Assembly (NCBI GenBank): GCA_963715985.1
Contig: CAVQSP010000001.1
Location: 1 to 40,432, forward strand
Direction: 5' to 3'
Source of the DNA: an uncultured Thermoleophilia bacterium
GTDB taxonomy: Bacteria; Actinomycetota; Thermoleophilia; UBA2241
DNA length: 40,432 nucleotides
Part shown: one piece after another, positions 1-40,432 of the stretch
How the letters are laid out: every line of letters starts with the position of its first letter
Position numbering within the stretch: the first letter of the stretch is position 1
Translations under genes and position numbers: made by a program
The notes under the pieces: generated by a model
Database searches by the model: none
Told to the model about the DNA's origin: nothing
Seen by the model: the letters and a program-made list of their open reading frames with translations, nothing else

Positions 1-83
1 CAGAGCATCTCGACGGCGACCTCGACGGCTTCGTCCACTCGTATCTCGTGTGGCGCGCCGGCGGTAGCGAGCCGCGCAAGTGA
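1..83 (+). CDS. prfB: Peptide chain release factor 2, 3' end (partial)
   Basis: Frame from nt 3 reads ..LDGDLDGFVHSYLVWRAGGSEPRK*, matching the RF2 C-terminal 'LDGDLD.F..AYL' motif; TGA at 81-83 overlaps the next GTG. Confidence 0.7.
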   Translation, partial: EHLDGDLDGFVHSYLVWRAGGSEPRK

Positions 84-630
84 GCACCCCCGGTGGTCCG
101 CGGGCAGCCGCCGCCCCGCCGTACGGTCGATCCTCCCCAGGAGCTTCACGGCAGGCTCGCGTGCTGCGGCGAGCCCGCGCGGACGACGCACCGGCCCTGC
201 TTGCCATCATCGAGGAGCCTGAGGTGGCCGCCTGGTGGCGCCGGGCGGAGTGGGAGCGTCTCGACGAGCGCGACGCAGTGACGTTCGCGATCGAGTACGA
301 AGGTCGCATGGCCGGCTGCATCCAGTCGGCGAGGAGACCAACCCCGACTACTTCTCGGCGGCCGTGGACATCTTCGTCTCGGCCGCCGTGCACGGCGAGG
401 TGTGGGCACCGACGCCATGCGCACGCTCATAGCCTGGCTCATCGATGGTCGTGGTCACCACCGGCTCACCGTTGATCCCGCGCTCGCCAACGCCCGCGCC
501 ATCCACGTGTACGAGCGGCTCGGTTCCGCTCTGGGCGTGCTGCGTGGGTTCAGTCCGTCGATGGCGACACCTGGCGTGACGCCCTGCTCATGGAGTTGTG
601 GCCGTCGAGTTCGTCCGCGGGCAAGCGTGA
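80..630 (+). CDS. GNAT acetyltransferase, AAC(6')/RimJ-like (frameshifted in this assembly)
   Basis: Pieces in successive frames: LRRARADDAPALLAIIEEPEVAAWW..GCIQ / EETNPDYFSAAVDIFV / GTDAMRTLIAWLIDGRGHHRLTVDPALANARAIHVYERLG / WRDALLMEL..EFVRGQA*; TGA at 628-630. Confidence 0.75.
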
Positions 631-978
631 GGCCCGGCCCGCCCATCCGCGAAAGCTTCGTGCCCTTCCACGGGCTGCGCATGTGGTATCGCGTGGTCGG
701 CGAGGCGGAGGAAGCTGGGCGGCTGCCGCTCATGCTGGTGAATGGAGGTCCGGGGTTCCCGCACGACTACCTGGAGCCTCTCAAGGGGCTGGCTCGCGGG
801 CGTCAGGTGGTCTTCTACGACCAGCTGGGCTGCGGGCGCTCCGACCGCCCGAACGATCCGTCGCTGTGGTCGGTGGAGCTGCTCGAGGAGAGCTCGTACG
901 CGCCGCACCTGGAGGAGCCGGAGCGCTTCATCGCGGTGGTGCGGGTACCTGCGGAAGGTAGAGGAAGGGGCCGCGTGA
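627..978 (+). pseudogene. Proline iminopeptidase-family alpha/beta hydrolase remnant with large internal deletion
   Basis: N-terminal motifs (WYRVVG, NGGPG, YDQLGCGRSDRP..LW) join directly to the C-terminal EESSxxPHLEEPERF motif; no GxSxG nucleophile segment; likely C-terminus YLRKVEEGAA* ends at 978. Confidence 0.65.
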
Positions 979-2024
979 GCGGCGGGCCGCAGGATGCGGC
1001 CGCTCCCGCGGCCCCGTACCCCAAGATCGAGCTGCACGTGCACCTGGAGGCCACGGTCAAGCCGGCGCGCCTGCTGGAGATCGCGCGCCGCAACGACGTG
1101 CGCCTGCCGGCGAAGACGGAGGCCGGGTTGGAACGCTTCTACCGCTTCCGCGGCTTCGACCACTTCGTCCTGGTCTGGATCAAGACCACCCGGGCCCTGG
1201 TGCACGGGCGCGACTTCCGGCAGGTCGTCGTGGACTACGCCGGGGAGCTCGCCGCGCGCGGCTGCGTGTACGCCGAGGCGCTCTTCTCGCCCTCCGAGCC
1301 CATGGCGCGCGGCACGCCCTGGCAGGAGATCTTCGAGGGCTACTGCGACGGCGCCGACGAGGCCCGCGAGACGCACGGTGTGGACATCCGCTTCACCCCC
1401 GACATCACGCGGGACTTCCCCGTGGAGATCGCCGACCACCTCGTGGGGTGGGCGGTGCGCTTTCGTGAGCGGGGCGTGGTCGGCATAAGCCTGGGCGGCA
1501 GCGAGAACCGCTACCCACCGGAGCTCTTCGAGCGGCCGTTCGCGGCCGCCCGCGAGGGCGGTCTCAAGGCCGCACCGCACGCCGGCGAGCTCGCCGGGCC
1601 GGCGTCCGTGCGCGGCGCGCTCGACGTGCTGCACGCCGACCGCCTGCGGCACGGCGTGCGCGCGGCCGAGGACCCGGCGCTCCTCGCCGAGCTCGCCGGG
1701 CGCGGCATCGTCTGCGACGTGACGCCCATCAGTAACGTCCGGACCGGAGTCGTGCGCTCGCTCGCCGAGCACCCGCTGCCGCGGATGCTCGCCGCCGGCG
1801 TCGGCTGCTCGATCTCCAGCGACGATCCGGTGCTGATGGACACCGACCTCGACCGCGATTGCGCCGCGGCCCTGAGCCTGGGCCACACACCGCGCGGCAT
1901 GTTCGACCAGGCGCTCGCAGGCGCCTTCTGCGAGGCAGGTACGAAGGACCGGCTTCGCGAGCTGAGCCGGACCTACGACTGGGCCGCGGCGGGGGTTGGC
2001 CGCGGGCACACCCGGGCAGACTAG
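975..2024 (+). CDS. add: Adenosine/adenine deaminase
   Basis: PKIELHVHLE, HAGE, RLRHG and SSDDP metal/catalytic motifs; GTG at 975 overlaps the upstream TGA. Confidence 0.88.
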   Translation: MSGGPQDAAAPAAPYPKIELHVHLEATVKPARLLEIARRNDVRLPAKTEAGLERFYRFRGFDHFVLVWIKTTRALVHGRDFRQVVVDYAGELAARGCVYAEALFSPSEPMARGTPWQEIFEGYCDGADEARETHGVDIRFTPDITRDFPVEIADHLVGWAVRFRERGVVGISLGGSENRYPPELFERPFAAAREGGLKAAPHAGELAGPASVRGALDVLHADRLRHGVRAAEDPALLAELAGRGIVCDVTPISNVRTGVVRSLAEHPLPRMLAAGVGCSISSDDPVLMDTDLDRDCAAALSLGHTPRGMFDQALAGAFCEAGTKDRLRELSRTYDWAAAGVGRGHTRAD

Positions 2025-2055
2025 AGCCTGCCACTCCTGAGACCGGGAGGCTCCG

Positions 2056-3309
2056 TTGCCTCAGTCCCTCGCGAACCGGCTCCTCATCATCGCGGCCATC
2101 GCCTTCGGCGTGGCCGCGGTCTTCATGCCGCTGGAGGTCGTCGAGATCATCGGCGGCCCGTTCGTCGTCGCCGGGGCCTACTTCGGCGGCCGCCCCGGCG
2201 GGGTGCTGACGGCGCTGTGGGCCGTGTTGTGTGCCTCCGTCGCCTTCTTCGTCGTCGGCGACGCCGCCGTGGACGACTTCGTCGTCACCGTGGTCGGCTT
2301 CCTCATCCTCGGCATCGCCCTGGGCTACGGTGTGGAGCGCTTTCGCCGTCAGCACGAGGAACTGGAGAGCGCCATCCAGGCGCTGCGCGCCTATCAAGGA
2401 CAACTCTCGGTGAGCCAGAAGCGCTACCGTCTGCTGTTCGAGAGCACTCACGACGCGGTGTATCTTCACGGACTCGACGGCCACGGCGAGCCCACACGCT
2501 TCGTGGGCGTCAATGACTCCGCCTGCGAACGCCTCGGGTACACGCGCGAGGAGATCCTCGGCCTCCTGCCCCGGGCGCTCGACGCCGCGCCCCGGCCGGG
2601 ACAGCTGCGCGAGATCATGGCGCAGCTGATGAAGCACGACCAGGTGATGTACGAGACGGCGCTCCGGGCGAGGACCGGCGAGATCATCCAGGTCGAGGTG
2701 AGTTCGAGCCTCACGGAAGTGGACGGCGAGCTGATGGTCATCTCCATCGCCCGCGACATCTCCGAGCGCAAGGAGCACGAGTACGAGCTCCTGCAGCTGT
2801 CGCTCAGGGACCAGCTCACCGGGCTGCTCAATCGCCGCGGCTTTCTCGTCATGCTCTCCGAGCACCGCAAGCGGGCGCGACGCGACGGCCGGCCGGTCGT
2901 GGTGCTGTACGCCGACCTCGACGGGCTCAAGCAGATCAACGACGACTTAGGCCACGCCCGCGGCGACCAGGCCCTCGAGGCCGTCGCGCACGCGCTGACG
3001 CGCACGTTCCGCGAGTCTGACCTCCTCGCTCGCCTCGGCGGTGACGAGTTCTGTGTGGTGGCCCAGGCAGAGGCGCCGGCCGATCCGGACGCGCTGCTCG
3101 CACGTCTCGACGACGCACTTGCCGCAGCCGGCGCGCGCCTCGGCCTCGAGCTGAGCATGAGCTACGGACCGGTCGTCACTGACTGGCGCGGGCTGGAGGA
3201 TCCCGATGAGCTGCTCACGCGTGCCGATATGCTGATGTACAGGAACAAACGGAGCCGCCAGAATAGCAGGGCGGCCACTCCCGTCGCGGAGCCGCCGGAC
3301 CAGGGGTGA
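2056..3309 (+). CDS. Membrane-anchored PAS-GGDEF diguanylate cyclase
   Basis: Hydrophobic N-terminus, PAS (VNDSACERLGYTREE..ARDISERK), DQLTGLLNRR, RESD I-site and RLGGDEF. Confidence 0.9.
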   Translation: MPQSLANRLLIIAAIAFGVAAVFMPLEVVEIIGGPFVVAGAYFGGRPGGVLTALWAVLCASVAFFVVGDAAVDDFVVTVVGFLILGIALGYGVERFRRQHEELESAIQALRAYQGQLSVSQKRYRLLFESTHDAVYLHGLDGHGEPTRFVGVNDSACERLGYTREEILGLLPRALDAAPRPGQLREIMAQLMKHDQVMYETALRARTGEIIQVEVSSSLTEVDGELMVISIARDISERKEHEYELLQLSLRDQLTGLLNRRGFLVMLSEHRKRARRDGRPVVVLYADLDGLKQINDDLGHARGDQALEAVAHALTRTFRESDLLARLGGDEFCVVAQAEAPADPDALLARLDDALAAAGARLGLELSMSYGPVVTDWRGLEDPDELLTRADMLMYRNKRSRQNSRAATPVAEPPDQG

Positions 3310-3324
3310 CCAGCGGAGCGCGCG

Positions 3325-4320
3325 ATGGAGGTGGGTGTGACGGAGGGGAAGGGGCCGGGAGCGCCGCGCGACGGTCTGCACGTCGTGCTGGGTGCCCTGG
3401 GAGGCACCGGCGGAGCCATAGTCCGCGAGCTCATCGGGCAGGGCCGGCGCGTGCGCGCGGTCACGCGTCGCGGCGACGCCGGCATCTCCCAGACCCCGCT
3501 TCCGCCGGCCTCCTACGAGGACTGGGCTGCGGACCTCACCGATGAAGAGCAGCTGCGGCGCGCAGTCGCCGGCGCCTCGGTGGTCTATCACTGCGCCCGG
3601 CCCGTGTACACGCGCTGGTGGCAGGAGTTCCCGCCCCTCAACCGCGGCATCGTCGACGCGGTCACCTCAGCCGGGGCCAAGCTGGTGTACGCAGACAACC
3701 TCGCGATGTACGAGCCCGGGGCGAGTCCGCTCACCGAGCAGACGCCGGCGACGTCCACCACCAAGAAGGGCAGCCTGCGGGCTCGTCTGGCGGCGGAGCT
3801 CCTGGACGAGCACGAGAGCGGCCGCCTGCGTGTGGTCATCGGCCGCTCATCCGACTACTTCGGCCCGCGCGGGCTCAACTGCGCCGTGGGCAAGCGCTTC
3901 TTCGAGACCCTGCTGGCCGGCAAGAAGACGCAGTGGTACGGCTCGCTCGACCAGCCGCACACGCTGAGCTACCTGCCGGACCTCGCGCGGGCCTACGTGA
4001 TCCTGGGCACGCGGCCGGAGGCCGAGGGCGGCATCTGGCACACGCCCGCCGCCGCGCCTGTCACTGGCCGCGAGTTCATCTCGGCGGCCGCCGAGGCGGC
4101 CGGCGTCGAGCCGCAGCCGGCCATCCTCAGCGAGCGGAGCGTGACCTTCTACGGCTTGTTCGTACCGACCCTGCGCGAGTATCCCGAGCTGCTGTACCAG
4201 TGGGACAGCCCGTTCGTCAGCGACGCCTCCAGGTTCCAGGAGGCCTTCGGGCCGTTCGAGGTGACACCGTTCGACGAGGCCATCCCCGAGGCTATCGCCT
4301 GGTTTCGGACGCACGTGTAG
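3325..4320 (+). CDS. NAD-dependent epimerase/dehydratase family protein
   Basis: VLGALGGTG Rossmann motif, YADNLAMY, RSSDYFGP. Confidence 0.8.
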   Translation: MEVGVTEGKGPGAPRDGLHVVLGALGGTGGAIVRELIGQGRRVRAVTRRGDAGISQTPLPPASYEDWAADLTDEEQLRRAVAGASVVYHCARPVYTRWWQEFPPLNRGIVDAVTSAGAKLVYADNLAMYEPGASPLTEQTPATSTTKKGSLRARLAAELLDEHESGRLRVVIGRSSDYFGPRGLNCAVGKRFFETLLAGKKTQWYGSLDQPHTLSYLPDLARAYVILGTRPEAEGGIWHTPAAAPVTGREFISAAAEAAGVEPQPAILSERSVTFYGLFVPTLREYPELLYQWDSPFVSDASRFQEAFGPFEVTPFDEAIPEAIAWFRTHV

Positions 4321-4322
4321 GC

Positions 4323-4351
4323 TTGTCAGCGGAATCCAGACCTGATAAGGT
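4323..4351 (+). promoter_or_regulatory. Putative sigma70-type promoter for the helicase gene
   Basis: TTGTCA (4323-4328), 17 nt, TAAGGT (4346-4351). Confidence 0.45.
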
Positions 4352-4613
4352 GGGATTCCGCTCCACGGGAGCCGGTTCTCGCCTCGGCGCCGCGCGCCGG
4401 GCATTCCTCCCGCATCAGACCCCCAGACTCTGTGAAAACCGGACAGTGTTCTGAAGGAAAGGAACACAAGTCCGCAGCCAGTCTGGCCGTCCTGAGGGCG
4501 GCCCCCCACAAGGCGAACTCCCGCGCACCCCGCTCATCCCGGTCGAGCAGTCACGCCCGCCCGCGGATCGCGACGTCGTGCCTGGTGACGGGTCGCCGAG
4601 GAAGAGAGAGTCA

Positions 4614-6302
<1,689 letters not shown>

Positions 6303-6385
6303 GCGACGCAGACGGCTCAGCGAGCGGGGCGCCGAAGGTGCACCGCTCCCTGACCGACGCAGGTGGATCGACGCAGGCTAATCTC

Positions 6386-6420
6386 AAGGGGGCGGCGGCT
6401 GACAGGCCGCCGCCCCCTTT
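6386..6420 (+). terminator. Intrinsic terminator hairpin after the helicase gene
   Basis: AAGGGGGCGGCGGC-loop-GCCGCCGCCCCCTT inverted repeat ending in TTT. Confidence 0.7.
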
Positions 6421-6428
6421 GCTATACT
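6399..6428 (+). promoter_or_regulatory. Putative tRNA promoter
   Basis: CTGACA (6399-6404), 18 nt, TATACT (6423-6428), ending 13 nt before the tRNA. Confidence 0.55.
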
Positions 6429-6441
6429 GCCGTTCCTGCGT

Positions 6442-6517
6442 GGGCGACTAGCTCAGTTGGGAGAGCGCCAGCTCGACAAGCTGGAGGTCGTTGGTTCGAA
6501 ACCAACGTCGCCCACCA
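6442..6517 (+). tRNA. tRNA-Val(GAC)
   Basis: Acceptor GGGCGAC/GTCGCCC, D arm GCTC/GAGC, anticodon arm CCAGC-TCGACAA-GCTGG, T loop TTCGAAA, encoded CCA; 76 nt. Confidence 0.93.
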
Positions 6518-6776
6518 CGTATCTGCTCGGGCACACCGCTTCTCTGCCCAGATGCCCCTGCCGTGTCGCGCGGCCAAGTGAACCCGGTGCGGCCCAGAGC
6601 GCACATCCGAGACTGACACGCCACAGGGCCGCGTCGCGCAACGAGCAAGCGACGCCGCGGTCACCCAGGAGGACTCAGCGGCAGGCGCGAGGCGTAGCAG
6701 GCACCGTGGCCGCTGACGGCGCCCGGCCGTCGTTGCCTCGCCGGCCCAGGCGGACTTGCGCCGACGTCGTCTCCGC

Positions 6777-7600
6777 TCACCCCAGGGCGGCAGCCGGTTC
6801 GCTGATGAGGATCTCCCCCTTGCCGAGCCAGCAGGTGTCGCCGCTGAAGCGCCGGTGGAGGCCGCCCCATCCGCGCTCCGGTGCAGGCACGCCCCGCTTC
6901 TCCAGGTGGGCCGCGTACACGCGCAGGAACGTCGGCTCGTAGGTGCAGGCGTAGAGAAACGTCGGCAGAAGCTTGAGCGGCTCATACGCGATGATCGTGC
7001 CCCTGGCCATCCAGGCGCCGGCGCGGATGCCCGCCCTGCCGAGCAGGAAGAGGGTGCCGCCCTTCATCTGCATGCCGACGAAGTCGCCGACCCGACCGCC
7101 TATGCTGATGAGACCACGCAGCATGCGCATCCCTACCTCGATCCCGGCGTCGCCGTCGATAGGATCTCGCCACCCCGCATGCCCACGGTGCTGCCACGGT
7201 AGGCCGCGCCGACCTGCCCGCCGGCCCTGCCGTGGACGTGGATGAGACCGCCGGTCATCTCCGCGCCCAGCCAGTCCGCGGCGTCACCGTCGACGGTGAT
7301 GGTCCCGCCGCTCATCGACGCTCCGAGATGCATCCCCGCGTTGCCGTGCACGGCGATGCTGCCCTGCGTCATGCCCCGGCCGATCCACTTGACCTGGGCG
7401 AGGTCTCCGTGCAGTTCGAGAGACGCGCTCCTCTCGCCCTCCACCTCGAAGAAGTCCCCGAGGCGCCTCTGCCGATTACCCAGAAACACCGGCAGAGCCA
7501 AGATGTCCGCGTGTGTCAGACCGGCGATGACGTCGGGCGAGAGCGCCTCCGCTTCGAGCGGGGTCGCCAGATCCTCTTTGAGAGTCGCTACGACGCTCAC
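6777..7600 (-). CDS. fwdC: Formylmethanofuran dehydrogenase subunit C, copy 1 (one frameshift near 7150)
   Basis: PLEAEALSPD, RLGDFFEVEG, repeated GxxMxGGxIxVxG beta-helix units, GAAYRGSTVGMRGG, terminal FSGD..GKGEILI. Confidence 0.88.
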
Positions 7601-7674
7601 CTTGCCGTCACCTCGCTCATGTCCGCGCCGAGGACACCCTCGACAGCCGGATCCTGACTCGTCGCTCGCGCGCT

Positions 7675-8980
7675 TCACTGGCCCCGGGCGGCGGCCCTGA
7701 GCGCGACCTCTTTCAGGAGTCCGCCGCATGACTTCCTCGTCGGTCGGGTATGGCGACTTGAGCGACGGCCGCACGTGCAGAGGGACCTCATCCATGCGGT
7801 AGACGGTGCCGGGGGCGCTGATGCCCGTCACGGCGGTGGTGATGTGCACGCGAGCGAGCTCGGCTGGTGTGCGTGACCTTCGGGTCCAGGACGATCGTCG
7901 GCACCCGCGCGCATGTGGTCGATGGCCGGCTTGGGCATCGTCGCCCCGGGGTCCGCGGCGAGCACCAGCACGGCATCGACCTCGCCGCGGGTGAGCAAGT
8001 CGATGGTGGTGTACTCGCCGGGGTTGTAGCGCGGATAGCCGCGGCTGAAATCGACCCCGAACGGATAGCCCGTCAGCCAGCTCGTGACGGCATCGGCGCC
8101 GGTCACGTTGCCGTGACCGCGCAGCGGCATCGCCACGAAGCGGGTGTAGTCGTTCATCTCCACACCCAGCGTGAGTACGGCGGCCGCATTCATGTACTTG
8201 CCGCGGGTCATGGTCAGGCCCATCCCGAAGAACATCGCCCCATAACGGGCGCTCTTCATGCGGTCCGCCAGGTCCTGGAGCTGCTCCAGCGTGAGACCCG
8301 TCTCCTCGAGGCACTGCTGGTCGACGCGACGGCCCTTGATGAGCGCACGCAAAGCCGTGAGAGCCTCGAAATCCTTGCCCGGGCGGATCTGAAGGAAGAT
8401 GTCGGCGACGCGCGCACTCGGCGTGTTGCGGATGTCGACGAGGACGACCGTCCGCCCTTTGCGGCCCTCGGGCGTGTACTTGCCCTTTCGGCATCACGGA
8501 GTAGCGGGTGAAGTGGCGAGGATGGCACTCCGACGGATTGGCGCCCCAGAGGATGACCAGGTCGGCCCGATCCCTGATCTCGCCCAGCGTGGCTTTTGAC
8601 CTACCGCCCAACTGGGCGGCCATTTCGCTAGGGCCGTGTCACAAGGATGAATGGCTGTCGACCACCCCTCCGAGCCGCTCCGCGAGCAGCACCGCCTCGC
8701 GCTGGGTCTCGCACGTCGTATTGCTCAGGCCGTAGATGAGAGGGTAGTGAGCATCGACGAGGATGTCCGCCGCCGCCGCCACCGCGGTATCGAGATCGGC
8801 GGGCTGTCCGTCGATGAGCGCCGCCGGATAGTGCGCCTCGGCATCATGGTTCGTGAACCAAGCCCCACCCAACGCGCACGCGTGCTTGGCCTTGACGATG
8901 CGATCCCCCTCGGTCTGCACCTCGATGTCGTCGCAGACGCAGCCGCAGAACGTACACACGGCGTTGGTGACGGTAGCCAT
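7675..8980 (-). CDS. fwdB: Formylmethanofuran dehydrogenase subunit B, predicted selenoprotein (UGA at 8639-8641; several frameshifts downstream)
   Basis: CTFCGCVCDD..HAC Fe-S motif, SSL[UGA]HGPS, TLGEIRDRADLVILWGANP..HPRH..RYS, PLRGHGNVTG, WLTGYPFGVDFSRGYPRYNPGE, GTVYRMD. Confidence 0.9.
8600..8632 (-). promoter_or_regulatory. Bacterial SECIS-like hairpin
   Basis: 3' of the UGA: stem GCCGCCC/GGGCGGU with apical loop AGUU starting 25 nt after the UGA; lower CCUA/UAGG pairing possible. Confidence 0.7.
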
Positions 8981-9048
8981 TGCTTACTCCTCAGCCGATC
9001 GATTGACCGATGTTATCGAGCGCCCGCACGGGGCGCAGCCCTGAATGC

Positions 9049-9224
9049 TCAGCCCAGTGCCCCGCCGAGGAAGCTGCCGCGGACGCGGCGCGGAAGCCAC
9101 AGATCGTCTCCGATCTCCTCCCACGGCAAGACATCCTCGTCGCGGGTACCTTGCGGTTCGCGCCGGGCAGGTTGAATCTGGGCTGTGTGTCGTTGGAAGC
9201 CCTGGATGTCTCCACGATCGTCAC
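9049..9224 (-). CDS. Possible small hypothetical protein between fwdD and fwdB (would need one frameshift)
   Basis: AAGGAG upstream; pieces ..ETSRASNDTQPRFNLPGANRKV and RDEDVLPWEEIGDDLWLPRRVRGSFLGGALG*; no family recognised. Confidence 0.3.
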
Positions 9225-9249
9225 GCTCCTTCACTACGTCTCGGACCGG

Positions 9250-9600
9250 TCACTGGCCCCGGCTCGTCTGGCCGGTGGCGGGCTCGACCTCGACCTCCCA
9301 GTTCTTCTGCGATGGCATCCCCGTGCCGTCCGTGTCTCCGCCCATGAGCTGACACGTGGGCGGCCCGTAGGGGACGAAGACCATGCCGGACGGGAGATCG
9401 CCCTCCGCGCAGCTGTACACGGCCTCGCCCCATTCAGTGCGCACGCGGACCGGATCGCCGGGCGCGAGGCCCATGTCCGCGAGATCCTGCGGATTCATGT
9501 CCAGAGTGCTGACCACCGACAGGTACTCATCCCTGAGCTTGCCCATGTTCTCCTGCTGGCCCTGCTTGATCGTCCGTCCGGCGACGAACACACAATGCAT
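9250..9600 (-). CDS. fwdD: Formylmethanofuran dehydrogenase subunit D (molybdopterin dinucleotide-binding)
   Basis: AGRTIKQG, MNPQDLADMGL..GDPVRVRTEWGE, GMVFVPYGP, TDGTGMPSQK; AAGGAGG RBS before ATG at 9600. Confidence 0.88.
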   Translation of the reverse strand: MHCVFVAGRTIKQGQQENMGKLRDEYLSVVSTLDMNPQDLADMGLAPGDPVRVRTEWGEAVYSCAEGDLPSGMVFVPYGPPTCQLMGGDTDGTGMPSQKNWEVEVEPATGQTSRGQ

Positions 9601-9830
9601 ACGGTCCTCCTTCGCCCCGGGAGCGTATCGGGTCAGAGCTTCGTGCTGCGAGATCGCAGAATGATACAGCATCGTTGCCGGCGGCAGAGCAGTGACACCG
9701 GATCGCCGGACGTGGGCCCGGCCGACGCCTGCCGGGCAGGGGGTCGCCCTCCTCGAGGGTCTGTGGCCTGAAGCTAGGAACGGCCTCGATCGGGAGGATG
9801 CCATCCGCTATATTTCTCTATAGTAGACCA

Positions 9831-9859
9831 TTGACAGTCAAGAGCTGGCTCCATAGAGT
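9831..9859 (+). promoter_or_regulatory. Sigma70-type promoter of the main C1 operon
   Basis: TTGACA (9831-9836), 17 nt, TAGAGT (9854-9859), with an AT-rich stretch upstream. Confidence 0.65.
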
Positions 9860-10074
9860 CGCCGGCGCGATACGAAGGCTACCCCTGCGGAGGGGATGGT
9901 CTGGCTGTTCCGAAGTTGCCGCACCCTGACAGCCGGGCTGCCGAGATGGTATCGGTGGGCCGGCTTTCGCGTCTCCGAGACCGGTCTCGAGGCGGAACGG
10001 AGCGAGGAGGTGAGAGGCCTCCCGGCGCCGCGCCGGTCGACGGCCAGTTCGTCGCCAGTGAGCGGCTTCACGGG

Positions 10075-10090
10075 AAACAAACAAACAAAC
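10075..10090 (+). repeat. (AAAC)4 tandem repeat in the operon leader
   Basis: AAACAAACAAACAAAC in GC-rich DNA. Confidence 0.9.
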
Positions 10091-10105
10091 GGCAATGTCT
10101 GCGTC

Positions 10106-10129
10106 GTGCCTGTGATAGGCATTTCTTTT
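10106..10129 (+). terminator. Leader terminator/attenuator-like hairpin with U tract
   Basis: GTGCCTG-TGA-TAGGCAT followed by TTCTTTT, 25 nt before the first ATG. Confidence 0.45.
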
Positions 10130-10153
10130 CACCAAACGGAAGGAGGGTCAGGT

Positions 10154-10357
10154 ATGCAGTGTTATGTGTGCGCGAAGGCCGGCAAACAGACCGAAGCGGT
10201 CGGCATCTGTATCGTGTGCGGCATGGGTCTCTGCATGGATCACGCGCTCCGTGAGGATGTCGATCTCTGGGAAGGGGGCTACCCGTTCCCGAGCCAGAAG
10301 GCCAAGAAGAAGTTGCCGCGCATCCTCTGTGCGGAGTGCAAAGCGGTGGTGGGCTGA
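10154..10357 (+). CDS. DUF2180-like small Cys-rich (Zn-ribbon) protein, 67 aa
   Basis: MQCYVC..AVGICIVCGMGLCMDH..GGYPFP..LPRILCAEC; AAGGAGG RBS. Family recognised from memory. Confidence 0.75.
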   Translation: MQCYVCAKAGKQTEAVGICIVCGMGLCMDHALREDVDLWEGGYPFPSQKAKKKLPRILCAECKAVVG

Positions 10358-10480
10358 GCGGAGCCGTCTCGGGCTGAACTGGCCAGCCGGACCGCGTATC
10401 AGCGGTGACGAGGGCCGGAAGGCGATGTCCACAGGTGTATCCACGATCGGGAATCGGTCAATCAAGGTACGGAGGTAGAG

Positions 10481-12013
10481 ATGTCGCTGTACGAGAAGAT
10501 GATCAACGAGGCAGTCGGCGCGACCAAAGCGGTGTTCGGTGTGAACAAGGCCAACCGCGGCGGCACTTTCAAGGTCACCGATGCCAAGCCGTACGTCGAC
10601 GCCGTGAACAAGATGACGGCGTACGAGGGGCAGTCCCAGGAAGTCATCGACCTGCACGTGAAGTCGGTCAACGCCCACTTCGACGTCATGACCTCCCTCA
10701 CGGAAACGGTGCGTCCTGAGGACGATCCGTTCGTCGAGCACTATCAGACGCCGCCGATCCTCGAGATCATGTATGAAGAGGATCCCGCCTTTAAGGCTTC
10801 GATGTGGAAGTTCATCGACGCCATCGCCGCCAACAAGGCGCTCGTCGGCCTCGAGGCTGCGCGCCGCTACGGCGGCATGTACGGCCCGACGTGCGTCGTG
10901 GACTTCGCGATGTCGGTCGGCTCGGTGCCCAACCTCGTGAACCAGATCCTGGTCCCGATGGACATCCCGGCCGACCACAAGAAGACCATCCTCGCCTGCA
11001 AGTCGTGGGGCATGAACACCTCCTACGGCCTCGCCGGTGCCTTCCGCGCCGCCGTCGAGTCGGGCAAGACCCTGGCCGACGCTGAGCAGGCCGAGGTCGA
11101 CATGCTGCAGTTCGTGTACCGCGAGCCCTCCGCCGCGCAGGCGCAGCTCATGGCCACCCACAACCTCGGCGGCCACGGCCCGCACAGCTCCTTCGATGTG
11201 GTCAAGTACATGGCTCAGTACAAGGAGGCCATGCGTCCCACCATCGTCGCCGCCATGAAGGCCGGCGTGCACTACGCCAACATCACCGCCGTGCCCGCCT
11301 ACTGCGTCGGCGACGTCGCCCACCACATCGCGCAGTCGGCGTACAACATGTTCAACGACGACATGGTGTTCGCGATCTACGAGGCCGTCACCGGCGTGCT
11401 CGAGAACACGCTGAACCGCGCCCTCAAGGCCGACGCCTTCAAGGGCCCCTACGATGTGCTCTCCGTCGCCACCGGCTCCACCGCCTGCGCGACTGCCTAC
11501 ATCCTCTGGAAGGACAGCTTCACGGTCCCGATGGTCATCGACCTGCTCAACAAGCGCTTCCACAACTACGCCGCCATGCATCCGGATCGCGGCGAGGCCG
11601 ACGAGCTGCACAACGTCGACTTCATGGACATCCTCAAGCGCGGCGAGCACATCCTCGACATCAAGCCGATCGGCGCCGGCGGCAAGGTCAAGGGCGTCGA
11701 GGTCGACCTGAGCACGGTCGACGGCAACGATGTCATCAGCAACCCGCAGCGCTACACGTATCCGGCCTGTGCCATCACCCAGCGCTTCGCCGCCCTGATG
11801 ACGCTGTCCGACTTCCCGTGCTTCCTGACGCCTGAGTGCACGACGGCGACCCTCATGACCAACGCCATCGCCGTCGCTCCTGGCACTCCTGGCGCCCCGG
11901 TTCGTGCCTGCAAGGACTGCGCGACGTGCGCCCTGATCAAGAGGAACGTCCCCATGGCGACCGGTCGTGGTTCCGGCGCCGTGGGCTACTGCCAGTGGAA
12001 CGTGGCCGTCTGA
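10481..12013 (+). CDS. DUF2193-like protein, 510 aa, with C-terminal CxxCxxC
   Basis: LYEKMINEA..RG..FKVTDAKPYVDAV, PEDDPFVEHYQTP, YGPTCVVDFA, KSWGMNTSYG, C-terminal CKDCATC; GGAGG RBS; intact ORF. Family recognised from memory. Confidence 0.75.
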   Translation: MSLYEKMINEAVGATKAVFGVNKANRGGTFKVTDAKPYVDAVNKMTAYEGQSQEVIDLHVKSVNAHFDVMTSLTETVRPEDDPFVEHYQTPPILEIMYEEDPAFKASMWKFIDAIAANKALVGLEAARRYGGMYGPTCVVDFAMSVGSVPNLVNQILVPMDIPADHKKTILACKSWGMNTSYGLAGAFRAAVESGKTLADAEQAEVDMLQFVYREPSAAQAQLMATHNLGGHGPHSSFDVVKYMAQYKEAMRPTIVAAMKAGVHYANITAVPAYCVGDVAHHIAQSAYNMFNDDMVFAIYEAVTGVLENTLNRALKADAFKGPYDVLSVATGSTACATAYILWKDSFTVPMVIDLLNKRFHNYAAMHPDRGEADELHNVDFMDILKRGEHILDIKPIGAGGKVKGVEVDLSTVDGNDVISNPQRYTYPACAITQRFAALMTLSDFPCFLTPECTTATLMTNAIAVAPGTPGAPVRACKDCATCALIKRNVPMATGRGSGAVGYCQWNVAV

Positions 12014-12059
12014 GCAAGCCGGCCTTCGGGGCGCGCTGAGGGCTGCGCGCACCGGATCA

Positions 12060-12092
12060 TGCGGGGGCCGGGCTGAAGGCCCGGCCCCCGCA
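12060..12092 (+). terminator. GC-rich hairpin after DUF2193 (terminator or mRNA stabiliser)
   Basis: TGCGGGGGCCGGGC-TGAAG-GCCCGGCCCCCGCA, 14-bp perfect stem, no U tract. Confidence 0.6.
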
Positions 12093-12129
12093 CGGACCAC
12101 CCTGTCACTACGTTCCTGGAGGTAACACA

Positions 12130-12900
12130 GTGCCACAACCCACACTCGCGAAGCGGGCGATCACGGAATTGATCGGCACCTTCGTGCTCGTGTTCCTGGG
12201 CACCGGCTCCGTGGTGACCGTCGTCACGAAACTCGGATTCCTGGGCCCGACCGGCGGTGAAGGCACCGGGCTCGTCCCGGGAGGCCTGCTCCTCATCGGC
12301 CTCGCCTTCGGCTTCGCCGTGCTCGTCATGATCTACGCCTTCGGGCACATCTCCGGCACCCACATCAACCCTGTGGTGAGTATCTGCCTGTGGGCCACCG
12401 GCCGTTTCCCGGCCAAGGACATGGTCACGTACGTCGTCATGCAGCTCATCGGCGCCACAGCGGCCTCCCTCATTATCGCGGCCATCTGGGGTCAGGCGGC
12501 GATCGACGCAGGTCTGGGCATCACCCTGCCTGGCACCGGTATCAGCTATGGGATAGCTATTCTGTGCGAGCTCGTGACGACCGCCTTCCTGGTCATCGTC
12601 ATCTGGGGCTCCGCGGTCGACAGCCGGGCGCCGAGCGGCTTCGCCGGCGTCGCCATCGGCATCGTGGTCGCCGCAGACATCATGGTGACAGGCCCCATCA
12701 CCGGCGCCTCGATGAACACCGCGCGTTCGTTTGGGCCGTTCCTGGCCGAGACGATCTTGGGCGGCAAGAACGCCGACGGCGCTGCCATCGCCGACTGGGC
12801 CAAGTTCCCCATCTACATCATCGGGCCGATCGTCGGCGGTCTCATCGCCGCGTTCGTCTACGACTACATCTCGGGTATCAAGAACAAGGCGGCGGAGTAA
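12130..12900 (+). CDS. MIP/aquaporin family channel (AqpM-like)
   Basis: ELIGTFVLVFLG, GHISGTHINPV, GASMNTARSFGP, YIIGPIVG; multiple hydrophobic helices. Confidence 0.93.
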   Translation: MPQPTLAKRAITELIGTFVLVFLGTGSVVTVVTKLGFLGPTGGEGTGLVPGGLLLIGLAFGFAVLVMIYAFGHISGTHINPVVSICLWATGRFPAKDMVTYVVMQLIGATAASLIIAAIWGQAAIDAGLGITLPGTGISYGIAILCELVTTAFLVIVIWGSAVDSRAPSGFAGVAIGIVVAADIMVTGPITGASMNTARSFGPFLAETILGGKNADGAAIADWAKFPIYIIGPIVGGLIAAFVYDYISGIKNKAAE

Positions 12901-13048
12901 GCGATTCCGGCGTCGCTCAAGCGTGGCCGAATCTGGCCGCGGAGACATGACACTGAGGCGGGCGGGGGCGTGACGCACGTCGCGGATTCCCCCGCCCGCG
13001 CTCATATCGGAGCCAGGTGGCTGCAAGCGAGAGTCTGGCGGTGATCGC

Positions 13049-13660
13049 ATGGGCGGGACCGGCATCACGCTGCTGGGCATATCCGGGAGTCCTCGCCTGA
13101 AGTCCACGCACTACGCCGTCAACGAAGCTCTCGAGTACGCGCGAGACCGTCACGGCGTCGAGACCGATTACTTCAGCGTGCACAAGAACGCCATCGGATT
13201 CTGCACGCACTGCGACTTCTGCGTCAGGAAGAAGCAGGGCTGCATCCAGGACGACGCCATGCGCGAGGTCTACGAGAAGATGCTTCGAGCAGACGCCTGG
13301 ATCCTCGGCAGCCCCGTCTACCAGGGGCAAGTCAGCGGTCAGATGAAGACGCTCCTCGATCGCTGTCGCGCTGTGGTGGCTCGTGACGTACACGCGTTTC
13401 GCAACAAGGTGGGGATGGGCATCTGCATCGGCGGTGACCGCAGTGGCGGCCAGGAGCCGTCGCTGCAGTCGCTGGTCGACTTCTATCTCATCAACCAGAT
13501 GATCCCCGTCGGGGGCGGCGCGTTCGGCGCCAATCTCGGCGCCGCGATATGGTCGCGTGACAAGGGCGCCGACGGAGTCAAGGCGGACGATGAGGGTCTG
13601 GCGGCCGTGCATCGCGCCGTGGACCGTCTCGTTCACGTGGCGCGACTTCTCCGCCCGTGA
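13049..13660 (+). CDS. Iron-sulfur flavoprotein (Isf/flavodoxin-like)
   Basis: GISGSPR, CTHCDFCVRKKQGC cluster motif, GSPVY, KTLLDR, RSGGQE. Confidence 0.85.
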   Translation: MGGTGITLLGISGSPRLKSTHYAVNEALEYARDRHGVETDYFSVHKNAIGFCTHCDFCVRKKQGCIQDDAMREVYEKMLRADAWILGSPVYQGQVSGQMKTLLDRCRAVVARDVHAFRNKVGMGICIGGDRSGGQEPSLQSLVDFYLINQMIPVGGGAFGANLGAAIWSRDKGADGVKADDEGLAAVHRAVDRLVHVARLLRP

Positions 13661-13683
13661 CCCGCTGTGAGGAGGTCCACGAA

Positions 13684-14250
13684 ATGACACTGAAGGTCGT
13701 GTGGGGCATCAGCGGTTCCGGCGACAAGATGCCCGAGACCGTCGCCGCCATGGTGGAAGTGCAGAAGCGGCTCGACGTGGAGATCACGGCGGCCGTCTCC
13801 ATCGCCGGGGTGCGGGTGCTGCGCTGGTACAAACTGACCGAGACGGTGGAGGAGATCGCCAAGTCGGTGAAGATCGAAAAGGACGCCAACTCACCGTTCA
13901 TCACCGGGCCTCTGCAGATCGGTCAGTACGATTGCCTTCTGGTGGCGCCCGCGACTGCGAACTCGGTGGCCAAGATCGCACACGGGATCGAGGACACCAT
14001 GCTGACCAACGCCGTCGGTCAGACCGCCAAGTCCACGACGCCGATCTACATCATGCCGGTCGACCTCCGCCCGGGGACGACAGTCACGATGCGCCCGGGC
14101 GGCGAACGCCTCGAGCTCAAGATCCGCGAGATCGACGTGGAGAACACGAACAAGTTGCGGACGATGGAGGGGATCACGGTGTTCGAATCACCCTCCGAGA
14201 TCGAGGGCATCCTCCGCGCCTGCGCGGAACGGCGGGACGCCGCCTCGTGA
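13684..14250 (+). CDS. afpA: Archaeal-type flavoprotein AfpA (dihydromethanopterin reductase family)
   Basis: VVWGISGSGD, LQIGQYD.LLVAPATANSVAKIAHGI.DT.LTNAV, PVD; H4MPT cluster context. Confidence 0.8.
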   Translation: MTLKVVWGISGSGDKMPETVAAMVEVQKRLDVEITAAVSIAGVRVLRWYKLTETVEEIAKSVKIEKDANSPFITGPLQIGQYDCLLVAPATANSVAKIAHGIEDTMLTNAVGQTAKSTTPIYIMPVDLRPGTTVTMRPGGERLELKIREIDVENTNKLRTMEGITVFESPSEIEGILRACAERRDAAS

Positions 14251-15218
14251 GGGTGTCGGTCGCCACCGGTTGCAGGCTTCACCTGGGCTTCACCAATCTC
14301 AGCGACGACGTCGGTCGGTGCTTCGGGAGCATCGGCGTGGCTCTCGACCGCCCCAGCACGACGGTCGTGGTGGAGGAAGGCGGCGACGCGGCGACCATCG
14401 TCGGCGACGACCCGGAGCAGATCCGCTCCTGTCTGCGGCGCTTCTGTGAGCATTATCAGGTGGACCCGAGAGTCTCCATCGATGTCCGTGAGAGCATCCC
14501 CCAGCACGCGGGCCTTGGATCCGGCACCCAGCTCGCGCTGGCGATCGGTCTCGGTCTGGCCAGAGTCTGCGGCATCGACGCCGATGTGTGGGAGGTCGCC
14601 ACGGCCATGGGCAGGGGACGGCGCTCCGGGGTCGGGACCGCGGCCTTCCAGGCGGGCGGCTTCATCATGGACGCCGGCCATCGAAAGGGCCGCAGCGGAA
14701 GGGAGGCGGCGCCGACAGTCGTGTGGCGCCGGGACTTCCCCGCCGACTGGCGGTTCCTGGTCGTCCTGCCCGACGTCGAGAGAGGCATGAGCGGGCGCAG
14801 CGAAGAGGGGGTCTTCGGCGCCCTCCTGCCGTCGGTGCGGATCTCCGAAGAGGTGTGCCGGATCGCGCAGCTCAGACTCATGCCGGCTCTCGTAGAGCGC
14901 GACATCGAGGAGTTCGGGCGCGCTTTGACCGCTGTGGACCGCAAGACGGGCGAGTACTTCTCAGACGTGCAGGGCGGGCTCTACAGCGGAGGCGACGTCA
15001 ACGCCGTCATCGAGACGCTCTTGAGGGCGGGCGCCTACGGTGCCGGTCAGAGCTCGTGGGGCCCGGCCGTCTACGGTCTGGTGCACGAGCGGGACGCGGA
15101 GCGGGTCGAAATGGCCACCCGCGCGGCCCTGGCGGAGCAAGGCCTGGGGGCAGCGTTCTTCGTGAGCCACGGCCGCAACACCGAGGCAAGGGTAGAAGTG
15201 CCGAGGGCGGCCCTATGA
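14247..15218 (+). CDS. mptG: Beta-ribofuranosylaminobenzene 5'-phosphate (RFAP) synthase
   Basis: RLHLGF, FGSIG, PQHAGLGSGTQLAL (GHMP), RG.RSGVG, GGFI.D.G, GQSSWGP. Confidence 0.9.
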   Translation: MRVSVATGCRLHLGFTNLSDDVGRCFGSIGVALDRPSTTVVVEEGGDAATIVGDDPEQIRSCLRRFCEHYQVDPRVSIDVRESIPQHAGLGSGTQLALAIGLGLARVCGIDADVWEVATAMGRGRRSGVGTAAFQAGGFIMDAGHRKGRSGREAAPTVVWRRDFPADWRFLVVLPDVERGMSGRSEEGVFGALLPSVRISEEVCRIAQLRLMPALVERDIEEFGRALTAVDRKTGEYFSDVQGGLYSGGDVNAVIETLLRAGAYGAGQSSWGPAVYGLVHERDAERVEMATRAALAEQGLGAAFFVSHGRNTEARVEVPRAAL

Positions 15219-15800
15219 GTCCGGCTGGAGCTGCTGGAGCAACGCCTCCAGCGCCGTTTGGTAGGCCGACCCAGGGGCCACCTTGCGCACGACGCGGAGG
15301 TTCTCGGTGAGCGCCGTCAGCACGCTGGAAGCATCGACGCGCTCGATCCTCGTGAAGAGCACGAGACTCTCCAGCAGAAGCCCCTCCGCGCGATTGATGA
15401 GGCGCGGGGTGCCGTGGCACAGCACGCGCCTCACGCTGCCGACGACGCGCACGGTCTGGGCGTCGCGCGTCGTGCTCTTGAGGGTCAGCTCCACGGTGGC
15501 CGTGCAGCCGTCCACATGTGGGGCATGCTGGCCCGGCGCCTGTACGAACGTCAGGTCCCGCGGGGAACAGAGGGCCGCGTACAACATCGCAACGTCACGA
15601 GGGAAATTGGCCGCGAACTCGCCGTTGCGCAGGATGGCGGCCAGCGTGTGGGAGCCGTCGTACAGGTCCATCGACAGCTCATCGGCAGCGTCTGCCCACA
15701 CGCCCACGGGGGCAGCGTGGGGACCCCGCTGACCCAAGGTGGAGACCAGAGCTTCGTAGATCCAGCCCGGCCGCAGGCCGAGCACGTCGAGCTGGTGCAT
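15213..15800 (-). CDS. DUF447-like protein (orf22-type, H4MPT cluster)
   Basis: YEALVST..PHAAPVGV, split-barrel-like segment, NRA..LLE.LV..TRI. Confidence 0.7.
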   Translation of the reverse strand: MHQLDVLGLRPGWIYEALVSTLGQRGPHAAPVGVWADAADELSMDLYDGSHTLAAILRNGEFAANFPRDVAMLYAALCSPRDLTFVQAPGQHAPHVDGCTATVELTLKSTTRDAQTVRVVGSVRRVLCHGTPRLINRAEGLLLESLVLFTRIERVDASSVLTALTENLRVVRKVAPGSAYQTALEALLQQLQPDS

Positions 15801-15937
15801 GTGCCATCCTGTGCGCGGTGGCGGGTGACGCCTGTGAGGGTACGGACAAGTGAGACGGAGTGGGAGTATATCGTGGGCGGGCGCGAGCTGATGGGCGCCG
15901 GCCGACAGACGCTCTCACCACGGGAGGTGTGAGTGTC

Positions 15938-16799
15938 ATGAAGAAGATCCTCGTGCAGTTCGACAGCGATCGGGTCGCTGCCGTGTTCGATGCGGTCACG
16001 GCGTATGACGCCGGCATCGACGCGCTCCTGCAATACGGCGGTATCGAGCCCGGCGAAGTCCGCGACCTCGTGTACGGCGCCATGTTCACGCGCGGCCCCG
16101 CCGATCTCAAGAACACCGCCGTCTTCATCGGCGGCATCGACGTGGCCAAGGGCGAGGCGATCCTCCGCGAGGCGGTGGGCTCGTTCTTCGACCCCCTGCG
16201 CGTCTCCGTGATGCTCGACTCCAACGGCTGCAACACGACGGCGGCGGCGGCCGTGGTCAAGGTGATCTCGGCGGTGGCCGTGAGCGGGCAGAAGGTCGTG
16301 GTGCTGGCGGGTACCGGACCGGTGGGGCAGCGGGCCGCCGGACTGCTCGCGGCCGAGGGCGCTCAGGTGACCCTGACCTCACGTGACGATCGAGCGCGCC
16401 CAAGCGGCGTGCGCCGTCATCAAGGACCGTTTCGGCGCCGACGTGACGGCGGCAGTGGCGGACAACGAGGCCGCCACCGCGGCGGCGCTCGAAGGCGCGT
16501 GCGCCGCGGTGTGCACGGGCGTCGAGGGCATCCAGCTCGTACCTGAGAGCATCTGGCGGGAGCACCCGACACTGCGCGTGCTCGCCGACGTCAACGCGGT
16601 ACCGCCGCTGGGCGTCGAAGGTACGAAGGCGACGTGGAACGGTAAGGAGGTGGGCGACAAGCTGTTGTATGGCGCCCTCGGCATCGGCGATCTCAAGATG
16701 AAGGTGCACAAGCGCTCTATCGCCCGCCTCTTCGAGCGTAATGACCTCGTCCTCGACGCCGAGGGCATCATGGAGAGCGCCAAGGAGCTGGCCGGGTAG
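15938..16799 (+). CDS. mtd: NAD(P)-dependent methylene-H4MPT dehydrogenase, MtdA/B/C family, MtdC-like (frameshift near 16385)
   Basis: KKILVQFDSD...VFD, FTRGP.DLKNTAVFIGG, DSNGCNTTAAA, AGTGPVG, DVNAVPPLGVEG, GALGIG.LKMK.H. Confidence 0.9.
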
Positions 16800-17986
16800 T
16801 GCGCATCCTCGTCCTCGGAGTGAGCACCCGGGCGATGGTGGAATCGGCCGTCCGCGGCGGCCACGACGTGGTCGCCGCGGACTTCTTCGGGGACCGCGAT
16901 CAGGCGCGGCTCGCGGAGAGCTACGCTCTGCAACGCGACCTCGGTCTGCCGGCGACCGCGGAAGGCCTGGCGGCCGCGGCGCGGTGCCTCGAGGCCGACG
17001 CCATCGTGTACGGCTCGAATCTGGAGAACCATCCGCTGGTCATCGCCGAGCTCGCCGCCCATCGCCCGCTGTTGGGCAACGCGCCCGAAGTCGTGCGGCG
17101 CGTGCGCGACTGGGCGGTGCTGCGGCGTTTCTGTGGCGAGGCCGGGCTGTCGCATCCCGTGACCCTGCTCGCGGGTGAGGAACGCGCTGTGGGGCCGGGC
17201 CGCTGGCTGAGAAAGCGTGTGCGTAGCGGCGGCGGTCACGGCGTCCGCCGATGGGACGGCAAGGCGCTCGACGATGCCCACCTGCTTCAAGCCGAGGTCC
17301 GCGGTCGCCCTGCCTCGGTCGCGTTCGCGGCAGACGGCCGGCAGAGCCTGGTGTTCGGCGTCAGCGAGCAGCTCGTCGGGCGGGCGAGCCTCGGCGCCTC
17401 CGGCTTTTCGTGGTGCGGAAACCTGCTGCCGCTGGACCTCCCCGCCGCCGACGCCGCGTCCGTGCTTGCGCAGATCGACGAGATGGCGTCCGCGCTGACG
17501 GCTCACTTCGGACTCGTCGGCGTCAACGGGCTCGATATCGTGATCGGCCGCGACCCGGACGGAGTCGCGCGGCCGTATCTGCTCGAGGTCAATCCGCGGT
17601 TCAGCGGCTCCATGGAGCTTGCGGAACGCGCCTTCGGCGTGAACGTGTTCTCGTTGCACGTCGAGAGCGCCGCCGGGCGGCTGCCGCAGTGGGCTCCGGC
17701 CGCTCGCGACGGTCACGTCGGTAAGGGCATCGTCTACGCGCGGCGCCCGCTGACCGCCCCGGACGCGGGAGTGTGGATGGCTCGTGGTCTGCGCGACGTG
17801 CCGTCGACCGGTCTGCGGATAGCCGCCGGGCACCCCGTGTGCACCGTGCTGGCGCGGGGTGCCGACCGTCGAGAGTGCCTTGCCGGTCTCGTCTCGGCGG
17901 CGTCCGCAGTGTACGCCGACGCGGAGGCCGCCGAATTGTCGCGCAGCGAGAAGACCAGGTCCGCCGGTCGACACAGCTACGCGTAG
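16799..17986 (+). CDS. ATP-grasp ligase, OrfY/MyfB-like
   Basis: STRAM.ESA.RGG..V...DFFGD.D, GGGHGV, GLVGVNGLD, LEVNPRFSGS, G.PVCTV. Confidence 0.8.
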   Translation: MRILVLGVSTRAMVESAVRGGHDVVAADFFGDRDQARLAESYALQRDLGLPATAEGLAAAARCLEADAIVYGSNLENHPLVIAELAAHRPLLGNAPEVVRRVRDWAVLRRFCGEAGLSHPVTLLAGEERAVGPGRWLRKRVRSGGGHGVRRWDGKALDDAHLLQAEVRGRPASVAFAADGRQSLVFGVSEQLVGRASLGASGFSWCGNLLPLDLPAADAASVLAQIDEMASALTAHFGLVGVNGLDIVIGRDPDGVARPYLLEVNPRFSGSMELAERAFGVNVFSLHVESAAGRLPQWAPAARDGHVGKGIVYARRPLTAPDAGVWMARGLRDVPSTGLRIAAGHPVCTVLARGADRRECLAGLVSAASAVYADAEAAELSRSEKTRSAGRHSYA

Positions 17987-18330
17987 GCGGGCGGGAGGCA
18001 TGCATCATGCGAAGCATATGTCGCTCGACCGCCGTAGACGGGCGGGTGGTCGTCGCGTGCCGTTCTCTTTGCTCGAGCGCGAGCTTGTCATCGTGGACCT
18101 GGGGACGCACACTCACGTGAGAGTGCGTGATCCAGGAGTGTGGACCGTGAGGATCCACGGCTTTCGGCCTCGAGGCGGGGTACCCCGGCCGGGCGCCGGT
18201 CGAGCCTGGCACGGCGATCTGTTCACCGCCTGCGGCGGTGTGAAGTGAGCTTGAATGATAGGCAGTGCGTCCGGCGTCCACAGCGGGCGTCGGCCGGCGG
18301 CCGGGAGGTCGAGTGGGAGGAGGCTGTGCG

Positions 18331-19965
18331 ATGATGCTCGGTATTCTCGGTGGGCGGATCTACGACCCGCGCAACGGCAAAGACGGCGAGATCGGCGACA
18401 TCTGGGTGGAGGACGGCCGGGTCGTCGCGGCTGAGGACGTGGACCGCGAGACGGCGCAGACCGTCGACGCCACCGGCCTGGTGGTCATGCCGGGCGGCGT
18501 GGATATCCACGCGCACATCGTCGGCGGCGAGGTGAACTCGGGCCGCAAGCTACAGCCGGAGGATCACCGCGGGCACGAGCGCGCACGGTCCGGAGACCTC
18601 CGCGCGGGCACCGGTGGCGTCGTGCCGTCGACCCACCTCACCGGGTATCTCTACTCAGAGCTCGGCTACACCACGGTGATGCAGGCGTCCGCGGCGCCGC
18701 TGGCGGCGCGGCACGTCCACGAGGAGCTCGAGGACGTGCCGAACATCGACAAGGGCGCCCTCACCGTCATGGGCAACAACCACTTCGTCATGCAGGCCAT
18801 CGCCGACGGGCGGTACGACAAGGCCAAGGACTACGTTGCCTGGCTCCTCGGGGCCAGCCGCGGCTATGGCATCAAGGTCGTCAACCCGGGCGGCGTCGAG
18901 AACTGGAAGTGGGGCAAGAACGTCGCCGAGCTCGACGACGAGGTGATCGGCTACGGGGTCACCCCGCGGCAGATCGTGCAGACCCTGGCCCGGATCGCCG
19001 ACGATCTCGGGCTTCCGCACTCCGTGCACGTCCACGGCATCAATCTGGGGCGGCACACGAGCGCGCGCACGACCGTCGAGATGATCGACGCCCTCGACGG
19101 CCACCGTGCGCACCTCTGTCACCTTCAGTTCCTGAGCTACGGTGCCGGCCGCACGCATGTGCACAAGTCAGAGGCGGCCACCGTGGCGGCGGCGGTCAAC
19201 GCCAACCCCAACATCACCGTCGACGTCGGGCAGCTGGTCTTCGGCGATGCCACGACGATGACGTGCGACGGCCCCCTCCAGTACGCCCTTCATCGGACCA
19301 CCGGCCACAGGTGGGTCAATACCGACGTGGAGTCCGAGACCGGCGGCGGGATCGTGCCGATCACCTACAAGGCGAGCAATCCGATCAACGCCACGATGTG
19401 GCTGACCGGCATGGAGCTCTTCCTGCTCATCGACGACCCTTGGCGGGTCTTCTTGAGCACCGATCACCCCAACGCCGGTCCCTTCACGAGCTACCCACAG
19501 ATCATCAAACTGTTGATGGACCGCGAGTACCGGCGCGAGATGTTCGACAGCCTCAGCCCGCGGGCGCGGAAAGGAGCCCTGCTCCCCGAGCTGGACCGCG
19601 AGTACTCGCTGAACGAGATCGTCATCATCAGTCGCGCGGGTCCCGCGCGGACGCTGGGCCTCGAGCGCAAGGGCCATCTGGGTGTCGGCGCCGACGGCGA
19701 CATCGCCGTGTACGACGATCTCGCCGACAGGGAGGCCATGTTCGCGCGCCCGCGCTACGTGTACAAGGCCGGCGAGCTCGTGGCCCGCGACGGCGCCGTC
19801 GTCACGGACGTGAGCGGGCACGCCTTCTCCGTGGCGCCGGAGTACGACATCGCGCTCGAGGACGAGCTGCGCGAGCACTTCAGGGAGTGGTACACGGTGT
19901 CGTTCGACAACTACTCTGTTCTCGCCGGCGACGATCTCCCCACCGAGATCGTCGCCTGCACGTGA
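18331..19965 (+). CDS. fwdA: Formylmethanofuran dehydrogenase subunit A (amidohydrolase, FwdA/FhcA)
   Basis: GG.IYDP.NG, PGGVDIHAHI, GIKVVNPGG, LPHSVHVH, E.ETGGGIVP, STDHPNAGPF. Confidence 0.93.
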   Translation: MMLGILGGRIYDPRNGKDGEIGDIWVEDGRVVAAEDVDRETAQTVDATGLVVMPGGVDIHAHIVGGEVNSGRKLQPEDHRGHERARSGDLRAGTGGVVPSTHLTGYLYSELGYTTVMQASAAPLAARHVHEELEDVPNIDKGALTVMGNNHFVMQAIADGRYDKAKDYVAWLLGASRGYGIKVVNPGGVENWKWGKNVAELDDEVIGYGVTPRQIVQTLARIADDLGLPHSVHVHGINLGRHTSARTTVEMIDALDGHRAHLCHLQFLSYGAGRTHVHKSEAATVAAAVNANPNITVDVGQLVFGDATTMTCDGPLQYALHRTTGHRWVNTDVESETGGGIVPITYKASNPINATMWLTGMELFLLIDDPWRVFLSTDHPNAGPFTSYPQIIKLLMDREYRREMFDSLSPRARKGALLPELDREYSLNEIVIISRAGPARTLGLERKGHLGVGADGDIAVYDDLADREAMFARPRYVYKAGELVARDGAVVTDVSGHAFSVAPEYDIALEDELREHFREWYTVSFDNYSVLAGDDLPTEIVACT

Positions 19966-19977
19966 GGAGGCCGTTGC

Positions 19978-20955
19978 ATGCCTGACGACCCAGGGTGCCG
20001 TGTGCAGCGAGACACCCAGCTGGCCCCGCCGGCCGTGTCCGTGGCTCTCAGCCGCGCCGGCGTCACCAATCTGCGCCGCATCATCTCGATCACGGACGGC
20101 GGCAAGGCCGAGCTGTTCTACGCGACGCTCGACCTCTTCGCCGATCTCAGTCCCGAACACGCGGGCGTGCACATGTCGCGCTTCAGCGAGGTCGTGGAAG
20201 ATCTCGCTGAAGGGCTTACGCGCAGACCCTTCGCCGACATCGAGTCGCTCGCCAGACGCATGGCCGAGGAGGTCGTCGAGACTCAGGAAGCCCTGCGTGC
20301 CGAGGTCCACATCAAGGCGCAGTCGCCGATCACCAAAGAGACGCCGATGACGCACCGCCCTACCGAGCAGCTCTACACGCTGGTGGGCATCGCCGCGGCC
20401 ACCCGCACGAGGACGCGTCTTCTGGTGGGGGTGGAAGTGAACGGTCTGACGGTCTGCCCGTGCGCGCAGGACATGGTGCGTGGCATGTCCTTGGACCGCC
20501 TCTGCGAACACGGCTATAGCGAGGAGGAGGGCGAGCGCATCCTGAGCCTGTTGCCCATCGCCTCGCACAATCAGCGCGGCAGGGGCACGCTGCTGATCGG
20601 CTCGGAACGGCGCATTGGAGCCGAGGAGCTCGTGGCGATCGTCGAGGGATCGATGAGCTCCGAGATCTACGAGCTCCTCAAGCGCCCCGACGAGCTGTAC
20701 GTGGTCGACAAGGCGCACCGCAATCCGCGTTTCGTGGAGGACGTGGTGCGCGAGATGGTGCGCCGGGTCCTCGAGGCCTACCCCGACCTCTCGGACGACT
20801 CGTTCATGCTGGCCCGCCAGGAGAACTTCGAGGGCATTCACGAGCACAACGCGTTCGCGGAACGCTACGGCACCATGGCGGAGATCCGTCCCGAGCTCGC
20901 CGGCGAGGCGTACGCCGGGCGGCACACTGCCTTGAGCGAGTGGCTCGCCGGGTAG
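19978..20955 (+). CDS. mptA: GTP cyclohydrolase MptA (FolE2 family)
   Basis: LSRAGVT, GVHMSRF, TVCPCAQ, SHNQRG, ELLKRPDE, NPRFVED, ENFE.IH.HNA.A. Confidence 0.88.
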   Translation: MPDDPGCRVQRDTQLAPPAVSVALSRAGVTNLRRIISITDGGKAELFYATLDLFADLSPEHAGVHMSRFSEVVEDLAEGLTRRPFADIESLARRMAEEVVETQEALRAEVHIKAQSPITKETPMTHRPTEQLYTLVGIAAATRTRTRLLVGVEVNGLTVCPCAQDMVRGMSLDRLCEHGYSEEEGERILSLLPIASHNQRGRGTLLIGSERRIGAEELVAIVEGSMSSEIYELLKRPDELYVVDKAHRNPRFVEDVVREMVRRVLEAYPDLSDDSFMLARQENFEGIHEHNAFAERYGTMAEIRPELAGEAYAGRHTALSEWLAG

Positions 20956-20970
20956 AGGGAAGCTCCTGCC

Positions 20971-22317
20971 GTGCCCGACATGCTGTTCGTGACCGGCAGG
21001 CTGGCCGCCGACGCGCTGCGCCGGACCCTCGGCACGCTCGAGCTGGACTTCGAGCACGAGGTCAAGGTCCTCGGGGGCTCGGTGGCGGCGCTCATGCGCA
21101 CCGAGTGGATCGCGCGGCGCCTGCCCACGGACTGCACGTGTGCCCAGGTCATGATCCCCGGACTCTGCAGAGGCGATCTCGGCCTCATAGAGGCGAGGGT
21201 CGGCGTCCCGGTGGTCCGTGGTCCCAAGGACCTCAAGGATCTGCCCGCCTTCTTCGGGCAGGAGCGTGTCCTCGAGGGCTACGGCGAGTACGACGTGAAG
21301 ATACTCGCCGAGATCGTCGAGGCCTACCGGATGCCCTTCGCAGAGATCCTCACGCGGGCCGAGTACTTTCGCTCCGGCGGTGCCGACATCATCGACCTCG
21401 GCTGCCCGCCGATGGAGGCGTTCCCCGGCGTCGCCGAGGTGGTCGCGGGGCTCAAGGAGCGCGGGTTCACGGTCAGCATCGACACCTTTCACGCGCAGAC
21501 CATCCGCGAAGCCGACGAGGCGGGGGTGGATCTCCTGCTCAGCGTCAACGCGCAGAACATGGAGCTCGTGCCGCACCTCCACTGCAAGGTCGTGGTGATC
21601 CCGGATTTCGGGGAGGGTCTGGAATCTCTGGAGCGCAACGTGGCGACGGTGGACGCCACGGGCGCAGCGTACGTGATCGACCCCATCCTCGACCCGCTCA
21701 GCTTCGGCTTCACTGCGTCGCTCGAACGGTACTGCGAGGTGCGCCGGCGGTACCCCGAGGCGGAGATGCTGATGGGTCTCGGCAATCTCACCGAGCTGAC
21801 GGACGCCGACAGCGTGGGCATCAACGCGCTGATGGCGGGCGTCATCGCCGAGCTGGGCATCGACTACTTGCTCACCACCGAGGTCATCAGCTGGACACGT
21901 GGCGCCGTGCGCGAGCTCGACGTGGCTCGCAAGCTCATGCACTACGCGGTCAAGAATCGCGAGCTTCCCAAGGGCCTCGACGACGGCCTCGTCGCGCTCA
22001 AGGACACCCCGTTCGAGACCTACTCGGAGGCGGAGCTGCGTGATATGCAGCGGCAGGTGCGCGACAGGAACTATCGGATCTTCGCCGACCGTGAGCGGGT
22101 GTACGTATTCAACCGCGACACCTTCGTGCGCGGGCACGATCCGCACAGGCTCTTCCTCGCGTTGGACGTCGCCGACCCCGGCCACGCCTTCTACCTCGGC
22201 CGCGAGCTCGAACGCGCGGCTCTTGCGGTGCAGCTCGGCAAGAAGTACACGCAGGAGTCGCCGCTGCGCTGGGGATACCTGAGCGCGACCGCCGACGGGG
22301 AGGACGGCCCCAGGTGA
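20971..22317 (+). CDS. Pterin-binding dihydropteroate synthase-like protein (orf20-type)
   Basis: LFVTGRLA, VAALM, GPKDLKDLP, GADIIDLGC, SIDTF, GNLTELTDADS.G.N, HAFYLGREL..A. Confidence 0.85.
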   Translation: MPDMLFVTGRLAADALRRTLGTLELDFEHEVKVLGGSVAALMRTEWIARRLPTDCTCAQVMIPGLCRGDLGLIEARVGVPVVRGPKDLKDLPAFFGQERVLEGYGEYDVKILAEIVEAYRMPFAEILTRAEYFRSGGADIIDLGCPPMEAFPGVAEVVAGLKERGFTVSIDTFHAQTIREADEAGVDLLLSVNAQNMELVPHLHCKVVVIPDFGEGLESLERNVATVDATGAAYVIDPILDPLSFGFTASLERYCEVRRRYPEAEMLMGLGNLTELTDADSVGINALMAGVIAELGIDYLLTTEVISWTRGAVRELDVARKLMHYAVKNRELPKGLDDGLVALKDTPFETYSEAELRDMQRQVRDRNYRIFADRERVYVFNRDTFVRGHDPHRLFLALDVADPGHAFYLGRELERAALAVQLGKKYTQESPLRWGYLSATADGEDGPR

Positions 22318-23445
22318 CGCGGGCCATCGGCATCGATCCGGGGACGGTGAGTTTCGACGTGTGCGGCCGCGACGGAGAGCGCGTGTTCCTGGACGCGACC
22401 TATGCCACGGCCGACGTCGCTGACGATCCGCGGCCTCTTGCTGAGCTCCTGCGCGCGGCCGCCCCGGTGGACCTCGTGGTCGGGCCGTCAGGGTACGGGC
22501 TGCCGTGGACGGACCTGCGTGACGTCGGCCCGGAGGAACTCGACCTGATGCTGCTGGCCGACGCCGGCGACGGCCCACGAGGGACGATCATCGGCGGTAT
22601 GGGGCGCGTTGCTGGAGGCGCTCAGGGGGAGCAGCCTGCCGGTGTGCTTCGCGCCCGGCGTCCTCCATCTGGCGACGGTCCCGGAGCACCGCAAGGCCAA
22701 CCGCATCGACATGGGCACCGCCGACAAGCTGTGTGCGGTCGCGCTCGCGGTGTGGGATCAGGCGCGCCGCCTGGGCGTGCCGTACGACCAGACGTCGTTC
22801 GTGTTCGTCGAGGCCGGCGGCGCGTTCACGGCCGTCATCGTCGTCGAGCGCGGCGCGATCATCGACGGCTCTGGGGGGACGGGTGGCGCGATGGGGTTCC
22901 GGGCGCTGGGCGCCATGGACGGTGAACTGGCGTACCTGCTCAGGGACTTCCCCAAGGACGTCCTCGCGAGCGGGGGGGCGGCGTGGATCGCCGGCGCGCC
23001 GGCGAGTTCGCCTGAGGCTCTCGTGGCCGCCGCCGCGAGCGATCTGCGGGCCGCGGCGGCGCTCACCGCCCTGGTGGAGGACGTGACCAAGCGCGTCGCC
23101 GCGGAGGCGGTCCTGTTGGAGGCGCCCCGCGAGATCCTTCTGTCCGGGCGGCTGACCCGCGTTCCTGAGCTGCGCCGTCGTCTTGCCGAGTCTTTGCGCC
23201 GGTTCGCCGCGGTGCACGTCGTGGGCGGGTACGCCGGGGTCAGCAGCGAGGCCGCACAAGGGGCCGCCCTTCTCGGCCAGGGACTGGCCGGCGAGGGCGG
23301 CCTGAGCGGCCTCGTGGACGCGATGGGTCTGCGCGATGCTCGCGGTAGCGTGCTCGATCACTTGTTCGTCAGCGAAACTGAGTCTCTGCGTCGTCGCCAT
23401 CCGTTGCCGTGCCGTCCGCAGGTGCCGTTCTGGGAAAGGAGCTGA
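22314..23445 (+). CDS. DUF1464-like ASKHA-fold protein (frameshift near 22600)
   Basis: IGIDPGTVSFD, GPSGYG, PGV.HL.TVP.HRK.NRIDMGTADK, GA.DGELAY, AAQGAAL. Confidence 0.75.
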
Positions 23446-23452
23446 CCCTCTC

Positions 23453-24342
23453 ATGCACATCAACGGAGTGGAGATAGAGGACACGTTTGCCGAGGCCTTC
23501 GGAATGTGGGGCTCACGCCTGGTGGTCACGGGGGAGGACCTGGACTGGGCCCGCACCGCAGCCGAGGCGGCGACCGGCTTCGCCACCTCCATCATCGGGT
23601 GTGGCTGCGAGGCCGGCACGAATGATCTGGCTCCCGGCGAGCAGACGCTCGACGGGCGTCCGGGGGTTGCGGCGCTGGTGTTCGCCACGTCACGGGGCAA
23701 CATGGAGACGCAGCTGCTGCAGCGCGTGGGTCAGGCGGTGATGACCTCGTGCCACATCGGCCTGCTACAACGGTCTTGTCGCCGATGAGAAGGTCAAGGT
23801 GGGCGGCAAGCTCCGCTACTTCGGCGACGGCTTCCAGCGCAGCAAGTTGCTCGACGGCCGGCGTCTGTGGCGCGTCCCGGTGATGGATGGCGAGTTCGTC
23901 GTGGAGGAGAGCTTCGGCGTCGTCAAGGGCGTGGGCGGCGGCAACTTCTTCATGATGGCCGGCAGCCTGAGCGCGGCGCTCGCCGCGGCGCGAGCGGCTG
24001 TGGCCGCGATGCGTGCCGTGCACGGCGCGATCATGCCGTTCCCCGGCGGCGTGGTGCGCAGCGGCAGCAAGGTCTCCTCGCGGTACAAGGGGCAGCACGT
24101 CTCCAGCAACACGCCGTACTGCCCGACCTTGCGGGCGGAAGAAGGCAGCGCTCTCGTGGACGGGCGAGAACGCCGTGCTCGAGATCGTCGTGGACGGGCT
24201 CACCGAGGCGGCCGTGGCCGAGGCCATGCGAGTGGGCATCGCCGCCGCCTGCCTGCCCGGCGTGACGCGCATCTCCGCCGGCAACTACGGAGGCTCGCTC
24301 GGGCAGTTCCACTTCGCCCTGCGCGAGCTGATGAGTGCCTGA
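23453..24342 (+). CDS. ftr: Formylmethanofuran:H4MPT formyltransferase (frameshifts near 23750 and 24160)
   Basis: INGVEIEDTFAEAF, TGFATSIIGCGCEAG, DGRPG, LRYFGDGFQ, GVGGGNF, PFPGGVVRSGSK, EIVVDGL, ISAGNYGG.LG. Confidence 0.92.
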
Positions 24343-24355
24343 GGAGGCTGCGGCG

Positions 24356-25145
24356 ATGGGCTGTATCGCCTGTGCGGCGCTGGTGCTCGACGGCGCCTGC
24401 GTGACGTTGACGCGCAAAGCGTCGAGCCCGCGCCCAGTGGACGCGGCACAGCGTCTGCCCGGATCGCTTCATGGGTCTCGGGCAGACCGAGCATCGCGGC
24501 GCTCCCGGTCGTCTGCGGCGGTACCCGCGATGGCGCTCGGCGACCTCTTCGAGATGGACGGCATCCGGCACCTACAACATCGCCGTGTGCGGCGATCTCA
24601 CCGGCGTGGAGCAGATCGGTCAAGGGATGACCAGGGGTCGAGTGACCGTAGCGAGTGACGTGGGCACTGCACCTCGGGGCCTGCATGAGCGGCGGCGAGA
24701 TCGTGGTGGAGGGCGCCGCCGGGGATGGGCTGGGCTCCGGGATGTCGGGCGGCCGCATCGTCGTGCAGGGCGACGCCGGGCCGCGACGCGGGCGCGCGCA
24801 TGGGCGGCGGCGTCATCGTGGTGCTCGGCGACGCCGGCGAGCTACACCGGAGCCGGCATGACCGCCGGATCGATCGTCGTCGCCGGCAGGCTCGGCGGAC
24901 TCCCCGGGAACAGGGATGGCCGGGCGGCACGGTCGTCGCCTTCGGCGAGGCGCCCGAGCTGCCGTCGACGTTCCGCTATGCCGGGCCTAGACCGGCCCGC
25001 CTTCCTGGGCTCCCTCCTGCTCGGCCTCGAAGAAGAGGGTCTCGTGAAGAGCCCACGGGTCCCCGAGGGCGAGTTCCGGCGCTTCGTGGGCGATATCGAC
25101 AACGGTGGTGAGGGGGAGGTGCTGGTCCGTGATCAGTCTGAATGA
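24356..25145 (+). CDS. fwdC: Formylmethanofuran dehydrogenase subunit C, copy 2 (FhcC-like; many frameshifts)
   Basis: Pieces across frames: [58 protein letters not shown]...GEGEVLV. Confidence 0.78.
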
Positions 25146-26094
25146 GACAGGCTGCCGCCGTCGTCGAGAGGCTGAGGGCGGCCGCGGAGCCTCTGGGTGT
25201 GGCGGTATCCGAGCTCGAGAACGGTGCCACGGTCGTGGACGCCGGGGTGGAGGTCGACGGGACGCTGGAAGCCGGCCGGCTGTTTGCCGAGGTGTGCCTG
25301 GGCGGGCTGGCGGACGTCCAGTTCCGCGCAGCTCACCTCGAGGCCTCGTCCTCCCGGGCGTCGAGGTGAACGTGCACCGCCCGGTGCTCGCCTGCATGGC
25401 TTCTCAGTACGCCGGGTGGGCGCTCAACGTGCCTGCCACCGAGACTCCGAAGAAGTACTTCGCCATGTGCTCCGGGCCGGCCAGGGCGCTGTACCGTGGC
25501 GACCCGATCTTCGCCGACATCGACTACCGCGATCCGGCGACCGTGGCGGTGCTGACGCTGGAGGCGGACCGCCTGCCGCTCGCTGGAGGTGGCGGCTGGG
25601 TCGCCGGCAAGTGCGGGGTCGCGACAGACGCGCGTGATGCTGCTGGTGGCCCCCACCGCCAGCCTCGTGGGCTCCGTGCAGATCGCGGCGCGCATCGTGG
25701 AGACCGGGCTCCACAAGATGCACGAGGTGGGATTCGACATCGACACCGTTCGCTCCGGCTTCGGCTCGTGCCCCCTGGCTCCGGTGGCGGCCGACGATCT
25801 CGCGGCCATCGGGCGCACCAACGACGCGGTCCTCTACGGCGGCCGCGCCTGGTACACGGTCGAGACCGACGATGCGCTCATCGAGAGCGTCATCGAGCGC
25901 CTGCCCTCGGCGCGTCGAGCGACTACGGTGTGCCGTTCGGGGAGCTCTTCCGCCGGTACGGTGGCGACTTCTACAAGATCGACCCGCTGCTCTTCAGTCC
26001 CGCCGAGATCACCATCACCAACGCGGCGAGTGGCAGGACCTTCCACGCCGGCCACGTCGACACGGACGTGCTGCGCGCATCGTTGTTCGCGTGA
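25129..26094 (+). CDS. mch: Methenyl-H4MPT cyclohydrolase (frameshifted)
   Basis: [78 protein letters not shown]. Confidence 0.92.
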
Positions 26095-26964
26095 AGGTCG
26101 CTATCCTGGGACAGAACAGGAGGCTGGCATACCGAGAGCCTTCGCGAGGCGCTTGCCCGGCGCGGGATCGCGGCGGAGTGCTACCCGGTGACGCAGCTGA
26201 CGGCGCGGGTCACCGAGAGGCCGCGCCTGACGGCCGGGGCGGTGCCGCTCGACGACTGCGACGTCGTGTTCGTGCGCGCCATCCCGACGGGGTCGCTGGA
26301 GCAGGTGATCTTCCGCATGGACGCCTTGCGGATGCTCGAGCACGACGGAGTGAGGGTCGTCAATTCGGCGCAGGCCATCGAGCACGGCGTCGACAAGTAC
26401 TACACGTCGGCGCGACTGCACGACGCCGGTCTGCCGACGCCCCGCACCGTCGTCGCCGAGCGCTTCGACGACGCGCTGGCGGCCTACGACGAGCTCGGCG
26501 GTGACGTGGTGGTCAAGCCCCTCTTCGGCTCCGAGGGCAGGGGCATGGTCCGGGTCTCCGATGCGGACACCGCGTACCGCGTGTTTCGCGCTCTCGAGCT
26601 GGGCCGCTACATCTTCTGTGTGCAGGAGTTCGTGTCCCACGGCTGCGAGGATATCCGCGTCTTCGTCGTCGGCGGGCGCGTCATCGGAGCGATGCTGCGT
26701 CGCGGGTCGGGGTGGAAGACGAACGCGGCTCAGGGCGCCACGGGGGAGCCGATCGAGCTGGATGACACGCTCGTCAATCTGAGCGTGCGTGCGACGCAGA
26801 TCGTGGGCGCCGAGCACGCCGGCGTCGACATCCTGCCCTGCGACGACGGCAGCTACAGCGTGATCGAGGTGAACACCATCCCTGGCTGGCGCGCCTTGCG
26901 CGCCGCCACCGGCGTCGATGCGGCGCAGTGCTTGGTGGACCACGTGCTCGAGGGGATGTCGTGA
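26091..26964 (+). CDS. RimK-family alpha-L-glutamate ligase (orf5/MyfA/MptN-type; frameshift near the 5' end)
   Basis: [53 protein letters not shown]. Confidence 0.87.
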
Positions 26965-27853
26965 AGCGACTGAACGGCGTCGAGATCGCCTGGGCGGCGC
27001 AGCTGGCGTGTCTGTTCGAGGTGAGCGTCGCGAAGGCCGGCAACGTGTCGCGGAGCGCGGCCTTTGCCGACGCGCGCTTCGAGGACTTTCGCGGCCAGCG
27101 CCGTCGCTATCGGGCCGGCGCTTCGCGACGCCGGATCGGCCAGCGTGGGCGACCATGGTGGCAAGGGCGGTCGCCGACACGCATCGCCTGGTGGCCACCA
27201 ACACCAATCTCGGCATCATCCTGCTGCTCGCACCGCTGGCGGCCGCTGCGGCGAGGGGGGGCACCGAAGGCGGCCTGCGTGCAGCGCTGCATCGGGTCCT
27301 CGCGGACCTGACCGTGGAGGACGCGCGCCTGGCCTACGGAGCCATCCTTGCCGCTTCTCCGGCCGGGATGGGCGCTGTCGACGAACATGACGTCCATGAA
27401 GGAGAGGTGCTCGTTACTCTGCGCGAGGCCATGGACGCCGCGCGCGACCGTGATGCCGTCGCCCGCGAGTTCGTCACGGATTTCGCGATCACATTCTCGT
27501 TCGGTGCCGAGACTCTGCAACGCGTCTGGCAGGACGGTGCCCGGTTCTCGGAAGCAGTCGTGATGGCGTTCATCACGATCCTTGCGCACGTGCCCGACAC
27601 CCTGATCGCGCGCAAGAACGGGACCGCCGTCGCCGAAGACGTGTCGCGCCGCGCCGCGCGCGTGCTGGATGCCGGGGGCAGCTTCAGCGCGCAGGGCGGA
27701 ACGCTGCTGGCCGAGCTGGCGCTCGACCTGGCGGACGACGCTCACACGCTGAATCCGGGTACGACCGCCGATCTGGTGGCCGCCTCATTGTTCGTGTTCC
27801 TGACGGAGGGCGGGCTGCTGGGCGATGTGCCCGCCCTCACGGCGCGTTGGTGA
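26961..27853 (+). CDS. citG: CitG-family protein (orf7-type; frameshift near 27090)
   Basis: AC..EV...K.GNV, NTNLGIILLLAPL, PDTLIARK.G, NPGTTADL. Confidence 0.85.
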
Positions 27854-28601
27854 CTCGCCCGTTCTCGGAGCGCACGGCGTCGATGTCCGTCGCCATGATC
27901 CAGGCACGATGAAGCGCCGTCGCCAGCAGCACGCCGTCGGCGCCGGCGGCGGCGAGCGCCCGCAGGTCCTCGGGGGTGCGGACGCCGCCGCCGCTGACCA
28001 GGTGCAGGCCTGGAAACGCGGTGCGCGCGGCCCGCAGCGTGTGCAGATCCGGGCCCGCTCCCGTCCCGACCTGCGGCAAAGCCAGCAGGATGACGTCGTT
28101 CACACCCTCCGCGGCGAGCCTCTCAAGGACGTCCAAGGGCGACCGACCGGCGAACGCGGGGCACGCGCTGAGCACGCCGCGCTCGCCCACGTCGATGCTG
28201 ACGAGTACCCGCTCGGCCGGCAGCGCGGCGCGGATGGCACGCAGGGCCTCGAGTCCGGGCAGCGTCTCTGTGCCGACGATGATCCGAGCGGCGCCGGCCG
28301 CGAGGAGGCGCGACGCTCCCTCCGCATCGGCGATCCCGGCGTCCACCCAGGGACTCAGCCCCGAGCGCGGTCGCGCAACGCGCGGACGACGTCGAAGTGA
28401 TCGCCTGTGCCGGCGATGGCATCCAGATCGGCGACATACACCGCCGGCCCGCCGCAGATGCGGGCCAGCGCCTCCGCGATCCGCACCGGCTCACTGCCGT
28501 CGACCACGCTGCTGCGCACCGCGCGGTAGTGCTCGCCGCCGACCGCGCAACCCTTGCACCACGCGTCCGCCCATCAGGTCTAGCACCGGTATGGCGTCCA
28601 C
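27837..28601 (-). CDS. HisA/HisF-like TIM-barrel protein (orf17-type; frameshifted)
   Basis: From GTG at 28601: DAIPVLDLMGGRVV.G..G, Y.ADLDAI, VDAG, IVGTET, SID, VGTGAGPD, GGGVR..EDL, ATALH; GAAGGGAG RBS. Confidence 0.8.
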
Positions 28602-29635
28602 GTCGACTCTCCCTTCTGCGATCCTCGTGCACGAGTACGTGACCGGGGGCGGGTGGCCGGAGCCGGAGCTCCCGGGCGCTCTGGGCGACGAGGCCGCGGC
28701 GCTCGTGCGGGCGCTGCTGGCCGATCTGCGTGCCTGGGGTCGGTTTCCCGTCGTCGCGACGCACGATCCTCGTTGGCGACGAGAGCCGCTTGCGGTCGAT
28801 CGCGTCGTCGATCTCTGCTCGGAAGTCTACCCGACGGCGCTGCTCAGCCTCGCCCGCGAGTGCGGCGCAGCCATCGTCGTCGCGCCTGAGGGCGACGGCG
28901 TCCTCGAACGTCTCAGCTCGCTGATGCTGGACGCCGGCGTCTGTCTGCTGGGCAGCTTGCCGTGGGCGGTGGCGGTGGCTGCCGACAAGTACGAGTGCCA
29001 CCGCCGCTTCGCGCGGGCCGGCCTGCCCACGCCGGACACGGTGCGCATCGCGCCGGCCGCCGCTGCCATGGCGGCCGACAGGCTCGGCTACCCGGTCGTC
29101 GTCAAGCCCCTCGACGGCGCCGGCTGTGACGGTGTCTGCCTCGCCGGCGACGAGAGCCAGCTCGCAGCGGCTCTCCGGCAGCCGGCGCTGAGTCGGGCGG
29201 GCGATGGTGCTCGTGCAGCGCTATGTGGAGGGCCGTGCGGCCAGTGTGTCGCTCGTCGCCACCACGGGACGCACCACAGTGCTGAGCCTCAACGCGCAGA
29301 GCGTGCACGCCGGCATCCCGTTCGTCTACCATGGCGGAGTCGCAGGGATATCTCATCCACGGCGGGCCGAGGCTTGCGAGCTCGCGCAGAGGGCGGTCGC
29401 CCTCGTGCCTGGACTGCGAGGGTACGTTGGAGTCGACATGGTGCTCGGCGAGCAGGAGACCTGGCTGATCGAGATCAACCCACGACCGACCACGTCGTAC
29501 GTGGGCCTTCGCCGCGTCATCGACCTCAACATGGCCGCGGCGATCTGGCACGCCTGTCGCGACGGCTCTCTGCCCGCCGTCGTGCACGTGGCCTCGCCCT
29601 CGCCCCACGGAGAGAGGGGGACGGATGGTCTCTGA
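28591..29635 (+). CDS. mfnD: ATP-grasp ligase, MfnD/orf1-like (frameshift near 29200)
   Basis: ILVHEYVTGGG, VAPE.DG.L, AADK, VVKP.DGAG, LSLN.Q, GL.GYVGVD, IEINPR.TTSY. Confidence 0.78.
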
Positions 29636-30686
29636 GCCGCTCGTCACAGTCGGCTGGGACGTGGGCGGCGTCCAGATCAAGGCCGCCCGCGTGGAGTCGT
29701 GCGCCGGCGTCACGCGCTGCGTGCAGACGACGGTGCGCCCGTTCGAGGTGTGGCGCGGACGCGAACGGCTCCCGCAGATGCTGCAGGATGTGGCGCGCGA
29801 GCTTCGGGTCCGCCCGACCGTGCCGCTCGCGCTCACCATGACGGCAGAGCTCTCGGATGCCTTTCGGAGCAAGAGGGAAGGCGTGCTGTTCGTGATGGAC
29901 GCGTTCAAAGCGGCGCTCCCGGGGAGCCGCGTCTCTGTGCTCGACTCCAGCGGTGAGCTCGTCGCTGTGGGCGAGGCTCGCGGGCGGCCGCTCGATTTCG
30001 CGGCCACGAATTGGGTCGCGTCGGCCCTGTTCGCGGCGTCGCGGGTGGACGCGTGCATCCTCATTGACGTGGGTAGTACGACCACCGACATCGTTCCGAT
30101 ACGGGAGGGCCGTCTGGCCTGCGAGGGCCGCACCGATCTCGCCCGGCTCTCCGCCGGCGAGCTCGTGTACACCGGTGTGCTGCGCACGAATCCCAATACC
30201 TTGACGTCATCTGTGCCTGTGCGCGGCCGTCCTTGCCGGGTCGCCGCGGAGCAGTTCGCGATCATGGCGGACGCCTACGTCCTGCTCGGACGACTGCGCG
30301 AGGACGAGTACACGTGCCCCACGCCAGACGGTCGAGGCACGTCCCGCGAGGAGTGTGGTGAGCGTCTCGCGCGCCTCGTGTGCGGCGACCGCGAAATGCT
30401 GAGCGAGACGGAGGTCGTGGGCGTGGCGCGCTACGCGGTGGAACGCCAGCTGCAGGCCGTGAGCGAGGGAGTGCTGCAGGTCCTGTCTCGCTGGGACGCC
30501 GACGGAGCCCCCGTGGCGCCGGTCGCACCGGCAGGCGCAGGCGCGTTCCTTGCGGCGGAGGTCGCAGGACGGCTCGGTCTCGCCGTGCTGCCCGCCGGCA
30601 GCGTCTGGGGCGAGGAAGGGGCGATGCTCCCGGCCGCCGCCGCCGCTCATCTCCTGGCGGCTCGCCTTGAGGCGGCGCCGAGGTGA
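29625..30686 (+). CDS. mfnF: MfnF/orf9-like hydantoinase-family protein
   Basis: GWDVGG..IK, LTMTAELSDAF..K.EGV, AATNW.A, DVGSTTTDI, GELVYTGV.RT, RLARLVC.D. Confidence 0.85.
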   Translation: MVSEPLVTVGWDVGGVQIKAARVESCAGVTRCVQTTVRPFEVWRGRERLPQMLQDVARELRVRPTVPLALTMTAELSDAFRSKREGVLFVMDAFKAALPGSRVSVLDSSGELVAVGEARGRPLDFAATNWVASALFAASRVDACILIDVGSTTTDIVPIREGRLACEGRTDLARLSAGELVYTGVLRTNPNTLTSSVPVRGRPCRVAAEQFAIMADAYVLLGRLREDEYTCPTPDGRGTSREECGERLARLVCGDREMLSETEVVGVARYAVERQLQAVSEGVLQVLSRWDADGAPVAPVAPAGAGAFLAAEVAGRLGLAVLPAGSVWGEEGAMLPAAAAAHLLAARLEAAPR

Positions 30687-31342
30687 TCGACGCGGTCGTC
30701 AAGGTCGGCGGCAGTCTCGGGCGCGGTCCGGGCCTGGCCGCGCTGGGCGCGCGCCTCGCTGCGCTCGGCCGGGAGCACCGACTCCTGCTGGTGCCCGGTG
30801 GCGGCGCCTTCGCCGACCTCGTCAGGGAGCATGAGCCGCGCTTCGGCCTGCGGCCCAGCACGGCGCACTGGATGGCGGTCCTCGCCATGGACCAGTACGG
30901 CTATCTCCTCGGCGACCTGGTGCCCGGGTGCGGGCTCGTGCGCACGCTCGAGGAGGCGGAAGCATGTGCCCCGGGCGCCGCTGCCGTCCTCCTGCCATAC
31001 GAGCTCCTGCGGCGCGAGGACGCCCTTCCTCACAGCTGGTCCGTGACGTCGGACTCCATCGCCGCATGGCTGACTCAGATGGTGGGAGCGAACCTGCTGG
31101 TGCTTCTGAAAGACAGCCGTGGCATGGCGAGCCTGGCGCACGCGGTGTCTGGCCTTCCGTCCGCCGAGTTGAGCGTCGCCGAGCTCGCCGCCGCCGAGGG
31201 CGTCGACGGCCATCTGGCAGAGCTGGCCGGCGACGCGACCTTCCGCCTGTGGATGATCGACGGCGAACGCCCCGAGCGGCTGGCGGAGCTGCTCGAGACG
31301 GGTCGCACGGAAGGGGTCAGGCTTGCGCGATCAGGGATTTGA
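30683..31342 (+). CDS. mfnE: Amino-acid-kinase-family protein, MfnE/orf21-like
   Basis: VVKVGGSL, VPGGG.FAD.VR, AHWMA..AM.Q, LPHSW.VTSDSIA. Confidence 0.85.
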   Translation: MIDAVVKVGGSLGRGPGLAALGARLAALGREHRLLLVPGGGAFADLVREHEPRFGLRPSTAHWMAVLAMDQYGYLLGDLVPGCGLVRTLEEAEACAPGAAAVLLPYELLRREDALPHSWSVTSDSIAAWLTQMVGANLLVLLKDSRGMASLAHAVSGLPSAELSVAELAAAEGVDGHLAELAGDATFRLWMIDGERPERLAELLETGRTEGVRLARSGI

Positions 31343-32027
31343 GCCGCTGCACGGCGTCGGGGTCGATCGCGCCGTCCCGGCGGCCGTCGTGGCAGGCGGC
31401 GCCGCGAAAGCCGACGATGTCCGGCGCCAGCTCGTGCAGGAGGGGCACATCGGCGGCGCGCAGCGAGCCGGCGAGCGCGCACAGCAGACGGGCCTCCCGG
31501 CAGCACGCGACGAAGCTCTCGAGTTCCACGGCGCTGAGCTCGGTGAGGAGAGTGCCTCCGGACTTCTGGGCCGTGTCGATCATGCAGCCATCCGCACCGG
31601 CCTCGGCGGCGACGGCCGGCAGCTCGCGCGGCGGGAGAGACCCGGTCCTGCGCGCGTCCGCATAGGCGGCGGCCATGACGCGCACTGCCGGGTCAGCGTC
31701 GTGGGCGGCGCGGCACACGCCGGCAAGCAGGGCAAGGGCCTGGTCGTGGTCTCGCGGACCCAGGAGCCCCACCTTGACGTACTGCACGCCGCAGCCGGCG
31801 GCGCCTGCTGCCGCGAGGGCGGCCATGCCGGGCAGATTGGGGACGTCACCGATGGCCACACTCACGGGGATGGCCGCCGGAGTGGCCCGGCGCACGGCTC
31901 GGATCACGTGCGGGACGGCGGCGCCCAGCGACCCTTCGCGGGGATCCTTGACGTCCACGATGTCCGCGTGTCCGGCCACCGCTGCATCCACTTCGTGCTC
32001 GCCGACTACGCTGATGAGCAGGTCCAC
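31317..32027 (-). CDS. mfnB: (5-formylfuran-3-yl)methyl phosphate synthase
   Basis: LLISV...E, ADIVDVK.P.EGSLGA, S.AIGD, YVKVGL, YAD, MIDT..K, ALAGSL, GFRGAAC. Confidence 0.9.
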   Translation of the reverse strand: MDLLISVVGEHEVDAAVAGHADIVDVKDPREGSLGAAVPHVIRAVRRATPAAIPVSVAIGDVPNLPGMAALAAAGAAGCGVQYVKVGLLGPRDHDQALALLAGVCRAAHDADPAVRVMAAAYADARRTGSLPPRELPAVAAEAGADGCMIDTAQKSGGTLLTELSAVELESFVACCREARLLCALAGSLRAADVPLLHELAPDIVGFRGAACHDGRRDGAIDPDAVQRLKSLIAQA

Positions 32028-32104
32028 GACGTTGTTCCCGGCCTTTCCTCGCCAGCGGCCAGACTACATGCGCCCCCGACCGTCGCACAAGCCGGGGGCT
32101 GAGC

Positions 32105-33262
32105 GTGCCGACCGCAGGCCAGAGGAGTCCATCGGCGCTCGAGGGGGCCGCCGTCGAGACCGCGACCGGCTTGATCTTCACGGTCAAGGGCATCACGCAC
32201 CCTCCGGACCGCGTCGTGGCCTACCTGCGGTACGTGCCCGACCAACGCGGCGACCGCGTGCGCGACCAGAAGCACTATCGCCGCGTGTACGGCGTCGCCG
32301 AGCAGCAGGAGGAGCTGCAGGCTCGCGGCCTCCGGTACGTCACCGACGATCCCGACCTCGGCGTGCCGGTGGAAGCCGTGCCGTGGCGGGATGTCACGCG
32401 CGTGTACGATCCGCGCGAGCGGTTCCGGAGGCTGCGCGCCGAGGGGCCGGACGACCCCCTCACGGCAGATGCACTGGGGCTTCTGGAGCTGCTGCGGGAC
32501 GCCGCGGGGGTGTCGCCGGAGGCGCTTGGGTTGACCGGCTCCCTGCTGTTCGACCTCCACGCCCCCTCCTCCGACATCGACGTCGTGGTGTACGGGGAGG
32601 ACGCCTGCCGCGACGTCCACGCTGCGCTGGGACGTTTGCTTGGCGACCCTGCGTCGGGAGTGGCGCGCCCCGACCGCGACGAGCTCGCGGCGATCCACGC
32701 GGTGCACCGCGTGGAGACGCCGCTGTCGCCTGCGGACTTCGCGCGACTGCAGGCCGGCAAGGTCAATGAAGGGCGGTTTGCCGGCCGGCCGTACTTCGTG
32801 CGCTTCGTGAAGCTGCCGGCGGACGTGCCGGAACGATACGGCGACCCGCGCTTCCTGGCTGTCGGCACGGCAGCCGTGGAGGCGCTGGTCATCGATGACC
32901 GCGACGCCCTCTTCACCCCCTGCCGCTACGCGGTGGGAGAGGCAAAGTCGCTGGCCGGGAGCCGCCTGCACGATCTGCGCGAGGTCGTGTCGTTCCGCGG
33001 GCGCTTTGCCGACCAGGCACGCGCCGGCCGGCGCGTGCGCGCCCTGGGTGAGGTGGAGCGTGTGGTCTGGCGCGACCGTCCCGAGACGACGCGTCTGGTC
33101 GTGGGGGGCCGGCCGGGCGACTATCTGCTGGCGCTGGAGGACGAGGGCGACTCTCCGGGGGCCGGCCATGGCGGCGAGCCCGGGCCGGGCGAACGCGCTG
33201 TGCCCAGGGCGGCCGATGACGGGCCGGGATGCCTGCCCCAAGGTGCGCAGCCAGGGCCGTGA
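32105..33262 (+). CDS. Predicted nucleotidyltransferase (Pol-beta superfamily, archaeal COG1665-like)
   Basis: F.VKG..HPP.R..AYLRYVP, GLTGS.L......SDIDVVVYG, V.SFRG.F..QA. Confidence 0.7.
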   Translation: MPTAGQRSPSALEGAAVETATGLIFTVKGITHPPDRVVAYLRYVPDQRGDRVRDQKHYRRVYGVAEQQEELQARGLRYVTDDPDLGVPVEAVPWRDVTRVYDPRERFRRLRAEGPDDPLTADALGLLELLRDAAGVSPEALGLTGSLLFDLHAPSSDIDVVVYGEDACRDVHAALGRLLGDPASGVARPDRDELAAIHAVHRVETPLSPADFARLQAGKVNEGRFAGRPYFVRFVKLPADVPERYGDPRFLAVGTAAVEALVIDDRDALFTPCRYAVGEAKSLAGSRLHDLREVVSFRGRFADQARAGRRVRALGEVERVVWRDRPETTRLVVGGRPGDYLLALEDEGDSPGAGHGGEPGPGERAVPRAADDGPGCLPQGAQPGP

Positions 33263-33310
33263 GCGGGGGTCGGGCGACCGCCGGTGCAGCCGGGTTTCTG
33301 TCCCCGCTCA
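33260..33310. terminator. Inverted repeat between convergent genes at the right edge of the cluster
   Basis: TGAGCGGGG (33260-33268) and CCCCGCTCA (33302-33310); each arm includes one gene's stop codon. Confidence 0.4.
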
Positions 33311-34273
33311 GTCAGCGGCAATGGCGGCGCTGGACGACTGGATGAGCCCAGCGGCGGCGCGGCACGCCTCGTCGGCGTTCGCGGCGTGAGCCACGGTGTC
33401 GATGAGGGCGCTGCCGATGATGACGCCGTCGGCGAGGCCGGCCACGGCTCCCGCCTGCTGGGGCGTCGAGATACCGAACCCCACTGCCAGCGGCGCGTCG
33501 GTGCGCGCGCGCAGACGCTGGAGCAGGCCGGGTAGCTGCGAGCCGACCTCGGCGCGGGCGCCCGTGACGCCGGTCACCGCCACGCAGTAGACGAAGCTCG
33601 TGGCCGCCGCTGCCACCAGATCGAGACGCGCGTCGGTGCTGGTGGGCGTGGCCATAGGCACGAGCGACACGCCTCGCGAGGCGGCGAGTGCGACGAGGCC
33701 GCCGTCGGGGCCTTCGGCTGCGGCGGCCTGAGCGGCCAGCGCGCGGGAGGCCGGCGAGGACGGCTCCGAGGGAGCGCTCGGCGCCTCCGGCGGCCTTGGC
33801 GGGAAGTCCGGCGCCGCCGCCTCGTCGAGGGGAAGGTCGGGGATCACCAGCGCCTCGACGCCCGATGACGCAGCACGCGTGAAGAACCTGTCCGGGCCGT
33901 AGGCGAGCACGGAGTTGACGTAGGTGAGGAGCACGAACGGCGCCGTTCCGCTGTGCGCCGCCGCGAGCTGGAAGACGTCGTCCGGCGTCACGCCCGCGAG
34001 CAGCGCCTGGTGCGTGGAGCGCTGCACCACAGGGCCATCGGCGATGGGGTCGGAGAAGGGGATGCCGAGCTCGACGATGTCGGCGCCCGCCTGCAGGACG
34101 GTGTCGATGAGGCGGTCGCAGGTGTCCAGGTCCGGGTGGCCACCGGTGAGGTACGGGATCAGGGCCGCGCGGCGCGCGCGCGGGGCCTTGAAGGCGCGCG
34201 CCAGACGCGGCGCGAGGAGGGGCGCGGTCGCGGGGCGCGAGCCGTTCGCCGAGCCGTTCGAAGGGTCGCTCAT
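33308..34273 (-). CDS. trpA: Tryptophan synthase alpha chain
   Basis: [49 protein letters not shown]; in frame within ORF 33308..35278. Confidence 0.93.
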
Positions 34274-35658
34274 CGCGTGTCCTCGTGCGGATGCGCGGCG
34301 CCGGGGGGCTGGGCGCCCGGTGGCGGCACTGCGGCCGAAGGACCGGCCGGACGTGACGCGGGAGCCGCCGCCGGGATCGGCGCCGTCGCGGCGCTCGCCG
34401 GCGCTACGCCGGCGAGCAGGTGCGCGGCTTCGTGCACGTCTTTGTCTCCGCGCCCGGACAGATTCACGATCACGAGGTCGCCGGCGGCGAAGCGGGTGGA
34501 CGCGGGGTCGAACTGGGCGGCCTGGCCGTCGATGGTGAAGCGCCCGGTGGCCGACGGCGACGGGGCGGTGGCGGGGGTGGCGCTGGGGCCGCGCAGCACG
34601 TAGGCCACGGCGTGGGCGCTCTCGAGTGCCGGGATGATGCCCTCCAGTTCGGCGAGCGTGCGGAAGGCGACCAGCGCCTCCGCGTCTGTGGCCGCCGCGT
34701 ACCGGGCGCGGCCCGAGTCCTTGAGCCACGCGTGCTCGGGGCCCACACCCGGGTAGTCGAGGCCGGCCGAGATGGAGTGCGCTTCGGCCACCTGGCCCCA
34801 GGCGTCCTGCAGCAGGTAGCTGTACGACCCGTGCAGCACGCCCGGCGACCCTGCCGCCAGGGGCGCGCCGTGGCGTCCCTGCAGCCCCTCGCCGGCCGCC
34901 TCCACACCGGTGAGGCGCACGGGCAGGTTGCGGAACGCGTGGAACAGGCCCATGGCGTTGGAGCCGCCGCCCACGCAGGCCACGACCTCGTCGGGCAGGT
35001 GGCCGTACCTTTCGCGGACCTGCGAGATGGCCTCGGCGCCGATCACGGCCTGGAAGTCCCGGACCATGGCGGGGTAGGGCGCCGGCCCGGCCACCGAGCC
35101 GATGGCGTAGAACGTGTGGCCGACGTTGGTCACCCAGTCGCGCAGCGCCTCGTTCATCGCGTCCTTGAGCGTGCGGGACCCGCTCTCCACGGGGACGACG
35201 GTGGCTCCCAGGAGGCGCATGCGCACCACGTTGAGCTCCTGCCGGCGCACGTCCTCGCTGCCCATGTACACGGCGCACTCCAGGCCGAGCAGTGCGCAGG
35301 CCGTGGCGGTGGCCACGCCGTGCTGTCCGGCTCCGGTCTCGGCGATGACGCGCGCCTTGCCCATGCGCCGGGCGAGCAGCACCTGGCCGAGCACGTTGTT
35401 GATCTTGTGGGCGCCGGTGTGGCAGAGGTCCTCACGCTTGAGCAGGACGGTCGCCCCGCAACGCTCGCTCAGGCGGGTGGCGTGATACAGGGGAGTGGGG
35501 CGGCCGGCGTAGTCGGCGAGGAGGCGCGCGAGCTCGGCCTGGAAGGCCGCGTCCGCGCGCGCCTCCTCGTAGGCGCCGGTGAGCTCGTCCAGCGCCGGGA
35601 TCAGCGTCTCGGGCACGTAGCGGCCGCCGTAGGGGCCGAATCTGGTCTCCACGGTCAT
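34270..35658 (-). CDS. trpB: Tryptophan synthase beta chain
   Basis: [60 protein letters not shown]. Confidence 0.97.
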
Positions 35659-36290
35659 TGAGAGGTACCTCCGGTGTGATCGGCGCCGGCCACGGCGCCG
35701 ACGAACGCGCGCAGCATGCCGGGGTCCTTGACGCCCGGTGAGCGCTCCACGCCGCTGCCGACGTCGACGGCGTAGGGTCGCAGGAGCTTGATGGCGCCGT
35801 CGACGTTGGACGGTCGCAGGCCTCCGGCCAGCACGAGGCGCTCGCGCGGCAGTCTGGCGGCCGCGAGCGCCTTCCAGTCCAGGGTGAAGCCGGTGCCGCC
35901 GTACTTGTCCGGGGTGCGCGCGTCCAGAAGGATGAAGTCGGCGGACTGCGCGCCCTCGGTGTCGGCGGCGGCGATGATGCGCGGCCGCAGGCCGCGCCGC
36001 TCCGCCGCCGCCCGCACCTCGGCCACACCCGGGCCGTCGGCGCCGGCGGAGAGCTGGAGCGCGTCGAAGCCGCCCTCTGCCACCGCCCCGGCGATCCAGT
36101 CGGGCGTCTCGGTGGTGACGACCGCCACCGACAGAGCATCACCCGTGAGTGGCGTCAGCTCGGCGCCGCGCGAGACGTCCACGTGCCGCGGGCTCTCGGA
36201 GACGATGAAGCCGCAGGCCCAGGCACCGCAGGACACGGCCAGCTTGACGTCCGCCTCGCGCGTGAGGCCGCAGATCTTGATGCGCGTCAT
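35655..36290 (-). CDS. trpF: Phosphoribosylanthranilate isomerase
   Basis: [37 protein letters not shown]. Confidence 0.92.
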
Positions 36291-37108
36291 CCGGCCTCCG
36301 GTGCCGGCACGCTGCGCAGCGCCGCGATTGCGTCGGCCAGGTGCTCGCGCGGCGTGCCGACCAGGGCCTCGCCGACGAGGATCGCCTGGGCGCCCGCGGC
36401 GCGCACGCGCTGCGCGTCGCCGGGCGAGTGGATGCCACTCTCGCTGACGAACAGCACGCAGCGCCCCATGAGGGCGCCGAGCTGTTCGCTCACGGCCAGG
36501 TCGACCTCGAGCGTGTGCAGGTCGCGGTTGTTCACGCCCATCATGGAGGCGCCGACCGCGTAGGCGCGCTCGAGGTCGTCGGGGTCGTGGATCTCGACCA
36601 GCGCGTCCAGGCCGCAGTCGTGGCACTCGTCGAGCAGCTTGCCCAGCGAACCCGAGGGCAGGGCGGCGGCGATGAGCAGCACGGCCGCCGCCCCGGCATC
36701 GGCCGCCTCCCACACCTGATACGGGTCCACGATGAAGTCCTTGCGGAGCACGGGGATGCCGACGGCGGCCGTCACCGCGCGCAGGTCCTCCATGGAACCG
36801 CCGAAGCGGTCGGGCTCGGTGAGCACCGAGATGGCGTCGGCACCCGCCCGCTCGTAGGCCACGGCTTGCGCCGCGGCGTCGAGGTCGGGGGCGATGTCGC
36901 CCTTGCTGGGCGAACGCCGCTTGATCTCGGCGATGAGGGCGAGCGGCTCCGGCAGGCCGGCCTGGCGGGCCACCTCGGCCGGCGCCGAGAGCGCTGCGCG
37001 CAGGCGTCGCGCCCGGCCGGGATGATCGGGCGGCAGCAGCGGACGGGCCTGTCGGGCGGCGTCCGCCCGGCGCGAGGAGCTCATGATCATCTCGAGCAGG
37101 AAGTCCAT
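36287..37108 (-). CDS. trpC: Indole-3-glycerol phosphate synthase
   Basis: IAEIKRRSPSKG, ISVLTE, LRKDFI, GVNNRDL, SESGI, LVGEAL. Confidence 0.95.
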   Translation of the reverse strand: MDFLLEMIMSSSRRADAARQARPLLPPDHPGRARRLRAALSAPAEVARQAGLPEPLALIAEIKRRSPSKGDIAPDLDAAAQAVAYERAGADAISVLTEPDRFGGSMEDLRAVTAAVGIPVLRKDFIVDPYQVWEAADAGAAAVLLIAAALPSGSLGKLLDECHDCGLDALVEIHDPDDLERAYAVGASMMGVNNRDLHTLEVDLAVSEQLGALMGRCVLFVSESGIHSPGDAQRVRAAGAQAILVGEALVGTPREHLADAIAALRSVPAPEAG

Positions 37109-38149
37109 CAGGCGGCGTCCTCGTCGTGCAGGCGGCGCGTGGTGGCGACGAGGGCGTCCAGCTTGGCGCGCGCGGCGCCGCTCTCGACGGCCTCGCGCGC
37201 CTTGTCGACGCCCTCGGCGATGCTCGCCGCCGCCTCGGCGATGAAGAGCGCTGCGCCGGCGTTGAGCAGCACGATGTCCAGGCGCGGTCCCGGGATGCCG
37301 GCGAGCACCGCGCGCATGTGCGCGGCGTTCTCGGCGGCATCGCCGCCGCGCAGGTCGTCGAGCCGCGCGCGGGGCATGCCGAACTCCTCCGGCGCCACCT
37401 CGTAGCGCACGTCGAAGCCCTGCCCCGCGAACACCTCCACCACGAACGTGGGGCAGGTGGTGGAGATCTCGTCGAGCCCGTCCTCGCTGTGCACGACGAG
37501 GTTACGGTCCGCGCCCATGAGCCGCACGGCGCGGGCGATGCGCTCCACGTATCGGGCGTCGGCCACGCCGATGAGCTGGTGCCGCGCGCCGGCGGGGTTG
37601 GTGAGCGGGCCGATGAGGTTGAACGTGGTGGCGATGCCGAGCTTCTGGCGCACGGGGGCCACGTGCTTCATGGCGAGGTGGTGACGGGGCGCGAACATGA
37701 ACCCGATGCCGGCCTCGGCGATGCAGCGGCTCACCTGTGCGGGGGCGATGTCGATGGCCACGCCCAGGGCCTCCAGCACGTCGGCGCTGCCGCACTTGCT
37801 GGTGGCCGAGCGGTTGCCGTGCTTGGCCACGGTCACGCCGGCCCCGGCCGCAACGAGCGCAGCCGCCGTGGAGATGTTGAACGTCTGCGCGCCGTCGCCG
37901 CCGGTACCGCAGGTGTCGAGGATGACGTCGGCGTCCACCTCGACCTTCTCGGCGAGCTCGGTCATGGCGCGCGCCATGCCGACGATCTCCTCGGCCGTCT
38001 CGCCCTTGACCCGCAGCGCGCTGAGAAAGGCGCCGGTCTGTGCCTCGCTGGCGCGGCCGCCCATGATCTCCAGGATCACGTCCCGGGCCTCATCCTCGCT
38101 GAGGTCTTCGCTGCGCGACAGCCGCTGCAGGGCGGCGCTCAGGACGGCG

Positions 38150-38814
<665 letters not shown>

Positions 38815-38818
<4 letters not shown>

Positions 38819-40334
38819 TGCGCGAACTCCTCGTGGGCGAGCTCCACGGCGCGGAGCAGGGCCGCGGCCTTGTTCCTCGTCTCTTCGAATTCCCTGGCCG
38901 GTTCGGAGTCGGCGACGATCCCGGCTCCCGCCTGCAGATAGGCTACTCCGTCTTTGACGACCACGGTACGTATGCAGAGGCAGGTGTCCAGGTCGGCGCC
39001 GTAGCTGAGGTAGCCGATGGCGCCGGCGTAGGGGCCGCGCCGCACCGTCTCGAGCTCGTCGATGATCTGCATGGCGCGCACCTTGGGGGCGCCGCTCACG
39101 GTGCCGGCGGGGAAGGCGGCCTTGAGCGCGTCGGTGGGCGTGCAGCCGTCCGCGAGCGTACCGCGCACGCTGGAGACCATGTGGATGACGTGTGAGTACA
39201 GCTCCATGCCCATGAACTCGTCGAGCCGCACGCTCCCCGGCACGCACACACGCCCCAGGTCGTTGCGCCCGAGGTCCACGAGCATCACGTGCTCGGCGCG
39301 CTCCTTCTCGTCGGCGAGCAGGTCGGCGATGAGCGCCCTGTCCTCCGCGGCGTCCGCGCCGCGCGGGCGCGTGCCGGCGATGGGCCGAGTCTCGACGTGT
39401 GTGCCCTGCACGGTGAGCAGAGGCTCCGGGCTGGAGCCGCAGAGAGCGAAGTCGTCGAAGGCGATGTAGTACATGTACGGGCTCGGGTTCACGGCTCTCA
39501 GCCCACGGTAGACCGAGAACGGCGAGACCTCCACCGGGGTGCTGAAGCGCTGGCTGAGGAGACCTGGAAGGCGTCGCCGGCGTACACGTACTGGCGGATG
39601 CGCTCGACGCCCGACTCGTACTGCTCGCGGGTCATGGACGAGGCGACCTCACGGGGGCGAGGGGCGCCGCCGCGACGCCGGGGTAGGCCCCGGCGGGGAG
39701 CGGCGCCGCCAGCTTGGCCTTCACGTCCGCGATGCGCTCCACGGCCCGCTGGTACGGGCCGTCGACGTCCCGGCCCTCCACGAACGCGTTGGCGACCACC
39801 GTGATGCGGTGCTTGAGGTGATCGAAGACGAGCACGGTGTCCGCGAGCAGGAAGGCCATCTCGGGCAGGCGCAGGTCGTCGGGCGGCGCGTCCGGCAGGT
39901 CCTCGAGGTGCCGCACGAGGTCGTAGCCGAAGTAGCCGACCAGGCCGCCGGCCACGGGGGGGAGGGCGCCGGCGGCGCCGCCCTCCGGCGGCCGGTAGCT
40001 GCTGATGAGCTCGGCGGCGGCGGCAAAGGGGTCGGCGTGCTCCACCTCGAGCCGGTCGCCGTTCTCCTGCACCGTGAGGCGCCCGTCCCTGTAGGTCACG
40101 AGCGCGCGGGCGCCCACCCCGAGGAACGAGTAGCGGCCCAGGTGCTGGCCCTGCTCCGCACTCTCCAGGAGGAAGGCGCGCCGCGGGGCGCCGAGCTTGA
40201 GGAACGCCGAGACGGGGTCTCGAGATCGGAGATGAACGAGTGGGTGACGGGCAGGACGTTATGCGCCAGTGCGAGGCGTCGCGCCTCGACTAGCTCCGGA
40301 AGAACTCGTATGTCCTTTGCCACGGGCCAATCAT
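38815..40334 (-). CDS. trpE: Anthranilate synthase component I (frameshifted in this assembly)
   Basis: SDLETP, GGLVGYFGYD, NPSPYMY, SSPE, PIAGTRPRG, EH.MLVDLGRND, GTVSGAPK, AGAGIVADS; GGAGGT RBS before ATG at 40334. Confidence 0.9.
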
Positions 40335-40432
40335 GTGACACCTCCGGTGACCACTTGGGCCCAACGTCGCCTGCTTGCCGGTCCGGCAAGCGGCCTTGGA
40401 ACCTTAGGCAGCGGGGTCGCGGCTGTCAAGCG

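Follow-up and report, generated by a model that had tools for sequence, protein, structure and literature searches.

A genuine C1 island on methanofuran and methanopterin, with a predicted selenocysteine-containing FwdB, in an uncultured Thermoleophilia bacterium

An uncultured soil and sediment actinobacterium carries a real C1 island that runs on 'archaeal' cofactors and connects CO2 with the formaldehyde level. The island occupies positions 6777–33262 of a 40,432-nucleotide contig, the whole of which was analysed and is referred to here as 'the window'. It encodes the four steps that link CO2 with methylene-H4MPT—Fwd, Ftr, Mch and an MtdA/B-type dehydrogenase—together with most of the genes for methanopterin and methanofuran biosynthesis. 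The account that we consider probable, taken as a whole, is that of a genuine island with a selenocysteine (Sec)-type FwdB, in which the many breaks in reading frame are artefacts and the enzymes are used oxidatively beside a folate route. Bacterial islands of this type have been described before, and this one is an ordinary new member of the group.

Methanofuran/methanopterin C1 genes were confirmed across the block by Pfam and NCBIfam scans of the window ORFs, with intact orthologues from relatives scanned alongside to back the gene calls. Features lie on the plus strand unless marked (−). A tRNA-Val(GAC) gene (6442–6517) marks the upstream edge; in the relative G013 the same tRNA comes after a DEAD helicase. 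Inside, after a fwdC-B-D cassette described below, comes a module of DUF2180, DUF2193 and aquaporin genes. The small DUF2180 protein (9896–10357; 119.9 bits) probably starts near 10079; the 93 aa ORFs of relatives align to 10079–10351. The DUF2193 protein (10481–12013; 746.9 bits) is the most conserved of the island (90–97% amino acid identity to five relatives), and a family member from Methanococcus voltae has been shown to bind [4Fe-4S], according to excerpts of PMC12375889. Family scans identify next an aquaporin-like MIP-family channel (12130–12900) and a flavodoxin-like NAD(P)H-dependent FMN reductase (13049–13660), followed by the archaeoflavoprotein AfpA (13657–14250; TIGR02699, 219.7 bits, cut-off 192.45) and a beta-ribofuranosylaminobenzene 5'-phosphate (beta-RFAP) synthase of the MptG type (14247–15218; TIGR00144, 169.5 bits, cut-off 113.5). 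The DUF447 flavin-reductase-like protein (15213–15800, −; family scan) is presumably of the OrfY type. The product of mtd (15935–16799; Mpt_N, 107.8 bits), an MtdA/B-type NAD(P) methylene-H4MPT dehydrogenase, scores 275 bits against Methylorubrum extorquens MtdA (1LU9).

An ATP-grasp ligase (16799–17986; family scan) precedes an intact fwdA (18265–19965; TIGR03121, 695.9 bits, cut-off 393) and the gene for GTP cyclohydrolase MptA (19978–20955; TIGR00294, 284.6 bits, cut-off 220). Then come two proteins found by family scan, one combining DUF6513 with a pterin-binding, dihydropteroate-synthase-like domain (20971–22317) and the other DUF1464 (22314–23445); ftr (23447–24342; 420.7 bits for the G020 orthologue); the island copy of fwdC, type I (24343–25140), of which a 33-bit piece alone was detected where relatives have a 300 aa gene; and mch (25145–26094), read in four frame pieces. 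A RimK-family glutamate ligase (26188–26964; rimK_fam, 206.5 bits) is MptN-like, scoring 238 bits with the MptN model, under its cut-off of 350. The CitG-like protein (26874–27853; family scan) we take to be of the Orf7 type, and the labels orf5/7/17/20/22/Y for accessory genes are assumed in the same way. The methanofuran genes comprise an MfnD-like ATP-grasp ligase (28537–29635; family scan and relatives' orthologues), an MfnF-like TIGR03123 'H4MPT-linked C1 transfer pathway protein' (29625–30686; 327.6 bits, cut-off 244), an MfnE-like protein of amino-acid-kinase fold (30683–31342; family scan) and MfnB, the 4-HFC-P synthase (31317–32027, −; Pfam, 257.6 bits). The last island gene (32105–33262) encodes a conserved 385 aa protein without a family match, 64–72% identical in four relatives.

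A preliminary description of this DNA had given the same C1 genes and boundaries, including MptA and AfpA and a bacterial NAD(P)-type Mtd alongside Fwd, and all of these agree with the scans. So does its statement that mer, mtr, mcr and fae are missing from the window: none of these families occurs among the 50 ORFs scanned. It had also called the cluster 'self-contained', which holds in part: mfnA/C-type genes and a FwdF/G-type electron-input subunit, like FwdE, were not seen in the window. Three features had escaped it: the disrupted reading frames, the codon for selenocysteine and the presence of a second fwdC (24343–25140).

The cassette has its own copy of fwdC (type II; 6777–7705, −). 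Its TIGR03122 pieces score 166.8 and 78.4 bits, and the orthologue in locus L045 is intact (285 aa, 264.7 bits). Beside it lie the cassette fwdB (type II; 7712–8980, −) and fwdD, which encodes a molybdopterin dinucleotide-binding barrel (9250–9804, −; Molydop_binding, 41.5 bits; 77.3 bits with the FwdD model, under the exception cut-off of 175). FwdB scores 389 and 368 bits against the solved FwdB chains 9sfi_Q and 5t5i_B, and 58 bits against the FhcB chain 6s6y_B. It retains the N-terminal Fe-S cysteines and the catalytic Sec/Cys-His pair, written as Cys-His in 63 of 67 FwdB homologues of the fetched loci and as TGA-His in the window and in L045. On this sequence evidence FwdB is predicted, as the preliminary description had proposed, to belong to a true metal-pterin dehydrogenase. 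The Sec-type fwdC-B-D cassette has replaced the Cys-type fwdD-B usual in the genus, and is found at three different positions in three species.

The TGA of fwdB (8639–8641) is in frame at the catalytic Cys/Sec-His position, within the motif SSL-U-HGPS, and is kept in five species, fragmented many-contig assemblies among them. UHxP is the motif given for the FwdB selenoprotein family in Table 1 of PMC13188914. A candidate bacterial SECIS hairpin (8596–8620, −; GCCGCCC-AGUU-GGGCGGU) follows the UGA at a distance of about 20 nt on the 3' side. Across the five species all 35 of its cells are paired, and one pair shows a compensatory GC>UA change. The covariation statistic is weak, 98 of 500 shuffles doing as well, and the sequence that forms the hairpin is also conserved coding sequence. 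The host genome encodes selA (523 bits), selB (328 bits) and tRNA-Sec. FwdB is thus a predicted selenoprotein, whose catalytic UGA would be read by SelA, SelB and tRNA-Sec.

The island is genuine and conserved across the lineage. Positions 9874–33144 are collinear with five genomes of the same genus at 74–80% nucleotide identity; mch occurs in 10 of 24 sampled genomes of the genus and FwdB in 19 of 54. The closest loci come from uncultured Thermoleophilia, which bears out the actinobacterial host proposed earlier; the configuration then described as novel proves not to be unusual for the lineage, and similar sets have been published. Thermoleophilia MAGs have been described with Fwd and mch (PMC7438021), Wood–Ljungdahl actinobacteria with fwdDBA-ftr-fwdC (PMC7325909), and some bacteria as retaining fwdD and afp (PMC5020050).

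Within the 26 kb of the island at least 20 single-base indels disrupt about nine genes: none of fwdB, the two fwdC copies, mtd, the DUF1464 gene, ftr, mch, the CitG-like gene or mfnD can be read through in one frame, each needing two to four. The cassette fwdC switches frame near 7140–7190. The cassette fwdB has single-base insertions near 8470, 7917 and 7868, mtd has one near 16385, the DUF1464 gene one near 22607, ftr two near 23757 and 24158, the CitG-like gene two near 27094 and 27158, and the mfnD-like gene one near 29203; mch has insertions near 25148 and 25636 and deletions near 25350 and 25912, and the island fwdC, with at least five insertions, is almost unreadable. At 14 indel sites that were aligned, the window alone departs from all relatives (12 one-base insertions, two deletions). 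Gaps occur in six of the 32 short-read contig pieces listed, and pieces across intact genes are gap-free. Five of the gapped pieces (96–99% identical) fall on independently found frameshift sites, one contig being without single bases at 24449, 24490, 24529 and 24562 in the island fwdC; the sixth is a contig of run X3 (96% identical). The short-read contigs are 96–99% identical to the window rather than identical, and sister strains with intact genes are a possible source of them.

Could these breaks be real, and the C1 genes pseudogenes in a decaying island of this strain? Their number invites the thought, as does the stretch at 22–26 kb, which is among the nine densest of 4,361 four-kb windows for frameshift-like events. 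However, equally dense clusters occur on contigs C9, C10 and C14, and such events are genome-wide (560, or 12.9 per 100 kb, against 14.8 on the island contig and none in two clean relative loci). The adjoining trpE is in four frame pieces and acsB is split as well. Aligned frame pieces contain no premature in-frame stop, the Sec codon aside, and no large deletion; after frame correction the pieces match intact genes in conservation (e.g. mtd, 96% and 88% to G006). We therefore give decay very little credence. Because trpE is broken too, the events are genome-wide and short-read contigs lack the extra bases, the breaks are most likely single-base assembly errors, and the genes intact in the cell. 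Still harder to credit is a chimeric or mis-binned contig, with an island foreign to its flanks or genome. The window is one whole 40-kb contig in a bin with 7.29% contamination (completeness 88.8%), and the junction of cassette and DUF2180 (~9807–9874) occurs, as assembled, in this contig only. Yet in two of the five collinear genomes, G013 (on a 2-Mb contig) and G021, the island is bordered by the same flanks, the DEAD helicase with tRNA-Val and the trp genes; the GC content (70%) matches every other contig; and the bin holds the Sec machinery that FwdB needs. The contig, for which chimerism had been raised as a check, is not obviously chimeric.

Selenocysteine forms of Fwd reportedly occur in Methanopyrus and Methanocaldococcus. 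FwdA, B, C and D of the Methanothermobacter wolfei FwdABCDFG complex (PDB 5T5I), a tungsten/molybdenum formylmethanofuran dehydrogenase, all have counterparts in the island, whose FwdB aligns end to end with the M. wolfei chain and keeps the N-terminal cysteines and a U-H-G-P catalytic motif. In contrast to the methanogen systems, no FwdF/G polyferredoxin or FwdE was seen in the window; the host is a bacterium, and its Sec decoding is of the bacterial kind, in which the UGA is followed at once by a hairpin; the downstream dehydrogenase, of MtdA/B type, uses NAD(P) rather than F420 or H2; and Mer was not found. The H4MPT-linked formaldehyde-oxidation island of methylotrophic Proteobacteria, as in M. 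extorquens (Fae, MtdA/B, Mch, FhcABCD and orf genes) has in common with it the clustering of Ftr/FhcD, Mch, an MtdA-type dehydrogenase, MptG and AfpA, and accessory genes of the RimK, CitG, DUF447, DUF1464 and TIGR03123 types. It differs in that the Thermoleophilia genome yielded no Fae and its island includes an archaeal-type MptA. Nearer in taxonomy, Candidatus Hakubella from Hakuba Happo is likewise actinobacterial, with CODH/ACS, Fwd-like ABCD and Ftr and without FwdE/F/G, and its fwdDBA-ftr-fwdC order is that of the Cys-type relatives of the window; the passages available from that study (PMC7325909) report no methanopterin biosynthesis genes, which the Thermoleophilia island has. In the Hakubella comparison FwdA is only 55% identical to L075, and the Thermoleophilia window has the Sec-type cassette. 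MENDH-Thermo, a MAG of the order UBA2241, is likewise a Thermoleophilia with mch and fwdAB, interpreted as serving formate use or detoxification; excerpts of PMC7438021 describe cofactor synthesis steps as missing there and give no gene order.

Two other readings concern what the enzymes do. In one, Fwd acts like the Fhc formyltransferase/hydrolase of methylotrophic Proteobacteria and releases formate, a possible substrate for Fhs; relatives show the order fwdD-B-A ... ftr-fwdC, which is similar to that of fhc operons (extracts of PMC7325909). We find this quite improbable: the low FhcB score stands against the high ones for archaeal FwdB, and the redox site, the Fe-S cysteines and FwdD are all kept, so the enzyme is not of the hydrolase type. 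Costly selenocysteine would, besides, make little sense in a non-redox subunit. The other is a reductive module, in which CO2 is attached to methanofuran by Sec-type Fwd at no cost in ATP, and the C1 unit, reduced to methylene-H4MPT, feeds biosynthesis or the folate and CODH/ACS route. The genuine metal-pterin FwdB of selenocysteine type fits it, as do the failure to find fae in the genome (88.8% complete) and a complete bacterial CODH/ACS set (acsA, acsB, acsC, acsD, acsE, RACo and cooC) equipping the cell for reductive acetyl-CoA synthesis. But neither mer nor mtrH was found in the genome, leaving no known carrier of methylene-H4MPT further; Fhs and FolD, encoded along with MetF, already supply the formyl-to-methylene steps; and the genus carries the module as an accessory trait, with FwdB in 19 and ACS in 41 of 54 genomes. 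We regard a reductive role as unlikely.

We favour instead a module that operates beside, not inside, the complete tetrahydrofolate-based Wood–Ljungdahl pathway, with flux that is most likely oxidative. The chemistry is reversible, which makes direction the weakest step of this explanation. Sec-type Fwd enzymes are known best from CO2-reducing methanogens, which counts against it, as do the searches that found neither fae in this genome nor a ferredoxin-type FwdF/G subunit in the window, and Fae (in 4 of 19 FwdB-positive against 10 of 35 FwdB-negative genomes of the genus) tracks the module poorly, so that co-occurrence does not speak for a formaldehyde-oxidising role. In the oxidative direction, formaldehyde would condense with H4MPT, spontaneously in this host and via Fae in some relatives, after which oxidation to CO2 would proceed by way of methenyl-H4MPT, formyl-H4MPT and formyl-MFR. 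Run in this way, the module would provide the cell with NAD(P)H and with low-potential electrons at FwdB.

The C1 island (window 6777-33262) encodes the enzymes of an H4MPT and methanofuran pathway together with genes for making both cofactors. Read 5' to 3', a tRNA-Val at its upstream edge is followed on the minus strand by fwdC (6777-7705), fwdB and fwdD, and then by genes for a DUF2180 protein, a DUF2193 protein, a MIP channel and an FMN reductase. Next come AfpA, a beta-RFAP synthase-family protein and DUF447; mtd, an ATP-grasp ligase and fwdA; mptA, a DHPS-like gene and DUF1464; and ftr, a second fwdC (24343-25140, plus strand) and mch. The last stretch comprises MptN-like, CitG-like, MfnD-like, TIGR03123/MfnF-like and MfnE-like genes, MfnB, and a conserved 385-amino-acid protein of no assigned family (32105-33262), which closes the island. 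Between the CitG-like and MfnD-like genes, no gene could be called with confidence in some 0.7 kb (27853-28537), whichever strand is read. On the tRNA-Val side the island is flanked by adenosine deaminase, PAS-GGDEF protein, epimerase and DEAD helicase genes, and at its far end by the trp operon. Pfam and NCBIfam scans recovered every gene class listed in the preliminary description, with the same boundaries. FwdA, MptA, AfpA, the beta-RFAP synthase family and TIGR03123 pass curated cut-offs; MptN, MfnB, MfnD, MfnE and the DHPS-like protein pass Pfam or subfamily models only.

The genome bin to which the island belongs amounts to 4.35 Mb in 22 contigs (70% GC; completeness 88.8%, contamination 7.29%), and the window is the whole of one of these, contig C1. 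The loci nearest to it by FwdA (74-89% identity) are titled uncultured Thermoleophilia, Actinomycetes or Actinomycetota, which bears out the actinobacterial host guessed from the sequence at the outset. Remoter FwdA matches come from Anaerolineae (61-69%) and Candidatus Hakubella (55%), and those at 42-52% from Planctomycetota, Acidobacteriota and several archaeal groups.

The island is real and well conserved. The synteny comparison proposed in the preliminary description found positions 9874-33144 collinear with five genomes of the same genus, at 74-80% nucleotide identity. The same DEAD helicase and trp flanks surround the island in two of its relatives, G021 and G013, in the latter on a 2-Mb contig and with a tRNA-Val after the helicase, as in the window. 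The junction between the minus-strand fwd genes and DUF2180 (~9807-9874) is unique to the window contig. Judged by the shared flanks, the contig is not an obvious chimera. Among sampled genomes of the genus mch is present in 10 of 24 and FwdB in 19 of 54, and the island is thus an accessory yet recurrent trait.

The formylmethanofuran dehydrogenase (Fwd) complex had been described as of the metal-pterin type, and the proteins uphold this: the redox site (Sec/Cys-His), the iron-sulfur cysteines and FwdD are all present. FwdA scores 695.9 bits on TIGR03121 (cut-off 392.75), FwdC 166.8 bits on TIGR03122 (cut-off 130.65), and FwdD 41.5 bits on Pfam Molydop_binding (cut-off 26.8) but only 77 bits on the NCBIfam exception model (cut-off 175). 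The cysteines of the N-terminal [4Fe-4S] motif of FwdB align with those of the solved chain 9sfi_Q, its best structural match (389 bits), in which a non-standard residue X occupies the position aligned with the selenocysteine site; 5t5i_B follows at 368 bits. The Fhc complex of methylotrophic Proteobacteria is a formate-releasing hydrolase. The window complex differs from it in having a selenocysteine redox site and FwdD, and we considered a formyltransferase/hydrolase of the Fhc type and set it aside as very unlikely on the grounds that Sec-His and FwdD are present and that the match to FhcB of the hydrolase type (6s6y_B) reaches no more than 58 bits, where the two FwdB chains give 368-389 bits. 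Since FwdB keeps its redox site and FwdD accompanies it, the first or last step of the route would be that of a true dehydrogenase. No ferredoxin-type family, and so no FwdF/FwdG polyferredoxin, was found in the 50 window open reading frames scanned.

Of the new details of the island, the selenocysteine in FwdB is the most useful. Read through three frameshifts, the window fwdB has a TGA at 8639-8641, the same TGA as in the intact orthologue used for comparison, locus L045 of the same-genus genome G018. There the protein reads ...VVDSHSSL-U-HGPSEM..., with the TGA at residue 114. At this catalytic position, 63 of the 67 FwdB homologues in the fetched loci have Cys followed by His. The window and L045 are the two with TGA-His, and two more, both from Isosphaeraceae, have Ser or Arg. 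The TGA recurs in three further genomes (G054, G012 and G042; 74-90% identity), many-contig assemblies among them, which brings the species to five in all; G042 encodes FwdB of both types. Genes for selenocysteine decoding are in the genome: selA (523.4 bits) and selB (328.4 bits), both above cut-off, adjoin each other on contig C13, and a tRNA-Sec(TCA) lies on the same contig at C13:139538. A candidate SECIS element, a hairpin of 7 bp closed by an AGUU loop, starts ~20 nt 3' of the UGA. Its pairing holds in 35 of 35 cells over the five species, with one compensatory change of GC to UA, but is equalled by 98 of 500 shuffles and overlaps conserved codons; scanned at Rfam gathering scores, the window gave the tRNA as its sole match and no SECIS family. 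Elsewhere in the genome, a second molybdopterin oxidoreductase (C10:180672-182087, minus strand) has one in-frame TGA within a 1489-amino-acid open frame, and is probably a selenocysteine formate dehydrogenase-like enzyme.

In most relatives, fwdD-fwdB stands immediately upstream of fwdA and encodes a FwdB with a Cys-His active site (528 bits on TIGR03129). The window and G018 are devoid of this pair; they have instead a fwdC-fwdB-fwdD cassette of the Sec type, on the opposite strand. Such cassettes (window 6758-9623; G018 contig 14, locus L138, 25494-28351; locus L132, 668-3467) occupy three sites in three species: the interval between tRNA-Val and DUF2180 in the window, that between mptN and the CitG-like gene in G018, and a place beyond the last island gene in G054. 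In G018, ~150 nt of window sequence (26829-26977) matches both flanks of the cassette. A quick FwdB tree groups the Sec-type proteins with Acidobacteriota and Planctomycetota sequences (SH-aLRT 86, on a long branch), and makes the Cys-type proteins sister to those of Anaerolineae (SH-aLRT 99).

As given, the contig splits about nine genes over frames: mch into four pieces; ftr, fwdB and the CitG-like gene into three each; and mtd, DUF1464, mfnD and the cassette fwdC into two each, while the island fwdC is nearly undetectable. Several lines of evidence indicate that these breaks are very probably errors in the assembly consensus, not decay. At 14 aligned indel sites—12 one-base insertions and two one-base deletions—the window alone deviates from every relative, with 10-11 relatives compared at most sites and L045 only at the three in fwdB. 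Short-read contigs from public runs, 96-99% identical to the window, show single-base gaps that coincide with independently located frameshift stretches, at 15940-16449, 22445-22664, 23516-23958, 24009-24652 (five gaps) and 25031-25264. Such gaps occur in six of the 32 short-read pieces listed, the sixth being a more distant contig, and in none of the listed pieces over intact genes. Each run other than X1 contained a fraction of 0.10 or less of the sampled words. Once frame-corrected, the pieces are as conserved as intact genes. Just outside the island, trpE (38815-40356, minus strand) lies in four frame pieces where G013 has an intact 531-amino-acid reading frame; assembly errors therefore strike housekeeping genes, too. 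A frameshift near C11:145049 also breaks up acsB; rpoB is intact.

A codon-usage frame HMM counted 560 frameshift-like events across the genome (12.9 per 100 kb) and 14.8 per 100 kb on the window contig, figures that are undercounts, as it finds six events in the window where homology finds ~20. Applied to the loci of relatives, the same HMM found none in G020 (20.8 kb) or G013 (32 kb), one in G006, and three each in G021 and G024. Besides the window, events cluster densely at C9 109-111 kb and 150-159 kb, C10 195-197 kb and C14 88 kb. Two other procedures were set aside: gene picking by GC3 only, which chose wrong strands in places and was replaced by the HMM; and a blastn census of gaps not a multiple of three (37 insertions, 15 deletions), made noisy by nearby paired gaps in divergent stretches, to which the site alignments were preferred. 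These single-base errors distort whatever is read off the assembly gene by gene, pseudogene counts and completeness included.

Every Thermoleophilia locus of sufficient length has the module of DUF2180, DUF2193, MIP channel and FMN reductase (window 9896-13660) inside its C1 island; in other phyla, none was found within 10 kb of fwdA. No island protein is better conserved than DUF2193, whose amino acid identity is 90-97% compared with 75-84% for FwdA. A single-sequence AlphaFold model of it was unusable (mean pLDDT 36.1), and the ESM Atlas held no usable match. The relevant parts of a 2025 study (PMC12375889) show [4Fe-4S] binding in the family, and report that 91% of methanogen homologues adjoin a MIP or porin gene.

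The island would supply both cofactors and the four enzymes that link CO2 and methylene-H4MPT. Whole-genome searches proposed in the preliminary description turned up a complete CODH/ACS cluster (acsA, acsB, acsD, acsC, RACo, cooC and acsE; C11:141634-152150, or L126 3634-14150), of the bacterial type with AcsE and RACo. They drew a blank for mer (TIGR03555, 0 matches), for the methyltransferase (MtrH, 0 matches) and, the genome being 88.8% complete, for fae (0 matches). Fhs and FolD are adjacent on C13, MetF is on C11, and 41 of the 54 genomes in the genus have ACS. Formate can reach acetyl-CoA through a tetrahydrofolate route that is complete by itself, and nothing known carries methylene-H4MPT further; we therefore read the island as a parallel, accessory module. 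The reading we favour, and consider somewhat probable, is that it oxidises formaldehyde to CO2, yielding NAD(P)H and low-potential electrons. The NAD(P)-type Mtd, the Mch and the Ftr of the H4MPT formaldehyde-oxidation pathway are all encoded in the island. In methylotrophs this pathway also has Fae, the formaldehyde-activating enzyme, for which the genome gave no match. Fae also tracks FwdB poorly across the genus (14 of 54 genomes; 4 of 19 FwdB-positive and 10 of 35 FwdB-negative). In the smaller sample, mch was missing from several of the genomes with Fae, to which bin incompleteness may contribute.

The main rival to oxidation, a reductive, ATP-saving entry of CO2, is unlikely: the dehydrogenase-type FwdB and the complete acetyl-CoA pathway speak for it, but the archaeal H4MPT methyl branch of the Wood–Ljungdahl pathway has Mer and a methyl-H4MPT methyltransferase, and neither was found in this genome. 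More improbable still is that the island forms the front end of a hybrid Wood–Ljungdahl route, in which the selenocysteine Fwd would take up CO2 without ATP, the H4MPT enzymes would reduce it to the methylene level, and the product would be handed over to folate and CODH/ACS through a postulated link. The MtdA enzyme of M. extorquens is active on both carriers, and the MtdA-like dehydrogenase is one candidate for that link; the unusually conserved DUF2180-DUF2193 iron-sulfur pair, with a channel of its own, is another. For formaldehyde oxidation as for its rivals, direction, substrate and electron partner are inferences that gene content cannot settle.

The preliminary description placed the novelty of the island in its configuration, a blend of 'archaeal' and 'bacterial' parts. 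That claim is not borne out; the mix is a pattern already on record. In the passages that concern us, an opinion article (Chistoserdova 2016, PMC5020050) counts Actinomycetes among the bacteria with H4MPT/methanofuran genes and notes that certain phyla of bacteria retain fwdD and afp; Merino et al. (2020, PMC7325909) describe Wood–Ljungdahl actinobacteria with fwdDBA-ftr-fwdC and without fwdE/F/G; and McDaniel et al. (2020, PMC7438021) mention mch and fwdAB in a Thermoleophilia genome of the order UBA2241. In the literature searched, we found neither a Sec-type Fwd reported from Thermoleophilia nor a tie between DUF2193 and H4MPT genes, and no report of a within-genus replacement of a Cys by a Sec cassette, of the full cofactor gene set for this lineage, or of the embedded DUF2180-DUF2193-MIP module. 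With this island, a complete methanofuran/methanopterin module and its cofactor genes are documented in a widespread, uncultured actinobacterial genus of soils and wetlands that also has the acetyl-CoA pathway, and the view that 'archaeal' C1 reactions are common among anaerobic bacteria gains a well-documented example. Since Cys-type and Sec-type Fwd have been exchanged within it, this one genus offers a natural experiment on what the enzyme gains from selenium.

Follow-up and report, generated by a model that had tools for sequence, protein, structure and literature searches.

The question raised by this locus was whether the TGA codon that interrupts its fwdB gene, encoding subunit B of formylmethanofuran dehydrogenase, is read as selenocysteine (Sec), and how the gene around it, which is broken in further places as assembled, is to be understood. 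The window, i.e. the whole stretch of DNA that was analysed, comprises 40,432 nucleotides of contig CAVQSP010000001.1 from an uncultured Thermoleophilia bacterium. The two features from which the question arises are the following.

8639..8641, minus strand: predicted selenocysteine codon, an in-frame TGA; residue 114, followed by His
7672..8980, minus strand: fwdB as assembled; frame broken by single-base indels, 3' end approximate

The fwdB gene starts with the ATG at 8980 on the minus strand. The minus-strand letters quoted by the initial annotation, GAC AGC CAT TCA TCC TTG TGA CAC GGC CCT AGC GAA ATG, were found to be exact and lie within 8680-8621. The open reading frames 8639..8980 (113 amino acids) and 7133..8623 (496 amino acids) are in one frame, with no frameshift at the TGA. 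The frame of 7133..8623 was thereby described correctly, whereas its interpretation as the remainder of fwdB did not hold. Only the first ~45 codons and a later stretch of ~47 codons of this ORF have FwdB content; the middle part is a wrong frame that stays open, and the last part encodes the N-terminal half of FwdC. Followed through the TGA, the whole 616-codon frame is FwdB-like for about 160 residues, continues as Arg/Pro-rich nonsense, returns briefly to FwdB and finally enters the N-terminal half of FwdC. ORF 7133..8623 resembled a gene because wrong frames are kept open over hundreds of codons in this genome of 70% G+C. The standard code is indicated by the fact that TGA is the stop of 9 of the 14 confident ORFs in the window. 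A global reassignment of TGA was rejected, as the codon terminates these ORFs and also the fwdB of G018, a genome of the same genus, itself.

The initial annotation had placed the UGA at the metal-ligating Cys of FwdB. In the phmmer comparison with solved FwdB chains, U114-H115 of the window aligned with the C-H of SVCHGPS in 8rja_B and with the X-H in 9sfi_Q, so the codon is indeed located at the catalytic Cys. The catalytic residues of Methanothermobacter wolfeii FwdB are given as Cys118, His119 and Arg288 in PMC6926001. A candidate counterpart of Arg288 is the invariant R in PLRGHGN (R287 of G018), which is located in the second frame of the window gene.

The orthologue in G018, 91% identical to the window protein, is an unbroken gene of 449 codons, and its sole internal stop is the TGA at SSL-U-HGPSEM. 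Its score on TIGR03129 was 500.7 bits over positions 1-421 of 421 (cut-off 327.8). A scan of one genome per species yielded 591 relatives, of which the 80 most similar were retained; together with the window and G018 they form a set of 82 sequences (79 distinct). The aligned codon was TGA in 81 and TGC in 1 of these 82 homologues. Among the best 80 of the 591 loci, which belong to named bacterial MAGs, TGA was present in 79 and TGC in a single one (L036, a Gemmataceae MAG), and the peptide downstream of the UGA was conserved. As these 80 loci are the matches nearest to a Sec-type query, they represent that clade and not all FwdB. Close homologues carrying the UGA, to which the initial annotation had attached weight, were thus present both within the genus (G018 and G012) and among the best MAG loci. 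Cys was found at the aligned position in 8 more distant homologues. The homologue L025 of G038 is without the catalytic Cys.

Just past the UGA, the following element was detected.

8603..8620, minus strand: SECIS-like hairpin GCCGCCC-AGUU-GGGCGGU; begins 18 nt past the UGA, inside the peptide AAQLGG

With a stem of 7 bp and a loop of 4 nt, the hairpin belongs to the minimum-energy fold of the surrounding 81 nt (-36.3 kcal/mol, z -3.2). All 82 sequences have AGTT in the loop, CAG as the Gln codon and TTG as the Leu codon; the gene-wide use of these codons in the same genes was 72% of Gln for CAG and 19% of Leu for TTG. Stem pairs 1-7 were retained in 74, 82, 81, 78, 82, 82 and 82 of the 82 sequences, respectively. 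The changes in the stem were G-C/G-U exchanges and one compensatory U-A double change in L039, while pair 4 was mismatched in L031 and L032. Protein constraint accounts for part of the conservation of the hairpin, which lies within a highly conserved peptide, but not for the frozen synonymous sites. Both the loop G and the spacing from the UGA presumably fit the usual description of a bacterial SECIS. The Rfam search of 6300-10400 at E <= 1 resulted in the tRNA-Val and two chance-level matches, with no SECIS family among them.

The genes for Sec synthesis and insertion, which the initial annotation had proposed to look for, were searched in the genome, and selA, selB, selD and tRNA-Sec were all present. 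The first three are clustered on contig C13 and the tRNA-Sec is 33 kb off.

C13:101879-102703: selD, 326 bits; its own sequence contains one in-frame TGA
C13:103605-104978: selA, 527 bits
C13:105076-106968: selB, 299 bits; 328.5 bits with its in-frame neighbour
C13:139538-139635: tRNA-Sec(TCA)

According to the mechanism proposed here, SelD would provide selenophosphate, SelA would convert Ser-tRNA(Sec) to Sec-tRNA(Sec), and SelB would bring the Sec-tRNA(Sec) to the ribosome on meeting the hairpin 18 nt past the UGA, as in other bacteria. The UGA at 8639-8641 would then be read as Sec in place of the Mo- or W-ligating Cys, giving the U114-H115 pair. We infer the insertion of selenium and the binding of SelB, as well as which metal (Mo or W) is bound and in which direction the reaction runs. 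The alignment to the catalytic Cys, the TGA of the homologues, the hairpin, the sel genes with the tRNA-Sec, and the use of TGA as an ordinary stop elsewhere all support the predicted Sec of the initial annotation. On this sequence evidence, the codon almost certainly is a Sec codon, or was one in an intact copy of the gene.

The surroundings of fwdB were characterized by the following features of the window.

9250..9804, minus strand: fwdD, cap subunit that binds molybdopterin, next to fwdB on its upstream side; match to NF042908, E 1.1e-21, residues 70-177 (the match of 77 bits is below the 175-bit cut-off of this archaeal 'exception' model)
6777..7600, minus strand: fwdC, with GTG at 7600; TIGR03122 positions 3-148, then 140-260 in ORF 6777-7283
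18343..19920, plus strand: intact fwdA, amidohydrolase subunit; TIGR03121, 695.7 bits, above the cut-off, no stops
23474..24330, plus strand: ftr/fhcD formyltransferase; TIGR03119 positions 1-94, 93-232 and 231-288 in three frames
25145..26085, plus strand: mch, methenyl-H4MPT cyclohydrolase; TIGR03120 positions 4-69, 69-160, 158-255 and 255-312 in separate frames
19966..20952, plus strand: GTP cyclohydrolase of FolE2/MptA type; PF02649, E 2.2e-65
31320..32063, minus strand: 4-HFC-P synthase, MfnB-type, methanofuran biosynthesis; PF04476, E 1.8e-76
6442..6517, plus strand: tRNA-Val(GAC), by ARAGORN; Rfam tRNA 65.4 bits; boundary of the fwdDBC block on one side

In addition, the island contains genes for a pterin-binding protein, two ATP-grasp ligases, and DUF447, DUF1464 and DUF2193 proteins. 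The cyclohydrolase of FolE2/MptA type probably acts in the synthesis of a pterin cofactor. The fae gene (TIGR03126) was not found in genome G000, which is 88.8% complete.

The N-terminal domain of the window protein has the [4Fe-4S] ligand Cys at positions 9, 12, 14, 16 and 35, all of which are invariant in alignment A2; the function of the domain follows PMC6926001. The retention of this Cys cluster, of the Sec-His dyad and of a separate FwdD indicates a true dehydrogenase subunit and not FhcB. The FhcB of Methylorubrum extorquens is likewise bacterial and belongs to a methanopterin-linked C1 pathway, in which FhcA, FhcC and FhcD are the counterparts of FwdA, FwdC and Ftr, but the N-terminal iron-sulfur domain and the FwdD cap have been lost from it, and Ser62 stands in place of the catalytic Cys (PMC6926001). 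An FhcB-type scaffold was rejected on the grounds that the iron-sulfur domain, the dyad and FwdD are kept. FwdD, FwdB, FwdC and FwdA would form a true redox formylmethanofuran dehydrogenase, encoded amid ftr, mch and genes resembling those of methanopterin and methanofuran synthesis. The most probable role of the enzyme is the interconversion of CO2 and formyl-methanofuran, with which a methanopterin-linked C1 route would end, and the oxidation of C1 units to CO2 would be the likelier role in a non-methanogen.

With regard to the breaks in the frame, the reading of the gene in the initial annotation stood as far as the Sec codon is concerned, but several single-base frameshifts beyond the TGA had been missed. 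The match to TIGR03129 is split in the window: positions 1-173 are read in the starting frame and positions 163-354 in that of ORF 7828-8493, after which a short piece uses the third frame before the first is resumed for the last part. The corresponding scores were 236 bits (positions 1-173 plus a second stretch) and 222 bits (positions 163-354). The 3' end of fwdB falls on the TGA at 7672-7674 if only the insertion at 7719 is discounted. The indels were located as follows.

~8486, 7909, 7861, 7719, 7679, 7671 and 7653: seven single-base insertions, between 7653..8486
7160..7161: single-base deletion within fwdC; a gap versus G018 and G012, and the X1 and X2 contigs add C behind 7160

The frame switch of fwdC coincides with the 7160 deletion. 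In the DNA alignment, G018 and G012 were without this deletion and without the insertions at ~8486, 7909, 7861 and 7719. The comparison was extended over 6700-9900 to contigs of two public runs, X1 and X2, from unrelated studies, which are 95-99% alike to the window and, at this level of likeness, come from relatives that are not certainly the same strain. The X1 contigs had one base fewer at all seven insertion sites, and the X2 contigs at 8486, 7909, 7719 and 7653. Altogether, X1 was without all eight indels and X2 without five, which is every frame-breaking difference that they cover. At the TGA itself, where the initial annotation had considered a TGC or TGT in the reads, no other letter was listed in these contigs; the reading of the codon is near-certain for X1 and less certain for X2 (3 of the 13 contig differences of X2 are among those listed). 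The public runs that hold part of the stretch contained shares of 0.07-0.29 of its sampled words.

Frame breaks were not confined to fwdB. The GC3-phase test on the ~26 kb alignment of the window with G018 identified 7 confident frameshifts in each of the two, affecting different genes. In ftr, insertions of 1 nt at 23748 and 24162 were detected versus G018. It is highly probable that the single-base indels are errors of indel-prone assemblies.

A less likely explanation, to which a small but real probability is assigned, is that the fwdDBC copy of this strain is a decaying pseudogene, whose indels would be genuine and whose UGA would be left over from a formerly functional Sec codon. The eight single-base indels within 7160-8486 are denser than the window average, the density of 7 in ~830 bases in fwdB could also be yielded by a decaying gene, and the fwdDBC block is placed differently in the island than in G018. 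However, ftr with its three frames and mch with its four pieces are broken in the window by the same kind of indel, whereas fwdA and other genes are shifted in G018 where the window is intact, and in G024 and G013 it is selA that is split. Such a pattern is better accounted for by noisy assemblies than by an alternating decay of one pathway. Moreover, between the indels the protein shares 83-91% identity with its relatives and contains no further stop, and the contigs of the two other studies are without any indel that they cover. The interpretation of fwdB as the gene of a pterin-binding catalytic subunit with a UGA-encoded Sec, in which the additional frame breaks are assembly errors, is considered quite likely.

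The initial annotation had also predicted that pipelines would split such a gene, and this is what the databases contain: 1408 proteins of 62-198 amino acids matched the 113-residue N-terminal fragment. The best 120 of these 1408 short proteins were mostly 113-120 amino acids long and were named 'formylmethanofuran dehydrogenase subunit B' or 'hypothetical protein'. Each of the 7 short proteins that were retrieved ends in DSH[ST]SL, directly before the Sec codon. Truncation at the Sec codon thus affects the annotation of this family very widely. As the gene calls are truncated at the UGA, formylmethanofuran dehydrogenase may be scored as missing or defective when the metabolism of Planctomycetota, Acidobacteriota, Rokubacteria and some Actinomycetota is reconstructed. 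The nearly invariant hairpin in the AAQLGG peptide offers a simple marker for finding and correcting such genes. Caution is needed with noisy assemblies of high G+C content, in which a long open frame may be wrong and frameshift artefacts may adjoin real recoding.

Products of exactly this kind would also be expected if the UGA were a true stop, with a 113-residue Fe-S fragment followed by a C-terminal protein from the ATG at 8623, 5 codons past the UGA, i.e. a split FwdB without the metal-ligating Cys or Sec; gene callers do give them, mostly as proteins of the above length. This explanation is very improbable. A true stop would delete the metal-ligating residue while the adjacent His and the next residues are invariant. 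The ATG is not conserved, since TE[IL]A is found instead of SEMA after HGP in 78 of the 80 best loci. The invariance of the TGA across phyla, the conserved hairpin and the full sel set form the signature of recoding. A base-calling error, with TGA written for TGC or TGT, has a negligible probability, for although the assembly has many errors, these are indels and not substitutions at the codon, the TGA is also present in G018, G012, G113 and 79 of the 80 MAG loci from many studies and platforms, and no other letter is listed at the codon in the X1 and X2 contigs. Each of the refuting conditions named in the initial annotation was examined, and none spoke against the Sec reading.

Sec in subunit B is known from archaea. 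FwuB, the selenium-dependent subunit B of Methanopyrus kandleri and other methanogens, was reportedly described by Vorholt et al. in 1997 and is said to be the experimentally verified founder of this type. FwuB is of the same TIGR03129 family as the window protein and has Sec at the same residue, in a UH motif; 9sfi_Q has X there. It differs in being archaeal: in archaeal Sec decoding the SECIS is located in the 3'-UTR, whereas the hairpin of the window gene lies inside the ORF just past the UGA, in bacterial fashion. The FwdB of M. wolfeii (PDB 5T5I) and 8rja_B, which matched the window protein with 169-184 bits over the N-terminal 210 residues, have the [4Fe-4S] Cys motif and the xHGP active-site motif in common with it, but carry Cys (Cys118 in PMC6926001) where the window has the UGA.

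The precedent that the initial annotation saw in the FwuB of methanogens is valid, but the Sec form is not confined to methanogens and had already been reported in bacteria (PMC4807772; PMC13188914). A Sec-containing FmdB was reported in 2016 from the marine Rhodopirellula sp. (P2) and unclassified bacteria, and Cys and Gly forms of FmdB from other planctomycetes (PMC4807772). The Sec-containing FmdB described there resembles the window protein in being bacterial, in having Sec for the catalytic Cys and fmdD adjacent, and in belonging to hosts with selABCD. Planctomycete loci with the TGA are among the nearest relatives of the window gene (62-71% identity; best 80 of 591). In contrast to Rhodopirellula, the host here is a Thermoleophilia-like actinobacterium and the copy is frame-broken as assembled. 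The gene order here is fwdD-fwdB-fwdC, with fwdA ~9 kb away on the other strand, compared with fmdD-B-A-C in Rhodopirellula (PMC4807772). As Sec-FwdB is listed for both archaea and bacteria in table 1 of PMC13188914, the locus does not represent a new class of biology. The literature searches yielded no paper on Sec-FwdB in Thermoleophilia, although further cases may be contained in lists such as the S9 Table of PMC4807772, and the accessible portion of PMC10994693 makes no tie between Thermoleophilia and the methanopterin route. The new elements are the occurrence of such a gene in a Thermoleophilia-like genome and the documentation both of its hairpin and of the extent to which gene calls are truncated.

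In the class-wide draw, FwdB of any type was detected at E <= 1e-20 in 8 of 151 genomes, with the TGA in two of them, G000 and G113. The Sec-type FwdB was found also in G018 and G012 of the genus draw. Other genomes of the same genus (G006, G020, G024, G011, G013, G005 and G021) have a Cys-type FwdB, which belongs to the same family (521.6 bits for L019) and contains the motif SSVCHGPTGLAMQ with Cys, but is only 48-52% identical to the Sec type. In the Cys-type L020, a D-like domain precedes in frame. The nearest relatives of the Sec type outside the genus were from Acidobacteriota (76% identity), an Actinomycetota MAG (74%), and Planctomycetota and Rokubacteria (62-71%). The Sec type is accordingly nearer to the Acidobacteriota and Planctomycetota genes (62-76%) than to the Cys type of its own genus.

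The fwdDBC block adjoins the tRNA-Val in the window, whereas in G018 it is located ~17 kb further along the same island, with copies of a direct repeat of ~155 bases (76% alike) on either side. The position of the block and the flanking repeats hint at transfer or rearrangement. From these sequence comparisons it is conceivable, though somewhat doubtful, that fwdD-fwdB-fwdC is a horizontally moving selenium-dependent cassette, which would have given a few Thermoleophilia a redox formylmethanofuran dehydrogenase in a methanopterin/methanofuran island. If true, this would be a route hardly described for Thermoleophilia. The genome also encodes the pyrrolysine machinery, and contains a tmRNA, which is a bacterial mark.

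Among the 82 aligned FwdB sequences, L036 (3331–3405, a Gemmataceae MAG) was the only one with TGC in place of the TGA. The downstream hairpin was complete in this locus despite the TGC, which is what a recent Sec-to-Cys change would predict. Two FwdB copies were found in the congeneric genome G113 (C313:2669–3148 and C369:789–1250); one was 75% and the other 51% identical to the FwdB of the window, and each contained one TGA somewhere within the match. The same-class homologue L025 (G038:C4:416765–417235) has AVGAGPAG at that place and so lacks the catalytic Cys entirely, a loss it shares with the FhcB scaffolds of methylotrophs. Therefore, Sec, Cys and ligand-less forms all occur within the class.

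The following features were located in the source genome G000:

C13:101879–102703, selD, with one in-frame TGA within the family match
C13:555126–555198, tRNA-Pyl (anticodon CTA), detected by ARAGORN
C13:559328–560053, PylS C-terminal domain, 316.5 bits, over the cut-off
C11:467811–468983, EF-Tu-like GTPase, 198.5 bits to the selB model

The selD gene was clustered with selA and selB on C13, in the order selD-selA-selB. As its single in-frame TGA lies inside the family match, selD probably encodes a second selenoprotein, a Sec-type SelD. The PylS C-terminal domain match and tRNA-Pyl were 4 kb apart on the same contig, and G000 seems to encode both the selenocysteine and the pyrrolysine machinery. 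A single TAG was observed within the matched frame of the EF-Tu-like GTPase on C11. Possible explanations are an error in the assembly, a frame that runs past the end of the gene, or read-through related to Pyl.

The fwdC-B-D block occupies positions 6758–9623 of the window and G018:C14:25494–28351 (L027) in the congeneric genome G018. In the window the block adjoins tRNA-Val, whereas in G018 it lies about 17 kb further on in the same island, bordered by direct repeats of about 155 bases that are 76% alike. Both repeats matched one single stretch of the window, 26829–26977. Rearrangement, insertion and misassembly are all possible reasons for the differing placement.

Compared with G018, the window has a cluster of about 13 single-base insertions within 1 kb, at 24162–25154, where ftr ends and mch begins. 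The assembly appears to be of very poor quality locally.

Another gene of the window lies between fwdD and a MIP gene of the aquaporin type:

10409–12010, plus strand, DUF2193 protein ('conserved in archaea'), E = 1.3e-224

No NCBIfam match was obtained for this protein, which may be a member of the C1 island.

Follow-up and report, generated by a model that had tools for sequence, protein, structure and literature searches.

A putative bacterial SECIS hairpin within the UGA-containing fwdB gene of a Thermoleophilia bacterium

The question raised by this locus is how a UGA codon standing in frame inside fwdB, a gene of formylmethanofuran dehydrogenase, is read in an actinobacterium. The window, i.e., the whole stretch of 40,432 nucleotides analyzed (contig CAVQSP010000001.1 of an uncultured Thermoleophilia bacterium), carries this gene on its minus strand (Table 1). 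We consider it very probable (about nine in ten) that the hairpin directly downstream of the UGA acts as a bacterial SECIS, that selenocysteine (Sec) is inserted at the UGA by means of SelB, and that gene and element descend together from a bacterial Sec-fwdB lineage.

The fwdB gene and its in-frame UGA

The fwdB frame ran on past the UGA and TIGR03129 was matched on both sides of it. The first FwdB fragment (profile positions 1-161) reached 193.6 bits and the second (164-354) 221.9 bits; frameshifts leave only fragments, and the plain sum exceeds the cut-off of 327.8 bits while neither fragment does so alone. The residue encoded by the UGA (U114) aligned with the vCHGPS Cys of the solved chains 8rja_B and 5t5i_B, and with an X in 9sfi_Q. 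It occupies the place of the catalytic Cys in the xCHGPS motif, which we take to be the tungsten ligand. The N-terminal Cys cluster (C9, C12, C16 and C35) was invariant. FhcB of Methylorubrum extorquens (6s6y chain B) is likewise a bacterial FwdB homologue, belonging to an H4MPT-linked C1 pathway, but it was matched only from residue 53 of the query protein (E 1.9e-7) and is without the CxxCxxxC N-terminal region. Because this region is present in the window protein, the gene is assigned as a true FwdB and not FhcB. The term archaeal-type enzyme, which the earlier note had used, is loose wording, as true FwdB is widespread in bacteria having H4MPT/methanofuran C1 genes.

The fwdA gene stands apart, in a cluster of H4MPT-biosynthesis genes 10 kb distant. 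No DUF2193 gene was detected beside fwd by tblastn in 98 loci with flanks of 1.5-3 kb.

Table 1. Positions of the fwd genes, the candidate SECIS element and the small upstream ORF in the window
Feature	Position	Strand	Evidence or remarks
fwdA	18343..19920	+	TIGR03121, 695.7 bits, above cut-off; Pfam Amidohydro_3
fwdD-like (molybdopterin dinucleotide-binding domain)	9250..9807	-	PF01568, 1.6e-10; NF042908, 1.1e-21
Small unannotated ORF with its own UGA	9013..9215	-	upstream of Sec-fwdB loci; hairpin covariation
Small ORF, start GTG	9215-9213	-	
Small ORF, UGA	9051-9049	-	
Small ORF, hairpin GCGCCC-CGUGC-GGGCGC	9036-9020	-	
Small ORF, stop TAA	9015-9013	-	
fwdB	7640..8980	-	start ATG 8980-8978; end approximate; TIGR03129 matches two fragments
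In-frame UGA, putative Sec, FwdB residue 114 (SSL-U-HGPS)	8639..8641	-	aligned with Cys of solved FwdB chains
Spacer from UGA to hairpin base, 18 nt	8621..8638	-	length identical in 55/55 orthologues (ungapped alignment)
Candidate SECIS hairpin GCCGCCC-AGUU-GGGCGGU	8603..8620	-	folds, 55-orthologue alignment, RNAalifold, frozen synonymous sites
5' stem GCCGCCC	8620-8614	-	
Loop AGUU	8613-8610	-	
3' stem GGGCGGU	8609-8603	-	
fwdC-like	6777..7600	-	TIGR03122, 1.4e-22; start approximate; one base missing near 7161

As assembled, the locus encodes no full FwdB protein. Single-base indels break the gene near 8486, 7909, 7861, 7719 and 7694-7653, and the whole protein can be read only by combining three frames; comparison with the intact orthologues of G018 and G033 shows that five single bases have been inserted and one deleted across fwdB-fwdC of the window. 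A decaying pseudogene, in which both the UGA and the hairpin were non-functional relics, would account for this pattern. However, contigs from three public sequencing runs (X1-X3, two studies), which are 95-99% alike to the window, lack the extra bases: those at 8486, 7909, 7861, 7719, 7679, 7671 and 7653 are all omitted, and the base missing after 7160 is present. Within each frame the window FwdB was 87-91% identical to intact orthologues and contained no stops. The trpE gene of the same contig likewise falls into two frames (38815-39648 and 39632-40258). The fwdB frameshifts thus look like assembly indels, and a consensus built from error-prone reads would explain the splitting of both genes. 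Decay of the gene appears improbable.

The hairpin downstream of the UGA

On the minus strand the sequence places the AGUU loop 25 nt after the UGA on a GCCGCCC/GGGCGGU stem, as had been noticed earlier, and RNAfold returned this 7-bp hairpin as the core of the minimum free energy fold. According to the legend of Fig. 2 in PMC13188914, the bSECIS model calls for a loop of 3-9 nt, an upper stem of 4-16 bp, a spacing of 16-37 nt, an MFE of -7.5 or lower and at least one G in loop positions 1-2, usually followed by G or U. The fwdB hairpin has a loop of 4 nt on a stem of 7 bp, as in the 55 UGA orthologues described below, with G and U at loop positions 2 and 3 (AGUU was invariant, 55/55), a spacing of 25 nt and, evaluated alone, a free energy of -13.6 kcal/mol (-14.7 for a 24-nt segment). 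The proposal of a bacterial-type SECIS that lies within the gene just 3' of the UGA consequently agrees with the published model on all four counts. The setting is that of a selenogene, with an in-frame UGA aligned with Cys in homologues and a genome encoding selA, selB, selC and selD.

The additional CCUA/UAGG pairing described earlier is present in the window, between 8632-8629 and 8603-8600, but U8603 is claimed by the 7-bp helix as well, and the pairing lies outside the MFE fold and is not conserved, G018 and G033 having CCCA or CCAA. As the RNAalifold consensus of the 55 UGA orthologues also retained the 7-bp helix only, a lower helix was rejected as part of the SECIS. At gathering score, Rfam gave tRNA-Val only in the window and no SECIS family; at E values up to 10, region 8540-8700 gave four chance-level hits, none of a SECIS family.

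Folding of 52 nt around the hairpin gave -18.5 kcal/mol, a value short of significance (z -0.99, with 40/200 shuffles as good), while 121 nt gave z -2.58 and 3/200. As a chance control, 4000 Cys codons were sampled out of the 6635 that confident ORFs of this genome contain. A downstream hairpin passing a simplified bSECIS model was found at 15.05% of them, a stem of at least 7 bp at 10.05% and a hairpin of -13 kcal/mol or lower at 2.25%. Judged from this one sequence, the fwdB hairpin is only modestly unusual, since 2.25% of the control Cys codons carry one as stable, and by itself it is no more than suggestive.

Codons near the hairpin had been called atypical for this genome, and counts over 1417 ORFs (629,541 codons) bear this out: TTG makes up 2.6% of Leu codons, TCA 3.2% of Ser, AGG 6.1% of Arg and AAA 4.6% of Lys, and GGT accounts for 7.3% of Gly codons.

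Conservation in UGA orthologues and Cys homologues

We regard the comparison across homologues, not the single fold, as decisive for the SECIS reading. Among the best 80 related loci of GTDB species representatives, the site of the UGA was TGA in 52 and TGC or TGT in 28. These 52 TGA loci and further relatives gave 55 distinct UGA fwdB sequences from Thermoleophilia, Acidobacteriota and Planctomycetota, and the hairpin was kept in all 55. It was absent from 38/39 Cys homologues, the opposite of equal conservation in Cys-encoding genes, which the earlier note had named as refuting its proposal. The sole Cys homologue keeping the hairpin (L050, 1/39) lies inside the Sec clade, as a gene converted from Sec to Cys. 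The local 24-nt MFE was -13.5 +/- 1.8 in Sec genes (n=55) versus -5.9 +/- 3.2 in Cys genes (n=39) at equal G+C (0.63 and 0.65, respectively).

In the 55 UGA orthologues, 98.2% of 385 hairpin cells were paired, versus 28.8-56.4% when the partner was slid. Pair 37-48 was GU in 32 sequences, GC in 20, UA in one and unpaired in two; pair 36-49 was CG in 44, UG in 10 and unpaired in one; and pair 34-51 was GC in 30, GU in 21 and GA in four. Helix mismatches occurred in L047 (A-A), L053 (G-G) and L072 (G-G), and the closing pair was G-A in four sequences. The covariation looked for among UGA-containing homologues was found mostly as wobble-compatible changes, with one compensatory change in 385 cells, the UA pair 37-48 of G028, which combines an Ala-to-Ser replacement with a synonymous change of GGC into GGA. 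The covariation score was reached by 13/500 shuffles. True covariation is thin, and for this reason the case for the SECIS reading rests mainly on the suppression of synonymous change.

This suppression bears on a second reading, namely that the hairpin is a by-product of encoding Ala-Ala-Gln-Leu-Gly-Gly in G+C-rich DNA and has no decoding role, the UGA being read through or Sec being inserted without a hairpin. The AAQLGG peptide following the Sec site is itself conserved across related loci, and both the frequency of control sites passing the simplified model and the single compensatory change are in keeping with this reading. Nevertheless, many codings of the peptide are possible and few are used: Leu+10 was TTG in 55/55 despite the rarity of this codon, Gln+9 was CAG in 55/55 and Ala+8 was GCC in 51/53. 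Other invariant Leu residues in the same stretch used 4-5 codons (entropy 1.65 and 2.01). Third positions opposite G in the helix were confined to C or U with few exceptions, and an identical loop lies equally far from the UGA in an unrelated gene of this genome (see below). We judge a coding by-product to be very improbable.

A third reading gives the hairpin a different role, such as pausing ribosomes while the cofactor is inserted, stabilizing the mRNA, or providing a signal for an RNase or for termination, with the UGA there by coincidence. This is hardly credible, since the rare codons GGT AGG TCA AAA, which follow the hairpin in Thermoleophilia copies and could slow ribosomes, are not kept in G028 or in other phyla, no U-tract follows the hairpin, its presence is tied to the UGA state, and its geometry and GU loop fit the SECIS model.

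All of the best 80 loci among the GTDB species representatives were bacterial by record title. In a midpoint-rooted fwdB tree built of bacterial sequences only, the window gene belonged to a clade (SH-aLRT 100) made up of 55 Sec genes and one Cys gene from three bacterial phyla. The N-terminal 163 residues of FwdB matched archaeal chains with E values of 1e-32 to 4e-45, versus 57-97% identity of bacterial Sec orthologues over the same query. The bacterial loci and the hairpin shared within the clade uphold the view that the gene did not arrive by recent raw transfer from archaea. Element and gene were probably inherited together from a bacterial Sec-fwdB lineage common to Thermoleophilia, Acidobacteriota and Planctomycetota.

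Under the SECIS reading, as the ribosome nears the UGA, SelB carrying GTP and Sec-tRNA(Sec) would dock through its C-terminal winged-helix domain on the GU dinucleotide of the apical AGUU loop. Delivery of Sec would compete with RF2 and lead to full-length FwdB, in which Sec would serve as a ligand of the Mo/W centre. Both SelB binding and actual Sec insertion are inferred here from sequence comparison.

Selenocysteine machinery and related systems

The bacterial Sec machinery of this genome is complete. The selD, selA and selB genes lie in a row on contig C13, selD itself containing a TGA, and tRNA-Sec was found both by Rfam (67.4 bits) and by ARAGORN. SelB carries PF09107 (SelB-wing_3), the RNA-binding winged helix. 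Together with the conservation of the hairpin, this supports the suggestion that fwdB is adapted to bacterial SelB decoding. A comparison with other selenogenes, which had been proposed as a check, covered three further UGA genes, and all have GU loops. In the fdhA (GGUCU) and selD (CGUGC) loops the GU is at loop positions 2-3. The third, an AhpC/TSA (peroxiredoxin-like) gene on contig C5 with a U-P-F-C motif, has the hairpin AUGGCGC-AGUU-GCGCCAU at exactly the offsets of fwdB (stem 22-28, loop 29-32). Counted from the UGA, selD and fdhA have the GU at 21-24, and fwdB and its peroxiredoxin-like counterpart at 30-31. The SECIS of E. coli fdhF has a GGUC-type loop, and E. coli SECIS elements consist of an 11-nt spacer and a 17-nt minimal hairpin; the fwdB element differs from fdhF in its AGUU loop and 25-nt spacing. 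In this genome, fdhA itself retains a geometry like that of E. coli (GU at 23-24), and therefore a single SelB has to accept loops whose positions differ by 7 nt. Loops 7-9 nt apart within one genome offer a natural substrate set for the requirements of SelB. The near-invariant CCC-AGUU-GGG hairpin works, or at least is maintained, with the SelB of three distant phyla. As in the SECIS of E. coli fdhF and fdnG, the stem-loop of fwdB follows directly on the UGA within the gene, its small loop has a 5' GU and, by prediction, it is read by SelB (Zhang and Gladyshev, 2005, as restated in PMC13188914). Archaeal SECIS elements are described there as lying mostly in 3' UTRs with a GAA_A bulge (PMC13188914), whereas the window element is bacterial in type and sits inside the reading frame. 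The archaeal selenocysteine proteins FwuB/FwdB are homologous catalytic subunits with Sec at the same U-H-G-P motif, 9sfi_Q having its X at this place. Such proteins of Methanopyrus kandleri and Methanococcus were reportedly described by Vorholt and colleagues in 1997.

Bacterial Sec-FwdB is already known (PMC4807772; 2026 review), and the window element is not new in kind. The selenoprotein section of Kim et al. (2016, PMC4807772), the only relevant report found in the selenoproteome literature on selenocysteine in Planctomycetes, gives a Sec fmdB for Rhodopirellula sp. P2 and two unclassified bacteria. The P2 gene belongs to the same family, has Sec at the same position and occurs with bacterial selA, selB and selD (PMC4807772); MAGs of Rhodopirellula and Rubripirellula fell within the Sec clade of the window gene and have the same hairpin. 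Sec and Cys forms side by side in some lineages are common to that study and the present set. The phylum differs, the window stemming from a Thermoleophilia actinobacterium of soil or sediment, and so does the gene order, which is fwdD, small ORF, fwdB, fwdC with fwdA apart in the window and fmdD-fmdB-fmdA-fmdC in P2 (PMC4807772). A SECIS hairpin is not described in the selenoprotein section of that paper, though its S1 Text and S9 Table may have it. Gene callers break fwdB at the UGA, both here and in no fewer than 52 genomes that represent species of three phyla, and Sec-dependent, redox-active formylmethanofuran dehydrogenase is therefore under-counted in soil and sediment bacteria.

The small conserved ORF between fwdD and fwdB was found upstream of 54/56 Sec-fwdB loci and 0/39 Cys-fwdB loci, and is also missing at one recent Sec-to-Cys convert among the latter. 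Its members have about 60-75 codons and the motif W..I...[WYF].P.R.[RK]GS..G..LG-U-xF. The GTG start aligned with TTG or ATG in relatives and is out of frame with the ORF's own UGA in this assembly. Its hairpin covaries among relatives, and in many phyla the stem is near-identical to the GCCGCCC/GGGCGGC of fwdB. Among 38 members scanned, no credible NCBIfam match was obtained (one member to hemE, E 0.22) and Pfam gave single-member hits only (E 0.019-0.15); a profile search of PDB gave a best E of 0.66. On balance, we lean towards Sec Fwd being a two-selenogene cassette, in which the small ORF might be a selenium-sensing leader gating expression of the Sec enzyme through decoding of its UGA, or might encode a selenopeptide subunit or chaperone specific to it. 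Neither a leader nor a Sec-Fwd selenopeptide is listed in the catalogues of prokaryotic selenoproteins checked, and a literature search of titles and abstract openings found no relevant report of a bacterial selenium-sensing leader peptide. A genuine small Sec ORF could raise the question whether the Sec enzyme is regulated or assembled in a selenium-dependent way.

A second group of Sec paralogues was also observed, comprising three sequences only (G028, G030 and G297).

The fwdB gene and its predicted selenocysteine codon

The FwdB reading frame on the minus strand contained an in-frame TGA within the motif SSL-U-HGPS. In PDB sequence searches, the U residue was aligned with the Cys of the vCHGPS motif in 8rja_B (E 3.5e-45) and 5t5i_B, and it was opposite X in 9sfi_Q. 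In the work on 5t5i, this Cys is reported to be the tungsten ligand. The protein of the window was assigned to true FwdB, since chain 6s6y_B, the FhcB of the methylotroph complex, matched only from residue 53 (E 1.9e-7) and the N-terminal Cys motif C9/C12/C16/C35 was present.

Relative to G018 and G033, two genomes from its class, the window displayed single extra bases near 8485, 7911, 7863, 7719 and 7694 and one missing base near 7161. Contigs from three public runs of two studies, 95-99% alike, omitted one base each at 8486, 7909, 7861, 7719, 7679, 7671 and 7653 and had one inserted after 7160; none of the listed differences fell within 8600-8641. The trpE gene on the same contig was also broken, its two parts lying in different frames that overlap (38815-39648 and 39632-40258). 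Because the public contigs lacked the indels and trpE was likewise split, the fwdB/fwdC indels look like consensus errors of an error-prone assembly. That fwdB is a true pseudogene here, readable only across three frames, is very unlikely. In G028 of the same class (L020), fwdB continued into fwdC as one open frame of at least 671 residues, possibly a FwdB-FwdC fusion. The same continuity was seen at 6777-7700 of the window, where indels make it uncertain.

The source genome G000 is a MAG of 4.35 Mb in 22 contigs (completeness 88.8%, contamination 7.3%), and the window is its entire contig C1. Genes for selenocysteine incorporation were located on contig C13, and the encoded SelB carries a SelB-wing_3 domain. 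Mis-binning is unlikely, because all contigs had 69-71% G+C and a MAG of the same genus, labelled Thermoleophilia, had the same fwdB on a contig of 201 kb.

Location of the features discussed, in the window unless another contig is named
Feature	Position	Strand	Remarks
fwdD-like	9807-9250	minus	gene neighbourhood, profile matches
Small unannotated ORF	9215-9013	minus	UGA 9051-9049, hairpin 9036-9020, stop TAA 9015-9013
fwdB	from ATG 8980	minus	profile matches; in-frame TGA 8641-8639
Predicted SECIS hairpin	8620-8603	minus	18-nt spacer after UGA, GCCGCCC 8620-8614, loop AGUU 8613-8610, GGGCGGU 8609-8603
fwdC-like	down to 6777	minus	profile matches
DUF447	15213-15914	minus	
ATP-grasp	16745-17986		
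fwdA	18343-19920		
GTP cyclohydrolase	19966-20955		folE2/MptA type
DUF6513 + pterin-binding domain	20956-22317		
DUF1464	22549-23445		
RimK-like ligase	26095-26964		
selD, selA, selB	C13		consecutive; selD with own TGA
tRNA-Sec	C13		
AhpC/TSA (peroxiredoxin-like)	C5:32752-33234 (L175:353-835)	minus	in-frame UGA, R-U-P-F-C

The hairpin downstream of the UGA

The earlier note proposed a bacterial-style SECIS within the fwdB coding sequence, and this claim was borne out by agreement with the bacterial SECIS model, by frozen synonymous sites and by weak folds in Cys homologues. On these sequence comparisons, the hairpin is very probably a bacterial SECIS (probability approximately 0.9). The model printed in PMC13188914 has a loop of 3-9 nt, a stem of 4-16 bp, a G within the first two nucleotides of the loop (as a rule with G or U next), a spacing of 16-37 nt and an MFE of -7.5 or below; the window hairpin agrees with all four criteria of that description. 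RNAfold recovered the proposed stem-loop, with the GCCGCCC/GGGCGGU helix as the core of the predicted fold. As a single sequence the hairpin is hardly beyond chance: its 52-nt fold had a z of -0.99, and among 4000 Cys codons sampled out of 6635 in the same genome (70% G+C), 15.05% were followed by a hairpin passing a simplified SECIS model and 2.25% by one as stable as -13 kcal/mol.

Within a set of 61 same-class genomes, the single-TGA form was identified in G000, G012, G018, G028 and G033, and a paralogue approximately 52% identical with TGT or TGC at the site occurred in eleven. Six aligned FwdB proteins served as query for a scan of GTDB species representatives. The best 80 loci all had bacterial record titles, with TGA (52), TGC (17) or TGT (11) as site codon. 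After removal of two duplicates (L048 = L021, L051 = L020), of L034 and L042 as rows of the second paralogue and of L043, which had been fetched twice, 55 distinct UGA sequences remained, and these aligned without gaps. RNAalifold returned precisely the 7-bp helix, and standard pairs occupied 98.2% of 385 cells, versus 28.8-56.4% when the 3' partner was slid by 1-3 columns. Three sequences had an internal mismatch and four a G-A closing pair.

The helix was therefore kept among UGA-containing homologues, but the covariation looked for there was weak, since nearly all substitutions were wobble-compatible and 13 of 500 shuffles scored as high. C was replaced by U opposite G in ten cases at one pair and two at another, and the third positions of both Gly codons were C/U facing G. 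One compensatory change (G-C to U-A) was found, in G028, through Ala-to-Ser and a synonymous GGC to GGA. Frozen synonymous sites were a stronger signal than covariation. The loop Leu codon was TTG and the preceding Gln codon CAG in 55/55 sequences, and the Ala+8 codon was GCC in 51/53. In contrast, the invariant Leu at -1 used TTG (23), CTC (18), CTT (13) and CTA (1), and the Leu at +18 used five codons. Identity to the N-terminal 163-residue query of the window fell to 57% within the Sec clade; with the flanks saturated, the invariance of the hairpin is not due to recent common descent. The codons remarked on as atypical are indeed rare in the genome (TTG 2.6% of Leu, TCA 3.2% of Ser, AGG 6.1% of Arg, AAA 4.6% of Lys), but TTG alone was conserved beyond the closest relatives, and the additional CCUA/UAGG pairing showed no conservation among orthologues.

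The hairpin was not equally conserved in Cys homologues. At equal G+C, the MFE of the same 24-nt segment was -13.5 +/- 1.8 kcal/mol in 55 Sec genes versus -5.9 +/- 3.2 in 39 Cys genes, leaving out L033 (Ala at the site). The sole Cys gene with a full hairpin (-14.3 kcal/mol) was L050 (TGC) from a Gemmataceae MAG, which sits within the Sec clade and has lost the small upstream ORF described below. L050 is best read as a probable recent Sec-to-Cys change with the hairpin as a relic.

The other selenogenes compared in G000 all had GU in the hairpin loop. Counted from the U of UGA, GU was at 23-24 in fdhA (7-bp stem, loop GGUCU) and at 21-22 in selD (loop CGUGC). The AhpC/TSA hairpin, AUGGCGC-AGUU-GCGCCAU, had stem 22-28 and loop 29-32, offsets identical to those of fwdB, with A-Q-L likewise at codons +8 to +10. 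Since this unrelated gene shows the same loop and offsets, the geometry of the fwdB hairpin is in use in the genome. A second Sec-FwdB paralogue, approximately 50% identical to that of the window, was found within the same family of genomes, in three sequences only (L140 from G028, L141 from G297 and L142 from G030). Its hairpin, GCCAGC-AAGUUGG-GCUGGC, lies 4 nt farther downstream and shares AGUUGG with the first, in a different reading frame.

Phylogeny and origin of the fwd region

Bacterial Sec-FwdB is an already known kind of gene; Sec fmdB was reported from Rhodopirellula sp. P2 and two unclassified bacteria (Kim et al., 2016, PMC4807772). What the present data add is a further host lineage, a broad distribution (52 of the 80 best species representatives) and, probably, a first account of the near-invariant hairpin.

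A quick maximum-likelihood tree was calculated from 95 FwdB rows, bacteria only, leaving out L033, L034, L043, L048 and L051 and representing G000 by its first 163 residues. The 55 Sec rows and L050 formed a single clade (SH-aLRT 100). The five Thermoleophilia rows clustered with one Acidobacteriota MAG (support 97), and the sister of this cluster was a mixed group of Planctomycetota and Acidobacteriota (support 99). The Cys paralogue, which is common in the genus, was placed far from the Sec clade. The lower G+C across the fwd region (64-65% in bins 8001 to 14000 versus approximately 70% elsewhere) points to acquisition from another bacterium, in which case the SECIS would already have been in place.

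Divergent from fwdD, the stretch 10409-14250 encodes a DUF2193 protein (746.7 bits; Pfam description 'conserved in archaea'), a MIP channel, an FMN reductase and a flavoprotein. The 64-65% G+C of this stretch and the fwd genes suggests that they are acquired DNA. An H4MPT/methanofuran C1 gene island was located at 13594-27000; it holds the genes from DUF447 to the RimK-like ligase in the table.

A small UGA-containing ORF between fwdD and fwdB

The fwdB hairpin itself is of known kind; the linked small selenocysteine ORF is the lead worth following. The ORF is preceded by the Shine-Dalgarno sequence GAAGGAG and starts with GTG (9215-9213) in the window, TTG in G018 and ATG in G033. Its C-terminal end reads ...WLPRRVRGSFLGGALG-UGA-AFRAAPRAGAR-TAA, and a SECIS-like hairpin, GCGCCC-CGUGC-GGGCGC, begins 12 nt past the UGA. 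In the window assembly, start and UGA are in different frames, in a stretch that the public-run contigs do not span.

The peptide ahead of U was conserved in amino acids with varied codons, and W, P, R, GS, G, LG, U and F were invariant in 38 sequences. Among 47 sequences, hairpin pair 52-62 was U-A (25), C-G (20) or U-G (2) and never unpaired, and pair 49-65 displayed five pair types. The covariation score was 0.341 versus 0.188 +/- 0.018 after shuffling, a value reached by 0 of 500 shuffles.

A profile search retrieved 2885 protein clusters. The 120 matches listed carried only 'hypothetical protein' as source name (one garbled, many nameless) and no Pfam domain, and most were approximately 45-56 residues long. 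Six of 15 listed clusters examined stop at ...LG, directly ahead of the UGA; the other nine read on and have W (5), R (2), C (1) or G (1) in place of U. Since no credible match was obtained in profile searches of NCBIfam, Pfam and PDB, the ORF is outside the NCBIfam-modelled selenoprotein families listed in a 2026 review.

By tblastn, the ORF was found upstream of 54/56 Sec-fwdB loci (missing at L077 and the second-paralogue L042) and of 0/39 Cys-fwdB loci, L050 among them. The order fwdD, small ORF, fwdB was kept in the 33 loci checked. Two readings stand: the ORF may be a candidate selenium-sensing leader, or a candidate selenopeptide subunit or chaperone. A leader is favored by the strict association with Sec-fwdB and by the many loci in which the gap to fwdB is short, although this gap reaches 313 nt in other loci.

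Follow-up and report, generated by a model that had tools for sequence, protein, structure and literature searches.

Genes for H4MPT-linked C1 transfer occur widely among uncultured bacteria of soil and the subsurface, and how carbon is supplied in those lineages that lack the formaldehyde-activating enzyme (Fae) is a question. The window analyzed here, a 40,432-nucleotide stretch of DNA from an uncultured Thermoleophilia bacterium, raises it directly: a three-gene module (positions 10154-12900), encoding a 67-aa DUF2180 protein, a 510-aa DUF2193 protein and an AqpM-type MIP channel, lies 3' of a promoter-like site and 5' of genes for H4MPT- and methanofuran-dependent C1 transfer. DUF2193 has so far been studied only as an iron-sulfur protein of methanogens. 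We asked what this module is likely to do in front of the pathway, for which an earlier note on this DNA had proposed it as an entry system.

Layout of the module and the C1-transfer island

The co-location of mtdB, mch, ftr, fwd/fhc subunit genes and cofactor biosynthesis genes identifies an H4MPT/methanofuran C1-transfer island (Table 1). The promoter-like site in front of the module is the sole such site within positions 9700-13800, where 0.4 would be expected, and its -35 hexamer is exact in the leaders of 8 of 11 aligned relatives. HMM scans confirmed the three family assignments made in the earlier note, and its description of the first three genes after the promoter as intact was borne out by alignment: DUF2193 aligns with its counterpart in the closest relative over residues 1-510 (97%), and the channel aligns over its full length with a relative's MIP. 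This intactness holds for the three module genes and fails for the island, several genes of which are broken by frame breaks in the present assembly; mch lies in four pieces, ftr in two, fwdB is also frame-broken, and the mtdB-like gene aligns to an intact relative in two segments. Nor is the island a single operon, as had been supposed: DUF447 lies on the minus strand, and fwdD/B/C (~6777-9804) diverge upstream of the module.

Table 1. Features of the module and its surroundings in the window
Feature	Position	Strand	Evidence and remarks
fwdB	7690..8980	-	TIGR03129 pieces; in-frame TGA at 8639-8641 and a later frame break
fwdD-like subunit	9250..9804	-	NF042908, E 1.1e-21, below cut-off; Molydop_binding; divergent from module
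Promoter-like site TTGACA-17-TAGAGT	9831..9859	+	10/12 matches
Conserved structured leader RNA, riboswitch-like	9875..9971	+	Models R1, R2
DUF2180, 67 aa	10154..10357	+	PF09947, E 3.7e-36, 123.5 bits, cut-off 22.2
DUF2193, 510 aa, all-alpha, C-terminal Cys motif C477 C480 C483 C504	10481..12013	+	PF09959, E 1.2e-224, 746.9 bits, cut-off 25; residues 2-490 on profile 2-489 of 498
AqpM-type MIP channel, 256 aa	12130..12900	+	PF00230, E 3.8e-47, 161.4 bits, cut-off 25
FMN reductase-family flavoprotein with Cys cluster	13049..13660	+	PF03358, E 4.4e-33
Archaeoflavoprotein AfpA	13657..14250	+	TIGR02699, 219.7 bits, cut-off 192.45
Beta-RFAP synthase (H4MPT biosynthesis)	14250..15218	+	TIGR00144, 169.5 bits, cut-off 113.5
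DUF447	15213-15800	-	Opposite strand to module
mtdB-like methylene-H4MPT dehydrogenase	15938..16796	+	Mpt_N, E 3e-31; frame break at ~16385

Association of DUF2193 with the H4MPT pathway

To survey DUF2193 loci, one-genome-per-species contigs were searched with a profile from a 12-sequence alignment, and 522 of the 598 matched stretches encode a DUF2193 relative; the locus set comprises the best 80 of these 522, i.e., those closest to the window protein, with archaeal loci outside the set. Among the 54 loci of the best 80 that have at least 6 kb of downstream sequence, an mtdB-like gene lies 3' of DUF2193 in 52, and all of them (54/54) contain one or more H4MPT or methanofuran genes. The gene directly after DUF2193 is mtdB in 16 loci. 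Represented among these loci are Thermoleophilia, Chloroflexota, Desulfobacterota, Synergistota, Caldisericota and Bacillota, and an unbiased clustering of the open reading frames returned the same neighbors. In a Synergistaceae locus, DUF2193 is the first gene of the operon, and the genes upstream are unrelated.

We also analyzed co-occurrence with mch across genomes. In the class draw, 11 of 18 mch-positive genomes carried DUF2193 and 0 of 183 mch-negative ones did; the Synergistota sample gave 8 of 11 and 0 of 110, respectively; in the draw of relatives, all 10 genomes with DUF2193 carried mch and none of the 28 mch-negative genomes carried DUF2193. Thus, over the three draws (28 + 183 + 110), DUF2193 occurred in 0 of 321 mch-negative genomes, and mch was present in all 30 DUF2193 genomes drawn. 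The pathway context anticipated for DUF2193 rests on these counts (52/54 loci, 30/30 genomes): the check set beforehand, association of DUF2193 with H4MPT genes across genomes, turned out positive, and the attempted refutation failed. Four of the five genomes behind the exception and the short loci also contained mch, and five diverse DUF2193 genomes all contained both mch and ftr. DUF2193 as a substitute for Ftr was ruled out, ftr being present in its own genome and in 5/5 other carriers.

Outside Thermoleophilia, the median identity to the window was 74% for DUF2193, compared to 62% for mtdB, 58% for MptA and 55% for fhcA, and DUF2193 is by this measure the island's best conserved gene. Between the bacterial clade and the archaeal representatives, identity is 38-45%. 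Gene order and co-occurrence show DUF2193 as a dedicated, very strongly conserved component of a Fae-less, FwdD-containing form of the pathway in the six lineages above.

Such a component could in principle serve the cofactor rather than the C1 unit, making, repairing or salvaging H4MPT or methanofuran. We consider this unlikely. DUF2193-headed operons do hold MptA, HPPK, a pterin-binding enzyme, beta-RFAP synthase, AfpA, DUF447 and ATP-grasp ligases, and in the window the genes for the FMN reductase, AfpA and RFAP synthase come after DUF2193. However, the same cofactor genes and a complete pathway occur without DUF2193 in G038 (a complete genome from this class), Mch, Ftr and Fae occur without it in Methanocaldococcus jannaschii (search controls), and a cofactor role would leave the pairing with a channel unexplained. 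H4MPT is indispensable to methanogens. The homologue of Methanococcus maripaludis, however, is reported as non-essential in the accessible text of Dieter et al. 2025 (PMC12375889).

Carriers of DUF2193 usually lack Fae

The absence of fae from the window, pointed out in the earlier note, extends to the whole genome (4.35 Mb; completeness 88.8%, contamination 7.3%), in which the Fae family (PF08714) had 0 matches. The best tblastn match of two Fae proteins to the window reached only E 0.076, and in HMM scans the module proteins matched their own families only, not PF08714. No fae gene was found within 10 kb of DUF2193 in the 80 best loci, and no Fae match was obtained in five diverse DUF2193 genomes, in 121 Synergistota genomes or in the class draw's 11 carriers of DUF2193. 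Fae was present in 2 of the 30 DUF2193 genomes, both belonging to the 10 found among relatives, and in both cases it lay at a distance from the island, in a setting unrelated to H4MPT.

In the class draw, 5 of the 18 mch-positive genomes had neither Fae nor DUF2193; therefore, the pathway may need neither. Formaldehyde and H4MPT condense spontaneously. We rejected strict mutual exclusion of DUF2193 and Fae, given the two genomes with both. What survives of the exclusion suggested earlier is a tendency, Fae being usually absent where DUF2193 is present. Moreover, because DUF2193, Fae and Mch coexist in Methanosarcina acetivorans (search controls), DUF2193 is not a Fae substitute in archaea, and this coexistence argues against its being a plain Fae substitute.

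There is nonetheless a likeness between the two. In G038, fae is the first gene of an operon holding mtdB, the position that DUF2193 takes elsewhere, and the distributions of the two are largely complementary among the mch-positive bacteria sampled. They have no sequence or fold relation: Fae has ~160 residues and no metal cluster, whereas DUF2193 has 510 residues with an apparent Fe-S site.

Sequence and predicted structure of DUF2193 and DUF2180

The predicted structure of DUF2193 is of high quality (pLDDT 90.1, pTM 0.91). In the alignment, R26, Q89, E205 and N267 are invariant and H66, D141, Y182, D278, H281, H282 and R359 nearly so, while the C-terminal cysteines are conserved in most of 21 aligned members (C477 in 16, C480 in 17 and C504 in 18), with C483 also present in the window. 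The sequence gave two chance rows only against PDB chains (E 0.3); the whole-chain model gave 0 Foldseek matches to the PDB at E <= 0.001 and, with VIA-align over 48,161 chains, a best Z of 6.2 over 104 residues, with generic helical bundles only. Nothing usable matched in the ESM Atlas, and among 138 matches to all cluster representatives none fell outside the family. The model thus has no detectable known fold.

The protein to compare is MvoDUF2193 (Mvol_0354) of Methanococcus voltae, which binds one [4Fe-4S] cluster through C477, C480 and C493 and exists in a tetramer/monomer equilibrium (Dieter et al. 2025, PMC12375889). The two share the Pfam family, three C-terminal cysteines, an all-alpha body and an adjoining AqpM-type channel gene, as far as the accessible parts of that paper describe them. 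In contrast to Mvol_0354, the bacterial clade carries 11 inserted residues in its Cys tail and is tied to an mtdB/H4MPT island behind a leader RNA; neither link was found in the accessible portions of the DUF2193 literature searched. Published physiology, according to what is available of PMC9431491 and PMC12375889, is limited to M. voltae, where the protein increases 13-fold on pyrite, an indication of a role in handling iron or sulfur.

DUF2193 might accordingly be an Fe-S carrier, a sulfide-handling protein or a redox partner serving the metal-rich FwdABCD of the same operons, a reading that we regard as rather unlikely. It would fit the [4Fe-4S] binding, the shift of oligomeric state with cluster loading and the rise on pyrite (PMC12375889), as well as a C-terminal motif common to an ApbE-like protein tied to sulfide assimilation (PMC9431491), both sources being available in part. 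It would also fit the islands themselves: those of the DUF2193 type hold fwdD and a Cys/Sec-type fwdB, while G038, the sole fae-type island examined, gave no fwdD match, and a second copy of the leader RNA precedes fwdD-fwdB in a Syntrophobacter genome. However, a carrier role leaves unexplained the cross-phylum median identity of 74% over a helical body of 470 residues that includes invariant polar positions, and the usual immediate neighbor is mtdB, not fwd.

DUF2180 carries eight Cys/His residues (C3, C6, C19, C22, C27, H30, C59 and C62), all invariant in an alignment of 13 sequences. Its predicted structure is only moderate (pLDDT 67.6) and returned no significant Foldseek rows (best E 0.83); cross-brace zinc fingers predominate among the non-significant rows, which is a hint only. 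DUF2180 was not mentioned in the literature searched.

The channel resembles AqpM

The closest solved chains to the window channel are the AqpM structures of Archaeoglobus fulgidus (3ne2) and Methanothermobacter marburgensis (2evu/2f2b), with E 1.4e-55 for 3ne2 and 2.6e-54 for 2evu; AqpM chains outmatch AqpZ (1e-55 vs. 1e-26), and assignment to the Aquaporin Z equivalog (NF003838) was rejected, its 137.7 bits falling under the cut-off of 256. The selectivity filter, F-I-A-R, agrees at three of four positions with the published F62 I187 S196 R202 of AqpM (PMC6912568, seen in its accessible text), sharing F, I and R with Ala in place of Ser, and an AqpM-like F-I-(A/S)-R filter is found in 34 of 39 linked channels. 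Unlike AqpM, which has NPA + NPA, the window channel has NPV + NTA. This pair is common only to the window and its three closest relatives (L017, L029 and L084) when compared with the 38 other linked channels, 35 of which have NPA/NPA.

A MIP gene was found in 34 of the 66 loci with enough downstream sequence and was missing in 32, and DUF2180 was present in 27 of the 80 loci. The channel and DUF2180 are dispensable, as many lineages retain DUF2193 alone.

Linkage to a channel is not new, as the DUF2193-MIP pairing was published for methanogens in 2025, with a MIP or porin gene adjoining 91% of methanogen homologues (PMC12375889, accessible part). This frequency and the AqpM-like filter would suit a self-contained channel operon that deals with a different small solute (metalloid, peroxide or sulfide) that merely travels with the C1 island. 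We hold this to be very improbable, since bacterial DUF2193 stays before mtdB even in the loci without a channel, is absent from the mch-negative genomes of all three draws (0/28, 0/183 and 0/110), and shares a leader RNA with the pathway.

A conserved leader RNA precedes the module

The leader RNA consists of a stem P1, a pseudoknot P2 (GGCUG:CAGCC) and a hairpin P3, the base of which competes with P2. It has a single match in its own genome (E 2.5e-13), lies 5' of DUF2193 in 36 of the best 80 loci and, among 41 relatives, occurs in exactly the 10 genomes with DUF2193. Of 22 base pairs, 18 changed on both sides, and 89.3% of cells were paired; the covariation score was 0.324 vs. 0.187 for shuffled alignments, with 0 of 500 shuffles as high and slid controls at <=0.087. 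For the pseudoknot, which lies outside the model, pairing of CAGCC with the upstream GGCUG was 92.9%, and 5/5 pairs were double-changed. The alternative partner of CAGCC is a downstream GGCUG at the base of the hairpin, followed in many loci by a U-run. Covariation in the aptamer part and the two mutually exclusive pairings, which resemble an expression platform, mark this RNA as a putative, riboswitch-like element, while the entire leader, folded as a single sequence, does not stand out (z -1.18).

The C1-metabolism riboswitches THF-I, THF-II and ZTP have a short aptamer, a pseudoknot, a competing terminator-like hairpin and occasional tandem copies, and they lie before C1 genes. The leader RNA resembles them in those features but has no match among the 4227 families of Rfam 15; a Methylosinus-1 row (E 0.063) was dismissed, falling inside the DUF2180 coding region. 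No title in the accessible part of the literature matching riboswitch and methanopterin (titles and abstract openings) names such an RNA.

In locus L061, the second RNA copy is followed by a gene for a 609-aa protein, which was rejected as a DUF2193 relative (hhalign probability 0.5%). RNA matches in two genomes, G411 and G480 (33.6-37.8 bits), were treated as unconfirmed or chance: the contig ends ~0.4 kb after the match in G411, and in G480 the 9 kb downstream contain no H4MPT gene, only a histidine kinase and cytochromes.

The earlier note had named, as evidence against its reading, a fae gene elsewhere that is co-regulated with the cluster while the module is not; here the module is co-regulated with the pathway through the leader RNA that they share. 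For DUF2193 itself, a role as sensor or regulator of the pathway, as suggested in the literature for the archaeal protein, is in our judgment the least probable of the readings considered here. That the protein switches its oligomeric state when it binds the cluster, and that nucleic-acid-binding E. coli proteins co-purify with it (both in the accessible text of PMC12375889), would agree with such a role, as would the first place of DUF2193 in the operon. Yet HMM scans found no DNA-binding domain in DUF2193 and no known fold was detected, an RNA-based control element already sits on the operon, and the best conserved gene of an island is rarely a regulator.

A proposed role at the formaldehyde end of the pathway

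In the window, an archaeal-type trio (DUF2193, DUF2180 and the AqpM-like channel) fronts the H4MPT/methanofuran island and stands under the riboswitch-like leader RNA. Our preferred reading, put forward tentatively, is that DUF2193 acts there as an Fe-S enzyme. In DUF2193, three conserved cysteines would hold the cluster, with invariant His, Asp, Glu, Arg and Asn residues in the helical body, and the enzyme would act at the formaldehyde/methylene-H4MPT end, beside MtdB. Its task would be to deliver the C1 unit, or to generate it, for subsequent oxidation by MtdB, Mch, Ftr and Fwd, or to remove it if the pathway runs in reverse. The channel may pass a small uncharged C1 solute, e.g., hydrated formaldehyde, across the membrane, and DUF2180 may be a small two-metal accessory protein.

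A bolder form of this proposal seems doubtful to us. Here, DUF2193 would be a new-fold Fe-S enzyme serving as the H4MPT entry in Fae-less anaerobic or facultative bacteria, making methylene-H4MPT or formaldehyde from a small neutral C1 compound admitted by the channel, and a new riboswitch class would sense that compound or an H4MPT-bound C1 intermediate.

DUF2193 hereby gains a precise genetic context, in that it stands first ahead of mtdB in six phyla and is the best conserved gene there, together with a co-occurrence rule and a regulatory RNA that allows a direct ligand search. Identification of the RNA ligand, or of the reaction that the enzyme catalyzes, would close a gap in the anaerobic C1 cycle and could explain the physiological role of AqpM-type channels.

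Comparison with described islands and further features

The H4MPT/methanofuran islands described for methylotrophs and for Synergistetes, Firmicutes, Chloroflexi and Deltaproteobacteria (Chistoserdova 2016, PMC5020050) have mtdB, mch, ftr, fwd/fhc, AfpA and cofactor genes in common with the window, and fwdD is retained in the window island as described there for anaerobic lineages. In contrast, DUF2193, the channel and the RNA leader are not mentioned as island parts in the accessible text of that paper. The FMN reductase-family gene is kept 3' of the MIP gene in 7/7 relatives' loci. When fwdB is read through with TGA as U, its in-frame stop gives SSL-U-HGPS and is a candidate selenocysteine codon, and the fwdB gene of Syntrophobacter has a stop at the same position.

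A one-carbon gene island around DUF2193

HMM scans placed the DUF2180, DUF2193 and MIP channel genes exactly where the earlier note had put them, and all three were intact, as it had claimed. This trio sits inside an island of H4MPT and methanofuran genes spanning the surrounding 6.7-33 kb of the window (C1:1-40432; G+C ~70%) in a 4.35-Mb genome of 22 contigs (88.8% complete, 7.3% contamination); the nearest named loci are from Thermoleophilia (Actinomycetota) metagenome-assembled genomes, at 97% protein identity. On the 5' side, fwdD, fwdB and fwdC diverge from the trio. Scans on the 3' side identified genes for an FMN-reductase-family flavoprotein, archaeoflavoprotein AfpA and beta-RFAP synthase, after which come mtdB, an ATP-grasp protein, fhcA/fwdA, MptA and a pterin-binding enzyme and, further 3', DUF1464, ftr, mch and RimK-type ligases. 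MfnB and others also belong to the island, a tRNA gene lies between an RNA helicase gene and its fwdC end, and a tryptophan operon occupies the right end of the window.

Coordinates of the features discussed (L numbers are loci from other genomes)
Feature	Sequence	Position	Strand	Remark
DUF2180	window	10154-10357	+	67 aa, E 3.7e-36
DUF2193	window	10481-12013	+	510 aa, E 1.2e-224
MIP channel	window	12130-12900	+	256 aa, E 3.8e-47
Promoter-like site	window	9831-9859	+	precedes trio
Leader RNA element	window	9875-9971	+	~97 nt
Terminator-like hairpin	window	10106-10122	+	with T-run
tRNA gene	window	6442-6514	+	65.4 bits
fwdB	window	7690-8980		split ~8350-8480
In-frame TGA	window	8639-8641	-	within fwdB
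mtdB break	window	~16385		2 pieces
ftr	window	23453-23882		2 pieces
mch	window	25145-26082		4 pieces
Composite ORF	window	402-2024		unrelated to island
Tandem RNA copies	L053	9239-9328, 9430-9519
Tandem RNA copies	L049	1980-2069, 2109-2198
Second RNA copy	L061	12744-12841
609-aa protein	L061	12924-14753
Second RNA copy	L101	1501-1589		Syntrophobacter; locus L101 is G043:C1:772617-775705
DUF2193 relic	L101	1907-2014		residues 95-130
fwdD-fwdB	L101	2020-2746		fwdB 2378-2746
Fae-family gene	L098	9224-9778
Fae-family gene	L099	9108-9611

DUF2193 is linked to the H4MPT pathway

Taking one genome per species, we found 522 stretches encoding a DUF2193 relative and kept the closest 80 (60-97% identity), which come from Thermoleophilia and other Actinomycetota, Anaerolineae and other Chloroflexota, Syntrophobacteraceae and other Desulfobacterota, Desulfovibrionaceae, Synergistaceae, Caldisericota and Bacillota. 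Neighbors were counted by tblastn with the window proteins. Of the 54 loci with 6 kb or more of downstream sequence, 52 had an mtdB-like gene downstream in the same orientation, and with a 4-kb minimum the figure was 56 of 60. In 16 loci mtdB followed immediately. All 54 loci contained some H4MPT or methanofuran gene. The same neighbors emerged from an unbiased clustering of the ORFs surrounding DUF2193. Four loci had no downstream mtdB-like gene (L044, L068, L085 and L088); among the genomes behind these exceptions and one short locus, mch was present in 4/5.

The association, which the earlier note had proposed as a pathway context for DUF2193, also held at the genome level. Among 41 relatives, 10 carried DUF2193, 13 mch and 12 Fae, and mch occurred in all 10 DUF2193 genomes; of the three genomes with mch alone of this pair, two were fragmented assemblies and the third was G038, which is complete and belongs to the same class. 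Among 201 genomes of the class that were at least 80% complete, DUF2193 occurred in 11 and mch in 18, including 11/11 DUF2193 genomes, and DUF2193 was found in 0/183 mch-negative genomes. Among 121 Synergistota, DUF2193 exceeded the cut-off in eight genomes (plus one contig-end fragment) and mch occurred in 11, including 8/8 with DUF2193; DUF2193 was found in 0/110 mch-negative genomes and Fae in 0/121. Five carriers from other phyla had mch (5/5) and ftr (5/5), with Fae in 0/5. This quantitative co-occurrence over three independent draws is new from the window. H4MPT genes have been listed in Deltaproteobacteria, Firmicutes, Actinomycetes, Synergistetes and Chloroflexi, with fwdD and Afp retained in anaerobic lineages; the first third of that account does not mention DUF2193 (Chistoserdova 2016, PMC5020050). 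Together, these results place DUF2193 genetically in the Fae-poor, FwdD-containing form of the pathway. The island is of a known kind, with a core protein, DUF2193, of no known fold and an uncatalogued control RNA.

Fae is rare beside DUF2193, yet not a simple counterpart

The absence of fae noted earlier extended to the whole of the window's own genome (88.8% complete), where no Fae match was found, and no fae lay within 10 kb of DUF2193 in the 80 loci. Over all draws, 2 of 30 DUF2193 genomes (G013 and G021) had a Fae homologue, located over 100 kb away from the island and flanked by a PfkB kinase, a 6PGDH-like dehydrogenase and an IMPDH-like gene, a context that looks like H4MPT-independent use. 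Fae-family genes occurred in 22/201 class genomes, 20 of these without mch, and also in genus members without mch. In G038, which has mch and not DUF2193, the operon order is fae, pterin-binding enzyme, mtdB, with fae first; this positional swap of fae for DUF2193 is likewise new from the window. However, a simple exchange of the two is disfavored, because 5/18 mch genomes in the class draw have neither and Methanosarcina acetivorans has both. The proposed mutual exclusion stands as rarity and off-island placement of Fae in DUF2193 genomes, but not as a rule.

A structured leader RNA precedes the operon

An alignment upstream of DUF2180 from 11 Thermoleophilia loci revealed a strongly conserved stretch just 3' of the promoter-like site, and a covariance model built from it had one match in the window's own genome (E 2.5e-13). 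Using the model's second iteration, we detected the RNA on the sense strand in 36/80 loci, upstream of DUF2193 or DUF2180, the sole downstream copy being an extra one in L061. Loci with the RNA belonged to Thermoleophilia, one other actinomycete, 11 Chloroflexota and 8 Desulfobacterota. No match was detected in loci of Synergistaceae, Caldisericota, Desulfovibrionaceae or Bacillota; in several loci the upstream sequence was too short to judge. Tandem or second copies occurred in L024, L026, L028, L049, L053 and L061, and among the 41 relatives the RNA was present in exactly the 10 DUF2193 genomes. DUF2193 is under an RNA control common to the island.

Across 34 sense-strand matches, paired cells make up 89.3% and both sides change in 18/22 pairs. 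The covariation score was 0.324; shuffled alignments scored 0.187 (0/500 reached the observed value), and slid controls did not exceed 0.087. A pseudoknot outside the model, GGCUG:CAGCC, was 92.9% paired with double changes at 5/5 pairs. Since its CAGCC doubles as the base of the next hairpin, and a U-run closes that hairpin in many loci, the predicted architecture is that of a transcription-terminating riboswitch; the pseudoknot/terminator competition is the third new element from the window. No Rfam 15 family matched. A second terminator-like hairpin lies directly 5' of the DUF2180 ribosome-binding site, and its hairpin-forming sequence is present only in the window within the leader alignment.

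On a complete Syntrophobacter chromosome, a second RNA copy is followed by a 36-residue DUF2193 relic and then fwdD-fwdB, which looks like a duplicated operon head minus DUF2193. Three weak matches in two other Desulfobacterota genomes are unconfirmed: one genome has no H4MPT gene in 9 kb downstream, and in the other the contig stops ~0.4 kb past the match. In L061 (Anaerolineales), the second copy lies ahead of a 609-aa protein that has no Pfam family and is unlike DUF2193; a LarC-like fragment and mtdB come next.

Properties and possible roles of the three proteins

DUF2193 is the island's first and most constrained gene: outside Thermoleophilia its median identity to the window is 74%. The corresponding medians are lower for mtdB (62%), MptA and the pterin-binding enzyme (58% each), fhcA (55%) and the channel (43%). 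With 138 cluster representatives, ~15 of them full length, the DUF2193 family is small and isolated. Its predicted fold is all-alpha with a disordered C-terminal tail (pLDDT 90.1, pTM 0.91) and resembled nothing in the PDB by sequence or in a whole-chain fold search. The Methanococcus voltae protein binds one [4Fe-4S] cluster, shifts between tetramer and monomer and was proposed to serve iron-sulfur trafficking or regulation; in M. maripaludis the homologue is not essential (Dieter et al. 2025, PMC12375889). We consider a regulator very improbable. Conserved cysteines C477, C480 and C504 lie in the tail, and R26, H66, Q89, D141, Y182, E205, N267, D278, H281, H282 and R359 in the body; because three rather than four cluster cysteines are conserved alongside invariant acid/base residues, the pattern seems to fit a catalytic site better than a carrier. 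A role as helper (iron-sulfur, sulfide or redox) to formylmethanofuran dehydrogenase is unlikely, although the M. voltae protein rises 13-fold on pyrite (PMC9431491), and a cofactor biosynthesis or repair step seems rather unlikely too.

The channel is predicted to be of the archaeal AqpM type: solved AqpM chains matched at E 1e-55 and 1e-54, AqpZ at 1e-26. Its aligned selectivity filter, F-I-A-R, agrees with the published AqpM filter (F62/I187/S196/R202; PMC6912568) at F, I and R, but has Ala in place of Ser. The 39 DUF2193-linked channels had FIAR (29), FISR (5), FIQR (4) or WGYR (1); NPV and NTA replace both NPA motifs only in the window channel and its three closest relatives (L017, L029 and L084), the remaining 35 having two NPA motifs. 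Within Thermoleophilia the channel's median identity is 66%, whereas that of DUF2193 is 89%. DUF2180 has eight invariant Cys/His and an invariant WEGGYP stretch; its predicted structure, of moderate confidence only, gave weak fold matches mostly to two-zinc cross-brace fingers, and none of the literature searched mentions it, against two papers for DUF2193. A MIP or porin gene adjoins 91% of methanogen DUF2193 homologues (PMC12375889); here the channel was found in 34/66 assessable loci and DUF2180 in 27/80. That the trio is an autonomous channel operon for another solute, merely travelling with the island, appears quite improbable.

We tentatively favor a reading in which DUF2193 would act as an iron-sulfur enzyme at the formaldehyde/methylene-H4MPT end of the pathway. 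Both other parts would be optional, the channel passing a small neutral C1 solute and DUF2180 serving as a metal-binding helper. Of the C1-entry system suggested earlier, the pathway context is well founded; the chemistry lies outside the supported part.

Frame breaks and a candidate selenocysteine site

Several island genes (mch, mtdB, ftr and fwdB) are split by frameshifts, and an ORF elsewhere joins acetyltransferase, proline iminopeptidase and adenosine deaminase pieces. Because many island genes and this unrelated ORF are affected alike, the breaks are probably assembly indel errors rather than gene decay. The in-frame TGA of fwdB lies within an SSL-U-HGPS motif, and the reading frame stays open past it, making fwdB a candidate selenocysteine-containing formylmethanofuran dehydrogenase subunit B. 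The site resembles the selenocysteine site of formate dehydrogenases, and the Syntrophobacter fwdB has a stop at the equivalent position.
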